IMG/VR virus record: IMGVR_UViG_3300032223_002232
Location: 64,001-128,000 of that record
Source: a virus
DNA length: 64,000 nucleotides
Reading direction: 5' to 3' (one strand)
Positions 1 through 64,000 of this stretch are shown piece by piece. Position numbers and translations under genes: made by a program. The notes beneath the pieces were generated by a model. It was not told where the DNA came from. It saw only the letters and a program-made list of their open reading frames with translations, and made no database searches. Within the stretch, counting starts at the first letter, position 1. Every line of letters starts with the position of its first letter.

Positions 1-1696
1 TTTGTGTATATGCATTAGCTTCTAATTTTGGATATGCATCATTCCAAACAATTAATGAAAGACCATCAATATATGTATTTGTATCACTTCTATATGTTTT
101 AATTTTATCAACACCATCTATATTAACAATATCAGTTGCTAATTGATTTATATCGATATTCTGACCAAATGTTACATTTTGTTTACTAAATGTATTTTTA
201 ATAATATTAATCACATCTGACACAATACCTGAAGTAGCTCTTCTTGTATTTGATTTTTTATAAATTACCAATTGACTATTTGAAATATCATCAACTGTAA
301 CATTAGAATTTGGATTTTTGACATAAAAATCTAAATTCATATAAACTGGATCAATTGGAATTATTTGTGATGTTAATATTTTATTATCACTAAGATCATT
401 TATTAAAATTTCTTTCTGTGCAGAGTTAATATATTTTTGTACAGAATTTAATGGTGTAACATATACATATATGTTATTAAAATTGCAACTATTAGCAAAT
501 TTAATTTGATTAAATAAAATTCTATTTTCTAATTGTGGATATTTTATTCCTATATCGTAAAGATATTTTATATGTCCTTTTAAATAATCATCGTTACTAA
601 CAACCATAACATCTGCAAACATTTTTTTATAATTTGTTTTTATGTATGTTGTAAAATCTTTTATAGTTACAAGTTTTTGTTGTAATGTAAAATTTTGTGG
701 CGCATTAGATCTAATACTATCTACATCTTCTTCAGGTGTATAAGGGTTAGATGGATACTCGTTATTTAAAGAAATAAATGATGCTTGTAATGGTGATAAA
801 ACTGAACCATATTCAGGTAAAACCTCTGATAATATTTTATTATAATTTATACTATTAAAAAATGTAATATTATTTCCAAGTAATGTGTTAGCAGCAATAT
901 CAGTTGCTTGTGGATCTATGGAAAGATAATAAATTTGAATTTGATCATTTGTTTCTAACTTTTTACCATTTATGCCATCACCAAATCTAACTTCATAATT
1001 TTTATTTGGATTAAATCTAACTTCGAATGCTTTATCGGTTGCTTTGTTTAAAAATAAATTTTCAGTTTGTTTCCATTCTTCCCAAACACCAGTTGATGTT
1101 GGTTTAACATAAACTTGAACATTAAAATGATCTAGATATGTTGTAGTACCAAGATTTACATAAATAATTTCATTATTATTACCAATTGCATTATATATTG
1201 GATATTCTGCAAATTGACCTTGATATAAATAGAAATCTGAAGATGTATTCTGTAAAAGATTCAACCCCTTTTCCGTATTAGAAAAATATATATCTTTATT
1301 AAATGAATATGTTGTATTACCAACTCTAACATATGAGTATCTTGGAATAATATAATTTCCAATTGTAAGATCTGGTGTAACAGTAAAACCAAATCCAACT
1401 GATTGTGTAATCCTACCAATTGGTTTATAATTTAAAAGTTTAACAATACGATTCATATTTTCGTATATTTGAGATTCTGAAAACATACTCTCTGAAGATG
1501 TTTTATTTAAATAATATAAAAGTGTACTAAAGCTAAAACTGATAACATCTAATAATGCAGACAAATTAGATCCTTGATAGTTTTGATCAGTGAATATCTG
1601 ACCCTGATTAAGTCTTGACACAATCAAATCTCTAAGACTTGTTGCGTCAAAACTTATATATGAATTTGTATTAAAAAAGGGATCGTTGTTTGCCAT
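1..1696 (-). CDS. gp6: baseplate wedge subunit (T4 gp6-like), 3' end outside window
   Basis: Not in ORF track; N-terminus translated by hand from ATG at 1696: MANNDPFFNTNSYISFDATSLRDLIVSRLNQGQIFTDQNYQGSNLSALLDV, matching the gp6 FTDxxxxGSNLSxLLDV pattern; next to gp25. Confidence 0.85.
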   Translation of the reverse strand, partial: MANNDPFFNTNSYISFDATSLRDLIVSRLNQGQIFTDQNYQGSNLSALLDVISFSFSTLLYYLNKTSSESMFSESQIYENMNRIVKLLNYKPIGRITQSVGFGFTVTPDLTIGNYIIPRYSYVRVGNTTYSFNKDIYFSNTEKGLNLLQNTSSDFYLYQGQFAEYPIYNAIGNNNEIIYVNLGTTTYLDHFNVQVYVKPTSTGVWEEWKQTENLFLNKATDKAFEVRFNPNKNYEVRFGDGINGKKLETNDQIQIYYLSIDPQATDIAANTLLGNNITFFNSINYNKILSEVLPEYGSVLSPLQASFISLNNEYPSNPYTPEEDVDSIRSNAPQNFTLQQKLVTIKDFTTYIKTNYKKMFADVMVVSNDDYLKGHIKYLYDIGIKYPQLENRILFNQIKFANSCNFNNIYVYVTPLNSVQKYINSAQKEILINDLSDNKILTSQIIPIDPVYMNLDFYVKNPNSNVTVDDISNSQLVIYKKSNTRRATSGIVSDVINIIKNTFSKQNVTFGQNIDINQLATDIVNIDGVDKIKTYRSDTNTYIDGLSLIVWNDAYPKLEANAYTQ

Positions 1697-1709
1697 TGTA
1701 ATAATTATC

Positions 1710-2216
1710 TTAAATTAAGATTTGTCCTCCTAACTGTGCTATAATACTTAGAGTGTTTTGAGTTTTTAGCTCTAAAAAGCTATATATTACTTGTATACTA
1801 TATTGATTAAGATCTGGTTGAGGTGTCACTCTAATGTTTAAAACATCTACTCTAGGTTCATATGTAGAAATTGCATTTAAAATTTCATTACCTATGATTT
1901 TAGCCAAACTATCAGTTACAGGTTCGAAAAGATATTTTTCCAAAGAAGAACCAAAATCTGGTGTTAATAGTTTTTGTCCCGGTCTTGTTGAAAAGATGTT
2001 TCTTATTGAATTTTTAATTGCATCATGATCAGTATTGACTATTATATCATTTGATTTGGCAACATTTAAACCTAAACCGACACTATTAGTTGGTGTTAAA
2101 TCTAAATTTAAATCTGTATAGACTGATGTTGCTTTTTGAACAACAACTGATGGCGAATTTTTTAGGTAATTCGATTGTTTCGGTCTTATTAAATTATTTA
2201 AATCTATGGTTGCCAC
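1710..2216 (-). CDS. gp25: baseplate wedge subunit (gp25/GPW family)
   Basis: AIKNSIRNIFSTRPGQKLLTPDFGSSLEKYLFEP...YEPRV motif; probable GTG start at 2216, 8 nt after TAAGTA (ORF track start 2291). Confidence 0.9.
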   Translation of the reverse strand: MATIDLNNLIRPKQSNYLKNSPSVVVQKATSVYTDLNLDLTPTNSVGLGLNVAKSNDIIVNTDHDAIKNSIRNIFSTRPGQKLLTPDFGSSLEKYLFEPVTDSLAKIIGNEILNAISTYEPRVDVLNIRVTPQPDLNQYSIQVIYSFLELKTQNTLSIIAQLGGQILI

Positions 2217-2276
2217 GGTATAAATACTTATAAATGTAGCTAATTCTTTTATGAATTTGTAACATACTGAAGTAAG

Positions 2277-2284
2277 TATAAATA
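2277..2284 (+). promoter_or_regulatory. T4-type late promoter TATAAATA
   Basis: Exact T4 late consensus ending 5 nt before ATG 2290; gp55 is encoded in the window. Confidence 0.65.
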
Positions 2285-2289
2285 ATACC

Positions 2290-2820
2290 ATGTCAAAGTT
2301 TAATAAATACGAAACATTATTAGAAACAGCCTTTTCACACTATTCAAATGGTGGGTTCAGGGAAGGTACACCTGTAAGAGTTAATAAAGCATTTTTATCT
2401 AGTCCTTATTTTCAAAAACACTATAGCGGCGATGCTAGTTTCGTTGCATGGTTAACTGATTTAGTTGAAAGAGAATACTTCTTCTTTATTAAAAGAGTTG
2501 TTGGTCATGGATCTTTACAAAACGTAAAGGATGCCAATGATAATGAAGGTGCTGGTGATTGTTTCTTGGTTTTAAAGACTGATCCAAGAACAGTTTCCAC
2601 TCCTACTGAATTATCCGAATTTACAGTACCCGGAGATTGGGCTTATGTACAAGTTGTACCAACTGGTGTGGGATTACCACCATTACAAGGCGTTCCTAAT
2701 AACTACGAACAGCCAATTGGTACAAAGCCACAAGAAGCTCCAGATTATTTTGGTATAAACAATCAGCCTACTGATAAGAATTTACCAAAAGTTAACGTTA
2801 CAATTAACGTTAAGAAATAA
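2290..2820 (+). CDS. hypothetical late protein
   Basis: 176 aa ORF after late promoter; N-terminus MSKFNKYETLLE. Confidence 0.7.
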   Translation: MSKFNKYETLLETAFSHYSNGGFREGTPVRVNKAFLSSPYFQKHYSGDASFVAWLTDLVEREYFFFIKRVVGHGSLQNVKDANDNEGAGDCFLVLKTDPRTVSTPTELSEFTVPGDWAYVQVVPTGVGLPPLQGVPNNYEQPIGTKPQEAPDYFGINNQPTDKNLPKVNVTINVKK

Positions 2821-3730
2821 TCTTCGATAAACCTATAAGACAACAGAAGAAATTGATCTCGTGATCAAGTACTAGGTTATCCCTGTACATATGCTCACCT
2901 AATTCTATCATCATAGCCTTCTTTTTATCTTCACTATAACTGGATTCGTATACCATGTTAAATATCTCTCTCATAAGAGACTGATAATCTGCATTAAAAT
3001 TTCTTTCTTCTTCAATAACAATCTTTCTTATATCAAGAACTGGTTTTTTAGAAATATCATTGAATATACTCTCTGCTATATTCTTAACCCTGTTTGAATC
3101 AGTTATAATAAGCTCACCAGTGATGCAAAATCTTTGAAGGTCATTAATAATTCTCCTCATATCAGGAAAATTATTTTTAATATAACTTATTAAGCGTCTA
3201 TTGTCATTAACTTCAATGTTTTCACACTTTAATATGTGTAAACACCTAAAAATAGAATCATCAAGCTTTGGTGTAATGTTAAAAAGCAAACATCTTGAAC
3301 AAATTGGTTCAATGATCTTGTTTATATAGTTTGCAGTAAGAATAAACCTGTTTGTATCAGCATATTCTTCCATTACATTACGCAAAATCCTTTGTGCTTC
3401 TGGTGTAGTGCCACAAAACTCATCTAAAATGATTACTTTCTTCTTACCATCAATTGATCTAGTCTGTGAAAACGAAATAACCTTGTTTCTTATCGTATCA
3501 ACACCATTTTCATCGGAAGCATTGATGTAAAGATACTGACATTTAAGAATATCTTTTACAATTATCTTAGCAAGTGTAGTTTTACCTGTACCAGCATTAC
3601 CATAAAGTAAAAGATGTGGCGTATCTTCATTGATTTTAGAAAAGAAATCTTTATTGTCTTCAGATAAGACAATTTCATCCAACGATTTGGGTGCATATTT
3701 CTGAACCCATAACTGATCATACAAACTCAT
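2810..3730 (-). CDS. gp44: clamp loader large subunit (RFC-like AAA+)
   Basis: LWVQKYAP, Walker A GNAGTGKT, INASDENG, ILDE, SRC motif. Confidence 0.95.
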   Translation of the reverse strand: MSLYDQLWVQKYAPKSLDEIVLSEDNKDFFSKINEDTPHLLLYGNAGTGKTTLAKIIVKDILKCQYLYINASDENGVDTIRNKVISFSQTRSIDGKKKVIILDEFCGTTPEAQRILRNVMEEYADTNRFILTANYINKIIEPICSRCLLFNITPKLDDSIFRCLHILKCENIEVNDNRRLISYIKNNFPDMRRIINDLQRFCITGELIITDSNRVKNIAESIFNDISKKPVLDIRKIVIEEERNFNADYQSLMREIFNMVYESSYSEDKKKAMMIELGEHMYRDNLVLDHEINFFCCLIGLSKIIS

Positions 3731-3736
3731 GCCTAT

Positions 3737-3765
3737 ATAATAGGCTATGAGAGGGTCATTGTCAA
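3737..3765 (-). promoter_or_regulatory. sigma70-type promoter for gp44 (leaderless)
   Basis: TTGACA-17nt-TATTAT, ATG 6 nt downstream. Confidence 0.8.
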
Positions 3766-3938
3766 CCGTTAATCAATGATCTACCATCAGCTTGTGGGTT
3801 ACTCGTAAGAACTTCTCTTACCTGCTGATGATTATTTGTTTGTGTTGATCTATATGCCTCTAGTAAAGATACAATATGTTGTACTTTATCATTTGGAATT
3901 GTATAGCTTACACCATTTACTGTGATTGTTGTTGTCAT
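3762..3938 (-). CDS. small hypothetical protein (58 aa)
   Basis: Hand-translated MTTTITVNGVSYTIPNDKVQHIVSLLEAY...; fills the gap; TAAATA 6 nt upstream. Confidence 0.65.
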   Translation of the reverse strand: MTTTITVNGVSYTIPNDKVQHIVSLLEAYRSTQTNNHQQVREVLTSNPQADGRSLING

Positions 3939-3952
3939 TTGATATATTTATG

Positions 3953-4171
3953 TTATTTTCTTCTTTTATCAACCATTTTATCAAAAATCAATGATAAAGC
4001 AAAAAAAGTAGGAGACCATAAACCCACGAAAAGAGCCACATGTTCTTGGTGAAGTTTGTTTAAATCTAAAGGTACTGGATTAAACCAAAAAAATATAGAT
4101 GCTGTAATTGAAAAAAACCCAAAAAAGAAACATGCTTCTCTTAAAAATTTATAAATATTATCTTGTCTCAT
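3953..4171 (-). CDS. small membrane protein
   Basis: 72 aa, two hydrophobic segments. Confidence 0.65.
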   Translation of the reverse strand: MRQDNIYKFLREACFFFGFFSITASIFFWFNPVPLDLNKLHQEHVALFVGLWSPTFFALSLIFDKMVDKRRK

Positions 4172-4182
4172 ATGATATAATA

Positions 4183-4196
4183 GTAAGTATACTTAC
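4183..4196. promoter_or_regulatory. palindromic bidirectional late-promoter candidate GTAAGTATACTTAC
   Basis: Perfect 14-bp palindrome with TAAGTA on both strands, between divergent genes. Confidence 0.5.
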
Positions 4197-4676
4197 ATGA
4201 ACAATACTAATGATATAGATTCAATTATTCAAGAATTAAAAGCTGATGAAGCTCCAATGCCAGTTAATATCGAACCAACAACTAATAGCAATGTCAATGA
4301 TGAGAATGTAGGAGAATACGTTTATAAAAAATCATCAGAGCTTGTAGAATCTACATTAGGTGCTGTTCAAGCTTTAAAAGATACCGTTTTAACTGGTAGT
4401 GATCCAAAAGAAATTGCAGCTTTATCACAGTTAATTAACTCCGCAACAAAGGCTCTTGATCAATTAAATAAAATTAATATTCAAAATAAAGTTAGTAAAT
4501 CAAATGTTGAAATTAAAAAAATGGAAATTGAAGCCAATGTTAATCGTCCAATGCTTCCAAATACAACAAATGTTTTAATTGCTACTCGTGATGAAGTAAT
4601 GAAGCAATTATTTGATAAACCTTCAAAGAAAGGTAGTGGTTTAGATTTAATTGAAGGTGAATTTACTACTGAATAG
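4197..4676 (+). CDS. gp16: terminase small subunit (gp16-like)
   Basis: Helical core (SDPKEIAALSQLINSA) and C-terminal TTNVLIATRDEVMKQL resembling the gp16 C-terminus; size fits. Confidence 0.65.
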   Translation: MNNTNDIDSIIQELKADEAPMPVNIEPTTNSNVNDENVGEYVYKKSSELVESTLGAVQALKDTVLTGSDPKEIAALSQLINSATKALDQLNKINIQNKVSKSNVEIKKMEIEANVNRPMLPNTTNVLIATRDEVMKQLFDKPSKKGSGLDLIEGEFTTE

Positions 4677-4804
4677 ATAATTTCATCTATTCATATTATT
4701 TATAATTGTTTTATTATAAACAATTTATAGGGTATTTTATCTATTCACCCTTTACAATTCCTATACATTTATCAATAATTGCAGAGGTTTTGTAATGTAT
4801 GTAT

Positions 4805-4845
4805 AAAAAAAGAAACCCACCCCCTTGCGAGGATGGGTTCTTTTT
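4805..4845. terminator. intrinsic terminator after gp23, probably bidirectional
   Basis: A-run, GC-rich stem (aacccacccc/ggatgggtt), T-run. Confidence 0.8.
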
Positions 4846-4864
4846 GATTGCGTGTCGTTGTCTC

Positions 4865-6346
4865 TTAGAGATAGCTGACGTAACCGTTTGCGCCGCCTTG
4901 GAAACCTTGTAGGCCAAGACCCTTAACTATAATAACGTGATAGTATAAGTTTGCACCAAAGATGTGATCAACAACGCCATAACGTGTCATAAGACCTACT
5001 CTTGGAGCAAAGTCATTAGGACCGATTGTGCGCTGAATCATCACAGGGATGTATGGGCAATATACGATACCAGTATCATAGTATTCAGATCCTTTGTAGC
5101 CTAAAAGGGCATATTCAAGTGCGTTTGCAGGGTTATTTACATCACCTCTGTCTCCGTTAAGATATTGGGCATCGGTACGAGTGTCACGATAAACTTGGAA
5201 ACGACCACCGAGTGTTCCAACTTTGGCAATGCCAGTTGGCTGGGTGTTGATGTTTCCGTTTACGGGCATCCACTGGTACTCAGGGAGCATCTCAAGGATT
5301 GCGCAAACACGAGGAGTAGCGATAATAAAATTAGCACTACCTCTGCGGTTACGAATTGCGATGCGGTTAGCTTCAACAATTACCTTTGAGTAGAAATCCC
5401 TGTTACGCTCACCTAACCAACGTGCGTCGGCTGATGCTGCGTACCAGTATGTGAATCCGGGGCCTTTACCTGCTGTAAGACAGACTTGGATCATACGGAT
5501 AACCATTTCACGGTCGATTTCGGACTGAATTTCATACGACATTGCGTTTGTTAATTCAGAATCGATATCTAAACCATTCATGTTCTTGAGATCTTGCTCA
5601 AGTTCAACTGACCAACGAGCGGCGAGACGGCGTGTGCCTGCCTCAACTGCTGTCTTGCTGAACTCAACAACAACCTGTGGGATGTTACCTGTTAATTCGA
5701 ACTGGTTAAGAAGAGCAGCAACACCTTGGTCTGCACCAAGAATGCTGAAGTCATCACCATTACCACTCAATTGAGCGGATGATGTACCAGTGAATCGTGT
5801 ATCCAAATACTGATAGCCAAGTTCCTTGCCGTCTGATGTCTGACGATTGTAGACTGTGCCATTTCCACCTGTGTAAGTAGATTGACCGCTGCCTGAACCA
5901 CCATTGATATCAAGACCATTGGAACCAAGACTATCTGCCTCATAGCGATAACGAAGAGCAAATGCGAGTCCTACTGGACCACTCATTGGCTGTACACCGA
6001 CGATCTCGTTTGTGATCAACTCAGGGAATGTACGGCGAACCATTGGGATAAGAATCTTAGGTAAACGTGAGTCACCTGTAGCATAAGTATCACCACTGAA
6101 GCCAGAACCGGGGGAAACCGGGCCTGTGCCGCCGAAAACACCAGAAACACCTGCTTGGTTCTGAGTTTCAGTTAAGCACCAGCGTTCTTGGTTTTCCATG
6201 AGAATCGCAGTTGATAATCTTTGGTGCTCGTTTTCGATTGCTGCAACCTTATCGGATGTGTAATCAAGAACTGGAGCCCACTTTTCAACTAACTGCTGTG
6301 CACGAGAACGATCAATGTAGCCAGCTGCTGGGTTTACATTTTTCAT
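4865..6346 (-). CDS. gp23: major capsid protein
   Basis: LVEKWAPVLD, GVQPMSGPVGLAFALR, WSVELEQDLK, EIDRE, YCPYIP, PRVGLMTRYG. Confidence 0.98.
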   Translation of the reverse strand: MKNVNPAAGYIDRSRAQQLVEKWAPVLDYTSDKVAAIENEHQRLSTAILMENQERWCLTETQNQAGVSGVFGGTGPVSPGSGFSGDTYATGDSRLPKILIPMVRRTFPELITNEIVGVQPMSGPVGLAFALRYRYEADSLGSNGLDINGGSGSGQSTYTGGNGTVYNRQTSDGKELGYQYLDTRFTGTSSAQLSGNGDDFSILGADQGVAALLNQFELTGNIPQVVVEFSKTAVEAGTRRLAARWSVELEQDLKNMNGLDIDSELTNAMSYEIQSEIDREMVIRMIQVCLTAGKGPGFTYWYAASADARWLGERNRDFYSKVIVEANRIAIRNRRGSANFIIATPRVCAILEMLPEYQWMPVNGNINTQPTGIAKVGTLGGRFQVYRDTRTDAQYLNGDRGDVNNPANALEYALLGYKGSEYYDTGIVYCPYIPVMIQRTIGPNDFAPRVGLMTRYGVVDHIFGANLYYHVIIVKGLGLQGFQGGANGYVSYL

Positions 6347-6356
6347 TTGTTTTTGT

Positions 6357-6362
6357 CCTCCT
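6357..6362 (-). promoter_or_regulatory. Shine-Dalgarno AGGAGG of gp23
   Basis: AGGAGG 10 nt upstream of ATG 6346. Confidence 0.75.
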
Positions 6363-6400
6363 ATGGATAGAATACAGAATTAAGAGTTAAGTAATAAAAA

Positions 6401-7294
6401 TTACTTTCTCTTTAATTCATTCAGATATCCGCTGACAGAATCATTTGATTCGTCAGATGCGCTTGTGGATTCAACAACAACTTCTCTTGTAGGAATCTTT
6501 GCACCAAAGCTTTGGGCTTTGGATGTAGCTTCACTAACAAGTTCGGTTGCAGTTTCTTCCTCACTGCGCTCAAACATCTCAACAACGTAGTTAAAATTCT
6601 CTTGAATATAAGAACTGTCTTTGTCGTTCAATAATTTAAAGATAAAATCTTTTTTAACAGAAGGCATACCAACTGTCTTCTCTTCTAAAACTGATTTAGC
6701 TTCAATGGACTTAATTTTTCCTAAAAGAGTTTCATTCTCTTTATAGGATTCATTAAGCTTTTCATTGAGTTCATCAATTTTTTCTTTGCCTTCTGAAATT
6801 GTACCCTTGATTGAATCATTTACATGATCAGGGTCGATACCAACTAAGCCACGGATCTTATCAAGTTGCTTACGAGCATATGTATTAGATACTGCTTCAT
6901 TTAATTGGTCTTGTGGAATTAATTTTTCTAAAGTGATATCAAGGAAGTTACTAACTTGATCAATCATTTTATTTGAAAAGTCATCTGCCTTTTCGTTAAG
7001 AGCATTACGGAAATAAGCAGTAAGTTTTTCTAATTTTTCTGTGTGGTCTAAATTGATAGCCTCAACAACTTTTTCAAGTTTGCCTGTATGATCTGTATCA
7101 ATTGCCTCTAAAAGCTTTTGAAGTTTTTCTGCATGGTCTTCATCAATTTTTGATGTTGCATTTTCAACTTCAAGTTTGATTCTTGAATCGACTTTTTCGT
7201 TAACAGCAACTTCAAATGCTTCTGCAATTGCTGATGCTGTTTCTTCTGAAAGAATATCTTTGTCGATTTTTTCTAAGAGTGCTTTTATATTCAT
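6401..7294 (-). CDS. gp22: prohead core scaffold protein
   Basis: Acidic coiled coil (AEAFEVAVNEKV) between gp21 and gp23. Confidence 0.85.
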   Translation of the reverse strand: MNIKALLEKIDKDILSEETASAIAEAFEVAVNEKVDSRIKLEVENATSKIDEDHAEKLQKLLEAIDTDHTGKLEKVVEAINLDHTEKLEKLTAYFRNALNEKADDFSNKMIDQVSNFLDITLEKLIPQDQLNEAVSNTYARKQLDKIRGLVGIDPDHVNDSIKGTISEGKEKIDELNEKLNESYKENETLLGKIKSIEAKSVLEEKTVGMPSVKKDFIFKLLNDKDSSYIQENFNYVVEMFERSEEETATELVSEATSKAQSFGAKIPTREVVVESTSASDESNDSVSGYLNELKRK

Positions 7295-7321
7295 AAAATG
7301 TTGTATAATAACTTATCCTTT

Positions 7322-7600
7322 TTATTTCCCTTTTTTAGAAGTTTTTTTTGAACCCTTCTTTTTTGCAATCATTTCCATGAAACGCTTTTTGTTTTCTTCT
7401 TTGGAAAGCTTGCCTTTCTTTTCATCCTTTTTAGCAAAAGGATTTTTCTTTTCGGATTCTTCTTCAACTTTTTTTGCGGTCTTTGCTACACGAGCTTTAA
7501 CTTTCTCCTCAACGACCTTTTTTAAATCATCATTTGCTTGAGCATAATTCTGCTCAACAAGACTTGTTATAAATTTTGATATTAGTTTACGAATTTCCAT
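7322..7600 (-). CDS. small Lys-rich prohead core protein candidate
   Basis: 92 aa, very basic C-terminus, in the head module. Confidence 0.6.
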   Translation of the reverse strand: MEIRKLISKFITSLVEQNYAQANDDLKKVVEEKVKARVAKTAKKVEEESEKKNPFAKKDEKKGKLSKEENKKRFMEMIAKKKGSKKTSKKGK

Positions 7601-7618
7601 AATAGTACTTATCCTTAA

Positions 7619-8287
7619 TTATGCATTTTTCAATAAATTGATAAATCCAATAATACATTCTTTAAGATATTGGTCTTTATTATTTCTTGGAAGTTTGGAA
7701 ATTTGATTTTCAAGCTTTTCGTAAAATGGTTCGAATTTTCCATCATCAGCAAGAACCCATTGTTTGGATTCAAGGATACCATTAACAAATGCTGTTGGTA
7801 CTGATGGGTCTGCAACAACGTCAATTGCGACAAGACGGAAGTCAGTTACTTTGTTGTAACCTTTTTCATTTTCAACTCTTCCGAGTGCACGAGAAGAAAC
7901 TCCGAGCTTAACGCCATCAAGCATTAATGAACGAACAACTTGTCCCATTGGTGTTGAAAGTACTTTTGATTTGCCCATGAAAATATCACCATCTTGTTTT
8001 AATTCGGTAACAATGTGACATGCTCTTTCTAAATTAACATCTGGTGATGTTGGGTGATTGAGTTCACCTGTTGCTCTTTTATTAACAATCATTTCTGATG
8101 AATAACGATTAACTTCTTCAATCATTTGATCTAATGGATAAACTCTGTTATTTCTATTTGGTTTATTCGCCATTAAAAATGGTCCGTAAAAACTCATATT
8201 AGATGGGGCGTTTCTGTTTTTCTCTTCAACCAAATAGCTCAATTCATAACTTGGTGTTTCTACTAATAGATTATAGGCATTACTCAT
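7619..8287 (-). CDS. gp21: prohead protease
   Basis: NRNNRVYP, GELNHP, LGVSSRALG, DVVADPS. Confidence 0.97.
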   Translation of the reverse strand: MSNAYNLLVETPSYELSYLVEEKNRNAPSNMSFYGPFLMANKPNRNNRVYPLDQMIEEVNRYSSEMIVNKRATGELNHPTSPDVNLERACHIVTELKQDGDIFMGKSKVLSTPMGQVVRSLMLDGVKLGVSSRALGRVENEKGYNKVTDFRLVAIDVVADPSVPTAFVNGILESKQWVLADDGKFEPFYEKLENQISKLPRNNKDQYLKECIIGFINLLKNA

Positions 8288-8315
8288 ATGTTATTATTAC
8301 TTATACCATACTTAT

Positions 8316-8774
8316 TCAATTTAAATGGTTTTCATTTAAAATAATAAATGTGTATCCTTTTTTTGAGCACCAAGCTCTAGCTGCTTCCCATTTTGCTTGG
8401 TTTACAGCCCATTGATATTTTTCATATATTAGCGTTTTTTGTTTTTTTCTTGGTGATTCAACTGGTGGTCTTGTTTGTCTCTCAGGTTTAACTTCAATTA
8501 ATAATTTTTTAATTGTACCATCCTTTGATTGAAGTTTTGCAACTAGATCTACAAAGTATCTATGTATTTTTCCATCAGCTGGTGACTCGTATGGTACAAC
8601 AACTGATTCTGAACTCCAACTTAATACATTAGGATTGTTATCTAAATAACGAAAAGCCTTAAGTTCCATCATCGATCTATATACTGGTGTTGAACCAATA
8701 TATTTTTTAGGATTTTTAGGTTTATAAATACCTTGAGTAAAATTTCTATTTTTCTTTCCTAAATTTTTATTCAT
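8316..8774 (-). CDS. gp4: head completion nuclease
   Basis: YKPKNPKKYIG, YRSMME, WSSE, HRYFVD, IEVKP, VNQAKWEAA. Confidence 0.92.
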   Translation of the reverse strand: MNKNLGKKNRNFTQGIYKPKNPKKYIGSTPVYRSMMELKAFRYLDNNPNVLSWSSESVVVPYESPADGKIHRYFVDLVAKLQSKDGTIKKLLIEVKPERQTRPPVESPRKKQKTLIYEKYQWAVNQAKWEAARAWCSKKGYTFIILNENHLN

Positions 8775-9649
8775 TAGCCAAGGAAAAAGTTTGTTGGTGA
8801 ACGATCAATAAGATCAGTTGTAATTTCTTTTTCCAATTCATCCTTTTCTTTCTCACCCTGTCTTAATACATCAGCACCATTTACTGTTTGACCACCAAAT
8901 AAACTAGTACCTTGAAATTTATTTCTAATATGACCTACTGCTATTTTTGTTAATGCAAGAGTATAACGATAAACCCATAATTGTGTTACTAAAAATCTAA
9001 TAGGTTTTTGCATTTTACATCCAACAAGACCAAAATATATATTATTCTGTGGTGGTTCTGGAATAATCTTTAATATTTGTGTATCGGGATTAAATCTCAT
9101 ATATGGCATTTGACCAAGAATTTTTTCTCTGGTTTTTAACCAATCTTTCATCACATGGAATGTTATTAAATCAAATCCAACATTACCAAGTAAGTGACCA
9201 AAGTATGCTTGTTGTGCAATTGTATTTTCAATTGTAAAAAGAGTGTTAACACCTGAATTATTACCTTGTTCAAATGAGAATACATCAATAACTTTTCTAT
9301 AATCACCCAAATCAACATCATAACCACCACTTAATGCTGATAAACTTGTACTATCTGCATTAACGGAATTATACATATCTGGTGTGACATTTATTAATCT
9401 ACCAATTGGTAAACCTACATTTTTAATATAAAGATCCGATCTAAAAATTAGATATTCTTCTTCTTCACCTGCAAATTTTGTAAAATATTCAATAGCAATA
9501 TCAATGAACTCATATATTTGTTCACTACTAATTTCAATTTCAATTAGTGGTGCGCCTAATGTTCTTTTTACTCTTTGTGCAAGAGCATCATAGGTGCTTA
9601 CCTTTGAATTGAAAGTTGTGCTACCGTGATATGTGGGGACTATACTCAT
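8774..9649 (-). CDS. gp13: neck protein
   Basis: RTLGAPLIEIEIS, KFQGTSLFGGQTVNG, C-terminal FFLG. Confidence 0.88.
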   Translation of the reverse strand: MSIVPTYHGSTTFNSKVSTYDALAQRVKRTLGAPLIEIEISSEQIYEFIDIAIEYFTKFAGEEEEYLIFRSDLYIKNVGLPIGRLINVTPDMYNSVNADSTSLSALSGGYDVDLGDYRKVIDVFSFEQGNNSGVNTLFTIENTIAQQAYFGHLLGNVGFDLITFHVMKDWLKTREKILGQMPYMRFNPDTQILKIIPEPPQNNIYFGLVGCKMQKPIRFLVTQLWVYRYTLALTKIAVGHIRNKFQGTSLFGGQTVNGADVLRQGEKEKDELEKEITTDLIDRSPTNFFLG

Positions 9650-9664
9650 TATATTAATATTTAG

Positions 9665-12577
9665 TTAAATTCCGTATTTGTTTCTGATATATCTATTAAC
9701 TTTATTCATATCAGTATCAGATAATGATGTATTATAGATAATAACCTCTGCTATATCCGCATCTGCAAAGTATTCTGGAATTAATCCAGAATTAAAAATC
9801 CAACTTCCTAAAATTATTGGAGAATCTACTGGATTTGTATTTGTAGCTTTTGATGCGATTTTTGAACCATTTGAATAAAAATCTGATATTAATGATGTTT
9901 TATTAGTATTAAATGCTACCGATACTGGTTTATTTAAAATTGGTGTTCCTATTATTGTACCGCCATTTGCTGAAGTAAAAATTCCATAATTAGAATCATC
10001 AGATCCAATATTCATTTCACCACCAGAACCAAATTCACTACCTAATGTGAATACGCAATCAATATCATATGTTCTATGTAAATCTCTCCATTTAAATACA
10101 ACAAACCATGTAAAGCTACTACTTCCTAAAGTTTGTTCTCCTCTTAATGCGCTACCACTAAATTGATCAATTGCCGTAAATCTAACTGCTGGTTTATTGT
10201 TTATGCTGTAATCGCTTAATGTTGGAGCGTACACAGTACCGTAACCAGCTGCTTGTATGGTCAAATCAATACCACTTCCTGATTTATCAAGCCATGTGTA
10301 AACTTCTTCACCATTTGATGCTGGTGATGTTGAAACATTTAATACTGTTGCGGTATCACTTGAATCATACCATGCATATAAACCGCTAATTTGATCGGGT
10401 GTAAATGGTGCAACATAGTTTGATAATATTTTAGGTTTATTTGTTAGTGGTGTAAATGGATATTGTAGTCTATGATCATGTAATGTTCGAATTTCATCAA
10501 TACTTAAAGTTCTGTTCCATAAACCAACTGCATCAAATTGATTTGTTCCACCATATTCCGCTCCACCAGACATTGCAGAACCATTTATCGCAAATCCTAT
10601 ATAGTTATTATATTGAATTGGTGTGTATAAAGTTGTGTATGATACAAAATTATCAAATTTTCCATTAATATATAATGATAATGTTTTTGCAACACAATCA
10701 TGTACAATTGCAATATGAACCCATTTGTTAGTTTTTAATTTATGAGTTGAATAAAAACTTTTATCATCAATTCCACTGTAAGCTAAACTAAGCCAAATTT
10801 TATCTTGTTGTTGTTGTACATATAATCCCATTGCACTGAAATTACCACCATAAATGGTAGTAATATCTGTTGTATTATTTGGATGATACCAGAAAGAATG
10901 AGAATAGCTTTGTGGTGAGGCATATATGTCCCATAAATCAGTATTATAATACAATGATCCACCAGCACTGAAATCAGCACTACCATTAATCTCTCCAGTT
11001 CCCTGTGTATATGATCCAGAAAGATTTATACCGTTACCAGATGAGTCATTTGCATCACCATCAAAATTATAAAATGCAACAAGACCAGATATTGGTGGTG
11101 TGTATGTATATAGTTCTTGTGGTAGTGGATATTGTCTGCCATCCCCTGAGTTATAAAGTTTAGATATTTCTAAATCAGATAATATCCTATCCCATATTCC
11201 AATATCATCAACCTTTAAAGTATTTCCACCACTATGCCATCCGTTAGGTGAGAAAATATCATCACCAATTACTATTCTATCAAATGTTTTACCTGCCCAC
11301 TGTGAAATTGGGTGAGGATTAATACCAGTTAATTGATCAACTGCATAGTTTCCAGAATATTTAATTCCATTAACATATAAATTAACATTTGCTTGTTCGT
11401 CGCATGTGAGTGTAACATGTACCCATTGATCAATAAGTGGATTAGATGAATTATATTCAGATATTATGCCACCGTTACATCTACATGAAACAGTTCCTAA
11501 ATATGTTCCATAATAACTATTCCATATACCTATTGCAATTTGATAGTCCTCTATATTTTGACCTGCATGTTGACTGTTTTGTAATACAAATATAGGAGAC
11601 CAATAAGGAAAATTATCAGGCCAATAATTTAAATTAAACCATCCACTAATTGTTACTGGTAATTTGGTATTAACCGTTCCTCGTAATGAACCATCAACAT
11701 CGAATAATGCACCACCACCAATTTTACCATCACCAAGGGATATACCATTATTATTAGTGAGTTTATTTCCATTATTTGAAGCAGCAAGATTTAAACCACC
11801 AGATCCATTGTCATCTAAATTCCAAAATGAATTTAATTTATAATGTAAATTAAGACTATAATTTTGTGCATTTAAATTAATTTTTGAATTATTAGATACA
11901 CTTGGATCTTGTGTACCAATACCATTATTATATAAAGCATTTATTTGTTGTTGATTTAAGGCATAATTCCAAATACCAACTGCATCCATTTCCATTGCAT
12001 GTCCTTCTCCATTACTATAACCTAAAACTAAAGGCTGAGAAGATGCAAACGGTATAAACCCAACCGAATTTTTATATACTAAATTACCATCAATATAAAG
12101 TAATGCATCAGTTCCATCATAAACTAAAACTAAATGATGCCATTGTCCATCACCAATCATTAAGCCTGTTTCCATTCTATTAAAACCGCTACCATTTGGT
12201 TGTGGACTAAACAATAAATTTAATTCACCATAATCATGATCATCATATAACCCCCAAGAAAATGATCCAGATGTTTGAATTCTACTGGTGTCACCCCATT
12301 GTCCAATAAGGCCCGGCGCATGGTCTCCATAATTATATGTATATTTGACCCAGAAACTTGCTGAAAAAGGTCTTGATGCTATTGCTGGAAAATTATCATA
12401 AGTTAACATGTTACTTCCATTAAAAACTGCATCATTATTTAAAACTCCACTTGAATTAGTTACACCACCAACATCTGTTAAATCATAACCATTACCACTT
12501 GAATCACTCCAAGAAGAATCATCCAATGTCCAGAATGCAATCGGTGGTGCAAATTGTGATTTATATATAATACTCAT
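9665..12577 (-). CDS. multi-LamG (ConA-like lectin) virion/fibre protein
   Basis: Three WxHxxxxxD...LYxxG...DxVGIWN repeats plus a C-terminal LamG-like domain (WYDSSD, IAEVIIYN). Confidence 0.8.
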   Translation of the reverse strand: MSIIYKSQFAPPIAFWTLDDSSWSDSSGNGYDLTDVGGVTNSSGVLNNDAVFNGSNMLTYDNFPAIASRPFSASFWVKYTYNYGDHAPGLIGQWGDTSRIQTSGSFSWGLYDDHDYGELNLLFSPQPNGSGFNRMETGLMIGDGQWHHLVLVYDGTDALLYIDGNLVYKNSVGFIPFASSQPLVLGYSNGEGHAMEMDAVGIWNYALNQQQINALYNNGIGTQDPSVSNNSKINLNAQNYSLNLHYKLNSFWNLDDNGSGGLNLAASNNGNKLTNNNGISLGDGKIGGGALFDVDGSLRGTVNTKLPVTISGWFNLNYWPDNFPYWSPIFVLQNSQHAGQNIEDYQIAIGIWNSYYGTYLGTVSCRCNGGIISEYNSSNPLIDQWVHVTLTCDEQANVNLYVNGIKYSGNYAVDQLTGINPHPISQWAGKTFDRIVIGDDIFSPNGWHSGGNTLKVDDIGIWDRILSDLEISKLYNSGDGRQYPLPQELYTYTPPISGLVAFYNFDGDANDSSGNGINLSGSYTQGTGEINGSADFSAGGSLYYNTDLWDIYASPQSYSHSFWYHPNNTTDITTIYGGNFSAMGLYVQQQQDKIWLSLAYSGIDDKSFYSTHKLKTNKWVHIAIVHDCVAKTLSLYINGKFDNFVSYTTLYTPIQYNNYIGFAINGSAMSGGAEYGGTNQFDAVGLWNRTLSIDEIRTLHDHRLQYPFTPLTNKPKILSNYVAPFTPDQISGLYAWYDSSDTATVLNVSTSPASNGEEVYTWLDKSGSGIDLTIQAAGYGTVYAPTLSDYSINNKPAVRFTAIDQFSGSALRGEQTLGSSSFTWFVVFKWRDLHRTYDIDCVFTLGSEFGSGGEMNIGSDDSNYGIFTSANGGTIIGTPILNKPVSVAFNTNKTSLISDFYSNGSKIASKATNTNPVDSPIILGSWIFNSGLIPEYFADADIAEVIIYNTSLSDTDMNKVNRYIRNKYGI

Positions 12578-12639
12578 TACTTTTAATATTTAGTAGCTTA
12601 ATTTGATTTATCTGCTATAACTTATAAATTATACAATAT

Positions 12640-13569
12640 ATGGACAAATATGTAATTTTTCACATTGATGGTGGTTGTGGCAAGAACATTGTTGCTACAA
12701 GTGTCGTCAAATCAATCAAATCGGCTTATCCAGAACATAAATTAATAGTAGTAACTGCTTATCCAGAAGTTTTTGTTCATAATCCCAATATTTTTAGGGT
12801 TTATAAGTTTGGAAATATACCATATTTCTATGATGACTACATTAATGGTAAGGATTCAATCATTTTAAGGTCTGAGCCTTATCATTCTGGTGATTTACTA
12901 TATCGCAAGAAGTCATTAACCGAAATTTGGTGTGATGTTTTTAACATTCCATGTGTTGATACTAAGCCAAATATATATTTGACTGAAAGGGAGCTTATTT
13001 TCGCTCAAAATAAGTTACAAAAAGAAGGTCCAATACTTCTAATTCAATCATCTGGTGGTGCTTTTAACCAAGAACATCCATATTCATGGTCAAGAGACCT
13101 TCCACCAGCTTTTGCACAAGAAATTGTTAATAGTGTTAAAGATAAATTTAGTAAAATTCTTCATATTAGAACTGAAAAACAACCAAAGCTTGAAAATACA
13201 ACATCTATAACTGATAATTTTAGAAATCTTTTCTGTTATGTTGCTTTATCAGATAAAATTCTTGGAATTGATTCATTCGCTCAACACACAGCAGCAGCTT
13301 TTAATAAAAAGGCTACGGTTGGTTGGATTTCGAATTCACCTATTGTTTTTGGTCATGAAATTCATGATAATATTTTAGCAAGTGGTGCAGAATCATTTAG
13401 GCATCGTATTGATTCATATCTTGAGGAAGATGATTGGACAGGTGGAAGATTCCATGAATGTCCTTATGATAATATTTCTAACCTTTTTGATAAAAATCAA
13501 TTCATCAAATCTATTTTAGGTTCTAAAACCGAACTTCTTTTTCAACCCAATCCAGAAATAGTATTATGA
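12640..13569 (+). CDS. GT9-like (heptosyltransferase-fold) glycosyltransferase
   Basis: GGCGKNIVATSVV N-terminus; ILGIDSFAQHTAAAF motif. Confidence 0.75.
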   Translation: MDKYVIFHIDGGCGKNIVATSVVKSIKSAYPEHKLIVVTAYPEVFVHNPNIFRVYKFGNIPYFYDDYINGKDSIILRSEPYHSGDLLYRKKSLTEIWCDVFNIPCVDTKPNIYLTERELIFAQNKLQKEGPILLIQSSGGAFNQEHPYSWSRDLPPAFAQEIVNSVKDKFSKILHIRTEKQPKLENTTSITDNFRNLFCYVALSDKILGIDSFAQHTAAAFNKKATVGWISNSPIVFGHEIHDNILASGAESFRHRIDSYLEEDDWTGGRFHECPYDNISNLFDKNQFIKSILGSKTELLFQPNPEIVL

Positions 13570-14384
13570 TATTTTTCAATTCATCAATGCCTCGTAGTAT
13601 GAGTACGTTACTTCAATGTATTTTGAATCAAAATCCAAATGTTGCTGCAACACCTACTGATCCAGTTCTTGAATATCTTTATGGTGCAAGAATGAATTAT
13701 ACTAATACTCCAGAAGTAAAGGCTATTGACCCTGAATTAGCCCTTAAAACATGGAGAGGTTTTTGTTGGGGTGGATTAGAAGGTTATGCTAAATCATATT
13801 CGGATAAAGCTAATATTTGTATAAAAACAAGAGGTGGTACGATTCATTATAAATGGTTTGAAGCATTTATGCCCTATAAACCAAAAATGATTTGTATGGT
13901 TAGAAATCTTAAAAGTATAATTTCTTCAATGGAAAAAATTTATAGAAAAAGTCAGGAAAGTCATCAATCAATTCAAGATCACTCTAAAATGAGTGGAACG
14001 TCAACACCAAAAAGAGTTGATATCTGGATGGCTTCTCCTCCTGTTGGAATGGCACTTGAGAGGCTTCAACAGACAATGCTTGAAGGGATTAATAAAGAAG
14101 TTCTTTATATTCGTGCAGAAGATTTAACATCTTATCCTCAAAAGGAAATGGATAAAATTTATTCATATCTTGGACTTGAATCATTTAAACATGATTTCGA
14201 TAATGTAGAACAATCCATAAAAGAAGATGATTCTGTATATGGTCTAACACCTGATTTACACACAATTAAAAATAAAGTTCAACCCTTAACTCCTGATTAT
14301 AATGAGATTTTAGGTAAACAGGTTTGCGATTGGATTGATAATCAATACTCTTGGTATCAAAAGGGATTTGGTTATATCAAGTAG
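13566..14384 (+). CDS. sulfotransferase family protein
   Basis: PAPS-binding-like SSMPRSMSTLL, ICMVRNLKSIISS, IRAEDL. Confidence 0.8.
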   Translation: MIFFNSSMPRSMSTLLQCILNQNPNVAATPTDPVLEYLYGARMNYTNTPEVKAIDPELALKTWRGFCWGGLEGYAKSYSDKANICIKTRGGTIHYKWFEAFMPYKPKMICMVRNLKSIISSMEKIYRKSQESHQSIQDHSKMSGTSTPKRVDIWMASPPVGMALERLQQTMLEGINKEVLYIRAEDLTSYPQKEMDKIYSYLGLESFKHDFDNVEQSIKEDDSVYGLTPDLHTIKNKVQPLTPDYNEILGKQVCDWIDNQYSWYQKGFGYIK

Positions 14385-14754
14385 TTGGTGGTGTTGGAAT
14401 AATAAATTCAACCCAAGTTTTTGTTGTTTCATCCCAAGTATAATACTTGCCATCTGTTGGATATTCTACAGGTGCTACCCAAAGATATGTTGATTTATCT
14501 AAAGACCAAGAAGGAAATGGCTGTGGTGCATAAAAACCAGTACCATCCCAATTATATCCAATACCTGCATAATTATAATTTAATGATACACCACCATCTG
14601 GTTCATTTGTATTTGGATCATAATGAACACCACCCTTTGTATTATATGATGTTTGAACCCAATCTGAACTATCTGGAAGTGTATTAATAAAATATTGTTC
14701 AGCAACAATTACTTGTTGAACTACATTATTTTTAACTTGTGCAAAATGACTCAT
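14377..14754 (-). CDS. conserved phage protein following Gly-rich adhesin
   Basis: MSHFAQV..WVQTSYNT..NYAGIGY..FYAPQPFPSW; start re-called at 14754 (TAAATA 7 nt upstream). Confidence 0.75.
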   Translation of the reverse strand: MSHFAQVKNNVVQQVIVAEQYFINTLPDSSDWVQTSYNTKGGVHYDPNTNEPDGGVSLNYNYAGIGYNWDGTGFYAPQPFPSWSLDKSTYLWVAPVEYPTDGKYYTWDETTKTWVEFIIPTPPTT

Positions 14755-14770
14755 ATTTTTATATTTACCC

Positions 14771-16375
14771 TTATGCTGTAAAAGTGCTAGATGTATTGAA
14801 TGTTGAAGTTGCAGTAATATTACCATTAATGTCAGTTATTTCTATTACTACAACGCCAGAACCACCTGCTCCACCAGTTCCAACTGCTCCAAAATTTCCA
14901 GCAGTTCCCGATCCTCCACCTCCACTATTTGCTAAACCAGCAACACCGGGACCAGTAATTGCTGAATTTTGTGAGCCGCCGCCGCCAGTACCACCAACGC
15001 CATAACATCCACTTCCACCACCAGCTATCCAATAATTACCATTATATAATTCACCTGCGGTAGAATTTGAAATTGGATTGATTATACCAATTCCTCCATT
15101 TCCACCAGTACCGCCTCCAACACCACCAGCACCACCACCGCCGCCAGCATATGATCTACCACCATTATTACCTTGTCCGGGTACACCAAATCCACCTATT
15201 CCACTACCATTATTAGGACCACCTGCTCCACTTCCAGAACCACCTGAAAGACCATTGATTAAACTGCTGCCACTGTATGATACACCACCACCGCCGCCTA
15301 TTGCTATTAAAGGACCAAATGCTGAACTTTGCCCCTGAGTACCAACGCTACCGGGAGCACCACCTGCTCCACCACCGCCTACAATAACCTGATATGTTTG
15401 ACCTGCTTTTAATAAATAAGATAAAGAAACTACACCACCAGCACCACCGCCTGATCCTGATCCACCACCGCCTCCACCAGCAACTATTAAAATTTTTGCT
15501 AATAATAAGTTACCATAATAAAAATAATCAGATCCAGTAAAAGTATGAACCCATGTATAAGGTATTGTACTTAAAAATGTAGATGCTATAACAGTCGGTC
15601 CTGCTGAAATTAATTGTGTATTACTTTTATATGAAATAATACCTACACCAGAACCGCCATTGCCGCCATAATAATAACCACCTCCCGCACCACCGCATGT
15701 ATTTTTAGAACCTGAAGCACCAGTTTTGTTTATACCACCGTTGCCACCTCCACCTAAACCACCGCTGCCTGATAAAGAACCATTTTGAGATCCACCGCCT
15801 CCACCGCCTCCAAGCCAATAGTTACCAGCTGATAATTGTCCAGAAGTTGAATAATTAATTACATTAACTACACCGATACCTCCGCTACCACAAATGGTTG
15901 AACCAATACCATCACCACCAACTCCTCCTGCGCCTCCACCGCCGCCACCGCCATCAAAACTATTACCTAATCCTCCTTTAAACCCTTGACCTAAAATACC
16001 GGAGCCAACAGCAAAAAAAGGAAATCCCAACCAAGCAACACCACCACCACTTCCTCCTGATCCAGCATCAAACCCTGACCATCCACCATAGCCTCCACCG
16101 TTTGATGTTAAAATTCCAACTAAACTGGAATTATTACCATTAGTACTTGGATTATTTTGAGGATGAGTTCCAGCAGAACCACCAGCCCCAATATTAATAT
16201 AAAAAGTTTGGTTATATGGTAAATTTATATTACCATAAATAATACCACCTGCACCAGCACCTCCACCACCATAGGAATAGTTAGCACCGCCTCCACCGCC
16301 TCCACCAGCACCTAAAATATATTGAAATCCTGCATTAGTGTCAGCTACAATACCACTATTAAAAGCAGAATTCAT
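14771..16375 (-). CDS. glycine-rich adhesin-like virion protein
   Basis: Two Gly-rich domains (LIVAGGGGGG...GGSGVVVI). Confidence 0.75.
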   Translation of the reverse strand: MNSAFNSGIVADTNAGFQYILGAGGGGGGGANYSYGGGGAGAGGIIYGNINLPYNQTFYINIGAGGSAGTHPQNNPSTNGNNSSLVGILTSNGGGYGGWSGFDAGSGGSGGGVAWLGFPFFAVGSGILGQGFKGGLGNSFDGGGGGGGAGGVGGDGIGSTICGSGGIGVVNVINYSTSGQLSAGNYWLGGGGGGGSQNGSLSGSGGLGGGGNGGINKTGASGSKNTCGGAGGGYYYGGNGGSGVGIISYKSNTQLISAGPTVIASTFLSTIPYTWVHTFTGSDYFYYGNLLLAKILIVAGGGGGGSGSGGGAGGVVSLSYLLKAGQTYQVIVGGGGAGGAPGSVGTQGQSSAFGPLIAIGGGGGVSYSGSSLINGLSGGSGSGAGGPNNGSGIGGFGVPGQGNNGGRSYAGGGGGAGGVGGGTGGNGGIGIINPISNSTAGELYNGNYWIAGGGSGCYGVGGTGGGGSQNSAITGPGVAGLANSGGGGSGTAGNFGAVGTGGAGGSGVVVIEITDINGNITATSTFNTSSTFTA

Positions 16376-16381
16376 GATATA

Positions 16382-16882
16382 TTATGATGCTAAATCACCA
16401 AACAATACCCAACCTGTTGTTCCGGTATATAATAAGGTGGCAGCTGAATATTGTTTAGTTGTTTTATAAAAACCATTAGATTGGTTGATTGTTATATTTT
16501 GACCTGATACTGCAATTCTTGAACTACTTAATTGCAATACACCAACTTGAAATCCAATAGGATAACTTGTTCCAACTACAGTAGCGGTTAAACCTCCTGT
16601 TGAATTTGTTGAAGCAATAGTAGTACCATTATCTGAAAGTTGGAATGTATAAGTTGTATTTCCTGTTGTTGTTATTTGTGTACCACCAGCAAAAATTCCA
16701 GCTGAAAAAGTACCACTGACATAAAGATTAACTGCACTAATTGAAGGTGAACTTAAGGATTTAGTAAATGTACCGACTTGTCCATAAAATTTAACAGCAC
16801 TAATTGATGGTGAACTTACTGATTTAGTAAATGTTACATCGTCGTTGAATTGAAATTTTTGTGTTTCTATTTGTAAAGACAT
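16382..16882 (-). CDS. tail fibre-associated protein
   Basis: Duplicated TFTKSxSSPSISAV; C-terminal GWVLFGDLA. Confidence 0.65.
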   Translation of the reverse strand: MSLQIETQKFQFNDDVTFTKSVSSPSISAVKFYGQVGTFTKSLSSPSISAVNLYVSGTFSAGIFAGGTQITTTGNTTYTFQLSDNGTTIASTNSTGGLTATVVGTSYPIGFQVGVLQLSSSRIAVSGQNITINQSNGFYKTTKQYSAATLLYTGTTGWVLFGDLAS

Positions 16883-16885
16883 ATA

Positions 16886-19117
16886 TTATGAAGTGTAATC
16901 CCAAAGTTGAATTGCTTTATTTGTACCGTTAATATTTACTATGAGAAAATAACCAGATGCAGTAACTGGATTATTAAATGTACTTGGTGTTTGCATTATT
17001 GCTAAATTATTTACATATGTTGTATTATCCGCATCAGATGTTAAATCAGAACCAATAGCAAATGAGTTGTTATGTGTTACAACATTACCACAACCACCAA
17101 GAATTGATGAACAATATCCAGAAGCAATATTACATTTACCACCAGCTACATTGGAGTAGCATCCAGAAGCTGTATTATTATAACCGCCCGATATAGTAGA
17201 AGCTAATCCGCTACTGTTATTTTGACAACCACCACCAACACTTGCACTATTTCCATTAACAGTATTTTGATAGCCTCCACTTATTGTTGAATTATATGCA
17301 GCTAAACATGAACAATTGTAATAACCACCACTAATTGTTGACGTACTACCTGATGCATTATTACCATTTCCTCCACCGATAACTGAAGTATCTCCACAAG
17401 AAGTATTATATAGACCACCAGATACAGTAGAACAATTTCCAGATGCAGTATTACAAAGACCACCGGCTACGTTAGAAGAATATCCAGAAGCAGTATTATT
17501 ACCAGCCACAGGTTTAATGGAGTCTACACCAGTTCCAGACGTATAAACACTTGTTGCACTAGGAAACCCAGTTGCATTTGATATATCACCATATATAGCA
17601 CCACCAACAATTAAATCTTGTGATACAAAAACACCATTATCAAAATTAAGAGATAATGTATTTGCACCATTACCAATATCATTGGCACTTAAACCATCAG
17701 AAATAACTACTTCATTACCATAACCTTCAATTAATGAAGCAGATAAAACATCATTAACGGTTAAATTATTAAATATACCATTTGTAGAATATAAATTTTC
17801 AGCTGTTATGTTTGTTGCTGTTAAATCTGTAAGAATTTGAGAGTCAATAGTTCCTTGGAAATGACCATAAATATAACGACTAGCACTTATATCACCAATA
17901 ACTGTTAATTCAGTATTTGGCGAATTGGTATTAATACCAACCTTTCCTAATCCTTCAAACGGTGCATTTTTTATATTAAGAACTGAAACATCATATTGGC
18001 TAACAAAATTAGCAATATCATAATTTCCGTTTACTTGTTGTGCATAAATTGTAGGACCAACACCGGGATTTACAAGACGTAATGAACTAGTGTTTATTAC
18101 TGATGTATTGATGTCTACTCTTGTTCCTAATGTTGATAGGTTGCCATAAACAGTTAAATTATGATCAATAACAGAATCACCAAAATGTGCAGATGGTGAA
18201 TATAAAAGCGTACCTCTTAATTGTCCTTCTGATGAAAGATTATTTACAAATGTAGTATTATGAACATCAGTTGATATTTTTGAACCTAGAATAAAACTAT
18301 TACTACCACTTAAAGAATTTTGTCTACCAGCTAAAATTGCAGAATGTATACCTGATATAAAATTATCAGATCCAGCACCGATAAATGAAAATGATTCATC
18401 ATTTGTAATTTCATCATAATCTGGATATGGTATACCGTTATAACTACCCTCATCACATATAATAGTATTTCTTCCACCAGAACCAATAAATGCACCTTCA
18501 CTATTGTTTAAAATAGAATTGCAATAACCACTAACAATAGCAGAACATTCACCATTAATTATATTATTACATCCACCACCAATAAATGATAGACTTGAAT
18601 CTACTTCATTTAAGTATCCACCAACTATTGATGAATATGTACCATACATTTTATTATAACGTCCACCATTTATATTTGAATATAAAGGTTGACCTAGAAA
18701 TGAATCATATATCTCATTATCACCTTGTGTTGCTTTAATCGAACTATTAGAAAATACCATTGTATATGGTAAATCATCAGCATATAATCTTCCGTATGTG
18801 GCACTTATATCTCCAAAAACAGTTAATTTTGAGGTTGGAAGTGCAGTTCCTATACCAACATTATTATTATTAATAGTTAATGTATCTGAATAATTTGTAA
18901 ATTTTCTAGAATTACCATATATTTCATCAACTGTAATTACTGGAAAATAATATACAGTATCTGGTGCTGTATATGTATTACTTGATGGTAAACCTAAACT
19001 TGGTTCTACCGAATTAATGTTTATAAATCCATTATAATACGCATTTGTATTAATATATGGATCTAATAAACTCTTTAATTTAAAATTTTCACCTACTGAT
19101 GTTGGTTGCTGTGACAT
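16886..19117 (-). CDS. tail fibre / beta-helical adhesin-like protein
   Basis: VGIGTALPTSKLTVFGDISA-type motifs and many GGxxNTASGxxSxxxGG repeats. Confidence 0.7.
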   Translation of the reverse strand: MSQQPTSVGENFKLKSLLDPYINTNAYYNGFININSVEPSLGLPSSNTYTAPDTVYYFPVITVDEIYGNSRKFTNYSDTLTINNNNVGIGTALPTSKLTVFGDISATYGRLYADDLPYTMVFSNSSIKATQGDNEIYDSFLGQPLYSNINGGRYNKMYGTYSSIVGGYLNEVDSSLSFIGGGCNNIINGECSAIVSGYCNSILNNSEGAFIGSGGRNTIICDEGSYNGIPYPDYDEITNDESFSFIGAGSDNFISGIHSAILAGRQNSLSGSNSFILGSKISTDVHNTTFVNNLSSEGQLRGTLLYSPSAHFGDSVIDHNLTVYGNLSTLGTRVDINTSVINTSSLRLVNPGVGPTIYAQQVNGNYDIANFVSQYDVSVLNIKNAPFEGLGKVGINTNSPNTELTVIGDISASRYIYGHFQGTIDSQILTDLTATNITAENLYSTNGIFNNLTVNDVLSASLIEGYGNEVVISDGLSANDIGNGANTLSLNFDNGVFVSQDLIVGGAIYGDISNATGFPSATSVYTSGTGVDSIKPVAGNNTASGYSSNVAGGLCNTASGNCSTVSGGLYNTSCGDTSVIGGGNGNNASGSTSTISGGYYNCSCLAAYNSTISGGYQNTVNGNSASVGGGCQNNSSGLASTISGGYNNTASGCYSNVAGGKCNIASGYCSSILGGCGNVVTHNNSFAIGSDLTSDADNTTYVNNLAIMQTPSTFNNPVTASGYFLIVNINGTNKAIQLWDYTS

Positions 19118-19165
19118 AGATTACAATATACTTATATTGTATTCACTCTTAAATTAAAGATTTAT

Positions 19166-21025
19166 TTAAGCTGTTGGTGTAGCTGGTGTTTCAGTTGGGG
19201 CTTCGGTTCCAGCAACAGGTGATACTTCAGTTCCAGCCGCAGGTGCTGTTTCCGCTGGAGTTTCACTACCAGTAGTTTCACCTCCACCAAATTCAGGAAG
19301 AGGACCACCGCCACCACCTGATGGTGGTGTTTCACCACCAGCGGCTGAAGCTGCTTCTTCCGCTGCTTGAATATGTTCTCTCCAATTTGGACCAGTTTGA
19401 GCAATTTGATCAAGTTCCCATTTAAGAGCAGCATCTTTTCTTAACCATTCCATGTTTTCGCTGATTCTGGAATCGTTATATTCAAGATAATGACGTTGAG
19501 CAAATGTTTTTGAAATTGATTCATTTTGACTCATATCACTAAAGAGTTTCATCTTAAGTTCTAGTTCCTGATTCTTTCTAATTGCAAAGAAATTAGATGG
19601 TGGATTGAACTCTAATTGGAAATATGACTCGTGAAGTTTATATTCCTGCCACCAACCTCTTAATTTTAAGTGAGTAATAAATGCACCCTTTAAACCAGCT
19701 GCAAATTGTGACTGAAGACGAACAATAAATTTGGCAAACTTTAATTCTTCTCTTAATGTCTCTGTACCATCCTTGTAACCATCATCTGGATTAAGTCTTG
19801 TTGTTGGTACTTTAAGACTCTTATAAAGTTTATTAACAAAATACATCAAATCCTTGAGTTGATCAAGATTTTGTCCACCGGGGAGCATTTCTACATCAGA
19901 TCCAACTTCACCATTTCTTCTTGCAAACCAATATGAATCCAACATTGACTGTGGATTATAGATATTTGATGCGCCGGGGGTTTGTGATGAACCATCATAT
20001 GTTTTCTTATTCCAATATGATTGCATGAGTTGCTTCAAGTATGCTTCTGCCTTACTTGGAGGCATATTACCAACATCAATTTTAAATTTAAGACGCTCTG
20101 GTGCACGAACCATGCGGTATATAACGATAGAATCTTCAATAAGTGAAAGTTGTTTGTAAGCTCTACGGCAATTTTCAATAAATGGAATTCTTAATGTACA
20201 ATCTTCATTCCACATACCAGAATGAATATATGTAACTTGGTTTCCTTGGAATGTTACAATCTGTTGCTGTAATGCATTAGCAGGATTTGGTTGAGTATTT
20301 GGTTGTGGAAGAGTTCCATTTTTAGTATCTTGTAACGAAATAGGTTTCTGAAATAAGAAATTTTCAATAACAGCATTTTGAACATTATTGTAAATTGGAT
20401 TTATTAATTCTGATGGAATTTGTAATACACCAATAATACCTAAGTTTCTATTCTTATCATGAATAATATTTTCAAAGAAAATTTCAGCTTCTGTTAAAAA
20501 GTGTCTACAATAAGACCAACCTTTACTTTCAAGTTCAAATATATTAATAAACTTGTAAAATTCCTTTTCAATTTCAGTTCTTTCTTCTGCTTCTAATTTA
20601 GATGATGTTGAAAATTTAATTTTTATAACTCTTCCATTTTCATCTTTGTTAATGAACTCGTCACATATTTCATCCAAACAATCATTAACTTCTGCATAAG
20701 CAGCCATTCTACGATACTCGGCAATTCTTCTAACTTTGTCAGCATCTACATTAGCATAAATGTATTTGTGATAATTTTGACTTGAACCAAATGCATATGG
20801 TCCATACATGTCATTATTTTGCATCAATGGTCCTGTGACCACTGACTGTTGCATTAATTTAAAATCTCTTCTCTTTGATAACCTATCAAATAACTCATAT
20901 TTTGGGTTATTAACATCAGCTTCTACCGTATTTTGAACATATGGCAATTTAGATAAAATAGAAGAAACAAAGTTTCTACTACCATTATCAGGTTGTCTAT
21001 TACTTGGTGAAATAAAATCTGCCAT
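19166..21025 (-). CDS. gp20: portal vertex protein
   Basis: QLSLIEDSIVIYRMVRAPERLKFKIDVGNMP, LPGGQNL, LYKSLKVP. Confidence 0.97.
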   Translation of the reverse strand: MADFISPSNRQPDNGSRNFVSSILSKLPYVQNTVEADVNNPKYELFDRLSKRRDFKLMQQSVVTGPLMQNNDMYGPYAFGSSQNYHKYIYANVDADKVRRIAEYRRMAAYAEVNDCLDEICDEFINKDENGRVIKIKFSTSSKLEAEERTEIEKEFYKFINIFELESKGWSYCRHFLTEAEIFFENIIHDKNRNLGIIGVLQIPSELINPIYNNVQNAVIENFLFQKPISLQDTKNGTLPQPNTQPNPANALQQQIVTFQGNQVTYIHSGMWNEDCTLRIPFIENCRRAYKQLSLIEDSIVIYRMVRAPERLKFKIDVGNMPPSKAEAYLKQLMQSYWNKKTYDGSSQTPGASNIYNPQSMLDSYWFARRNGEVGSDVEMLPGGQNLDQLKDLMYFVNKLYKSLKVPTTRLNPDDGYKDGTETLREELKFAKFIVRLQSQFAAGLKGAFITHLKLRGWWQEYKLHESYFQLEFNPPSNFFAIRKNQELELKMKLFSDMSQNESISKTFAQRHYLEYNDSRISENMEWLRKDAALKWELDQIAQTGPNWREHIQAAEEAASAAGGETPPSGGGGGPLPEFGGGETTGSETPAETAPAAGTEVSPVAGTEAPTETPATPTA

Positions 21026-21068
21026 ATTGTATTATATTTACATTTTTTCTATAAAAATCAATTATTTA

Positions 21069-22550
21069 TTAGTATAAACCCGGTGACCTTGTTGGCGTTG
21101 GTGTTGGATTACTAGTCTTAGTTGGAGTTGATGTTGGTACGTTTGTATAAATTGGTGTTGATGTAACGTTAACTGATGGTGTAATGCTAGGTGTAATGGT
21201 TGGTGTGTTTGTAGGCATTACTGTGTTAGTTGGAGTGTTTGTAGGTGTATTTGTAGGTGTATTTGAAACAGTCCTAGTAGGGAATGGCGTTCTTGTAATT
21301 GTTGCTGTAATTGATGGTGTTGGTGTATTTGTTGGTGTGTTAGTATTTGTAGGTGTGTTTGTTGGAGTATTTGTAGGTGTGTTTGTTGGAGTATTTGTAG
21401 GTGTAACCGTAATAGAAACCGTTATTGATGGAGTAGGTGTATTTGTTGGAGTATTTGTAGGTGTGTTTGTTGGAGTATTTGTAGGTGTTTCAGTATTTGT
21501 GGGTGTATTTGTTGGAGTATTTGTTGGAGTTTCAGTATTTGTGGGTGTATTTGTAGGTGTGTTTGTAGGTGTAACTGTAGGCGTTACTGTGTTTGTAGGT
21601 GTAACTGTGTTTGTAGGTGTATTTGTAGGTGTAACTGTGGGCGTTAATGATTTTGTAGGTGTATGCGTGACAGTATGAGTTGGTGTGACTGTATGAGTTG
21701 GTGTGACTGTATGAGTTATTGAAGGGGAAGGTGTGTTTGTCGGTGTAACAGTATAAGATGGTGTAACTGTTTTTGTGATAGTTGGTGTATTTGTTTGTGA
21801 AGGTGTAACTGTTACGGTTGGAGTATTTGTTGGTGTAACCGTAGGAGTTACAGTTGGAGTAACTGTATTTGTTTTTGTTGGAGTTTTTGTAATTGTTGGT
21901 GTTTGGCTTACGGTTTTTGTTATAGTATTGGTTGGTGTAAATGTTGGTGTATTAGATGGTGTGTTTGTAGGAGTTACGGTTGGTGTAACTGTAGGTGTAC
22001 TTGTAGGAGTTATAGTTGATGTTACAGTTGGTGTCGCTAAAGATGGATTTGTTGGTGTTACTGATGGTGTTGATCTTGGTAATACTGGTGCAATGTAAAC
22101 ATGTATACCAGATATACTTGGTGATTGAATATCAACAGCACCACTCCATGAACTTAAAAATGGTACAACACTACCATTTGTCAATGTACCATAACCCGCT
22201 TCGTTTTCGACTATGATATCAATGTATCCAGTTGTTTTTGGTATTTGTGGTAAAGTGAATGCAATATAATTTTCTTTATATATAAAAATTGGTATTATAA
22301 CTCCACTAAATGGTGGGTTGTATGATGATAAATTTTTTATATTAGAAAAATGATTTATATAAGTTAAATTATCAAACATATTAATGTCTGATGCACTTAA
22401 ATAAACAGCAGTTAAATTTTTAAGATCTTTTCCATGAACTAAAATGTTTAAATCTTTATCTGTAAAAAATGCAGAGTTATTTAAATATATTGTTTCATGA
22501 TTAACACCATGAATCAACGGTTTAGCATATATAAAAAATTCTTCGCTCAT
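21069..22550 (-). CDS. mucin-like Thr/Pro-rich repeat protein, probably virion-associated
   Basis: About 155 aa globular N-domain then about 330 aa of TPTN/TPTVTP repeats; between gp15 and gp20. Confidence 0.8.
   Translation of the reverse strand: MSEEFFIYAKPLIHGVNHETIYLNNSAFFTDKDLNILVHGKDLKNLTAVYLSASDINMFDNLTYINHFSNIKNLSSYNPPFSGVIIPIFIYKENYIAFTLPQIPKTTGYIDIIVENEAGYGTLTNGSVVPFLSSWSGAVDIQSPSISGIHVYIAPVLPRSTPSVTPTNPSLATPTVTSTITPTSTPTVTPTVTPTNTPSNTPTFTPTNTITKTVSQTPTITKTPTKTNTVTPTVTPTVTPTNTPTVTVTPSQTNTPTITKTVTPSYTVTPTNTPSPSITHTVTPTHTVTPTHTVTHTPTKSLTPTVTPTNTPTNTVTPTNTVTPTVTPTNTPTNTPTNTETPTNTPTNTPTNTETPTNTPTNTPTNTPTNTPTPSITVSITVTPTNTPTNTPTNTPTNTPTNTNTPTNTPTPSITATITRTPFPTRTVSNTPTNTPTNTPTNTVMPTNTPTITPSITPSVNVTSTPIYTNVPTSTPTKTSNPTPTPTRSPGLY
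21090..22070. repeat. degenerate coding tandem repeat, mostly 12/18-bp units
   Basis: gtatttgttgga / gtgtttgtaggt units encoding TPTN. Confidence 0.9.
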
Positions 22551-22552
22551 TA

Positions 22553-23293
22553 TTATGCTCCTGTTCCAAATATGTCTTCAAAATTTGTTATGAGTGAAGA
22601 TGTTTGTGGTGTTAATGTTCTACCATCATATGCAAAATAATTTGAATTTATTGTGTATATCTTTTTATAAGGATCTCCTATCTTTTTAAAGAACCATCCT
22701 TTAATTGTAAAGCTTGTTTCAGCTGTTATTCTAAATGGTGCTGTTGGTGCTAAATCTTGTGGATAAGCAATAGCAACATTCCCACTCCATAAAACTTCAT
22801 TTCTTAATTCATATGGTATTGACGAATTATGGATGTTCGGTATTTTCCAAGAAATTACAACATATGGATCTGTATATGGTATAAAATTATTTAATATTTG
22901 ATCCATATCTAATTGATACCTTGTAACAATTGTCATATTAACAGTAATATTAATTGGTACTGGTTGTAATATTTTTTTAATTAAAGCTTCTGAATTTGGT
23001 TCTTGATATTCGATATTAAATCCATCATTTTTATTAAAAACACGAGATTGATCTCTTGAAATGCCGCCAATGGTAACAGCAACAACTGGAACTGTTAAAC
23101 CACCCGGTGCTGGATTTTTTAAACTATTATAAACTCTTTGTTTTGGAGAATAAACATATAAAACTTTAAACCCACTTGTTGGCGCAACAATTGTATTACT
23201 ATGATCATATCTTTTTATGACAATATCATTAAATGCACCAATAAATTGTTCTAAAAGTGTTTGGGTCTCAAACCCAAATGTATAATTTTTCAT
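22553..23293 (-). CDS. gp15: tail completion / sheath stabiliser
   Basis: QFIGAFNDIVIKR, PVPINITVNM, DQILNNFIPY, SFTIKGWFF. Confidence 0.88.
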   Translation of the reverse strand: MKNYTFGFETQTLLEQFIGAFNDIVIKRYDHSNTIVAPTSGFKVLYVYSPKQRVYNSLKNPAPGGLTVPVVAVTIGGISRDQSRVFNKNDGFNIEYQEPNSEALIKKILQPVPINITVNMTIVTRYQLDMDQILNNFIPYTDPYVVISWKIPNIHNSSIPYELRNEVLWSGNVAIAYPQDLAPTAPFRITAETSFTIKGWFFKKIGDPYKKIYTINSNYFAYDGRTLTPQTSSLITNFEDIFGTGA

Positions 23294-23299
23294 CCGTTA

Positions 23300-23542
23300 T
23301 TACTTATTAGGTAATAATGTCTTTATATAATCAAAATCAATAACTTTTCGCACACAATTACAAAGTTCGTATGCTAAAGTATTGGTATCTCTACCGAAAT
23401 ACCCTCTATTTAAACATGTTTTACACTTTTTAGGATGTTCTTTTAATGGAACTTGACCAATATCAAGTAATTTTATATCATCAACTGGTACGGTGTAGTA
23501 TGTACCCGAAAATACGCTATATATCAATTTTTCCGCTTGCAT
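23300..23542 (-). CDS. small Zn-finger-like protein
   Basis: CKTCLNRG...CNC. Confidence 0.65.
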   Translation of the reverse strand: MQAEKLIYSVFSGTYYTVPVDDIKLLDIGQVPLKEHPKKCKTCLNRGYFGRDTNTLAYELCNCVRKVIDFDYIKTLLPNK

Positions 23543-23885
23543 TTATCAATAATATACTATCCCAGAACTTATTTCCACTTATTTTTTTAGGATATACTAA
23601 TAAATTAGTTTCAATTTCGGGTGCATGTTTAGCTAAAGTTTTAATTCTATAATCAAAATAAATTAAACTCTCATCTTCATGTATTTCAACATCGTAAGGA
23701 ATCGGTAATTCTATTTTTTCTTTACTTTTTTTAGCTGTATCCATTACTAGTGTAATATAAAAGTTTTTTTGATAAAATAATACAACCTTTCCTTGCTTGT
23801 AAGGTTTATTTTTTAATTCTAAAGTAATATTTTTTTGTAAAAGATATTTGCAAGCTTTTTCTATAGTTGTACCATGAATTGTCAT
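23517..23885 (-). CDS. hypothetical protein (possible Sm-like fold)
   Basis: 122 aa ORF; ITLELKNKPYKQGKVVLF resembles an Sm1 motif. Confidence 0.6.
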   Translation of the reverse strand: MTIHGTTIEKACKYLLQKNITLELKNKPYKQGKVVLFYQKNFYITLVMDTAKKSKEKIELPIPYDVEIHEDESLIYFDYRIKTLAKHAPEIETNLLVYPKKISGNKFWDSILLINASGKIDI

Positions 23886-23886
23886 A

Positions 23887-24339
23887 TTAATCGTTTATAT
23901 ACTGCATTCTTTGTGCAAGTGTCATTGGTTTTATTGCTTTATCAAAATAATCAATAAAATCTTGAACTGGTTCTGCTGGCATAGTATATGGTGGTGGCAT
24001 TATATATGCAGCCTTTACTGGAACGTTTCTCCAATCTTGTCTAAAAATATCCCAAACTGTAACCAATCCCTTTGCTTTTGCATTATATGGTGGGGATTGT
24101 GTCGGTGGTTTAAATTTTAATGTAATTTTACCAAATTCAGAATTTAAAAGTATTGGATTTAAAGTACATAACATTCTTCTTGTTACACCTTTGTATTTGT
24201 TTAAATTACCTCTTGGATTAAAAACAAGTTCAACCACATTTTTTTGACATAATTTAAAAAAATTATCAACACTATATGTTTGTGAAACATATATTGGTTT
24301 AGGAGGTGTTTTTTGTGGTGCAACCTTTTGTGTAGGCAT
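23887..24339 (-). CDS. DUF2693/WYL_2-like SH3-fold protein
   Basis: VVELVF...RRMLCTLN...VTVWDIFRQDWRN. Confidence 0.75.
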   Translation of the reverse strand: MPTQKVAPQKTPPKPIYVSQTYSVDNFFKLCQKNVVELVFNPRGNLNKYKGVTRRMLCTLNPILLNSEFGKITLKFKPPTQSPPYNAKAKGLVTVWDIFRQDWRNVPVKAAYIMPPPYTMPAEPVQDFIDYFDKAIKPMTLAQRMQYIND

Positions 24340-24342
24340 TTA

Positions 24343-24723
24343 TTATTTTTCTTCCTCGCAAACACCAAATATTCTTGATTCATTCAAGAATACTATGTGC
24401 TTTAAATCATTAAGATTTGCAACTTGAATACCTTTGTCATTTGGGAAAACAACAATATCACCCTTCTTAACAGTTTTGCAATCAGGTCCAGCTAAAACAA
24501 CTTTAGCCAACCTCCATGTAAAATTAACAGCATTAATTGGAACCCAAATATTGCCTCTTTTAATTTCCGTACCATCATCATTAAGGTCAATAAATTGACA
24601 CATTAAGATATCATCTAAAACTTTTTTAAGTTTCCAACCTTCAAGGTTAAAACTACTTCCTTGATAATTATCGATTTGAACTTTGCCGCCAATGCGGTCT
24701 TCTTGTGGAGGTCTAGGTATCAT
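24343..24723 (-). CDS. groES: co-chaperonin GroES (gp31-like)
   Basis: AKVVLAGPDCKTVKKGDIVVF...FLNESRIFGV. Confidence 0.85.
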   Translation of the reverse strand: MIPRPPQEDRIGGKVQIDNYQGSSFNLEGWKLKKVLDDILMCQFIDLNDDGTEIKRGNIWVPINAVNFTWRLAKVVLAGPDCKTVKKGDIVVFPNDKGIQVANLNDLKHIVFLNESRIFGVCEEEK

Positions 24724-24731
24724 ATTTGCAT

Positions 24732-25103
24732 TTATTTAGTACTAATACTAAATTCTGCAAGTGCATCTTTAAAAAAATCTATTTCTCTTTGAGAACATTC
24801 CATTAATGATGCCATATTAACATCTTCATCGTGTTCTTTTTCTTTAACTTTCTTTTTTATATAAACTAATCTCTTATTGTATTTAGGTAATAATAATCTA
24901 TAAAACTCTTCTATATTAAATTCAGGAACTTGCCTACACCATTTGTTAGTTGTGAGATTTATAATTCTACAAAAACCACTATTAGCCATTGATAACCACC
25001 TATTAACTAAAAATATAGGTGGTTTGTAATTTTTGGGTGGTTGATTTTTGTTCTTTAAAACATAATCAATAAACTCAAATAAACTATTATCTTTATATTT
25101 CAC
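24732..25103 (-). CDS. gp62: clamp loader small subunit
   Basis: LFEFIDYV..K, PIFLVNRWLSM, typical size. Confidence 0.7.
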   Translation of the reverse strand: MKYKDNSLFEFIDYVLKNKNQPPKNYKPPIFLVNRWLSMANSGFCRIINLTTNKWCRQVPEFNIEEFYRLLLPKYNKRLVYIKKKVKEKEHDEDVNMASLMECSQREIDFFKDALAEFSISTK

Positions 25104-25777
25104 TTTTTATAAAACTTCTTAAAAATTTCAGCACTTTGATGCCATTCTGGTGAATTCATACTATCACCAAGACCAAAATGCGTCAACTTAATTGGAGCAA
25201 CACCTATTTTAAGCTTGTTTTCATTAGCTCTTAAACAAAATGTTATGTCATAATGATGAAATCCAAACTTTTCATCAAAGAATGTGTTTGTATCAATTAA
25301 TTTTGCAACATTAACTGCTATAAAAAGACCATCAATCACCAATGCTCTTGAATCTGTTAACCCAAAAATAGAAGTCCATACGTTTTTACCACTTGAATGT
25401 GCAACTTCACCTACATGATTATCTCTACTGGACATTAAATGCCATGCTGGAACTTGTGCAGATAAATCGCAAGTAGTTGCACCAGCTAAACCTACAATAT
25501 CATATTTTTCAAAAGCTATATTAAGTTTTTCTTCAAGAAAAAGATCATCAATTAATACATCATCATGTACAAATATTAATTTTTTATCTCTGTTAGCTAA
25601 TGTAAAGAATGAATTATACACAATAGGAAGACCTTTTGTATTTTCATACACAATTTCACATGAATTTGTATAACCAGCTTTTTCTAAAAAAAGCCCAATT
25701 TGAGACTTTTCCCAGAAATCATTATGATTATATTGAGTTGCTACTATAAATTTATAATTATTTGGTGATTTAGACAT
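25100..25777 (-). CDS. GT-A fold glycosyltransferase (Glyco_tranf_2_5-like)
   Basis: IFVHDDV, IVGLAG, VIDGLFIAV, FDEKFGFHHYDITFC; start re-called at 25777. Confidence 0.8.
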   Translation of the reverse strand: MSKSPNNYKFIVATQYNHNDFWEKSQIGLFLEKAGYTNSCEIVYENTKGLPIVYNSFFTLANRDKKLIFVHDDVLIDDLFLEEKLNIAFEKYDIVGLAGATTCDLSAQVPAWHLMSSRDNHVGEVAHSSGKNVWTSIFGLTDSRALVIDGLFIAVNVAKLIDTNTFFDEKFGFHHYDITFCLRANENKLKIGVAPIKLTHFGLGDSMNSPEWHQSAEIFKKFYKK

Positions 25778-25800
25778 GTTTAAGAGTAAATATATCATAT

Positions 25801-26424
25801 ATGGCAACGAAATCAAATAAGAAAATCAATAAAAGTGGTAAAATTGCTGAACCACCTAAGAGATTTAAGGATAAATCTACAGAAAAAGCTGTTGAAAAGG
25901 TGAAACGTCTTTCAGCAGGATTAGATGAATCTCATAAGCCATTTGCAGCAAGATTTTTATTCTCTCTTATTAAAGAACAAGATGAGGCTCCAATTGAAGC
26001 TGAACCAGTTGAAGATGAAGGTGCTGAAATGAGTGATGCAAAGTCACCAGAAGATTTTACACCAGAAGGTGATAGAGAAGCTTTTGATCAATCTTTAGAA
26101 CCACAAACCGATCCAAATCAATTTGAAACTGAAGGTGTTCCACCAGAAATGACATCTGATACAATTAATCAGATTCAAGAATGGTCTGGTAAACTTAATG
26201 AATTTGCTGAGTTCTTGAACGATCCGACAACAAATTCACTTCACAAAATTCTTGCTGATGGTGATAGAGCAGGTAGTCTTCTCCGTGGTGTAACTCGTAA
26301 AGCTTCTGATTCAATCACTCGTATTGCTGGTGAAGTTGAAAAGCTTAAAGAAATTCTTAATACATATATCATCACAGCACCTAAGAAGATGCGTGATACT
26401 GAACAGTTAAGAGCTGGTAGTTAA
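25801..26424 (+). CDS. hypothetical late protein, possibly internal head protein
   Basis: 207 aa, basic N-terminus and acidic middle; TAAATA 8 nt upstream. Confidence 0.7.
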   Translation: MATKSNKKINKSGKIAEPPKRFKDKSTEKAVEKVKRLSAGLDESHKPFAARFLFSLIKEQDEAPIEAEPVEDEGAEMSDAKSPEDFTPEGDREAFDQSLEPQTDPNQFETEGVPPEMTSDTINQIQEWSGKLNEFAEFLNDPTTNSLHKILADGDRAGSLLRGVTRKASDSITRIAGEVEKLKEILNTYIITAPKKMRDTEQLRAGS

Positions 26425-26426
26425 TC

Positions 26427-26690
26427 ATGAAAGATAAAGATCAAATTCTTTTAGAAAAAACTTATGATGATGAAATAAGAGATCACACAAGATTTCATCA
26501 CAAACCAATGCCTAAAGATTGGGACAAAGGTTTTGAATACCCAATAAAAATAGGTGCTAATGGTCATGAAGTACCATTTCAAAAAGATAATAATTGGTAT
26601 TTAAGAGTTTGGAATGCCAAAACTAAAAAACATTATCTATATTCCTATTCGGAAGATATGTATTACCCCGATACGCATTTCATGGGTTAA
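26427..26690 (+). CDS. hypothetical protein
   Basis: 87 aa ORF starting MKDKDQILLE. Confidence 0.65.
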   Translation: MKDKDQILLEKTYDDEIRDHTRFHHKPMPKDWDKGFEYPIKIGANGHEVPFQKDNNWYLRVWNAKTKKHYLYSYSEDMYYPDTHFMG

Positions 26691-27646
26691 ACAAAATTAC
26701 TAGTTATAATTTTGTAATCCACTTCATCTAATCTTTTATCAACGCACATGTCGTTGAAATCTTTATAAGGCATATTAGAATCCCAAAGAAATATTTGTTC
26801 TCCTTGGCTTACTAATTCTCTTGTTTTCCTATTAGCAGTCTCATCAAACTTTGGATTATCTAAAACCCAAATCCTTCTATGAAAAGGAAATTCTGCAAAT
26901 TGCATCATTTGCTTTTCTGAAATAGATAACCCAGCAAGACTAACTCCGTTACGGACAAACATTGAATCTATTGGACCCTCAAACATGAAAATATATGGTA
27001 TGTCATTTGTGACCCTATCAATACCAAATACAGTTTTATCAGATCCAAATTTACCAAGGTATCTTGGTTGTGAGTGATCCATAGCTCTAGTCTGATAGAA
27101 AGCTACTTTTTTATTTCTATCATAAAATGGTATACATAATCTATTTTTGTGTGTAAAATCAGTTAAACTTATAAAAAGATTAGGAGACTTATTTACCGCA
27201 GTATGCAATCTTCTTTGCTTAACATATTCCAATGCTTTATAAAAAGAACCATTCTTGGAATAAAACTGTTGCTGGATATCATCAAATAAATTTATTGAAT
27301 CGTGTGGCAAATCTGGTACTTCTTTATATCTAACAAATTCTGTATGAGATTTATTAGATACATCCGTTGAAAATGTATTACTGCTAATTTCTTCATCCAA
27401 TTCATCTTTAGTTATGTTACAAACACTGGTAATCCAAGAATAAGCAGACCATGTTTTAGAACAGTTAAAACAATGGAATGTATTTGTCTTTGGATAAAAA
27501 AATAATCTTTTCTTTTTACCAAAACTTTTACCTTCTTTACAAACAGGACAAGCAGCATTATAAGTTCCATCATGTTTCCTGAATACAGGATCTATAGCAT
27601 GACTATAAAACTTATTTAAAATATAGCTTTCGGGTATTTTACTCAC
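26687..27646 (-). CDS. gp61: DNA primase
   Basis: Zn finger CPVC...HCFNC, TOPRIM FEGPIDSMF, VLDN, KDFND; GTG start at 27646. Confidence 0.95.
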   Translation of the reverse strand: MSKIPESYILNKFYSHAIDPVFRKHDGTYNAACPVCKEGKSFGKKKRLFFYPKTNTFHCFNCSKTWSAYSWITSVCNITKDELDEEISSNTFSTDVSNKSHTEFVRYKEVPDLPHDSINLFDDIQQQFYSKNGSFYKALEYVKQRRLHTAVNKSPNLFISLTDFTHKNRLCIPFYDRNKKVAFYQTRAMDHSQPRYLGKFGSDKTVFGIDRVTNDIPYIFMFEGPIDSMFVRNGVSLAGLSISEKQMMQFAEFPFHRRIWVLDNPKFDETANRKTRELVSQGEQIFLWDSNMPYKDFNDMCVDKRLDEVDYKIITSNFV

Positions 27647-27652
27647 AACCAA

Positions 27653-27681
27653 ATCTTATCATGCTTGTGATAAGATGTCAA
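27653..27681 (-). promoter_or_regulatory. sigma70-type promoter for primase with 9-bp inverted repeat
   Basis: TTGACA-17nt-TAAGAT, GTG 6 nt downstream; ATCTTATCA/TGATAAGAT. Confidence 0.75.
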
Positions 27682-27682
27682 T

Positions 27683-28366
27683 TTACAAATGACCCATGTC
27701 CTTTTGGATATCTTTAAGAGTTTGCTCCGATGCTGGTAAGATTTCATTAAGAAGACTTTGATCTTCACCATATCCCTTACCATCTTCCATAATATAAAAT
27801 CCTGTCATTGCAACCCTTTCTTCGGGACTACCAAAAATCTCAATAACTGCTGGTGAATCATCTTTAGGAAAAATTCTACCATCACCTTTATGATAAGTCT
27901 CTTGAAATGCTTTAAAAATAAAATCGATTTCTTCTCTGAATATAGGATCAATATCCCTAAATCCATCATCCTTAATATCTACAGGTGATACTTTTGTTAT
28001 TGGTAAGAAAAACAAAACATCATAAAGTCTTAATGTTTCTCTAACTAATATTCTTTGCTGATCTAATAGTTCATCAGATAATTTACCTTTTAAATTAAGC
28101 CAAGATGAATATGCAAGGCAATCTAAAACAGAACGATCAAATATTACGTTATCTTCTTTTGAATACTGTGTAACTTGATCAATTAAAAAATTTAATATTA
28201 CAACTTGAGTATCTGATGTTGCATTTGCACTGTGTGGTAGATTTTTTTCTTTAAGAATATCCCTGTAAGACTTATCAGGAGTCGTATACATAGGCCATTT
28301 CTTTAAGAAATCCTTTATATAAGTTGATTTACCAACGCATTGAGTTCCAATTACAGCTATTTTCAT
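27683..28366 (-). CDS. P-loop nucleotide kinase (AAA_28/dNMP kinase-like)
   Basis: GTQCVGKST, IFDRSVLD. Confidence 0.75.
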   Translation of the reverse strand: MKIAVIGTQCVGKSTYIKDFLKKWPMYTTPDKSYRDILKEKNLPHSANATSDTQVVILNFLIDQVTQYSKEDNVIFDRSVLDCLAYSSWLNLKGKLSDELLDQQRILVRETLRLYDVLFFLPITKVSPVDIKDDGFRDIDPIFREEIDFIFKAFQETYHKGDGRIFPKDDSPAVIEIFGSPEERVAMTGFYIMEDGKGYGEDQSLLNEILPASEQTLKDIQKDMGHL

Positions 28367-28370
28367 ACTA

Positions 28371-28676
28371 CTATATATCGCTAGTGATGTGTTTTTCCAT
28401 TTTTAAATCTTTAGTTATTTCAGGAAAGTATTTTTTAATTTCATTTGAATGCTCATCATGAAATTCTGTATCTTTACTCTCATACAAATAAACATTTTCT
28501 AAAACTATTTCAGGGAAACATTTCCTTATCTTTTGTGCAACTTCAAATGCTAATAAAACATTTTCTTTATACCAATCAGCACATACATCAGTTGATGATG
28601 AAAATAATAATGATTCTAAAATGATTGCTATTTCCTTTTTAGAAAGTGAATTTAAACTATATGATTGATTGTTCAT
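28371..28676 (-). CDS. hypothetical protein
   Basis: Start re-called at 28676 after TTGATT-16-TAAAAT. Confidence 0.65.
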   Translation of the reverse strand: MNNQSYSLNSLSKKEIAIILESLLFSSSTDVCADWYKENVLLAFEVAQKIRKCFPEIVLENVYLYESKDTEFHDEHSNEIKKYFPEITKDLKMEKHITSDI

Positions 28677-28720
28677 GTTTATTATTTTACTAATAAACCA
28701 GAACAAATCAAATATTATTT

Positions 28721-29152
28721 TTAACCAGTTGGGAAAGTGCCACCATCTGCTGGTGCATTTAAATCTTCAACTGGAACTTCAGAACTTTCTTGATTTGGAT
28801 CAACTATACCACTCAAAGCTTGAACAACTTTCTTTATATCTTCATCTTTGTTGGGATCTATCTTACCTAATGAATTTAACTTTTTTGCTAAAGCATCAGA
28901 TTCACCTAAATTTTTTTGTAAATATTCAGCTAAAAATTTAACCATGTTTACAATTTGATCATTTGTAACAATATGAGTTGGATCTGATGATGGTTCTGGT
29001 GCTATTTCTGGACCAGCATTTTCTGGCGTTGCATCAGTTAAACCTGCTTCTGGTGCGGGTGCGGCGTTTGGATCTACAGGTGCAGGTGGAACTTCACCAG
29101 CTTCTTTTAAGAAAGCTTCAACTTTTTCACAAAGTGCTAAAAATTTACTCAT
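28721..29152 (-). CDS. hypothetical acidic Pro/Ala-rich late protein
   Basis: MSKFLALCEKVEAFLKE; TAAATA 4 nt upstream of ATG 29152. Confidence 0.7.
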   Translation of the reverse strand: MSKFLALCEKVEAFLKEAGEVPPAPVDPNAAPAPEAGLTDATPENAGPEIAPEPSSDPTHIVTNDQIVNMVKFLAEYLQKNLGESDALAKKLNSLGKIDPNKDEDIKKVVQALSGIVDPNQESSEVPVEDLNAPADGGTFPTG

Positions 29153-29265
29153 ATTATATTTACCAGTGTAACCACCAAAAACTGCCACATTCTTCAAATG
29201 CTGCAATTATTTCATTCCATAAATTTTTAATTGACATATTTAATATTTACCATAACATATAGTAT

Positions 29266-29808
29266 ATGACATTTCAAGAAAAACTTAAAAGTGAAACAAG
29301 AATAAATCACGATGCTACTGAACAGCATCCTTTCAATGAAATTTTAATGAAAGGTGAACTTGATGATCAAAAATATTATCTTTATCTCAAGAACATCGTA
29401 ACCGTTTATGATTATGTTGAAAAAAGATTAGGTCTTAAAGGTGAACTCATTCGTTCTTCATTAATTTATAATGATATCATGGCTTATTGTAAATCTGGAT
29501 GTTATTATGATTGTAACGATTACTTTGTACATGATTGGGTTGAAACCCTTGCTCAAAAATCAGATAAGGCACTTCTTTCTGAGCTTTATGTCGAATGGCT
29601 TAAAGATGTTTATGGTGGTCAGATCATTTCAAAGAAAGTAAAGTATAACAGTCATCTTAAATTTAATGATACAAAGAATACTGCTCTTGCTGTTAGATCT
29701 TTGTTAAACATTTCAGCTGAAGAAGAAAAGAATTTTATCTTTGAAGTCAATCGTACATATGTTAATCATTACAAGTTAATGGATGACATCATGTACAAAT
29801 CAAAATGA
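29266..29808 (+). CDS. heme oxygenase family protein
   Basis: LKSETRINHDATEQHPF (proximal His), YVEWLKDVYGGQII; TTGACA promoter at 29231. Confidence 0.85.
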   Translation: MTFQEKLKSETRINHDATEQHPFNEILMKGELDDQKYYLYLKNIVTVYDYVEKRLGLKGELIRSSLIYNDIMAYCKSGCYYDCNDYFVHDWVETLAQKSDKALLSELYVEWLKDVYGGQIISKKVKYNSHLKFNDTKNTALAVRSLLNISAEEEKNFIFEVNRTYVNHYKLMDDIMYKSK

Positions 29809-30482
29809 TTGAAACTCTTTACAATGAATATCAAAAGCTTGCTAAACAAAGCTTCCAAAATATTTCACTTCATGGTAACCATGATAACAAGGATATTATA
29901 TGGTATAATGATCTTTACTTGTCTCCTAGCGTTAGGTATGGGCATGTGGAATACTTTAAAGCCCAAGGAAGAGTGGAAGTACTCCATGCAGTATTTTACC
30001 CTTCCTTCTTCAAGCCTATTCCGATATTCGGTTTCGATATTATTGCCCTCGGAGGCAAAGTAACTGGTTTGTTTTGTGATTTTACTCGTGCTCCTTTTCA
30101 AATAGAAGCTTTATCTCGTTCTTTAAAAGATTTAAAACACAAATATAAAGATAATTTAAGGACAATACCTGAATGGGCTAATTTCTTTTCTGAAGATTTT
30201 GTTTGTATTAACCCGAATGGTCTTAATGAAAAAGAATTAATAGAAGATTTTTCAGGTATATTCAGGTGTTTTATCGGGTATAGTAATTGGGAGGACTATA
30301 CTGGCAAATATAATAAAATGGAAGACGTTAAAATGTCTATTGAATGTCAAAATTCATATTCTATAAATCAACGTAAGAATGATAAGACATCAAAAGCTCT
30401 TACTGCATATATTGGAGAAGATAAAGCCAAAGAATTTATAGAGAATGTATTGTTTCCTGTATATAGGGAATATACCTTTTAA
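29805..30482 (+). CDS. ferredoxin-dependent bilin reductase (PcyA/PcyX/pre-PcyA-like)
   Basis: RYGHVE, VLHAVFYP, PIFGFD, RTIPEWANFFS, QRKNDKT, VLFP; overlaps the HO stop codon. Confidence 0.88.
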   Translation: MIETLYNEYQKLAKQSFQNISLHGNHDNKDIIWYNDLYLSPSVRYGHVEYFKAQGRVEVLHAVFYPSFFKPIPIFGFDIIALGGKVTGLFCDFTRAPFQIEALSRSLKDLKHKYKDNLRTIPEWANFFSEDFVCINPNGLNEKELIEDFSGIFRCFIGYSNWEDYTGKYNKMEDVKMSIECQNSYSINQRKNDKTSKALTAYIGEDKAKEFIENVLFPVYREYTF

Positions 30483-30742
30483 GCTGGTATAACTTTTAGT
30501 ACACCATTTAATAAAACCTTTTTATACATTTTACCATCTTTTTTACTTTTAAATGGAAAATATGCTTTAATCATATTTTCTTCATCATGTGATAGAGCAG
30601 CACCATTATCTTTTGCTCTTTTTAAACGTTGCATATCACTATCAGATAAACCTGTAAATCTAAGAATTTCTTCTGGTGCTAAATTCCAATAATTTATATT
30701 TTCTTTTAATATTTTATTAAAAGTGATATCAAATTTAGTCAT
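30479..30742 (-). CDS. hypothetical late protein
   Basis: MTKFDITFNKILKE; TAAATA 5 nt upstream. Confidence 0.65.
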   Translation of the reverse strand: MTKFDITFNKILKENINYWNLAPEEILRFTGLSDSDMQRLKRAKDNGAALSHDEENMIKAYFPFKSKKDGKMYKKVLLNGVLKVIPA

Positions 30743-30750
30743 AGTATTAT

Positions 30751-31362
30751 TTACCCACAAGATTCTACCAGTTTAGCTTCCGATTCTCTTCTGGTTATTA
30801 AACCATCTAAACCTTTACCTTCCCAAATACGTTTCATGTCTCTTAGTTCTTTAGCAATTCCTTTATAGTCTTTTTTTGGAACCAAATCACGAATATTTCT
30901 CATCTCTGTACGACTATCCCCTACTAAAGATGTGCCTCTATTAAAGATAAGTGAAACTAAAGCACCATAAGCGTTGTCACAGAGCTTGTCAACGTCAGGA
31001 AATGCCCTTTCAGTAAGTCTTGCAAACTTAGGCCATGTTAAATTATCAAATATCTCTAATGCTTGTTCCCAAGTAACAATTATACCTTTATCTTTAATAG
31101 AATTAGTGTAATCTTTACCAGCTTGACCAGTTTTACCTGATGCATTTTTTACAAGTTCCAATTGTTTGCTTGGTAAAAAATGAAATAATTTAGATAATTC
31201 ATCTTGTGAGTAATAACCGCAATCAACGCCAATACCAAGAGTCATTCCACTAGCACCTTTAGGCCAAGTTGGTCCCTTTAAAAATTCATCATAATATGAT
31301 TTGCCACCGCCAACTTCATATTCAAGAATTAAATTTAATGCTTTTGTTGAAGGTGATTTCAT
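30751..31362 (-). CDS. endolysin, lysozyme-like (GH24/pesticin-type muramidase)
   Basis: LILEYEVGG, SGMTLGIGVDCG, GALVSLIFNRG, GLITRRESEAKL. Confidence 0.85.
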   Translation of the reverse strand: MKSPSTKALNLILEYEVGGGKSYYDEFLKGPTWPKGASGMTLGIGVDCGYYSQDELSKLFHFLPSKQLELVKNASGKTGQAGKDYTNSIKDKGIIVTWEQALEIFDNLTWPKFARLTERAFPDVDKLCDNAYGALVSLIFNRGTSLVGDSRTEMRNIRDLVPKKDYKGIAKELRDMKRIWEGKGLDGLITRRESEAKLVESCG

Positions 31363-31811
31363 AACTCAGTTATATTATAATCCTCTTCCTTTGCATTATT
31401 AGAAAGTAATTCTTCTTTAACATTTTCATTTTTAGTTTCATCTACGGATTCCGCTACTCCAGATACACTTGCATTAGAAGAACTATTATATCTTAAATCA
31501 ACAAGACCTTGTGCTCCTAAATAAACAGATATAACAAGAGCAATTTGCTCCATAATTTTTGTAAAAATTGTCGCATATGTGGTTATGACTATATCATGAT
31601 CTTTTGGTATAACAAAAAGAATACCAACTGCAATAAAAAACATAATAACTATAATGAATAAAGAAGTCATTATGATAAAGAACTTCTTTGAAGCCATATG
31701 ATTAGTATCCTCCATTTGTTTTTGTAAACGAGGAGATGTGTTTGGCGGTGCTTTACCATTGGTAAGAAAAGCACTCGCAGTTTGAGCTATATTGACAATA
31801 TTCTGCCACAT
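31359..31811 (-). CDS. holin candidate
   Basis: Two hydrophobic segments; overlaps the endolysin start. Confidence 0.55.
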   Translation of the reverse strand: MWQNIVNIAQTASAFLTNGKAPPNTSPRLQKQMEDTNHMASKKFFIIMTSLFIIVIMFFIAVGILFVIPKDHDIVITTYATIFTKIMEQIALVISVYLGAQGLVDLRYNSSSNASVSGVAESVDETKNENVKEELLSNNAKEEDYNITEL

Positions 31812-31827
31812 ATAGCTACTTATTAGT

Positions 31828-32031
31828 TTATACTAATGTACCAAGTATAAAACCAACAATAAAACTAACAATTGCAGCTGCTTTAATTGGGTTTTTAATT
31901 GACCATTGATATACAGCAGTAATAAAATTAGTTGCATCCTTTTCTATAATAGGAATTTCATGCTCAACTGCTGATAATGCAGTTGATAGTGTTGCCTTTG
32001 TCTGTGTTTCTAATGCTTGTATTGTTTCCAT
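31828..32031 (-). CDS. small C-tail-anchored membrane protein
   Basis: NPIKAAAIVSFIVGFILG C-terminal TM segment. Confidence 0.6.
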   Translation of the reverse strand: METIQALETQTKATLSTALSAVEHEIPIIEKDATNFITAVYQWSIKNPIKAAAIVSFIVGFILGTLV

Positions 32032-32033
32032 AA

Positions 32034-32624
32034 TTATAAAAAGAATAATCCGTTAGCTTTAGCGTAAAAATAAAGAGCAATTAATCCTAAAAGACCAACA
32101 ATAATAACATTTCTCCAAAGAATAGCCAAATCTTTCTTCACAAGAAGCTTTTCATCGGCATTTAACTTATCAAGTATTTTATTTTTATTATTTCTTTCAG
32201 TTGTAAGTTCATCAGTAACATTCTTTTTATCTTTTTCTATTTGTTGTGCATCCTTTGATATTTGATTTTTAATATCCCTATCTTTTAAAAGAGTTTGATA
32301 TTCTGTAGAACCAATTACGACTACCTTTGATCCGCTATATTGATTTGGAACAAGAACAACTTCTGATTTTGAACCTTTTTTTGAATTTTTTACAACATCA
32401 CCAGCTTCATATACTGCTGATATTTTTATTCTATGCTTTGGTTCTTTGACTAAACGTGTTGTTTGTTCAGTATAATAGTATGCAAGATCAACTCTACCTT
32501 TATTTACAGAGTCATTTGCCGCATAAACATTCTGACTAAGTGCCTCACTTTGCTTTTCAGTATAAACTGTGCATCCAGCTAAAAGAATCAAGCTGTAAAA
32601 AAGAATCAAAAATTTGAATTTCAT
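32034..32624 (-). CDS. lipoprotein with C-terminal TM segment (unimolecular spanin candidate)
   Basis: Lipobox LLAG-C at residue 18, coiled coil, C-terminal VIIVGLLGLIALYFYA. Confidence 0.6.
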   Translation of the reverse strand: MKFKFLILFYSLILLAGCTVYTEKQSEALSQNVYAANDSVNKGRVDLAYYYTEQTTRLVKEPKHRIKISAVYEAGDVVKNSKKGSKSEVVLVPNQYSGSKVVVIGSTEYQTLLKDRDIKNQISKDAQQIEKDKKNVTDELTTERNNKNKILDKLNADEKLLVKKDLAILWRNVIIVGLLGLIALYFYAKANGLFFL

Positions 32625-32636
32625 ACAAGTATTTAA

Positions 32637-32978
32637 TTACTTGGATGATTTGTCAATAGTCTTTTTTGTTTTTTCTACTGGAATCTCTTCTATTGAATAA
32701 TTCTCAATACGAGAATCTACTTTATTATCATTTTCATCAGAAAAATGTACATATTCACCAGTTGTCATGGGTTTATTTAAAGTGACCCATTGATTTACAA
32801 CTTTGCCACCATTGTAAAATGATATACGATAAGCAATTAATGGTTTTGGCGTTTCAACAACTACTGACTGTTGATTTTTTTTATTATGTTCAGTAAAATA
32901 CATCATCATTACAAACATAGGAACAATTACAAATGCAAATATCTGCAATATACCATTAAAAATATCTTTAGCACTCAT
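32637..32978 (-). CDS. membrane-anchored hypothetical protein
   Basis: N-terminal TM segment. Confidence 0.65.
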   Translation of the reverse strand: MSAKDIFNGILQIFAFVIVPMFVMMMYFTEHNKKNQQSVVVETPKPLIAYRISFYNGGKVVNQWVTLNKPMTTGEYVHFSDENDNKVDSRIENYSIEEIPVEKTKKTIDKSSK

Positions 32979-33298
32979 TTGTTATCGTCTATTTGTTTTT
33001 TAGCTTGCTGATAATTAATCTTTATATCTTTAATTGCTTGTTCTTTGTAAAGATCAAACTTGGTTTCAAACAAATAATAATCTGTAAAATCATGAAAATT
33101 AAATTTTGGTAATGGTTTTTCATGTGTTTTAACTTCTTTAACATTAAAAATATAATGATAACTTAAAAGAATACAAACAATAAAAATTCCAAATATTACT
33201 GTTTTAAATGCTCCTGCAATAACTCTTTCTATTAACCATATAGATAAAATTACAAGGAATGTTAAAATTATAATTTCAAGTGGATTATCAAAGTTCAT
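32975..33298 (-). CDS. membrane hypothetical protein
   Basis: Two N-terminal TM segments. Confidence 0.65.
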   Translation of the reverse strand: MNFDNPLEIIILTFLVILSIWLIERVIAGAFKTVIFGIFIVCILLSYHYIFNVKEVKTHEKPLPKFNFHDFTDYYLFETKFDLYKEQAIKDIKINYQQAKKQIDDNK

Positions 33299-33299
33299 A

Positions 33300-33935
33300 T
33301 TATGCTAAATTTCTGTTTATAAAAATTTCAATTTTAACAATAACTGCATTAAGTCTATGAAATCCTTTACTAATATTCCACCATAGATATCTCCAATTAT
33401 TAAAAGTAATTTTGTTCATAAAGACACGAAATCTATTATGTAATTTTTTTTTGTCAGACTCTATACGAGCTTCCCATTCATCATTTGTTTTTTTAATTTG
33501 TTTAGCTGTTTGTGATAAACGTATTTCAACTTTTTTTAATTTTCCTTGAAGGATACCATTTACAAACTTTCCAACAAATTCTGCCCAATACTCATTTCCG
33601 TCTTCATCAAAGATAGAGTCATAAAAATAAACATCACCAGTAAATTTTTCAAGTTTATATTTTCTAGATTTCTCCTTAAATTCATAAGGCCAACAAAACT
33701 TGCCTTGTTTCTTGATTTTCTTTTCTTCTTTTTCAGAAATTATACGAATATTTTCACCTTCAATAAAAAGACCATAAAGTTTACCGTTCTTTCTAATTAT
33801 ATATGTTGAAAGAGTGCAATCCAAATCTTTAGTTTGATATACAATATCTTTCCAATTAACTTTAGAAAACTTTACTTGCTCTTTCTTATTTAAAGGAAGA
33901 GGTAGTTCACATTTAATACTATCAAACATTCCCAT
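33300..33935 (-). CDS. conserved phage hypothetical protein
   Basis: MGMFDSIKCELPLP...YQTKDLDC pattern seen in many phages. Confidence 0.75.
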   Translation of the reverse strand: MGMFDSIKCELPLPLNKKEQVKFSKVNWKDIVYQTKDLDCTLSTYIIRKNGKLYGLFIEGENIRIISEKEEKKIKKQGKFCWPYEFKEKSRKYKLEKFTGDVYFYDSIFDEDGNEYWAEFVGKFVNGILQGKLKKVEIRLSQTAKQIKKTNDEWEARIESDKKKLHNRFRVFMNKITFNNWRYLWWNISKGFHRLNAVIVKIEIFINRNLA

Positions 33936-33936
33936 A

Positions 33937-34221
33937 TTATTTTATATTTTTATTTGTAAAATTAGGATCTGAAATATTGTACCAATTTGGATTTTCTGGT
34001 GATTTATAAAGAATATCTCCATCATGAGATGCTGTTACAACACTATTGTTTGCAGTTGGTAAAGGCAATTCATCTTTACTGTAACAGTTTAACGGAGCAA
34101 TGCCATATTTTGCATACGGATTACCCAATCCTTTTGGTTTATTTTGCTCCTCTAAAGCATTTGCAATTCTTAATAAGGAGGCTGCTATATCTTTTAAAGA
34201 TAAATCTATTTGTGTTATCAT
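33937..34221 (-). CDS. hypothetical protein
   Basis: Tightly packed ORF. Confidence 0.6.
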   Translation of the reverse strand: MITQIDLSLKDIAASLLRIANALEEQNKPKGLGNPYAKYGIAPLNCYSKDELPLPTANNSVVTASHDGDILYKSPENPNWYNISDPNFTNKNIK

Positions 34222-34233
34222 ATTTTTATATTA

Positions 34234-34461
34234 TCATTTTTGTTTTAAATGTCCACCAAAAAATTCATGAACAATTTTACATGCTTCTAAATACTTTTCA
34301 TCATAAGCAAGATCTTCATGCCATGTTGCAGGTACTTTAGAACCTTTTGATTTAATATCATCTTTAGTTTTCTTAATAGATTTTTTTAAGAATTTTATAG
34401 TTTCACTAAGAACATCTCTTGTTATAACATCAGCTGTTTCGCCGTCAATTTCGTATTTCAT
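34234..34461 (-). CDS. hypothetical protein
   Basis: MKYEIDGETADVIT...; alternative start at 34473. Confidence 0.6.
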   Translation of the reverse strand: MKYEIDGETADVITRDVLSETIKFLKKSIKKTKDDIKSKGSKVPATWHEDLAYDEKYLEACKIVHEFFGGHLKQK

Positions 34462-34763
34462 ATTTTTGTCCATGAATCGTTAACAGGGTATGATGATTCA
34501 TGAAAGCCCCATTGACCCCAAAATCCACTACCTTTAGTTTGATGATTATTGGAACCAAATTTAAAAAGATCAGTTTCAATCTTTTTTATAGGTTTGTGAT
34601 TAGGAATTACAATGGCACACTTACCAGTGGTGTTAACAATAACAGCTACGCCATCCATGTTTTCATATGAAGACATCTCTTCAATATGCTTGGCATAGAT
34701 CTCGGCTACATCTCTACCAATATGAATGACGTAACTGTTTTTAAATGCGGATATAGGAATCAT
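34458..34763 (-). CDS. hypothetical protein
   Basis: Overlaps both neighbours by 4 nt. Confidence 0.6.
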   Translation of the reverse strand: MIPISAFKNSYVIHIGRDVAEIYAKHIEEMSSYENMDGVAVIVNTTGKCAIVIPNHKPIKKIETDLFKFGSNNHQTKGSGFWGQWGFHESSYPVNDSWTKI

Positions 34764-35599
34764 AGATTTTTATAAATTTCATCATATGTTCCAATATTCA
34801 ATTTGTCAATCAATTTTTTCCTTCTCTTTTCTTGAGATACAAGATAGAAGTTTGGTAAACCAGTATCAATTGGTTCAGCATTACCATCTTCGTCAATTTC
34901 AAGAACTTGATTTAACCCACAATCAATGTTGGCATTAAGACCACCATTTTCATACCAACAACTAATTTTTCCCATCGTAGGAGTATGACCATAAACTTGT
35001 CTAAGTCCTCTGGAAACATGACCTTCTCTGAAATCATCACACCAGAGGATACCACCAACTTTTTGCATACCTCCACGACAACGACCAACCGCACCAATAG
35101 TTTCATTCCATGTACGGTTTAGATAATCATCAGTAGCTTTTGTGAGTTTATCAAGAATAGCATCATTACTCATACCTTTAATTGGATGTTCAAACCAATG
35201 AGGATGAATACCAGCATGAGTAAACCAGCAACCATTGCCAAAATGAGCAAATTTGATTTTATCCCAATCAGATTCAGTCATTATACGATTGATTGCATCA
35301 TCCTTCCTCATATCATAGCCAGAACAATTATAGATGTTCTGAGGGTGTCCTTGAGCGTCTGTGATGTAGTTCAAGTATGAGTAGTTGATATCATGATTAC
35401 CCATTAAATGTATACGATTAGGTTTATCAAGCGATTCTTTGAGCCATTGTGCAGTCTGTATAGCATCTTGTGCAGTATCTCCAAAATCATCAAAATAATC
35501 TCCTATAAATACCACAGTATGAGTCTTGGCATAAAGAGAAGCGATCTCTTCAGCTTCAACCCAATGGTTGTGAATGTCTCCTATGGCTATAATGTTCAT
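34760..35599 (-). CDS. calcineurin-like metallophosphoesterase
   Basis: GDIH, GDYFD, GNHD, THAG, GHT. Confidence 0.92.
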   Translation of the reverse strand: MNIIAIGDIHNHWVEAEEIASLYAKTHTVVFIGDYFDDFGDTAQDAIQTAQWLKESLDKPNRIHLMGNHDINYSYLNYITDAQGHPQNIYNCSGYDMRKDDAINRIMTESDWDKIKFAHFGNGCWFTHAGIHPHWFEHPIKGMSNDAILDKLTKATDDYLNRTWNETIGAVGRCRGGMQKVGGILWCDDFREGHVSRGLRQVYGHTPTMGKISCWYENGGLNANIDCGLNQVLEIDEDGNAEPIDTGLPNFYLVSQEKRRKKLIDKLNIGTYDEIYKNL

Positions 35600-35606
35600 G
35601 GTTAGG

Positions 35607-35635
35607 ATTATTGCAGATTTATTCTACCGTGTCAA
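35607..35635 (-). promoter_or_regulatory. sigma70-type promoter (leaderless) for phosphoesterase operon
   Basis: TTGACA-17nt-AATAAT, ATG 7 nt downstream. Confidence 0.7.
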
Positions 35636-35639
35636 CTTT

Positions 35640-35766
35640 GATTTACGGTAATTACAAGTAATTGCAATTACATATACAATATTAAATACAATAATATACA
35701 ATAATATTAAATATCTTAAAATAAAGCAGACATTAATATTTTACAAAACACATACAACAATGTCAA
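35640..35766 (-). other. non-coding AT-rich element with promoter, repeats and palindromes (origin candidate)
   Basis: TTGACA-17-TAAAAT at 35766-35738; three ATACAATA copies; palindrome GTAATTGCAATTAC. Confidence 0.45.
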
Positions 35767-35771
35767 GGGGT

Positions 35772-36251
35772 TTACTTCAACTTTTTTTTGTTATATGAAA
35801 TAAATTCCAAATCTTCACCACTTGGAATGAGGCAAGGTATGTCATTAAATGTACCTTTTATATTTTTAAATAGCCCTGTTTCTTCTGTTTCTACAAAATT
35901 GTTTAATCTATTTTTAAGAATAGTTCTTGCAATCTTTATAAATTTTTCTGGATCTTTGTAAAATGATTTCCAATCATTTAATTCTTCTTTTTTATGAAAA
36001 TAACATAATATTTTACAGTTATGCTTGCTCAATTTATCATTAATGATAATTAACGCATCTGTAACATACAATTGTAGATATTCTCTTATACGAGTAGACT
36101 TCTCAACTACAAAATTGTCCTTTGTAAGATTCCATTCAAAACAATGATCTACATAATCAGCAGCTAATTCTTCAATATAGTCAAAGATATCAAAGATAAA
36201 GATATTATCTTTTAAATAATAGATAAAATACTGTTTATTTTTTCTTATCAT
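35772..36251 (-). CDS. hypothetical protein
   Basis: 159 aa ORF. Confidence 0.7.
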   Translation of the reverse strand: MIRKNKQYFIYYLKDNIFIFDIFDYIEELAADYVDHCFEWNLTKDNFVVEKSTRIREYLQLYVTDALIIINDKLSKHNCKILCYFHKKEELNDWKSFYKDPEKFIKIARTILKNRLNNFVETEETGLFKNIKGTFNDIPCLIPSGEDLEFISYNKKKLK

Positions 36252-36777
36252 TGTTGCTGATTATAGCATCAACTAGAATCTCTTCAACAATTTCTTGTGG
36301 TAATGCTAAATTAGCATGTTTTACTGTTTCAGTAAGTTGTTTATATTGTTCTTGCAATCTTTCTCTAAGTTCAAAAGCTTTAATTGTTTGTTCTTTTGTT
36401 AAATTTGTGTATTTAGGCTTTGTTTGGAAATTAAAAGCCTCTAGTAAAGGTTGACTTGCATTTGATATGATTCCATACAACCTCTTATAAAAACGATTTA
36501 GAGGTGTCATATGAGTCATTTCCTGCTTATTGGTAACATTCTCATACAAATAATTTAAAACAGCAGATTTTTCAGTCTGCTCTTTGACACTTAAAAGATA
36601 TTCTGGACCTCTAACGTGAATTTTACCAAAAGGGTTAAATGGACAACCTGAACCTTGTACCTTTGAACCACAATAAATGCATTTATTAGGTGCATCGAAG
36701 TGAACATGGGTATTTGTAGGTGAAAAAATACACGGTCTTCCGTATGTGTTAGAATTGCAATAAATACAGTGACTCAT
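36235..36777 (-). CDS. protein with duplicated CxxC..C..H Zn-binding motif
   Basis: CIYC...C...HVH and CIYC...C...HVR. Confidence 0.7.
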   Translation of the reverse strand: MSHCIYCNSNTYGRPCIFSPTNTHVHFDAPNKCIYCGSKVQGSGCPFNPFGKIHVRGPEYLLSVKEQTEKSAVLNYLYENVTNKQEMTHMTPLNRFYKRLYGIISNASQPLLEAFNFQTKPKYTNLTKEQTIKAFELRERLQEQYKQLTETVKHANLALPQEIVEEILVDAIISNNDKKK

Positions 36778-36779
36778 AT

Positions 36780-37220
36780 CTATATAATTACCCCTTTACC
36801 CTTAAATTTCTCCATTTCTGCTTTAGGAGCCTTACCAATTCTACAATTTATAATGCCATTATGGTATTCATCTTTAAAAAGAACCTCTTTATCTATCTGT
36901 TCTTTGATTTCAAAGTAAGCCAATGCCCATTTTGAATCACATGTTCTTAAAATTTTAAAGATAAACTTGTCTTTACCATACTTTTTGATCTCTTCATTAA
37001 GATCATTTGAAGAACTAGTATAAGATTTCCAATCAGATTCTTTAAAATCTATTCTATTTCTAGTTTTACCCTTTAGAGGTTTTCTTTTAATTCTGGATTG
37101 GCATTGTTTTTTACCAATATATTTTTTATTGGTGACCGTATTGATTATCTCATAGATAAAACCAAAAGTTTCTTCTGTTATTTCAACAGATTCATTTAAA
37201 ATCCAATGACCAGTATCCAT
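36780..37220 (-). CDS. GIY-YIG endonuclease (T4-like stand-alone)
   Basis: GFIYEIINTVTNKKYIGKK, ESDWKSYTSS, YHNGII. Confidence 0.9.
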   Translation of the reverse strand: MDTGHWILNESVEITEETFGFIYEIINTVTNKKYIGKKQCQSRIKRKPLKGKTRNRIDFKESDWKSYTSSSNDLNEEIKKYGKDKFIFKILRTCDSKWALAYFEIKEQIDKEVLFKDEYHNGIINCRIGKAPKAEMEKFKGKGVII

Positions 37221-37483
37221 TACATTCCTATTTTATTTCTTTTAATTACTCCAAAAATAGATTTAGGTAATTTATTTTGTTTTTCTACTGGAAAATAAGG
37301 TTTTGTTTTTTTCTTTTTTGGTTTCTGTGTAATTTTACCACCAACTGTCATGCCATACACTGAATTTTTGGTCATTGCAGCTGCTTCTGTACCAGCAGGA
37401 GCAGCACCTTGAACTGGTGCATCTACTACTTGTCCAAAATCTTCTATTATTTGTGAATATTTTTGTTGAAATTTGTAAAACAT
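37220..37483 (-). CDS. hypothetical late protein
   Basis: 87 aa, basic C-terminus. Confidence 0.6.
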   Translation of the reverse strand: MFYKFQQKYSQIIEDFGQVVDAPVQGAAPAGTEAAAMTKNSVYGMTVGGKITQKPKKKKTKPYFPVEKQNKLPKSIFGVIKRNKIGM

Positions 37484-37513
37484 GTTATATAATTTACCTT
37501 ACATTATATACTT

Positions 37514-37912
37514 ATGGATTTATTGTCTAAATATAACGAAGAAATTGTTGAAGATGCAAAAATCGATCAACTTAATATTCTTGAAAAACAACTCATGCTT
37601 CCAGCAATAAAGCACAAGTGGGTTGCTCGTTTAATTGAACAGAAAAGAAATAAAATAATGTTAGAAAGAAAAAAGAAAGAACTTAAAGAACAAGTTCTAT
37701 CAAAAATAACAGCTGAAGGAATTCCAACAGGTATCCCACAAGCTGCTATAAACAGAAAAGTAGAATCTTCTGAGATAATCAGAAAGATTGATGAAGATCT
37801 AAAGGACGTAGATCTTGTAATTGAATATCTAGAAAAAGTTGAAAAGATATTCAGTTCCATTACCTTTGATATAGGTAATGCCACCAAATTAATGGTGTTG
37901 GAAACAACATAA
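37514..37912 (+). CDS. uvsY: recombination mediator
   Basis: 132 aa coiled coil (EDAKIDQLN...PAIKHKW) directly upstream of uvsW. Confidence 0.75.
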   Translation: MDLLSKYNEEIVEDAKIDQLNILEKQLMLPAIKHKWVARLIEQKRNKIMLERKKKELKEQVLSKITAEGIPTGIPQAAINRKVESSEIIRKIDEDLKDVDLVIEYLEKVEKIFSSITFDIGNATKLMVLETT

Positions 37913-39369
37913 TGATCAACATAAATCTTGTTAACAATAAACAGGCACAAATAACAACAGACATTGGAACCCTAAATTTAATTAGGGAGAAATTTTCCAT
38001 AGCAAATCCAGCTTTTCGTAAAAATAATCGTTTTGCGCCAGCAAGACTTTATGCCATCAGTCCTTTAGGTAAATTTGATATCGGTTTACTTGAAAATATC
38101 AAAGCATACCTTGATTCTGAACAATCATTTTACAAAGTTGATAGTAATTTAGAAAATAAATTTAAAAATGGGTTTGATGATCCAATTATTAAAAAATATT
38201 GTATGATATACAGAGATCATCAAGACAAATCTATAAGAAAAGCTATAGAAAAGGGTAGAGGGGTTATTATTATTCCTACAGCTGGTGGTAAAACTCTTAT
38301 CATGGCAGGTATTATAGAAAGTTTAAGACTTAATATAAACAAACCAAAGGCAAAAGCTTTGGTTATTGTTCCATCTTTACAGCTTGTAACTCAAACCTCA
38401 AAAGATTTTGAAGAATATGGTATGTCTGATGTCACAAAATGGTCTGGTGATAATATACCTAATGCTGAAGCTACAACTATTGTTGCTGGTACACAAATAC
38501 TTTTAAGTAATAAGACAGATTTATCACTTTTAGATGATATTGACATACTTCTTATTGATGAAACTCATGGATTAAGACGAGGAAACGAAATCAATAAAGT
38601 TTTAGGTCTTATAAAAACTGATTACAGGTTTGGGTTTACTGGAACCATGCCACCATCTTTGATTGATCAATGGAATATCATTGGAAAAATTGGTCCAGTT
38701 CTTTACGAAGAAAAAACAAAAGATCTTGAACTTAAAAATTATGTTTCAAGTTTTAAAATCACAATCATAAATGTTAATCATAGAAATATTCCAAAATTTG
38801 GAGCTAATACCATTAGACCTACCGAAGCCTATGAAAACGAATTAGCATATTTGATGAATGATGTCAGAAGAAACGAAATTATAGCAAAGCTTGCAATTAA
38901 ATTAAACAATAATACTGTTATCATGGTAGATAGAATTGATCATGGTATTGAATTAGAACAAAAATTAAGATCTTTACAGATAACAGAAGATCCAAATCTT
39001 TCAAAATCTGTTTATAATCCGCCAAGACCAGTTTTTTTTATTAGAGGATCGACTGAAGTAGACGAAAGAGAAAAAATTAGAGAATTAATGAATGAACGCA
39101 ATGATGTTATTGTCATAGCGGTATCTAAAATTTTTAGTACAGGTATTAACATACCTAATCTTCACAATATAATATTTGCATCAGCAGGTAAAGCAAAGAT
39201 TAAAATCATGCAATCTATTGGTAGAGCTTTACGTTTGCATCATACAAAAACAATGGCAAATATTTTTGACATTTCTGATAATACAAAGTATGGCAAAACA
39301 CATTTAGCAGAAAGAATTAAACTTTATGAAACAGAAAAATACAACTACGAAAAAAAAGAAATTCAATGA
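37912..39369 (+). CDS. uvsW: SF2 DNA helicase
   Basis: PTAGGKT, IDETH, GFTGT, FSTGINIPNLHNIIFA, QSIGRALR. Confidence 0.95.
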   Translation: MININLVNNKQAQITTDIGTLNLIREKFSIANPAFRKNNRFAPARLYAISPLGKFDIGLLENIKAYLDSEQSFYKVDSNLENKFKNGFDDPIIKKYCMIYRDHQDKSIRKAIEKGRGVIIIPTAGGKTLIMAGIIESLRLNINKPKAKALVIVPSLQLVTQTSKDFEEYGMSDVTKWSGDNIPNAEATTIVAGTQILLSNKTDLSLLDDIDILLIDETHGLRRGNEINKVLGLIKTDYRFGFTGTMPPSLIDQWNIIGKIGPVLYEEKTKDLELKNYVSSFKITIINVNHRNIPKFGANTIRPTEAYENELAYLMNDVRRNEIIAKLAIKLNNNTVIMVDRIDHGIELEQKLRSLQITEDPNLSKSVYNPPRPVFFIRGSTEVDEREKIRELMNERNDVIVIAVSKIFSTGINIPNLHNIIFASAGKAKIKIMQSIGRALRLHHTKTMANIFDISDNTKYGKTHLAERIKLYETEKYNYEKKEIQ

Positions 39370-40048
39370 GAATTATAAAAAGAAAATTCTAGACAATGAT
39401 AATGTCTATGAATTTAAAGATGACGTTGAAGATGAAATATTAGACGATCATTATGATTCAAGAGATGATACTGATGTTGAATTAGAAATTCAAGATGATG
39501 ATGTCGATTTAGTTGCAGAAGCAATTGAAGTTGTCGATATTGTTGTTCAAAAAGAAGTTGTCGATATTGTTGTTCAAGAAGAAGTTGTTGTAGAAGAAAT
39601 TATAATAAAAAAAGGTAAAAGAATAGCAGATAAAACTAAATTCTATGTTGAACCTAAAAAGTTTGATGAAGAAATCATGAAATATTATGATTCTGGTAAA
39701 ATGAGCAATGAATTAGCAGAAATGGTTAGTAAAATTTCACACAAACTCAGCTATGCACCTAACTTTATTAACTATTCTTATAGAGAAGAGATGGTTGGTG
39801 ATGGTGTCATTAGAATGATGAAAGCTTTAATTGCTAAAAAATATAATCGTGAAAAGGGAACAAATCCTTTCTCATATTTCACTAGAATTGCGTTTAATGC
39901 TTTCAGAAACAGAATTAAAAAAGAAAAACATATACACGAAACACATGAAAAGTATCAGAAAGAACTTATGTTTATGTCTGAGCAATTTAGTAACATGTCT
40001 AAAAATAATAACATTCGTATAATGAAAGAAAGGAATAGAGAGTATTGA
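39326..40048 (+). CDS. gp55: late transcription sigma factor with long acidic N-extension
   Basis: PNFINYSYREEMVGDG, NPFSYFTRIAFNAFRNRIKKEK. Confidence 0.93.
   Translation: MKQKNTTTKKKKFNENYKKKILDNDNVYEFKDDVEDEILDDHYDSRDDTDVELEIQDDDVDLVAEAIEVVDIVVQKEVVDIVVQEEVVVEEIIIKKGKRIADKTKFYVEPKKFDEEIMKYYDSGKMSNELAEMVSKISHKLSYAPNFINYSYREEMVGDGVIRMMKALIAKKYNREKGTNPFSYFTRIAFNAFRNRIKKEKHIHETHEKYQKELMFMSEQFSNMSKNNNIRIMKERNREY
39527..39577 (+). repeat. 24-bp exact direct repeat (27-bp period) in gp55
   Basis: gaagttgtcgatattgttgttcaa twice, encoding EVVDIVVQ. Confidence 0.9.
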
Positions 40049-40081
40049 TATTTTCTATACATCTGTTATAATACACAGATG
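40045..40081 (+). promoter_or_regulatory. sigma70-type promoter for gp47 with AUG-sequestering inverted repeat
   Basis: TTGATA-16-TATAAT (extended TG), ATG 6 nt downstream; CATCTGT/ACAGATG. Confidence 0.7.
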
Positions 40082-41122
40082 CCAAAAATTTTAAATAAAA
40101 ATATAGGTTTATTTTCAGATATACATCTTGGATTGGGTCAAGATAGTAAAAACTGGCACAAGGTTGCTATTGATTTTGCAAAATGGGCATCTGAAAAGTT
40201 TAAATCTGAAAATATTGAAGAATTAATCATTCCCGGTGACATATTTCACAATAGAAGTGAAATATCTGTAGAAACTTTATCTATTGCAAAAGAATTTTTT
40301 GAATATTTTAAAGATTTTACAATTTATATTTCAACAGGAAATCATGATTGTTTTAAAAAGGAATCTAGTGATATAAATTCTATAAAATTATTAGATGGAT
40401 GGAATAACATTCATGTTATTGATAATGAACCATTAATTTTACAAACCAATTATAAAAAAACTATTGGACTTGTTCCTTGGGGAACAACTCTAGACAATTT
40501 TCCAAAATGTGATATTATGTTTGCTCACCTTGAAATTAATTCGTTTTATATGAATTCATACAAGGTTTGCGAACATGGATTCTCACATAAAGACTTATTT
40601 AAAAATTCTCCTTATATTATTTCTGGTCATTTTCATAAAAGAGATCATAGAAAATTTGAAAAGGGGGAAATTCTTTATTTGGGCAGTCCGTATCAGCACA
40701 ATTTTGGCGATACCAATGATGATAGGGGTATTTATATATTTAATATTGAAGAAAATTCATTTAAGTTTATCGAAAATAATATTTCCCCAAAGCACGTTAA
40801 GTTATCGGTAAAGACACTTCTTGAAAATTCCGATAAAGTAGATGATATAACAAAAAACAATATAATAAGTGTTGTTGTTGATACTAAAGTTGATCAAAAA
40901 GATATACTATCTCTACAAGCTAAGTTAGCATCAATGGGTCCAATGTCATTAAGACTTGATTATCAAGAACCAGATGAGAAATTATTATCAAACGGCAAAG
41001 ATGATGACTATCAAGGAGAAAATCTTTACAAAAATATAGAGGAGTACATTAACAATCTTGACATAGAAAACAAAAAAGAAGTTGTAGAATATGTAAAAGA
41101 GTTGTATAATTCATTAATATGA
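40079..41122 (+). CDS. gp47: recombination endonuclease subunit (Mre11/SbcD-like)
   Basis: SDIHLG, GDIFH, GNHD, SGHFH, YLGSPYQ. Confidence 0.95.
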   Translation: MPKILNKNIGLFSDIHLGLGQDSKNWHKVAIDFAKWASEKFKSENIEELIIPGDIFHNRSEISVETLSIAKEFFEYFKDFTIYISTGNHDCFKKESSDINSIKLLDGWNNIHVIDNEPLILQTNYKKTIGLVPWGTTLDNFPKCDIMFAHLEINSFYMNSYKVCEHGFSHKDLFKNSPYIISGHFHKRDHRKFEKGEILYLGSPYQHNFGDTNDDRGIYIFNIEENSFKFIENNISPKHVKLSVKTLLENSDKVDDITKNNIISVVVDTKVDQKDILSLQAKLASMGPMSLRLDYQEPDEKLLSNGKDDDYQGENLYKNIEEYINNLDIENKKEVVEYVKELYNSLI

Positions 41123-41874
41123 GACAAGATATAGGAATAGCAATATTAGATGTTTACACACAAGACGATTTAACAGCTTGTGTTGCACATTTACCAAAAA
41201 CAGATAACATTATTATTGTATCTGATACAAAAAACACAATACCAAATGTGTTTAATGTTAAAAGATATGGTAATGGTGTACCATTTGCAACATTGAGGAA
41301 TTGGGCAATATCACAATTTAGAATACAATGTGATATTAAACATATATTTCTTGTAAGTACAAATCAAATAACAAAAGATACAACTATTTTTGATAAAGTT
41401 ATTAAAACAGCTGAAACATTTGGAACAAGAGTGATATTTGGACCAGAAGTTAGTGTGTTATCAATTGAAGATGATGAAAAAGGTATAGATTTAAATCTAT
41501 CTGAAAAAATCAATACTGATTTCATTTACATATCCAACGATGTTGTATCAGAAGTTGGATATTTTGATGAAAGGTTTTTTAATACTAAAACTTTGGACGT
41601 TTTAGATTATATTGAAAGGTTAAGAGAAAAAAAACTTCATACACCTACAGGATTTAACCCAATGATTGTTGGTGACATACAAACAACAAAATCTAAAATA
41701 CAAAAGTTAAATTATAAAGAAATGGATGATCATGATAAGACTGTTGATATGTCCTATGCTTACTTCTTACACAAGTATAGCTATATACCAACACAAAATG
41801 ATCCTAAACCAGTATCTAATGATGATTTAATGAAAACTTTGGAGGAATTACAAACAAATTATGGATCAAAGTAG
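41119..41874 (+). CDS. divergent GT2-like protein
   Basis: IGIAI..., EVGYFDERF; no clear DxD. Confidence 0.55.
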   Translation: MRQDIGIAILDVYTQDDLTACVAHLPKTDNIIIVSDTKNTIPNVFNVKRYGNGVPFATLRNWAISQFRIQCDIKHIFLVSTNQITKDTTIFDKVIKTAETFGTRVIFGPEVSVLSIEDDEKGIDLNLSEKINTDFIYISNDVVSEVGYFDERFFNTKTLDVLDYIERLREKKLHTPTGFNPMIVGDIQTTKSKIQKLNYKEMDDHDKTVDMSYAYFLHKYSYIPTQNDPKPVSNDDLMKTLEELQTNYGSK

Positions 41875-42646
41875 AATTGGCATAGGTATAATCACATGTA
41901 ATAGACCTGATTTCTTTTTTAAGTGCTACGAGTCTATTCCTAGCAAATATGCTGATGATATTGTCATTGTTAATGATGGTAAACCATTTGATTTTATTGG
42001 CAAAGGTCATTTTATTCAACATGAATCTAATAAAAACGTAGGTTATAGTAAAAATGAAGCTATGGCATATCTTTTAGATGTAGGATATGATTATATTTTT
42101 ACATTAGAAGATGATATTATTATAAAAGATAGAGATATCTTTGAGAAATACATTGATGCATCAAATAAAACAGGAATTCAACATTTTAATTTTGGTTTTT
42201 CACAAAGAGAGAACCTTGATCATAATTTAAAACCAGTTTATCGTAAAACTATTGATTACGGTGATGTAAAAATTGTTTTAGCTCCCAATATCCTTGGTGC
42301 TTTTACATTTTATACAAGACATGCTCTTCAAACTGTTGGATTACATCATAAAGACTTTAATAAAGGTCATGGTGATCATTTAGAACTCACATACAGGGCA
42401 GCTAAACATGGATTTACCACACCATTCTGGTGGTTTGCTGATCTTTATGGTAGTTGGGACATGATTGAGAATCAAAGTAACTTCACAACAGACTCTGTTG
42501 TTAGAAGTAAGAATTTTGAACAGAACTTTAATGAAGCTAGATCTATATTTAAACGTCTTCATGGATGCGATATATTTGAAATACCACAATCATCAGAACA
42601 AGAAGTTATAAACATTTTAAAGAAAATTAAAAATGAGAGAAATTAA
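41861..42646 (+). CDS. GT2 glycosyltransferase
   Basis: IITCNRPDFF, IVNDG, FTLEDD. Confidence 0.88.
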   Translation: MDQSRIGIGIITCNRPDFFFKCYESIPSKYADDIVIVNDGKPFDFIGKGHFIQHESNKNVGYSKNEAMAYLLDVGYDYIFTLEDDIIIKDRDIFEKYIDASNKTGIQHFNFGFSQRENLDHNLKPVYRKTIDYGDVKIVLAPNILGAFTFYTRHALQTVGLHHKDFNKGHGDHLELTYRAAKHGFTTPFWWFADLYGSWDMIENQSNFTTDSVVRSKNFEQNFNEARSIFKRLHGCDIFEIPQSSEQEVINILKKIKNERN

Positions 42647-43352
42647 CTTTATAAGTGAAACACATTTAGGGGATTGTATTTTTACCACTGATTTTTTAAA
42701 TAAAATGATTAAACTTGATGATAACATCAAAGTTAATTTTTATATTTTTGAAAAACACAAACATCAAGTCACAGAACTGATTGAAGATCATGATAGAATA
42801 CATGTTTTAAACTATTCAGATGCACCTGTAACTGCTAATAGAGCTTGGATGGCACAATATGGTCAAATTACGCAAATCCCTTTTGATTTTACCAAATTAA
42901 AAATGGATTTTTATGACATTCTTTGCAAAGAACTTAAATTGCCAAATCCATATAAAGATAAAATAGATTTATTATTTGATCATAAAGATTTAATTGGTAA
43001 GGATTATACTGCGGATATACTTTTACTCAATTCAGATCCACTTAGCAATCAATTAGGTGGTGGAAATTTAGATTGTAGTTCCTTTTTAGAGAAATTCAAA
43101 GATAAAAAGATTATAACAACTAAAAAAGTTGATGGATTCCCATGCACATTGGATTATAATTATTCAATCTTTGATATTGCAAATATTTCACTTGGTATAA
43201 GTAAAATCATTGGTGTTCATACTGGACCTTGGCACGTTATTATGAATAGAAAGAACTATAATATGGGTAAAAAGTTCTACTATATAGATAATAACTGCTG
43301 GTATACATATGATAACTGCATAAAAATAAAAGATTTAACCGTATTTAACTAA
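42633..43352 (+). CDS. GT9-like glycosyltransferase
   Basis: HLGDCIF, IIGVHTGPWH. Confidence 0.6.
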   Translation: MREINFISETHLGDCIFTTDFLNKMIKLDDNIKVNFYIFEKHKHQVTELIEDHDRIHVLNYSDAPVTANRAWMAQYGQITQIPFDFTKLKMDFYDILCKELKLPNPYKDKIDLLFDHKDLIGKDYTADILLLNSDPLSNQLGGGNLDCSSFLEKFKDKKIITTKKVDGFPCTLDYNYSIFDIANISLGISKIIGVHTGPWHVIMNRKNYNMGKKFYYIDNNCWYTYDNCIKIKDLTVFN

Positions 43353-43354
43353 TT

Positions 43355-44026
43355 ATGATCACATACTTCAACAAAAACTACTTGGATTATATCCTCTTAC
43401 AAAGAACAAGACTCACAACAGAGTATAAAGTTACAGCAGAAAGCAATGAAAGAGATATTTCATATGCATTATCAGTAATGGGTTATAGAGATCTTGAATT
43501 AATAAGTCCATTTCTTCCAAACAATAAAAATATTGATTACAATGTTTTAGATATTGGTTGTGGTCTTGGTGTTATAGATGTACTTCTAAGCAAACATTAT
43601 CCAAATGCAAATTTTTATTTGCAAGATAAGAGCGAAGAAATTGATTCTACAAAAAAATACAATGGTTTTAATGAAACATATCAATATTATAATAATATAG
43701 ATTTATTAAAAGAGTTTGTAACTAATAATGGTATTAAAAATTTTGAAATTATTGATGGTGCTAATTTATATGATACAAATTTAAAATTTGATGTAATAAT
43801 GTCATTACTTTCTTGTGGGTGGCACTATTCACTTTTAACTTATTTAGAATTTATTAAAACACATCTATCGGATGAAGGAATTTTAATTATTGATGTTAGA
43901 AATGAAACCGAAGAGGGATTACTTTATGAATATTTCCATAATGTTAATAGGATTTTCAATCCATACGAGAAAAGACATGATGGTGGCATAGTAGGTTATC
44001 GTTATGTTTGCACATTATTAAAGTAA
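43355..44026 (+). CDS. class I SAM-dependent methyltransferase
   Basis: VLDIGCGLG, KFDVIMS, LSDEGILII. Confidence 0.88.
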   Translation: MITYFNKNYLDYILLQRTRLTTEYKVTAESNERDISYALSVMGYRDLELISPFLPNNKNIDYNVLDIGCGLGVIDVLLSKHYPNANFYLQDKSEEIDSTKKYNGFNETYQYYNNIDLLKEFVTNNGIKNFEIIDGANLYDTNLKFDVIMSLLSCGWHYSLLTYLEFIKTHLSDEGILIIDVRNETEEGLLYEYFHNVNRIFNPYEKRHDGGIVGYRYVCTLLK

Positions 44027-44028
44027 AC

Positions 44029-44982
44029 ATGAAATATTTCATAGCTGGTAATGAAATACATTCAGATAAGAATCTTCAATCTGGACCATTAGAAAATTAT
44101 TATGAATTAGGGTTTGAATGTGTTTATACACATTTATTAGCCAAAAGATTCATAAATGATGGTACGTTAAATGTAAATGAAGATGTTGTTGTTACATGTG
44201 AAGGTAGAGAATTCTTTTATAACAACTATATTAAAACGATAACATGGAAAGAATTTGAAGAAATCAAATTAACTCAATTAACGACAACAATTAATGGTAC
44301 AGAATATCTTTTAAATAACATATTTAAAGAAACAGAGGTTTTCCATGATCTTTATATGGAAGGTAGTGCACCATTTGGTAAATTATTTAATCCAACTTTA
44401 CCTGAATCAGAAAATTACAACAATTATGTTAAAACTGGTACACCAAAGTACAAATACTTCCAAGAAGATTATGATTTAATTACAAATTTAAATTTTAATA
44501 AAGAATTAATTATACCTGATCAGAAATATATATGTTTTAATCGTAGATTTAGGAAACATAGAGAAGAATTTAATATGTCAAAAGACTATGCAGTTAAATT
44601 AATGCAAAATTTAATTGAAAAGTTCAATGTTAAAATTTATATCACAGGTTATCATAATGAAAAATTTGAAACTGTCATGGATAACGTTAAATGGGTAAAT
44701 CTTAGAGATTGGTGTACATTAATGAATCATGATAATTGTTTTGCAGCTGTACAAAACCAAACAGGCACAACTAACCTATCTCAGATAGCTGGAAAAGAAA
44801 GACTTTTAAATATTGTAATCAATAATGATGAAACAATGTTTACAAATCCGTTATATTTTAATGGAAGAAGACCAGATGTTCTTGGTAAAGCTGTTAATTT
44901 TAAAAAACTAAGAAATATTCTTTATAGAGGTGCTCAACCATCTATTGATGATATAGTTAAAAACATAGAACAATATGCTTGA
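44029..44982 (+). CDS. hypothetical protein in glycan island
   Basis: About 317 aa; possible GT-B C-terminal half; start re-called at 44029. Confidence 0.6.
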   Translation: MKYFIAGNEIHSDKNLQSGPLENYYELGFECVYTHLLAKRFINDGTLNVNEDVVVTCEGREFFYNNYIKTITWKEFEEIKLTQLTTTINGTEYLLNNIFKETEVFHDLYMEGSAPFGKLFNPTLPESENYNNYVKTGTPKYKYFQEDYDLITNLNFNKELIIPDQKYICFNRRFRKHREEFNMSKDYAVKLMQNLIEKFNVKIYITGYHNEKFETVMDNVKWVNLRDWCTLMNHDNCFAAVQNQTGTTNLSQIAGKERLLNIVINNDETMFTNPLYFNGRRPDVLGKAVNFKKLRNILYRGAQPSIDDIVKNIEQYA

Positions 44983-45709
44983 TTTAAAAAACGTTACTAT
45001 TGTATCTATTAATACTAGAGATCCTGAATTAAGCATTAAAGCTATTGAAAGATCATGCAAATATATTAATTTTGGAGAAAATTTATTGCTAACTGATAAA
45101 GATCTTAAACATGAGAATATAAAAATTGTAAAAATACCAACAATAAAGTCTTTAAAAGAGTATAGTTTATTTTGTATTAAAAATTTACATAATTATATTG
45201 ATACGGAACATTGTTTATTAGTGCAACCAGATGGATTTGTTACAAATCCTTTCATGTGGTCTGATGAATTCTTACATTATGATTATGTAGCTGCTCCTTG
45301 GGATAAACTTTTATCACAAAGAGGTCTTTGGATGTGTGGCATGTTAAATATGGATCTAGAAGCCGTTCCAATTATTATTGGTAATGGTGGATTTTCTTTA
45401 AGAAGTAAAAAATTCTTAAAAGAATCATCAAAATTAAATTTTAATATTGATTTACCAGAAGATGCATTTTTATGTATTAAAAGTAGAAAAACATTATTAG
45501 ATAGAGGTATAAAATTTGCACCACTTAGTGTTGCAAAAAGATTTTCACTTGAAAGTCCTATTGATTTAAATGAAAAAAATGTAACTCTTGATGCGCATTT
45601 TGGATTTCATGGTACACATGAATTCAAAAAACCACTTATGGATCTTTTAGATAACATTGAAAATGATGTTGAATCTGTTAAGTTAATCAAAAAGTTCTAT
45701 GAGTCTTGA
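44975..45709 (+). CDS. DUF5672-like putative glycosyltransferase
   Basis: LLVQPDG, WSDEFLHYDYVAAPW, GNGGFSLRSKK, FGFHG. Confidence 0.85.
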   Translation: MLDLKNVTIVSINTRDPELSIKAIERSCKYINFGENLLLTDKDLKHENIKIVKIPTIKSLKEYSLFCIKNLHNYIDTEHCLLVQPDGFVTNPFMWSDEFLHYDYVAAPWDKLLSQRGLWMCGMLNMDLEAVPIIIGNGGFSLRSKKFLKESSKLNFNIDLPEDAFLCIKSRKTLLDRGIKFAPLSVAKRFSLESPIDLNEKNVTLDAHFGFHGTHEFKKPLMDLLDNIENDVESVKLIKKFYES

Positions 45710-46394
45710 TATAATATACAGATGTTGCAATGCAGAGATAAATCCACCATTTAAGTGGGTTAGACCACCTTGGTTTAATAAATTAGCATGTCTTAAATCA
45801 TTTTTAAAATCAGTAGACTCTAATAAATTTTATATAGGTAAAGTTATTTTTGTTCATGATGGTCCAAAAGGAGAACTTTATGATAATATTCCAAAAGAAT
45901 TTGAAATTATTTCAGTTGATTACAAAGATAATGAACTTAGTTTATTAGAAACATTCAAAGTTGCTGATAAATTAAAAAATAATGTTTATTTTGTGGAAGA
46001 TGATTATCTACATTTAAAACATTCTATTCAATATATTGCTCAAGGCGTCGAAAACTTTAAACTTGTCACTGGATATGATCATTTAGATCGTTATAAGCGA
46101 GACGATGATATAACTTTTGGTAAAGAACATATAGCTTTTTCTAAAAAAACTAATTGTCATTGGAGAACAGCAGAATCAACGTGCTGTACATGGGCAACTA
46201 CAAGAGAATTATGGCGTGGTGCGGTTGGAGATTTTGCAAAAACTTATAGATTACAAGATCGTCAATTATTTAGAGGTCTTTATAATCAACATAACATAAG
46301 ACTTTGGAATCCAATACCAGCAGTTACAACACAAGTTGATATAAATTTATCACCCGGTATTGATTGGGAAGCTTTTCAATCTAAATTAATTTAA
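45699..46394 (+). CDS. GT-A fold glycosyltransferase
   Basis: VYFVEDDYLH. Confidence 0.7.
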   Translation: MSLDIIYRCCNAEINPPFKWVRPPWFNKLACLKSFLKSVDSNKFYIGKVIFVHDGPKGELYDNIPKEFEIISVDYKDNELSLLETFKVADKLKNNVYFVEDDYLHLKHSIQYIAQGVENFKLVTGYDHLDRYKRDDDITFGKEHIAFSKKTNCHWRTAESTCCTWATTRELWRGAVGDFAKTYRLQDRQLFRGLYNQHNIRLWNPIPAVTTQVDINLSPGIDWEAFQSKLI

Positions 46395-46395
46395 T

Positions 46396-47115
46396 ATGGA
46401 TAATATTACTCATTCAGTTTGGGTAGGTTTAAATGATCTTTCTTTGATGGAAAGATTAACTTTATCTTTATTGGTAAAAAATGGTTACAATCCAATTCTT
46501 TGGTGCAACAATGAATTAAAAAATGTACCAAAAGGTGTAACTTTAAAACAAATACCTAAAGATATTATTCAACCAATAGGATATAGGGGGAAACCAAATA
46601 ATACTTTTAATGGTGGTATTGGTTCTTATGCTCTTTGGGCTGATTATTTTTCATTTTATACATTATACATGGAAGGTGGGTTATGGGTTCAAATGGATGT
46701 TGCAATAACAAAACCAATTGTAAATGAAAAAGAATATTGGTTTAATCCTTGGGCAAATGGTGTTGGTGTTATGGTATTAAAAATGCCAAAAGGTAATATT
46801 ATCTGTAAAGATATATTAAATAGAATACATCCTCATGTTTTAAATGGGTTTGAAAGTTCATATTGGGAAGTAACAATGGAATTATTATCATTTTTGATTA
46901 AAAAATATGATATTCTAGATCAATCATATATATTTGGTGACGAATATATTGATTGTGGTGGGAATCCCAATTCAATTTTTAGAAATCCCTCTGATAAGAA
47001 CTATCAAATAATACATTGGTCGAATGCATCACATATTACAGAAAAAAATAATCCAATAGTTAGTAGTGAATATCATAGATTATGTCTTGAATGTGGTTTA
47101 TTAGATAATAAATAA
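46396..47115 (+). CDS. GT32/Gly_transf_sug-like glycosyltransferase
   Basis: HSVWVG, ERLTL, ADYF...LYMEGGLWVQMDV (DxD appears as QMD). Confidence 0.75.
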   Translation: MDNITHSVWVGLNDLSLMERLTLSLLVKNGYNPILWCNNELKNVPKGVTLKQIPKDIIQPIGYRGKPNNTFNGGIGSYALWADYFSFYTLYMEGGLWVQMDVAITKPIVNEKEYWFNPWANGVGVMVLKMPKGNIICKDILNRIHPHVLNGFESSYWEVTMELLSFLIKKYDILDQSYIFGDEYIDCGGNPNSIFRNPSDKNYQIIHWSNASHITEKNNPIVSSEYHRLCLECGLLDNK

Positions 47116-47119
47116 GAAA

Positions 47120-47665
47120 ATGAGCATAGAAGAACTATATATTCAGAATAAAGAAAACCCTTCCGATATAAATGAGCATCTAGAGACTCTTTATAAGTAC
47201 GCTAAAGAGTGTAATACCATTGCAGAATTTGGTCTTAGATGGGTTTGTAGTTCATACGCTCTAGCTCATGCTAGACCACAAAAATTAATTTGTGTTGATA
47301 TCAATAATCATGGAAACGTTGACAGTTTTATTGAATTATGTAAGATGGAAAATATAAATGCAGTATTTCATCAAGCAGATACAAGAAATTATGAATTGGA
47401 AGAGGTTGATATGCTTTTTATAGACACTCTTCATACATTTGATCAGTTAACAAAAGAATTAGAAATACATCCACCAAAGGTAAAAAAATACATGATGTTT
47501 CACGATACTGTTTCATATGGTAATGTCGATGAAATGACAGGTCAAACTGGTGAAAATCATGGTTTAATACCAGCAATTAAAAACTTTTTAAAGAATAATC
47601 CACATTGGCAAGAGCTTGAAACTCATACAAACAACAACGGTTTAACCATTCTTAAAAGAGTATAA
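47120..47665 (+). CDS. Methyltransf_24-like SAM methyltransferase
   Basis: SDINEHL, AEFG, DMLFIDTLH, FHDT, NNGLTIL. Confidence 0.85.
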   Translation: MSIEELYIQNKENPSDINEHLETLYKYAKECNTIAEFGLRWVCSSYALAHARPQKLICVDINNHGNVDSFIELCKMENINAVFHQADTRNYELEEVDMLFIDTLHTFDQLTKELEIHPPKVKKYMMFHDTVSYGNVDEMTGQTGENHGLIPAIKNFLKNNPHWQELETHTNNNGLTILKRV

Positions 47666-47706
47666 AAAAGAATTGCAAGTTTCAATATTCTGTATACAAT
47701 ATAGGC

Positions 47707-49503
47707 GTGAAGAATATTGTTTTTAGTAAAATAAAGATTCAAAACTTTCTATCTATTGGTGAAAATCCAATTGAAATTGATTTTATCAAAGGTGTAACCA
47801 TTATTACTGGTGAAAATAAAGATAAGGGTGGTAAAAATGGAATTGGTAAAAGTACTATAGCAGATGCATTATATTGGTGTCTGTTTGGTAATACTATTAG
47901 AGAGTTAAAGAAGGATAAGATTCAACATAATAAAAATAAAAAGGAATGTGAAGTAATATTACAATTTTCCGTATCAGATGGAAAGAATGTTACATCATAT
48001 ACAATTAAAAGAATTCTTGATCCAGCAAAAATAGAAATTTCATCTGGTGATAATGATTTAACTCTATCCACAATTCCCAAGAATGATGAATTTATTAAAG
48101 AATTAATTGGTGCTAATGAAGAAGTGTTTAATAATGCAGTTGTAATGTCATCAAACAATACAATCCCATTCATGGCTCAGAAAAAGACGGATAAAAGAAA
48201 ATTCATTGAAGGTATTCTTCAATTAAATATTTTTAGTGAGATGCTTCTTAAAACAAGAGCAGAATATAATGACATAAAAAAAGAAAATGATCTATTGAGT
48301 AACAATTTTGTCAATGAACAACGCATGTTATCAACATTAAATGATAATAAATCAAACTTTGATGATAGTAAATCATCACGCATTAGTATATTCTTAGAAA
48401 AAATTAAAAATACATCAGAACAGATAGATTTTTTAAATAAACAAAACATACCTGATGTTAAAACTATAAAAGATAATATTAAAAAGTTAGAAGATAAGAA
48501 AACTGAACTAGGCGAATCATTAAAAGAAACAAATAAGAAGATTATTGACATTGGTAAACAATATACGTCTATATATGACAAGCTAAGAGATGCAAAAAAT
48601 GATAAGAAAAAGATTTTAGATAAAGGTAATACTTGTCCAACTTGTAATAGGTTATATTGTGAAGACGATTTAGATCATGTTGCAAAAGAAATTGAAAAAT
48701 TAGATAAAATTATTAATGATAATCAACCTATTTATGATGATTTAATTGAAACTAAGAAAGAAAATGAAACTCTTGGTAGTAAGATCGTTGATAAAATTGA
48801 AAAAGTAAAGGATATGATAAAGGATCTAAATGATGATATAACCAAAGCATCACTTCATGATCAAAAAATTAAAACTTTAACTGAAAAGATTACTGAATAT
48901 AGAGAAAATATTCGTGAAATTGAAACAGAAACGTTTAAAGATGATAGTAAGATTACGGAATGTGAAGATAACATTAAAAAGATAGAGAAAAATCTTAAAA
49001 AGATTAAAAAAGACATGGCAGTTTTAGATTCCGTTAAGTTTATTGTATCGGAAGAAGGTGTTAAGACTTATATTGTTAAAAAAATCATTAATGTTCTTAA
49101 TACTCGTCTTAACTATTATCTTAAAACTCTTGATGCTCCATGTAAATGTGAGTTTGATGAGATGTTTGAAGAGATTATCTACAATGATCAAGGTAAAGAG
49201 TGTTCATATTTTAATTTTAGCGGTGGAGAACGTAAAAGAATTGATACAGCAATACTTTTTACATTCCAAGATATCATGAGATGTCATTCTGGAACATCAT
49301 ATTCACTTAACATTTACGATGAATTATTTGATTGTGCATTAGATACAAAGGGAACTGATAAAATACTTCAGATTTTAAAAGAAAAGGTTGAAAAATACAA
49401 TGAATCAGTGTATATTATAAGTCACAAATCAAACGATTTAAGTAACATTGATAATGTAATCTTTTTAGAAAAAGAAAATGGTGTTACAAAAATTAAAACT
49501 TGA
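47707..49503 (+). CDS. gp46: recombination endonuclease ATPase subunit (Rad50/SbcC-like)
   Basis: IQNFLSIG, NGIGKST, Zn hook CPTC, FSGGE, IYDE, ISH; GTG start 6 nt after TACAAT. Confidence 0.95.
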   Translation: MKNIVFSKIKIQNFLSIGENPIEIDFIKGVTIITGENKDKGGKNGIGKSTIADALYWCLFGNTIRELKKDKIQHNKNKKECEVILQFSVSDGKNVTSYTIKRILDPAKIEISSGDNDLTLSTIPKNDEFIKELIGANEEVFNNAVVMSSNNTIPFMAQKKTDKRKFIEGILQLNIFSEMLLKTRAEYNDIKKENDLLSNNFVNEQRMLSTLNDNKSNFDDSKSSRISIFLEKIKNTSEQIDFLNKQNIPDVKTIKDNIKKLEDKKTELGESLKETNKKIIDIGKQYTSIYDKLRDAKNDKKKILDKGNTCPTCNRLYCEDDLDHVAKEIEKLDKIINDNQPIYDDLIETKKENETLGSKIVDKIEKVKDMIKDLNDDITKASLHDQKIKTLTEKITEYRENIREIETETFKDDSKITECEDNIKKIEKNLKKIKKDMAVLDSVKFIVSEEGVKTYIVKKIINVLNTRLNYYLKTLDAPCKCEFDEMFEEIIYNDQGKECSYFNFSGGERKRIDTAILFTFQDIMRCHSGTSYSLNIYDELFDCALDTKGTDKILQILKEKVEKYNESVYIISHKSNDLSNIDNVIFLEKENGVTKIKT

Positions 49504-49532
49504 ATTGTTAAACAATTTTTCTAAATTTACAT

Positions 49533-50834
49533 ATGGCATTAAAAATAAAAGACAACAAAAAAGATAATAATTTTGTATTTGCATACAATCCAATTGCCAC
49601 AACAATTCCAAACCCCCCACCAGCACTTCCTGTTGGAATGCCGACATATAGTTACGCTGGTTTAAACCCAATTTCTGCACCAAAAACACCAGATCTAGTA
49701 ATGCCAGAACAAGGATTACCTAGAGCAATTAATTATTATGCCGATTATGGTGGTTGTGGATATTGGAGAATGATTTGGCCTGAGTTTGCGCTCAACCAAT
49801 ACAATAAAGCTTGTATTTCTGGTTTAACTCAAATGATTTTAGACATTAGATTCTATCAAGGTATTAAAACCATTAGATTCCAGAGGCAAGCTACACCTAT
49901 TCAGAGAGATTTTGTAAAGGAATTAAGAAAAGCAAGTGAACAAATGGGCTTTAAATTAATGTATGAAGTCGATGATATCGTCTTCAAAGAAGATATTCCT
50001 GACTATAATCGTTGTAAGGATGCATTTGTTGATGATACTATTATTAATAGCATTCTTGAGATCATGGGGATGATGGATGAGATTACAGTCACATGTAAAT
50101 ACATGAAAGACTATTATATTGAAAAGACAGGTAATAAAAATATTACAGTTATTCCAAATTATCCACCTAAATTCTGGTTAGATCGTTTTTATAACAAAGA
50201 ACGTGTTGCCAAACTATATGATCAATATAAGAAACGTCCAAGAATTCTTTATTCTGGATCTGGAACACATATAGACGTTCTTAATAGAACAGGAATGAAT
50301 GATGATTTCAAACATGTTACCGATGCAATCATCAAAGCTCGTAAGAAATTCAAGTTTGTTTGGAAGGGATGCTTCCCGATGGCATTGAAACCATATATTG
50401 ATAATGGCGAAATGGAGTTTATTGATTGGTCACCTCTTCCAGATTATCCACAAGGTCTTGTTGACACAAATTGTAACGCTTCATTTGCACCATTGATTGA
50501 TAATGTGTTCAATAGATCAAAGAGTAACATTAAAATTGTTGAAGCTGGTGCTTTAGGTATGCCCGGAGTGTATCAAGACATGTGTACATATGAAGATGCT
50601 GATTTAAAATTCAAATCAGGTGATGATTTAATTCAACAACTTGAGCATTTAACATCTGATTTTGATAGGTACATGGATTTTTCAAGTAAAGCTAGAACAT
50701 TTACAGAGGGATTATGGTTAGAGGATCATTTAGATGAATATCAAGCACTTTACTTTACGGATTTTGGATCAAAAGAAAGAAAAGAGATGGCTCCTAATCT
50801 TATAAAGAACAATCCTGATCAAGATATTGCTTGA
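49533..50834 (+). CDS. GT-B (GT4-like) glycosyltransferase
   Basis: GGCGYWRMIWP, YEVDD, APLIDNVFNRSKSNIKIVEAGALGMP. Confidence 0.85.
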   Translation: MALKIKDNKKDNNFVFAYNPIATTIPNPPPALPVGMPTYSYAGLNPISAPKTPDLVMPEQGLPRAINYYADYGGCGYWRMIWPEFALNQYNKACISGLTQMILDIRFYQGIKTIRFQRQATPIQRDFVKELRKASEQMGFKLMYEVDDIVFKEDIPDYNRCKDAFVDDTIINSILEIMGMMDEITVTCKYMKDYYIEKTGNKNITVIPNYPPKFWLDRFYNKERVAKLYDQYKKRPRILYSGSGTHIDVLNRTGMNDDFKHVTDAIIKARKKFKFVWKGCFPMALKPYIDNGEMEFIDWSPLPDYPQGLVDTNCNASFAPLIDNVFNRSKSNIKIVEAGALGMPGVYQDMCTYEDADLKFKSGDDLIQQLEHLTSDFDRYMDFSSKARTFTEGLWLEDHLDEYQALYFTDFGSKERKEMAPNLIKNNPDQDIA

Positions 50835-50865
50835 TTAGTACACCATATTGGTACATAATTGGGTA

Positions 50866-53436
50866 ATGGCTTATAGAAATGTATATTATGACCCAAAGAA
50901 TTCCAATATTCATCTTTGGGCATGGGATGAGAGTGGTGAAAGAACAAAGTTCATAACGAGTTATGAGCCATATCTATATATTGAATCCGAAAATGGTACT
51001 GATGGTAGATCAATCTTTAATACACCTCTTAAAAAATTAAGTTTTAAGAATAGAAAAGCTCGTCAGACGTATGTTGATGAAACTCCAATTAAAAGATTGT
51101 TCTATAATATTGCGGTAGACCAGCAATTTCTTCTTTCAACGTATAAAGATGAGATTGATAAACCAGAATTTGGGTCTCATCCGTTAAAAATATTTTATAT
51201 TGATATTGAAACTTATGCTACAACGCATTTTTCAACACCAGAAGCTGCTACAGATCCAATTAATCTTATAACAGTATACGATTCTTTATCGGAAAGATAC
51301 TATACATGGGGGTGTAAGAATTACTCCACGATGGAAGAAGATGTAACTTACTTTAAATGTAAAGATGAAAGAGATTTATTAAAAAGTTTTGTTAAATTTT
51401 GGAAGAATGATCCACCAGATATAGTTACTGGATGGAATATTCATGGTTATGACATTCCATATATCATGAATCGTCTTCCACAGATATTTGCAGATGACTA
51501 TAATAAGAAATTATCACCAATTGAAAGTATTTATTTAAGAGAAAAAGCTGCTGTTAATAAACTAGGTCGTGCAATTGATCGTTGGTCTATTGCTGGCGTT
51601 AGTATTATTGACTACATGGAGCTTTATGAGTCTCTTTGTGGTGGTAAGAGGGAGTCTATGTCACTTAATTACATATCAGAGTATGAATTAGGTGATTCTA
51701 AGATTGCAATTGGTAGCACATCACTATCAACTCTTGCTGATAGAGATTGGACTAAATTTGTTGACTATAACATTCAGGACGTAAGACTTCTTATCAAGCT
51801 TGAACACAAATTAAAATACTTAAAACTTGTAAGAAACCTTGCATATCGTGGATTTATTCCTTTTGAAAAGTCTATGGGTAAAGTTGCGATGATTACTGGT
51901 GCTGTTGCACACGAAGCATTGAAACAAGATATGATAATTCCAACATTTAACATTCAAAATGTTAAACAGGAATTTAAAGGCGGCTTTGTTTATGAACCAA
52001 TTAAAGGTTTATATGAAAATGTCGTAACTTATGATGCAAATAGTTTGTATCCTAATACGATTATTACGTTAAATATTTCATCAGAGACTAAAATAGGTAA
52101 AGTTATAAATAAAGATGAAGAGTTTACCACTTTAAGATTAACAAATGGTCAGGAAAGAAAATTAAAGCATAGTGATTTTGATAAAATTATTCAAAGTGAA
52201 AAGCTTGCGATAACAAAATCTAATGTTTTATATACACAAAAGTTTAAAGGTATATTTCCAACACTAATTGATAGACTTTACAACGAAAGAGTCAAAGCTA
52301 AGAATACAATGTTGGATGCAAAGAAGAAGTTAAAGAAAGCAAAAACTCCAGAAGAAATTGAAACACTTGAAGAAATTGCAAATGATAACGATACATTATC
52401 AAATGTGTATAAAGTTTTCTTGAATTCAGTTTACGGTGCATTCTCTAACATTTATTTTCCATTGTTTGATATGGATCATGCTGAAAGCGTTACTTTAAGT
52501 GGGCAAGCTATTGTTAAAAGAGGACCAGAGATTATTTATGAGTACGCAAAGTCTCAAGGTTTCAATGGTAAGCTTGAAGATATTTTAATTTATCAAGATA
52601 CGGATAGTGAATTCTTTTCATTTACTGAAATAATGAAGTTAAGAAATGTTTCTTTTTTAGAAAATGGTGAAATTTCCAAAGAAGCATATGATATTATTTC
52701 TGAATACGGTGATATTCTCAATAAAGGTATTAATGATTGGGCAAAACAGGAATTTAAATCCATAGACCCTAGATATGTCTTTAAACGAGAGAAGATTTGT
52801 GATGTTGCTTTATTACAAGCAAAGAAATTCTACATTCTACATATTTTAGATAAAGAAGGTGTTAAAACTGAAGAGTTTGAGTATAAAGGTATTGCTATTG
52901 CACAAGCAACATTCTCAAAAGAAGTTAAAGAACTACTTAAAGACATTGTACATTCATCACTCTTAGCGAAAAACAGAAGGACAGCTACTCATATCTTCCA
53001 AGAAGGTTATGAAAAGTTTTTAAAAATGTCGCCAGAAGAAATTGCTACTAGAAAAAAGATCAATAATTATGAGAAGTGGGATAATATGATCGGTGATGAT
53101 AGTGAATTTGGTAAAGGTACACCAATTCAGGTCAAAAGTGCAATGAATTTTAATGAAGCACTTGAAAAGTTAAACATTACTGACAAATATCCTGCTCTTA
53201 AAAGTGGAACAAAGATGAAATTCTTTTATTGTAAGAAAAACATATATGATTATGAAACTATTGGGTTTATAGATTACTATCCAAAGGAATTATTAGAAGT
53301 AGTTAAGCCAGATTACAGGTTTATGTTTGATAAAAACGTTGTTCCAGTTATTTCAAGAATATTTCAAGTTATTGGATGGCCTTTACCAGCTGTTGGTTGC
53401 GAAGAAGTCACTGATCTGATACAATTATTGTCATGA
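50866..53436 (+). CDS. gp43: family B DNA polymerase
   Basis: Exo DIET, GWNIHGYD, YNIQDV; pol DANSLYP, KVFLNSVYG, YQDTDS; start at 50866 after TTGATT-17-CATAAT. Confidence 0.97.
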   Translation: MAYRNVYYDPKNSNIHLWAWDESGERTKFITSYEPYLYIESENGTDGRSIFNTPLKKLSFKNRKARQTYVDETPIKRLFYNIAVDQQFLLSTYKDEIDKPEFGSHPLKIFYIDIETYATTHFSTPEAATDPINLITVYDSLSERYYTWGCKNYSTMEEDVTYFKCKDERDLLKSFVKFWKNDPPDIVTGWNIHGYDIPYIMNRLPQIFADDYNKKLSPIESIYLREKAAVNKLGRAIDRWSIAGVSIIDYMELYESLCGGKRESMSLNYISEYELGDSKIAIGSTSLSTLADRDWTKFVDYNIQDVRLLIKLEHKLKYLKLVRNLAYRGFIPFEKSMGKVAMITGAVAHEALKQDMIIPTFNIQNVKQEFKGGFVYEPIKGLYENVVTYDANSLYPNTIITLNISSETKIGKVINKDEEFTTLRLTNGQERKLKHSDFDKIIQSEKLAITKSNVLYTQKFKGIFPTLIDRLYNERVKAKNTMLDAKKKLKKAKTPEEIETLEEIANDNDTLSNVYKVFLNSVYGAFSNIYFPLFDMDHAESVTLSGQAIVKRGPEIIYEYAKSQGFNGKLEDILIYQDTDSEFFSFTEIMKLRNVSFLENGEISKEAYDIISEYGDILNKGINDWAKQEFKSIDPRYVFKREKICDVALLQAKKFYILHILDKEGVKTEEFEYKGIAIAQATFSKEVKELLKDIVHSSLLAKNRRTATHIFQEGYEKFLKMSPEEIATRKKINNYEKWDNMIGDDSEFGKGTPIQVKSAMNFNEALEKLNITDKYPALKSGTKMKFFYCKKNIYDYETIGFIDYYPKELLEVVKPDYRFMFDKNVVPVISRIFQVIGWPLPAVGCEEVTDLIQLLS

Positions 53437-53939
53437 GTGTAAAATTAATATCAATAACAAAGCCAGAAATCGAAGGTGTTGATACAGCTGAAGATTTAAT
53501 ATCATATTGTGCAAGGGTTAGCAACCCTTGTCATCGTAGTTTTAGCTTTCAAGAGTTTAGTCAGAGATATTCAACAGCCACAGAACTTGAAGATATTGAA
53601 TGGAGAATGCAAGGTAAAACCAATAGACAAGTTGGCGATGAAGTAATTGAATTATCATTAGAATTACAAGACAAGATGTTTCAAGCACAACACCTTTCTT
53701 TAAAAATATACGATGAATTAATAGGTTTTGGTATTGCTAAAGAGTGTGCGAGAATGGTGCTTCCTCTTAACACAACGACAACGATTTACATGAATGGAAC
53801 AATCCGTTCTTGGATACACTATCTTGAAATAAGATGTAAAGATGATACGCAGAAGAAACATAGGGAGATTGCAAACATGATTCGATCAATATTTACAAAA
53901 CATTTTCCTACAATTGCAAAAGCGTTACAAGAAAATTAA
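53433..53939 (+). pseudogene. thyX: flavin-dependent thymidylate synthase with in-frame internal deletion
   Basis: YCARVSNP runs directly into CHRSFSFQEFSQRY; the usual HWSxFE...QILR segment is absent; AKECARMVLP and RSWIHY intact. Confidence 0.75.
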
Positions 53940-53993
53940 TATTTTTTAAATTAATACTTGATATTACATTAAATTCTGTTAAATTTATATAGT

Positions 53994-54386
53994 ATGACAA
54001 CTGAAAACACAACAAAAACCCTCGTAGTAATCTTAGACACCATTGGTAGGACTGTACTCGGTGAGGCAGTAGATTCCCCAAAAGGAAACTTCTCCATCAA
54101 GAACCCTGTCATCCTTCATATTGTTCCAGCAGACAATAATGGAAAGATGTCAGTCCAACTTCTTCCTCTCTTTTTCAGAGAGTTCTTAGCAGACAAATCT
54201 GGTGATGTCACATTTACATATGATGCATCTCGTGTAACCAAGACTGATATCGACGCTCTTGATTTCCGTCTCCAAGCACAATATGCTCAGATGTTCAATC
54301 CACAGAATAGCTTTGTTGCTGATCCATCACAGGCAGCACCAGCAAGTGATTCTGTAGTTAAGCTTTTTGACGAGGAAGCAAAGTAA
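53994..54386 (+). CDS. conserved T4-like small beta-barrel (Sm-like) protein
   Basis: GRTVLGE..IKNPVIL..QYAQMF pattern; own promoter and terminator. Confidence 0.6.
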   Translation: MTTENTTKTLVVILDTIGRTVLGEAVDSPKGNFSIKNPVILHIVPADNNGKMSVQLLPLFFREFLADKSGDVTFTYDASRVTKTDIDALDFRLQAQYAQMFNPQNSFVADPSQAAPASDSVVKLFDEEAK

Positions 54387-54414
54387 AAAGTACAGATCGG
54401 AACTGTATTCATTA

Positions 54415-54458
54415 AGAAACCCCAGAGGGCTTGACTCTCTGGGGTTTTCTGTTATTAT
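54415..54458 (+). terminator. intrinsic terminator fused with the uvsX promoter
   Basis: aaaccccagaggg-cttga-ctctctggggttt stem-loop; TTGACT at the loop, TGnTATTAT downstream. Confidence 0.8.
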
Positions 54459-54465
54459 ATTATAT

Positions 54466-55569
54466 ATGGCTAAAAAGAAAAACGAAGAAATAGAAGAACC
54501 AAAGGTTGGAAACATCAAAGATGCATTTGATATTTTATCAGACTTAAATCCAGAAGCTGCATTTCTTGATGATGGTAGCTTATCAAGTGTAAATGAGTGG
54601 ATTGATACAGGATCTCTTGCATTAAATGCAATTATTTCAGGATCTTTATATGGTGGAGTTCCAATGGGTAGACTTACAGGTTTTATTGGACCTGAATCTT
54701 GTGGAAAAACCTTAATGTGTAACAAAGTTATGGCTAATGCACAAAAGAAAAATATGCATATTGCATATTTTGATACCGAAGGTGCATTAGATGAAAATAC
54801 AGCTAAAAGACTTGGCTGTGATACATCAAAAATTAAACATGTACCAAGTGAAGTTACAGAAAATTGCAGAAATCAAATTGTAAAGTTTCTTGATACGGTT
54901 ATTGAGAAAGGTTTACAAGGTAAAGTTCTTCTTGTAATTGATTCTCTTGGTAATTTAATCACCGCACAGGAAAAAAGGAAGATTGAAGAAGGTTCTGATA
55001 CACCAGATATGGGTAATCGTGCAAAAGCACTTAAATCTATGATGAGAGCAATCACACATTCAGCCGCAAAAGCTAATTGTCCTGTTGTTTTTACAAATCA
55101 TATCTATGATGATCCATCACAACTTCATCCAAGTGCCATTAAAAAGCAAGCTGGTGGATCTGGACCTCTTTATATGGCATCTGTTATTGTTCAGATGGCA
55201 AAGAAAGCCGAAAGATCAGAGGATAGTAAGAACAAAGACTCAAATACTGAGACAACTCTATTATCAAAGGGTATTAATGGGTTAACATTAAGAGCCTTGA
55301 CAACTAAAAATCGTTTTGTTACTCCATTTTTAGAGATAGAGATGTACTTGAATTTTAGAACAGGTCTTAATAAGTACTCAGGACTACTTGAAATGGCAGA
55401 AGGATACGGTGTCATTGAAAAGCAAGGTCATAGATATGCATTTAATGGTGAAACTCTTGGATTCTTTAAAGATTGGAAAGATGATGAAGCAGTTTGGGAA
55501 AGAATTCTTCCAGTTCTTGAGCAAAAACTTCAAGAAGGACTCTCATTTAAAAACGAAGGACAACAATAA
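54466..55569 (+). CDS. uvsX: RecA-like recombinase
   Basis: IDTGSLALN, GPESCGKT, YFDTEGA, VIDSLG, FTNHIY; start re-called at 54466. Confidence 0.95.
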   Translation: MAKKKNEEIEEPKVGNIKDAFDILSDLNPEAAFLDDGSLSSVNEWIDTGSLALNAIISGSLYGGVPMGRLTGFIGPESCGKTLMCNKVMANAQKKNMHIAYFDTEGALDENTAKRLGCDTSKIKHVPSEVTENCRNQIVKFLDTVIEKGLQGKVLLVIDSLGNLITAQEKRKIEEGSDTPDMGNRAKALKSMMRAITHSAAKANCPVVFTNHIYDDPSQLHPSAIKKQAGGSGPLYMASVIVQMAKKAERSEDSKNKDSNTETTLLSKGINGLTLRALTTKNRFVTPFLEIEMYLNFRTGLNKYSGLLEMAEGYGVIEKQGHRYAFNGETLGFFKDWKDDEAVWERILPVLEQKLQEGLSFKNEGQQ

Positions 55570-55576
55570 TAATAAT

Positions 55577-55831
55577 ATGATAACAACAAAAGAAATAATA
55601 AGTGGAACAGAAGAAGAATTACTTGCACATTTCAAGAAAAAGTATAATTTAGTTGAATCTACAAGTAATACATTACCAGCATTATCAACAATATTACCTG
55701 ATAATGGTATAAAAGCTGAATTACCAACCGTTACTACTCCGCAACCAGCAGTTCAACCTGCTGTAGTTGGTAATAAAGTTACAAAAGGATTTTCTGGACT
55801 GTTTGATGGTACAAGTTGGGGTAACAAATGA
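55577..55831 (+). CDS. hypothetical protein (84 aa)
   Basis: MITTKEIISG..., start after the uvsX stop codons. Confidence 0.6.
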   Translation: MITTKEIISGTEEELLAHFKKKYNLVESTSNTLPALSTILPDNGIKAELPTVTTPQPAVQPAVVGNKVTKGFSGLFDGTSWGNK

Positions 55832-55835
55832 TTAT

Positions 55836-55868
55836 TAGATTGCATTCTCATAGGATGCAGTCTATAAT
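55836..55868 (+). promoter_or_regulatory. sigma70-type promoter for gp41 fused to a 13-bp hairpin
   Basis: TTGCAT-17-TATAAT, ATG 6 nt downstream; TAGATTGCATTCT/AGGATGCAGTCTA. Confidence 0.75.
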
Positions 55869-55874
55869 TTTTAT

Positions 55875-57269
55875 ATGGTAGATAAAACTTTGCACCTAGA
55901 CTTTGATTATTTTGAGAAAATCATTATATTCAATGCTCTAATGGATCAACTGTATCTTGAAACGATATTGGAACATACAAATCCAATGTTTTTTCGTGAT
56001 AAGAACATTCAAACAGTATTTAAAGTCCTAAAAGACTTTTATATTGAGAATAAAATTGTTCCAAACATAACAGAGCTTAAAGCACATCTTAATGATGAGC
56101 AAAAAACAGCTTTAAAGGAAGTTTTTATTGGTTTCAATAATATTGATAAGAATTATAATAAAGAACTACTTATAAAAAATACAGAAAGGTTCCTCAGAGA
56201 GAAATCTGTGTTATTAACTGTTGTAGATACATCAATTGATGTTAATTCTGGTAAGATTGATAGTCAAAAGATCCTTAAAACCTTTGAAAAGGCTTGCGGT
56301 ATATCATTAACTGATAATATTGGGTTAGATTACCTTGAAGATATTGATAAACATTGTGCGGATCTTAGTGAAGTATTCAAAACCATATCAACTGGATGGA
56401 AATGGTTGGATAACCATCTTGGTGGTGGCTTTATGGCTGAAGGAAGAGCATTATATGTATTCTTTGGACAAACAAATGTAGGTAAATCAATCTTTCTTGG
56501 TAACATAGCAACTAATATTCTTAATCAAGATAAGACCGTGGTACTAATTTCACTTGAAATGCCCGAACAAGTATATGCAAAACGTATTTCAGCACAACTT
56601 TCTCGCATTCCAATCAATGATTTGAAGCTTCAAGTTGATCCTTTGCGTAATTTTGTTAATCAATACAAGATTAGGAATAGTAAATCAAAGTTAATTATTA
56701 AAGAGTTTCCACCAAAGGGTGTTAGTGTTCTTAATATTAAGAGCTATATTAACAAATTGATAAGCAAAGGCATTAAACCAGATACAATTATCATTGATTA
56801 TATCAACTTGATTGCTCCAGCCGTTGCAAATCAGGGTTCATATGAGTCAATTAAGGGCATTACTGAAGGTATTAGAGCATTATCTTATGAATTTAGCTGT
56901 CCTGTGATATCCGCAACACAAGCAAATAGGGCTGCTGTTAATGAACCACAACCAGACATGGGTAAAACCAGCGAATCTCTTGGTCTTTCAATGACAGTTG
57001 ATGCTCAATTCTCAATTTGGACTCAAGAAGGTGATTCTGATCTCGGAATTATTCATATGGGTATCGTAAAGAATCGTTTTGGTGGAAGAGAGGTTTATAC
57101 TCATCTTAATATTGATTATGAGACCCTTTCGCTTACTGAACCAAGTGATGTTGTAGCTGAATTCTCAGTAAAGGGTAATGTACCCAAGCTTTCAGCTGAT
57201 ATTGAAGCAACTACAATGGAATCAAGTATACTTGATACATTGAATATGATTGATAACATTGCATCATAA
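55875..57269 (+). CDS. gp41: replicative DnaB-like helicase
   Basis: GQTNVGKS, ISLEM, IIKEFP, IIDYINL, SATQANR, KNRFG. Confidence 0.95.
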   Translation: MVDKTLHLDFDYFEKIIIFNALMDQLYLETILEHTNPMFFRDKNIQTVFKVLKDFYIENKIVPNITELKAHLNDEQKTALKEVFIGFNNIDKNYNKELLIKNTERFLREKSVLLTVVDTSIDVNSGKIDSQKILKTFEKACGISLTDNIGLDYLEDIDKHCADLSEVFKTISTGWKWLDNHLGGGFMAEGRALYVFFGQTNVGKSIFLGNIATNILNQDKTVVLISLEMPEQVYAKRISAQLSRIPINDLKLQVDPLRNFVNQYKIRNSKSKLIIKEFPPKGVSVLNIKSYINKLISKGIKPDTIIIDYINLIAPAVANQGSYESIKGITEGIRALSYEFSCPVISATQANRAAVNEPQPDMGKTSESLGLSMTVDAQFSIWTQEGDSDLGIIHMGIVKNRFGGREVYTHLNIDYETLSLTEPSDVVAEFSVKGNVPKLSADIEATTMESSILDTLNMIDNIAS

Positions 57270-58189
57270 TGAATATTCAACAAATCGCTCATCATTTGAC
57301 TTCAAATAAGTCATTTCAAGTCTTTACACATAAAGATTTGGATGGTGCTGTTAGTTTTCTTACATTATTGTGGTCAAACCCTACAGCAACTATTACATAT
57401 CGTGAAATTACCAACATGCAAATGGGTGTTATGGATGAATATGTCAAAAAAACATGTAATCCACCATCAATTGTTGTTATGGATATGTCTTTAAGGAAAC
57501 AATTTATTGAAATGCTTGATTATGATTATGTTTATTTTATAGATCATCATAAAGGATCTGAAAATTATGTAAAATCGTTCAAACAAGCTAATATTGTATA
57601 CAAAGAAACTACATCTAATGCATTATTAACAAGAAAGCTGTTAAAAGAATTCTCGCCAGACTTAACAGATGCTCAAAAAAAGTTAATTCTTCTTGCTGAT
57701 GATTTTGATTCTAATAAACTTCAACATAAAGAGTCTTATGATTTAAATATTTTATTCTGGACTCAATTTAAAAATGATTTTTGTTATTTTATTAATTATT
57801 ATAAAGATGGATTTAAGCCTTTTAGTGAAAAACAAAAAGAAATCATCACTCATGCTAAACAAGATGCAAAAGAATTGTTTAAAAATACAAAATGTTTTAC
57901 TGGTGAGATGATAATTGAAGGATTTCCTCAAAAAGTAATTGCAGCTACAACAGATACATATAATAATATTGTAATTGATATGTTAATGAGTAAATATCAG
58001 CCAGATATACTCCTGTATATTAATACAAAAAGTGAAAAGGTTAGTATGAGGCAAAAAGAAAGACCAAACCCAATTAATCTTTCGGCTTTTGCTGAAAAAT
58101 ATTGCGATGGTAGTGGTCATATGAACGCTGCTGGCGGTAGAATCACGCTTCTTTTCATGGAGTTAACTAAAAAACTACAACCTCTATGA
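57269..58189 (+). CDS. DHH/DHHA1 phosphoesterase
   Basis: THKDLDG, IDHH, GSGHMNAAGG. Confidence 0.85.
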   Translation: MNIQQIAHHLTSNKSFQVFTHKDLDGAVSFLTLLWSNPTATITYREITNMQMGVMDEYVKKTCNPPSIVVMDMSLRKQFIEMLDYDYVYFIDHHKGSENYVKSFKQANIVYKETTSNALLTRKLLKEFSPDLTDAQKKLILLADDFDSNKLQHKESYDLNILFWTQFKNDFCYFINYYKDGFKPFSEKQKEIITHAKQDAKELFKNTKCFTGEMIIEGFPQKVIAATTDTYNNIVIDMLMSKYQPDILLYINTKSEKVSMRQKERPNPINLSAFAEKYCDGSGHMNAAGGRITLLFMELTKKLQPL

Positions 58190-58479
58190 TTATTACATCC
58201 TCACAGCAATTAGAAGACGTTTCAAACCCATCAAATGCTTTAAATATTGAAGAATTTGAGCAAATTACAATGAAATTTGGTGCTTTTGTTTGTATTTGCA
58301 AAGGTAAAAAAATGAATTACCTTAATTTTCTTAAATTTTTAGTTGATGATAAGCGTACACAAAAAATTTATTTTACACTTTTAGGTGAATTTGATTTACA
58401 AAGCATAATAAAAGCGTATCTTGGTTCTACGCCAAATGTCTATAAGAAGATATTTCGTTCAAAAAATAAAACCAAATAA
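58186..58479 (+). CDS. hypothetical protein
   Basis: 97 aa ORF, start/stop overlaps on both sides. Confidence 0.7.
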   Translation: MIITSSQQLEDVSNPSNALNIEEFEQITMKFGAFVCICKGKKMNYLNFLKFLVDDKRTQKIYFTLLGEFDLQSIIKAYLGSTPNVYKKIFRSKNKTK

Positions 58480-59129
58480 TGAACATTACCAATTTTGAGA
58501 AAAGAATTTATAATTGTTATCTCAAAAATTTTAGAAAAGGTCAGCCATACAAAGCAAGACAAGATTTTTCTAATTTAGAAGCAAATGTTGCCGCATATTT
58601 GCAGAAAATTTCTTATTTCTTAAGCAAATATAATCATATTGATTGTGAAGAATACTTTGATGCATTTAATTCGTTGCATCCAGATGATAAATACCCACCA
58701 TTGAATTACTTTTTCTCAAGAGCAGCTTTAAAAACTTATTCTTTATATAAAAAGCAACAAGAAGATCGTAATCCCGAAAAGCAATTTGATAAAATTAAAG
58801 ATGGATTAAGGTTTATTGGTATATATTGCATCAATAACAATATACCATTGAACAAATATTTATATTTTAAAGTGGGATATAGTTATGCTTGGCTAAATCA
58901 CTATAGAGAACATCGGATAAACCCATATTGTTTATTTGAATTGGGTGACATCTTTGGTATTCTAAGTGAAATTCCAAAGGATGAACTATATCTTTTTGCA
59001 ACAAACTTGTATGAAAACCTTATAGCCTTTAAAGATAGGTATGAAAAATCTAAAAACACCAAAGAATTTGTCAAAACAGTTACACAAAAAGTAAAATTTT
59101 TTGTTGAAAAAGAGTTGACGAAACATTAA
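58479..59129 (+). CDS. hypothetical protein (gp59 helicase-loader position and size)
   Basis: 216 aa, basic/aromatic, immediately upstream of gp32 as T4 gp59 is; no motif confirmed. Confidence 0.5.
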   Translation: MNITNFEKRIYNCYLKNFRKGQPYKARQDFSNLEANVAAYLQKISYFLSKYNHIDCEEYFDAFNSLHPDDKYPPLNYFFSRAALKTYSLYKKQQEDRNPEKQFDKIKDGLRFIGIYCINNNIPLNKYLYFKVGYSYAWLNHYREHRINPYCLFELGDIFGILSEIPKDELYLFATNLYENLIAFKDRYEKSKNTKEFVKTVTQKVKFFVEKELTKH

Positions 59130-59152
59130 AACATGATAATATTATTAGCATT

Positions 59153-60016
59153 ATGAGTACAAAATACAACGCAAGTCTCTTTGAATCACTTCAAGAGATC
59201 ATTAACAACAAGAGTGCAAACTACGAGTCTGGTTTTAAGGATTTCCTTAAACTTGAGACAGACAAGACGTATGTTGTTCGTCTTATTCCCAATGTTGAGG
59301 ATATTTCCAAGACTTGGTATCACTATGCCCAGCACATTTGGGATAGTGTAGTCACAGGCAAGAAGGTTTCTACCCTTTGCCCTAACACCTACAAGGAGAA
59401 GTGTCCTATCTGTGAGTATCGTTCTAAGATCTGGGCTACAAAGAATCAAGATCTCATTGATGGTATCAATCCTACTAGGAAGAACAAGAGATGGCTCTAC
59501 AATGTCTTTGTTATCAAAGATCCCACTAACCCTGAGAATGAGGGTAAGATCAAGCTTCTTAATGCTGGTGAACAGCTTGAGAAGGTTATTGAGGAAGCTC
59601 GTAGTGGTGAGTTTAAGGATGAGTTTGGTTATAAGATCTTTGATCTTTCCGCTAATGGGTGCAACCTTAACATTAAGGTTGAGAAAAACAAGGGTGGTTA
59701 TCCAACATATGTAAGCTCACGCTTCACATCACCATCAAAGATTGACGCTCTTTCTACTGATGCCGCAATTGACGAGATTCATGCAAATATCAAGCCACTT
59801 GATACGATCTTCAAGGTTCGTACATACAACGAGGTCAAGGATCTTCTTGATGTTCACTTCTTGGGTAAGGATAAGTCAACCGTAACTGACGATAGTATTG
59901 ATGAGGTTAAAGTTGAGTCGGTTACTGACGATGATGATTTTAGTGTTGTAACAAACACATCAAGTACATTATCCGATCAAGAGAAGAGAATGAAGGAAAT
60001 TTTGGAGGATCTCTAA
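59153..60016 (+). CDS. gp32: single-stranded DNA-binding protein
   Basis: VRLIP, CPNTYKEKCPICE, VIKDPTNPENEGK, GCNL, acidic tail. Confidence 0.93.
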   Translation: MSTKYNASLFESLQEIINNKSANYESGFKDFLKLETDKTYVVRLIPNVEDISKTWYHYAQHIWDSVVTGKKVSTLCPNTYKEKCPICEYRSKIWATKNQDLIDGINPTRKNKRWLYNVFVIKDPTNPENEGKIKLLNAGEQLEKVIEEARSGEFKDEFGYKIFDLSANGCNLNIKVEKNKGGYPTYVSSRFTSPSKIDALSTDAAIDEIHANIKPLDTIFKVRTYNEVKDLLDVHFLGKDKSTVTDDSIDEVKVESVTDDDDFSVVTNTSSTLSDQEKRMKEILEDL

Positions 60017-60019
60017 AAG

Positions 60020-60544
60020 ATGAACGAGCGAGAGGAAGCATTTGAAGTTGCAAAACTTGCAGCTATGGTTGGTGGACAGATGAATTTAGTTGATCGAATG
60101 ACAACTGAAAGAATGTCAACCCCTGCTAATAAAATTAATATTCATGATTTTATTAATAAGGTAAAAAACCCAAATGCTTCCTTTCCTGTTTATGCTCCCC
60201 CAACTCCATCAGGATTTGCACCACCTGTTGATGAAAGAATGGTTCAATCAATGGTTCCAGATGCAGTTCCAACATACATACCACCATCAGAACAAGGTGC
60301 TGTTCAACCTCCAACTATACCAGAAACTAAACCACCAGCGGAATCTGTTAACCTTCCTCATATTGTAAAACCATCATCAACACCAATGCCACAGCTAGAT
60401 CCAATTGTTGATGGACCATTTAAACCTGTTTTAACTCGTAGTGATGTTGATAGTATTAGGAATTCGTTAAAAAATATTGACAAGACACTTGCTGGTATGC
60501 TAAAGTTCTTACAAGAAAGTGGCAAACCAAAAGCAAATGAATGA
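60020..60544 (+). CDS. Pro-rich hypothetical protein
   Basis: 174 aa ORF. Confidence 0.7.
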   Translation: MNEREEAFEVAKLAAMVGGQMNLVDRMTTERMSTPANKINIHDFINKVKNPNASFPVYAPPTPSGFAPPVDERMVQSMVPDAVPTYIPPSEQGAVQPPTIPETKPPAESVNLPHIVKPSSTPMPQLDPIVDGPFKPVLTRSDVDSIRNSLKNIDKTLAGMLKFLQESGKPKANE

Positions 60545-61292
60545 CTCCTTAATCCCAATTCCAAAAACTTCTTTGGAAAAATTATTAAAGCCTGTAAACA
60601 GGCTTACAGAATCTTGCGTAATTAGAATTGAATCTAAGAAGTTATTTACTATCTGTACATCAACAGACAATAGTGTTATTCTTTATGCTAAAACAGAACT
60701 TCCTATGGAAGTTGACCCTATAAAACTTAACTTAATTAATATTAAGAAGTTTATGACAGGTTTAGATTGCTTGGGTGATGATGGTGATTTTAAACTTTTA
60801 TATAATGATAACAACATTATATGTAAGTCTATTAACGAAGCAACTGGTGAAAATACACATTTTAAATATCATCTTGTTGATGATAATATTATTAAAGAAT
60901 CAACAGTTAATCAGGAAAGTATTGCTAAATTAAATTTTGATACAGTTTTTGAATTATCTTTAAGTAAGATTAAACAAATCATGTCTGCTTATTCTTTTAG
61001 TACAGACGTTAATAAGATTTATTTTTATACAAAAGATAATTCTGTATGTGCTGATATTGATGATAAAACCTTACAGAACATTGATAATGTTTCTTTGCAG
61101 GTATCTAACGAATTTCAAGGAGAACCCATTTTAACGCCATTGTCGCTTAAAATTGAGGTCTTTAAGAACTTGGCTACAAGCAAGAATCCTATTAAGGTAA
61201 AGATTAATAATCAATTTAAGGTATTTATTTTCCAAACACAGGAAGACCAAAACACTGAGTTAAAATATATAATTTCTGCACTTGTTAAATAA
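60537..61292 (+). CDS. gp45: sliding clamp (gp45/PCNA fold)
   Basis: About 250 aa; LLKPVNRLTESCVIRI...TDNSVILY...LKYIISAL follows the clamp pattern; in the replication block. Confidence 0.7.
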   Translation: MNDSLIPIPKTSLEKLLKPVNRLTESCVIRIESKKLFTICTSTDNSVILYAKTELPMEVDPIKLNLINIKKFMTGLDCLGDDGDFKLLYNDNNIICKSINEATGENTHFKYHLVDDNIIKESTVNQESIAKLNFDTVFELSLSKIKQIMSAYSFSTDVNKIYFYTKDNSVCADIDDKTLQNIDNVSLQVSNEFQGEPILTPLSLKIEVFKNLATSKNPIKVKINNQFKVFIFQTQEDQNTELKYIISALVK

Positions 61293-61314
61293 CAAATAAG
61301 TGGTAAGATATTGT

Positions 61315-61653
61315 ATGTCAAAAAATAAATTAACTACTGTAGGGTATTTTATTAAGCGTCTCCGTGATTGTGGATATGTAACTGATAAAGTTTTTAATGA
61401 TTTTGCAACATCTGATGCCAGATCTTGGTGTGTTGTTGTAGATCCTAGAAATACTTCAGTATTTATTACTTGTTATAATAATCATAATTATTTAGGAGAA
61501 GAATACTTTGAATTACATGACGGAGGTCAATTTATCCCTTCTCGTTTTAAATTAAAAACTAGTTCAATTGAAACTGTTATCGAATACTTGGTTAAGTATA
61601 ACATAAACAACAAATCTTCTTCATATGGTAAGGAAAAAGAAATTAACCAGTAG
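61315..61653 (+). CDS. hypothetical protein
   Basis: MSKNKLTTVGYFIKRLRDCGY... Confidence 0.7.
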   Translation: MSKNKLTTVGYFIKRLRDCGYVTDKVFNDFATSDARSWCVVVDPRNTSVFITCYNNHNYLGEEYFELHDGGQFIPSRFKLKTSSIETVIEYLVKYNINNKSSSYGKEKEINQ

Positions 61654-62020
61654 TAACCCATCTCTTTCCTCCCAAAATTTAACTAAAGAAGAAAAATCTT
61701 CTTCAGTTATGGATGAAAAACAGATAGAAGATTTGCAGAAAAAAGTATTTGCAGCTATTAACAATCTAGAGCTTCAAAAAAGTTTAGATAGATGGTTAAA
61801 AGAAAATGAAAGTAATACTGCTGTATCTAGAAGAGATTTTAATTTATTAAAAAATAGCATATCCGAATATATGGATTGCTATTTATTATTTGGATATAAT
61901 ATTAATGGTGATAGAGTAATTATTCAAAAATTTAATAAACCAAGAGACCGTGATGCTATCATGGAATTCTTAAAAACAATATTTTTAAAACAACAACACG
62001 AGAATTTTTTAGATGAGTAA
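61625..62020 (+). CDS. hypothetical protein
   Basis: 131 aa ORF. Confidence 0.7.
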   Translation: MVRKKKLTSSNPSLSSQNLTKEEKSSSVMDEKQIEDLQKKVFAAINNLELQKSLDRWLKENESNTAVSRRDFNLLKNSISEYMDCYLLFGYNINGDRVIIQKFNKPRDRDAIMEFLKTIFLKQQHENFLDE

Positions 62021-63026
62021 TATAGACGAAGACATTTATTGTAGTAAACAGCCATTCGATTCGACATTGTTTCCAATCGGTTCTGCGAATTTTATGGCTA
62101 GAAATAAAAATATATTGCCATTCCTTTGTAATCTATTGCAGTATGCTAATGATGAAACCGTTAGTCCAGTTATAGTAGAAGCTCCAGAATTCGATATAAC
62201 GCCTTTTACAGACTTTACAGGATTAACTGCCGTTGGTGATCCAAGAGTTTCTTTAGGTGAAACTATGTCAGCCACATTTATAAATTTCTTACCAAGAATG
62301 ATTGCACAGACTGAAGTTATGCAATCTGGTGGAACTCAAGTTATTGAAAATATTATTTGTAATGCTGATGGTATACCTATTAAAGAATCAAGAACAATTC
62401 CAGTATTATTATCTTTAGATTTAACTGGTCAAAAACCATATCAATATGGTGCATTAACAATTCCACCATTATCAGCAACAATTGAAGATTTAATGAAACC
62501 AATTAATCCTACTGAAGTTACGGATTATGTTAATAATTATGTATATTCTCTTAAAAAGGATCATATAACATATTTTAGTCAATTCTTACAAACATACTTT
62601 TTAAACAATGGTTGGGAAGCGTCATTAATTTCATATAATATGCCATCAGTATTTTTAGTTAAATTAGATAAAGATACACAAACAATTTATATAAAATATT
62701 ATACTGATGTTCAAAATGAAGTTGCTTGTACAATAGGTGCAACATCAATATTAACACATTTTGGAACATCAAATGTTGAAAATAGAGCAATGATTATTGC
62801 TATTGGTAATCAAATACCAGATTACAAATATTTAATTGAAAATCCAGATAAAGGTGAACAGTGGTATCAATATTTAATTGATAATACAATGGCATCTGTT
62901 GATCAAAACTTTTCTAATTTGTTTACAAATACTAATGCTGCAACAGCATATATTGCTAAGATGGATGCATTAAATGTACCAGTTGTAAGTGCAGTTGATG
63001 TAAATTGCAACATCAGCACATATTAA
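62013..63026 (+). CDS. hypothetical protein
   Basis: 337 aa ORF. Confidence 0.7.
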   Translation: MSNIDEDIYCSKQPFDSTLFPIGSANFMARNKNILPFLCNLLQYANDETVSPVIVEAPEFDITPFTDFTGLTAVGDPRVSLGETMSATFINFLPRMIAQTEVMQSGGTQVIENIICNADGIPIKESRTIPVLLSLDLTGQKPYQYGALTIPPLSATIEDLMKPINPTEVTDYVNNYVYSLKKDHITYFSQFLQTYFLNNGWEASLISYNMPSVFLVKLDKDTQTIYIKYYTDVQNEVACTIGATSILTHFGTSNVENRAMIIAIGNQIPDYKYLIENPDKGEQWYQYLIDNTMASVDQNFSNLFTNTNAATAYIAKMDALNVPVVSAVDVNCNISTY

Positions 63027-64000
63027 ACTGTGGTGCAACTTTAAGTGTTCCATCTGGATTAAATTCAGCATTTACTTGTACATAATTTGTACCATCATAA
63101 GGATCACCAGCAATACCATAATTAGAATTTCTATTAGCAGCTGCTTGTGATGGTGTTTTACTACCAAAAGCTCCACCACCGCCACCACAAGAAGATGTAT
63201 CACCTAAAGATTTAACACCCGGAGGTGTTCCCATACCATGAGGTTTAGCTGGTGTTGGTACATGACTAGGATTAGGTCTTGCGGCTCTTGATGCGGCAGC
63301 ATTATCATGTCCATCAAATGCAGGAACAGTTGTATCATGTGAATGATTACCACCCGGTGCATTATGATTATGATTATAATTATAAATTGGTATCATTGCA
63401 GGAATAACATATCCCTTCATAGCACCAGTTGGTCCTGCAACAATAACATCTAAAGGCATATATGTTGTGTAATTCATAACCCAACTATAACCAGTTGGTA
63501 AACCATAGTTATCAACTGGTGCAGCTAATGCTATACTTGAATAAGCTTCTTCAACTAATGTTTTAATTTCAGCAGGACTTATTATATTAAAAGTTAAAAA
63601 ATTATAAACATCTCTTGTAATTTTTTTTAAACTTTTATCAACTCTGTCATATATAGTTGCTTGTGGTTTGATTGGATTATTCCATGTAGCATTAGAATGA
63701 ACTTGGTGAGCAGGACCAGCAGGAGCAGATGGCAATCTTTCTGATGGTATTGTTAAATGTGTACAAAAAATCCCACCATCCATCATTAAAGAACCTTTAA
63801 GAGCCAAATCACCACTTACATTAAGTTTACCAGATACAATAGTATTATCAGATTCTATTCTAACACCAGTGTCACCAGAACGATCTTTTGCATCTATTAA
63901 AATGTTTTTACCTTTAATAAATGTTCTATTAGCTGATGTTAAAGTTAATTCACCTTGATTTGCAACAATTGTTGTTGTAGCAGCATTTAAAGTTACCTTT
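63013..64000 (-). CDS. C-terminal part of probable baseplate spike/gp5-VgrG-like protein; 5' end outside window
   Basis: Frame open to the window edge (KVTLNAATTTIVANQGELTLTSAN...), beta-helix-like strands then HNHN...HSH. Confidence 0.5.
   Translation of the reverse strand, partial: KVTLNAATTTIVANQGELTLTSANRTFIKGKNILIDAKDRSGDTGVRIESDNTIVSGKLNVSGDLALKGSLMMDGGIFCTHLTIPSERLPSAPAGPAHQVHSNATWNNPIKPQATIYDRVDKSLKKITRDVYNFLTFNIISPAEIKTLVEEAYSSIALAAPVDNYGLPTGYSWVMNYTTYMPLDVIVAGPTGAMKGYVIPAMIPIYNYNHNHNAPGGNHSHDTTVPAFDGHDNAAASRAARPNPSHVPTPAKPHGMGTPPGVKSLGDTSSCGGGGGAFGSKTPSQAAANRNSNYGIAGDPYDGTNYVQVNAEFNPDGTLKVAPQFNMC

Follow-up and report, generated by a model that had tools for sequence, protein, structure and literature searches.

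Why does a 64-kb stretch of phage DNA (positions 1..64000, hereafter the window) contain not a single CCWGG? Restriction-site avoidance is itself a textbook phenomenon, of which the present phage is very probably another case. In the virulent coliphages T7 and T3, CCWGG (the EcoRII site) is depleted, and a few sites remain in T7. The present phage avoids this word too, but none is left in 170 kb and the codon switch at Pro-Gly pairs is complete.

Results

In the window, neither CCAGG nor CCTGG occurs on either strand, against an expectation of 39 (first-order Markov) to 43 (maximal-order Markov) CCWGG sites. The full record, a single metagenomic contig of 169,763 bp with a completeness of ~77% (CheckV), likewise holds none where Markov models predict 107–108. 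Synonymous-codon shuffling of the whole record gave 68.6 ± 4.7 CCWGG, with a minimum of 53 across 100 shuffles; the Poisson probability of zero sites is ~1e-30. Genome-wide, CCAG (n = 499) and CCTG (n = 263) are followed by G in no instance. A preliminary description of this DNA had claimed that CCWGG was purged; the observed count lies far from the codon-shuffled expectation, and the absence is confirmed.

Relatives of the phage served as natural controls. In G005, which has the GC content of the present genome (30.9%) and a similar size (211 kb), 159 CCWGG were observed and 151 expected, and in G004 the counts were 109 and 107. The depletion is therefore no family-wide sequence habit. CCWGG is normal at 39 of the 49 capsid-gene loci, and the purge is scattered over the tree, where it changes at least five times. 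Moreover, the sets of purged words differ somewhat between the avoiding sister phages. A megablast search of GenBank phages with the capsid gene returned no match. Since the protein-level matches, to cyanophage-type capsids, are only ~33% identical, no cultured relative or host was drawn from them. Capsid relatives in prokaryote bins were considered as a host clue and rejected, as their labels come from unrelated groups (Bacteriovoracaceae, Terrimicrobiaceae, Polynucleobacter, Legionellales, and others); we take them for phage contigs that were wrongly placed in low-GC bins.

The codons behind the purge are most clearly seen at Pro-Gly pairs. Genome-wide, the proline codon is CCC or CCG in 60/60 pairs, compared with 6% at other prolines, where CCA and CCT make up 94%. 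Within the window, proline before a residue other than glycine is encoded by CCA 528 times, CCT 252 times, CCC 32 times, and CCG 23 times. The 18 Pro-Gly pairs traced in the preliminary description turn out to be exactly the window total (to base 64000), and all 18 read CCC-GG or CCG-GG. On the minus strand, they lie at 1978..1982 (CCG-GG, gene 1710-2291), 5457..6112 (two CCC-GG, at 5457 and 6108, major capsid gene 4865-6346), 12312..12316 (CCG-GG, gene 9665-12577), 14946..15355 (three CCC-GG, at 14946, 15177, and 15351, gene 14771-16375), 18063..18067 (CCC-GG, gene 16886-19117), 19878..19978 (two CCC-GG, at 19878 and 19974, gene 19166-21025), 21079..21083 (CCG-GG, gene 21069-22550), 23103..23107 (CCG-GG, gene 22553-23293), and 63218..63357 (two CCG-GG, at 63218 and 63353, in a gene that runs from 63013 past the window end). 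The plus-strand pairs, all CCC-GG, are found at 2629..2633 (gene 2290-2820), 40232..40236 (gene 40079-41122), 46353..46357 (gene 45699-46394), and 50562..50566 (gene 49533-50834).

Similar switches are present in the other reading frames: glutamine flanked by C and G is encoded by CAA in 39/39 cases, and NCC precedes TGG in 0/131, both genome-wide. Where a Pro-Gly pair is conserved between orthologues of the present genome and the non-avoiding G005, it is encoded by CCS-GG here and by CCW-GG there in 15/15 cases, which bears out the earlier proposal that selection has overridden codon bias. As for the proteins, 16/48 of the G005 Pro-Gly pairs are retained here, 19/58 in the avoiding relative G001, and 12/26 in G004, so that loss of Pro-Gly in the two avoiders is not clearly different from that in G004. 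Because Pro-Gly is always CCNGG, a phage is forced to keep either CCWGG or CCSGG/CCGG at these positions. The present genome keeps CCSGG, while G001 chose the opposite.

CCWGG is the largest target, but ~15 further palindromic words and a few asymmetric ones are also erased. Relative to the codon-shuffle null, the observed/expected counts are 0/43 for YACGTR, 0/32 for CTGCAG, 1/26 for GGYRCC, 0/21 for YGGCCR, 0/19 for CCATGG, 0/18 for CGCG, 1/17 for RGCGCY, 1/14 for GRGCYC, 0/9 for GGATCC, and 0/8 for GAGCTC. Among asymmetric words, they are 1/37 for CAGCTC, 3/43 for CTCGA, 0/16 for CCAGTC, and 2/23 for ACGGG. In the window, CGCG, GGTACC, and CTCGA/TCGAG number 0, and the remaining purged words are missing or nearly so. 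Overall, 27/64 six-base palindromes are missing from the genome, compared with 1 in G005 and 0 in G004. The purged words match the well-known Type II specificities EcoRII/BstNI, PstI, NcoI, BstUI, EaeI, BanI, BsaAI, HaeII, BamHI, and SacI. Degenerate motifs from a greedy search (e.g., RCSSGT) were set aside as artificial unions.

The breadth of the purge overturns the earlier view that avoidance is specific to CCWGG. That view had taken the presence of GATC, CCGG, CCSGG, and GGCC as a control, which holds for GATC (548 versus 539 expected) and fails for the others. CCGG sits within the forced CCSGG of Pro-Gly at 62/67 sites, a by-product of Pro-Gly recoding; outside CCSGG, there are 5 CCGG against 48 expected, and GGCC is found 28 times against 62. 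Words at expectation also include GGWCC, GANTC, CCWWGG, and AT-rich palindromes.

We searched the record for genes that could protect or cut DNA at these words. No match to PF00145, PF02086, PF01555, PF00303, PF06508, PF01242, or PF01227 was found in the record (77% complete), which yielded neither a C5-methylase gene nor a thymidylate-synthase-family (dCMP hydroxymethylase) gene; PF00303 is also absent from G000–G005. A flavin-dependent thymidylate synthase, ThyX, is encoded at 53433..53939 (+), with no ThyA/dCMP-hydroxymethylase family gene in the record, and indicates an ordinary dTMP supply. These results agree with the earlier argument against blanket cytosine hypermodification. The methyltransferases of the glycosyltransferase island are of generic SAM or sugar O-methyltransferase types. 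The GIY-YIG gene at 36780..37220 (−) encodes a SegE-type homing endonuclease (PF19835, E = 2.1e-28, 99.5 bits with a cut-off of 25) and has no tie to CCWGG. Nucleases of the MvaI/BcnI type (PF15515) and the EcoRII type (PF09019, a search run without a positive control) were not found in the record or in the avoiders G001–G003, and no Dcm/EcoRII-like gene was found in the phage record.

All non-avoiding relatives of at least 80 kb (G004–G009) encode QueC, DUF366, and a glutamine amidotransferase, and the present genome, the complete avoider G001, and G002 lack these genes. Of the loci that could be assessed (n = 57), 13 are que-positive and hold 135 CCWGG against 158 expected (0.85), with GC-rich palindromes at 0.94 of expectation, and the 44 que-negative ones hold 83 against 409 (0.20), with GC-rich palindromes at 0.25. 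As que presence changes only ~3 times on the gene tree, the association rests on the 2–3 contrasts of an independent-pairs test and can reach no significance after correction for relatedness.

The places of these genes are empty in the present genome. In G005, QueC lies between the orthologues of two genes that span 25100..26424 here, where the Glyco_tranf_2_5-like gene 25100-25816 (−) abuts the divergent gene 25801-26424 (+). In G005, the amidotransferase and DUF366 genes are flanked by the orthologues of 24343-24723 and 25100-25816; the corresponding site (24343..25103, −) has a 123-aa ORF (24732-25103) as its sole content. At the third site (55569..55875, +), G005 has QueD (PTPS) between the flanking-gene orthologues, and the 147-aa ORF 55388-55831 at this junction is unrelated to QueD. 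The missing ~23% of the genome may hold sites or genes; the que loci are nonetheless syntenically empty. In the non-avoiding relatives, QueC, QueD, and the glutamine amidotransferase adjoin replication genes. No DNA transglycosylase was detected in the que-positive relatives by PF01702 (no DpdA type), and the que genes there could function in tRNA queuosine formation instead. For a 276-aa gene restricted to que-positive genomes, the searches gave no family, no relative of solved structure, and no usable atlas match.

Discussion

The purge is very probably a classical case of restriction-site avoidance, in a phage whose DNA is unmodified. Host restriction appears to be its best explanation, with host Type II restriction enzymes as the likely selecting agent. 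Packaged phage DNA would carry no chemical protection at the purged words. Each copy that a restriction enzyme of the host population can cut would then lower the odds of successful infection, and selection would strip such words, nearly all through synonymous codons (CCS-GG at Pro-Gly, CAA for glutamine between C and G, and no NCC before TGG). As a T4-like phage, it is probably virulent.

Among the alternatives, the one that survives best holds that dropping the words denies host methylases (Dcm-like and others) their targets, since phage DNA methylated by them would be exposed to methylation-dependent (Type IV) nucleases when it enters the next host. No methylase is encoded by the phage itself, and the purged set would equal methylase specificities either way, so that sequence alone cannot separate the two readings. 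Type IV enzymes usually need loose methylated contexts, which makes the erasure of ~15 exact words less expected, and the surveyed literature links avoidance chiefly to Type II systems of the orthodox kind (PMC6286503). We therefore regard this alternative as improbable.

A CCWGG-specific nuclease without a methylase, by which the phage shreds host or rival DNA while its own site-free genome is spared, is more improbable still. Although 23% of the genome is unseen, no PF15515 or PF09019 gene turned up in the record or in G001–G003 (the EcoRII-C search being the one without a positive control), and a single nuclease cannot account for an erased set of ~15 words that varies from one sister phage to another. 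The nuclease role suggested in the preliminary description finds no support, given the SegE-type assignment of the GIY-YIG gene and the same breadth of the purge.

Mutational decay, in which host Dcm methylation and deamination of 5-methylcytosine turn CCWGG into CTWGG/CCWAG without selection, is very unlikely. The avoiders do show an excess of CTWGG plus CCWAG (361 versus 293 here and 520 versus 427 in G001, with none in G005, 367 versus 365), but this excess is also expected from synonymous escape in the two remaining frames (NCT-TGG and C-CAA-G). Sites were lost chiefly through W-to-S changes at the third position of proline codons (the 15/15 orthologous sites), which are impossible by deamination. 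Furthermore, mutation bias drives no word to exactly zero and leaves CTGCAG, CCATGG, and GGYRCC unexplained. Deamination as the sole cause is largely refuted, although it may contribute. An assembly or null-model artefact, conceivable for a single metagenomic contig, is refuted by the agreement of three different nulls, the ratios near 1 that these nulls give in relatives, and the same purge in >40 independent contigs from many samples.

Restriction-site avoidance is found chiefly among non-temperate dsDNA phages and at orthodox Type II sites (Rusinov et al. 2018, PMC6286503). Like the phages of that survey, the present one has (nearly) eliminated short, mostly palindromic, Type II-like words by means of synonymous codons. 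It differs from them in the unusual breadth of the purge, with ~15 word classes and more than a third of the six-base palindromes gone, and in the loss of the asymmetric words CTCGA, CAGCTC, CCAGTC, and ACGGG. Asymmetric words were rarely avoided in the survey (PMC6286503), and their loss here counts against host restriction as the explanation.

In T4-like coliphages, 55.8% of host sites are avoided without the hmC enzyme, compared with 2.4% with it (PMC6286503, Fig. 4b text). The present family resembles them in that carriers of modification genes keep the sites while the others avoid them. Unlike in the hmC coliphages, the genes of the relatives here form a 7-deazaguanine set (QueC/QueD/amidotransferase), the DNA modification being predicted from the genes only. 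Replacement by 7-deazaguanine, of up to 100% of G, shields phage DNA from restriction (PMC6884629, PMC10516641), and the T4-like Campylobacter phage CP220 has 100% ADG (Hutinet et al. 2019, PMC6884629; 2023, PMC10516641). The non-avoiding relatives are like such phages in carrying QueC, QueD, and a glutamine amidotransferase, and unlike them in having no transglycosylase detectable by PF01702; the present genome differs in having no que genes at the syntenic sites. This pattern suggests that a replaced or modified guanine in their DNA frees the que-carrying relatives from the same restriction pressure and that the present lineage lost the que pathway, rather than never having had it. It is possible, though doubtful, that the phage switched strategy: an ancestor protected by 7-deazaguanine would have lost the que cluster, perhaps driven by host defence against 7-deazaguanine DNA, and would then have erased the targets of at least 15 restriction systems word by word, leaving a negative print of the defences of its lake host.

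The finding offers a natural comparison within one family of uncultured lake phages, in which the sites are kept where the deazaguanine cluster is present and erased where it is absent. Sister phages erase different word sets and have settled the Pro-Gly conflict in opposite ways. Testable predictions follow for the que-positive relatives, whose DNA would be modified, for the enzymes that would fail on the DNA of the present phage, and for the host, in which methylated motifs are expected; the latter may open a way to assign hosts to uncultured phages. If the strategy switch is true, the erased set, including the asymmetric CTCGA and CCCGT, could serve for host assignment and for finding new enzyme specificities.

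CCWGG is cleared in all three reading frames

The window contains neither CCAGG nor CCTGG, where 39 to 43 sites are expected, and the whole record contains none against 107 to 108 expected under first-order and maximal-order Markov models. When synonymous codons were shuffled inside each gene (100 shuffles), 68.6 ± 4.7 CCWGG sites were expected, with a minimum of 53 in any shuffle, and the Poisson probability of zero is ~1e-30. The preliminary description had claimed that CCWGG is purged and that all 18 Pro-Gly pairs checked in the window are CCC-GG or CCG-GG; both claims hold, the count being exact and the coordinates matching, and the codon-shuffled null and Pro codon tabulation that it had proposed bear them out. 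Ahead of non-Gly residues, Pro codons in the window are CCA (528), CCT (252), CCC (32), and CCG (23). Genome-wide, CCC or CCG is used in 60 of 60 Pro-Gly pairs, versus 6% for Pro in other contexts. The remaining two frames are cleared as well, Gln flanked by C and G being CAA in 39 of 39 cases and NCC preceding TGG in 0 of 131 (both genome-wide). Across the genome, 62% of the NCN codons before Trp end in T, versus 34% elsewhere, an excess far above the need of NCC-TGG avoidance; part of it may reflect avoidance of CCATGG, formed when Pro-Trp is written CCA-TGG.

Many other words are erased

The preliminary description had also taken the avoidance to be specific to CCWGG, given that CCGG and CCSGG are present. 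This is not the case. The presence of CCGG is only a by-product of Pro-Gly recoding: 62 of the 67 CCGG sites in this genome lie within CCSGG, 60 of them being recoded Pro-Gly pairs, and only 5 occur beyond CCSGG versus 48 expected. Moreover, many further words are erased under the same synonymous-codon-shuffle null (observed/expected), including YACGTR (0/43), CTGCAG (0/32), GGYRCC (1/26), YGGCCR (0/21), CCATGG (0/19), CGCG (0/18), RGCGCY (1/17), GRGCYC (1/14), GGATCC (0/9), and GAGCTC (0/8), together with the asymmetric words CTCGA (3/43), CAGCTC (1/37), CCAGTC (0/16), ACGGG (2/23), ACTGGG (2/17), and GGCGGA (1/12). The distribution of observed/expected over words is bimodal, with GATC (548/539), GGWCC, GANTC, CCWWGG, GCWGC, and AT-rich palindromes at expectation. 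Of the 64 six-base palindromes, 27 are missing here (summed expectation ~173), versus one in G005, a relative that matches this genome in GC content and is of similar size, and none in the relative G004.

Avoidance differs among close relatives

The window covers bases 64001-128000 of a single IMG/VR virus record. The record is linear (169,763 bp, 30.9% G+C, completeness 77% as estimated by CheckV) and belongs to a T4-like phage whose major capsid protein is ~33% identical to cultured cyanophage-type capsids. Uncultured relatives are numerous and include complete genomes of ~211 kb. T4-like capsid genes akin to this phage's lie on contigs L115, L116, L120, and L122, filed under bacterial MAGs labeled Bacteriovoracaceae, Terrimicrobiaceae, Polynucleobacter, and Pseudobdellovibrionaceae; these labels were dropped as a host clue, the phage contigs probably being mis-binned into low-GC bins. 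The window holds no tRNA genes. The complete relative G001 has about 20 within a 40-kb stretch (loci L082–L085), along with a predicted tmRNA (L084:5196-5653; G001:65196-65653) with the tag ADEEMLLAA.

Five relatives were fetched in full or partly and scored by codon shuffling. CCWGG stands at 159/151 in G005 (211 kb, 30.9% GC) and 109/107 in G004 (112 kb), with the remaining words at expectation in both. It is 0/19 in G002 (71 kb), where CTGCAG (0/11) and few others are purged, and 0/15 in the fragment G003 (23 kb), whose profile matches that of this genome. In G001 (212 kb), CCWGG is 64/93, and CTGCAG (0/47), CCATGG (0/24), GRGCYC (0/26), CAGCTC (0/35), and CAGCTG (6/40) are depleted. At orthologue-conserved Pro-Gly positions, CCW-GG in G005 corresponds to CCS-GG in this genome in 15 of 15 cases, whereas CCW is kept in 17 of 18 in G001 and 10 of 10 in G004. 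These comparisons show selection at work in this lineage.

Because Pro-Gly is always CCNGG, pressure on CCWGG and on CCGG cannot both be relieved. This genome and G003 retain CCSGG, whereas G001 made the reverse choice, purging CCSGG (7/16) and most other CCGG (24/94) while retaining its 64 CCWGG, 58 of which are Pro-Gly. The purge sets of sister phages clearly differ: CAGCTG is slightly over-represented here (57/47) and nearly erased in G001, and CTCGA, erased here, is normal in G001 (113/129).

The CCWGG purge is scattered over a capsid-protein tree of 49 loci, whose well-supported branches require it to have changed at least five times, and the purged phage L048 is sister to the normal L010. 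It follows that avoidance profiles change rapidly and vary among close relatives, as expected if each phage tracks the restriction repertoire it encounters. The distant relatives L079 and L075 (capsid 65–66% identical) have independently lost CCWGG (0/14 and 0/5), and L079 (38% GC) has also lost CGCG, GGYRCC, and GGATCC.

The purge is found where que genes are missing

QueC, of the 7-deazaguanine pathway, was detected in every non-avoiding relative of at least 80 kb (G004–G009; E 1e-45 to 1e-60) and was not found in this record, the complete avoider G001, or G002. QueD occurs in G005, G006, and G009 only, and FolE in G009 only. In G005, the QueC cluster comprises a glutamine amidotransferase, a DUF366 protein, a glycosyltransferase-like gene, and a P-loop kinase. 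By gene-order comparison, the flanks of the G005 que genes are conserved and adjacent here (window 24343-26424 and 55569-55875), which means that the que genes are absent at their own sites rather than hidden in the unsequenced 23%. Counterparts of the glycosyltransferase-like gene (window 25100-25816) and the P-loop AAA_28/dNK-like kinase (27683-28366) lie within the que cluster of relatives; since this genome keeps both without the que genes, their role may be independent of deazaguanine synthesis.

With the conserved glycosyltransferase-like neighbor as an anchor, 80 loci were gathered from many metagenomes, and in 57 of them the flanking sequence was long enough to score QueC. QueC was present in 13, each time with the amidotransferase and DUF366, and absent from 44. 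CCWGG was 135/158 (0.85) in the former and 83/409 (0.20) in the latter, and observed/expected for GC-rich six-base palindromes was 0.94 and 0.25, respectively (Mann-Whitney p ~2e-7, uncorrected for kinship). On the anchor-gene tree, que presence changes only ~3 times, giving 2–3 independent contrasts, none opposing, which places a relatedness-corrected test out of reach.

No DNA transglycosylase was detected in the que-positive relatives, and that their DNA is modified is therefore inferred from gene content and from published cases of phage DNA protected by 7-deazaguanines, which can take the place of every G (PMC6884629, PMC10516641). A 276-aa gene (L100:17784-18614; G005:57784-58614, minus strand), for which no family was detected, occurs only in que-positive genomes, by QueC and a primase-like gene; it is a candidate for whichever step is missing, DNA insertion or one at the nucleotide level.

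Restriction-site avoidance as the best reading

These findings are best read as ordinary restriction-site avoidance in a phage that lacks chemical DNA shielding, with killing enzymes that would cut either unmethylated (Type II) or methylated (Type IV) sites. Searching the record by family in six frames turned up no C5, Dam-type, or N4/N6 DNA methylase and no thymidylate-synthase-family enzyme (the dCMP hydroxymethylase family). A ThyX gene is present, for dTMP supply, and the two methyltransferases of the glycosyltransferase island fall into generic classes (SAM-dependent or sugar O-methyltransferase). The avoider G001 has an N6_N4 DNA-methylase-like match (24907-25311, minus strand; 38 bits) whose frame contains two TAA stops; it may be the remnant of a methylase gene.

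Deamination of methyl-cytosine could contribute to the loss of CCWGG, in line with an excess of CTWGG plus CCWAG here (361/293) and in G001 and none in G005. Synonymous escape in the remaining two frames also produces this excess, and deamination cannot account for the W-to-S switches by which most sites are lost. The preliminary description's suggestion of a phage nuclease that acts on CCWGG finds no support here, and a single nuclease would not account for ~15 erased words; the GIY-YIG gene that it named is a homing endonuclease of the SegE type (E 2e-28), and no MvaI/BcnI-type or EcoRII-type nuclease was found by six-frame search (the EcoRII-C search being run without a positive control).

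Site avoidance is common in non-temperate dsDNA phages, mostly against orthodox Type II sites, and coliphages without hydroxymethylase avoid 55.8% of host sites, whereas related ones with it avoid 2.4% (PMC6286503). The split between que-positive and que-negative relatives would be the same trade-off between modification and avoidance as in those coliphages. This genome is a rather extreme case of a known phenomenon, to which it adds a split between que genes and purge within a single family, que sites that are empty in syntenic position, and sister phages that solve the Pro-Gly CCNGG conflict in opposite ways.
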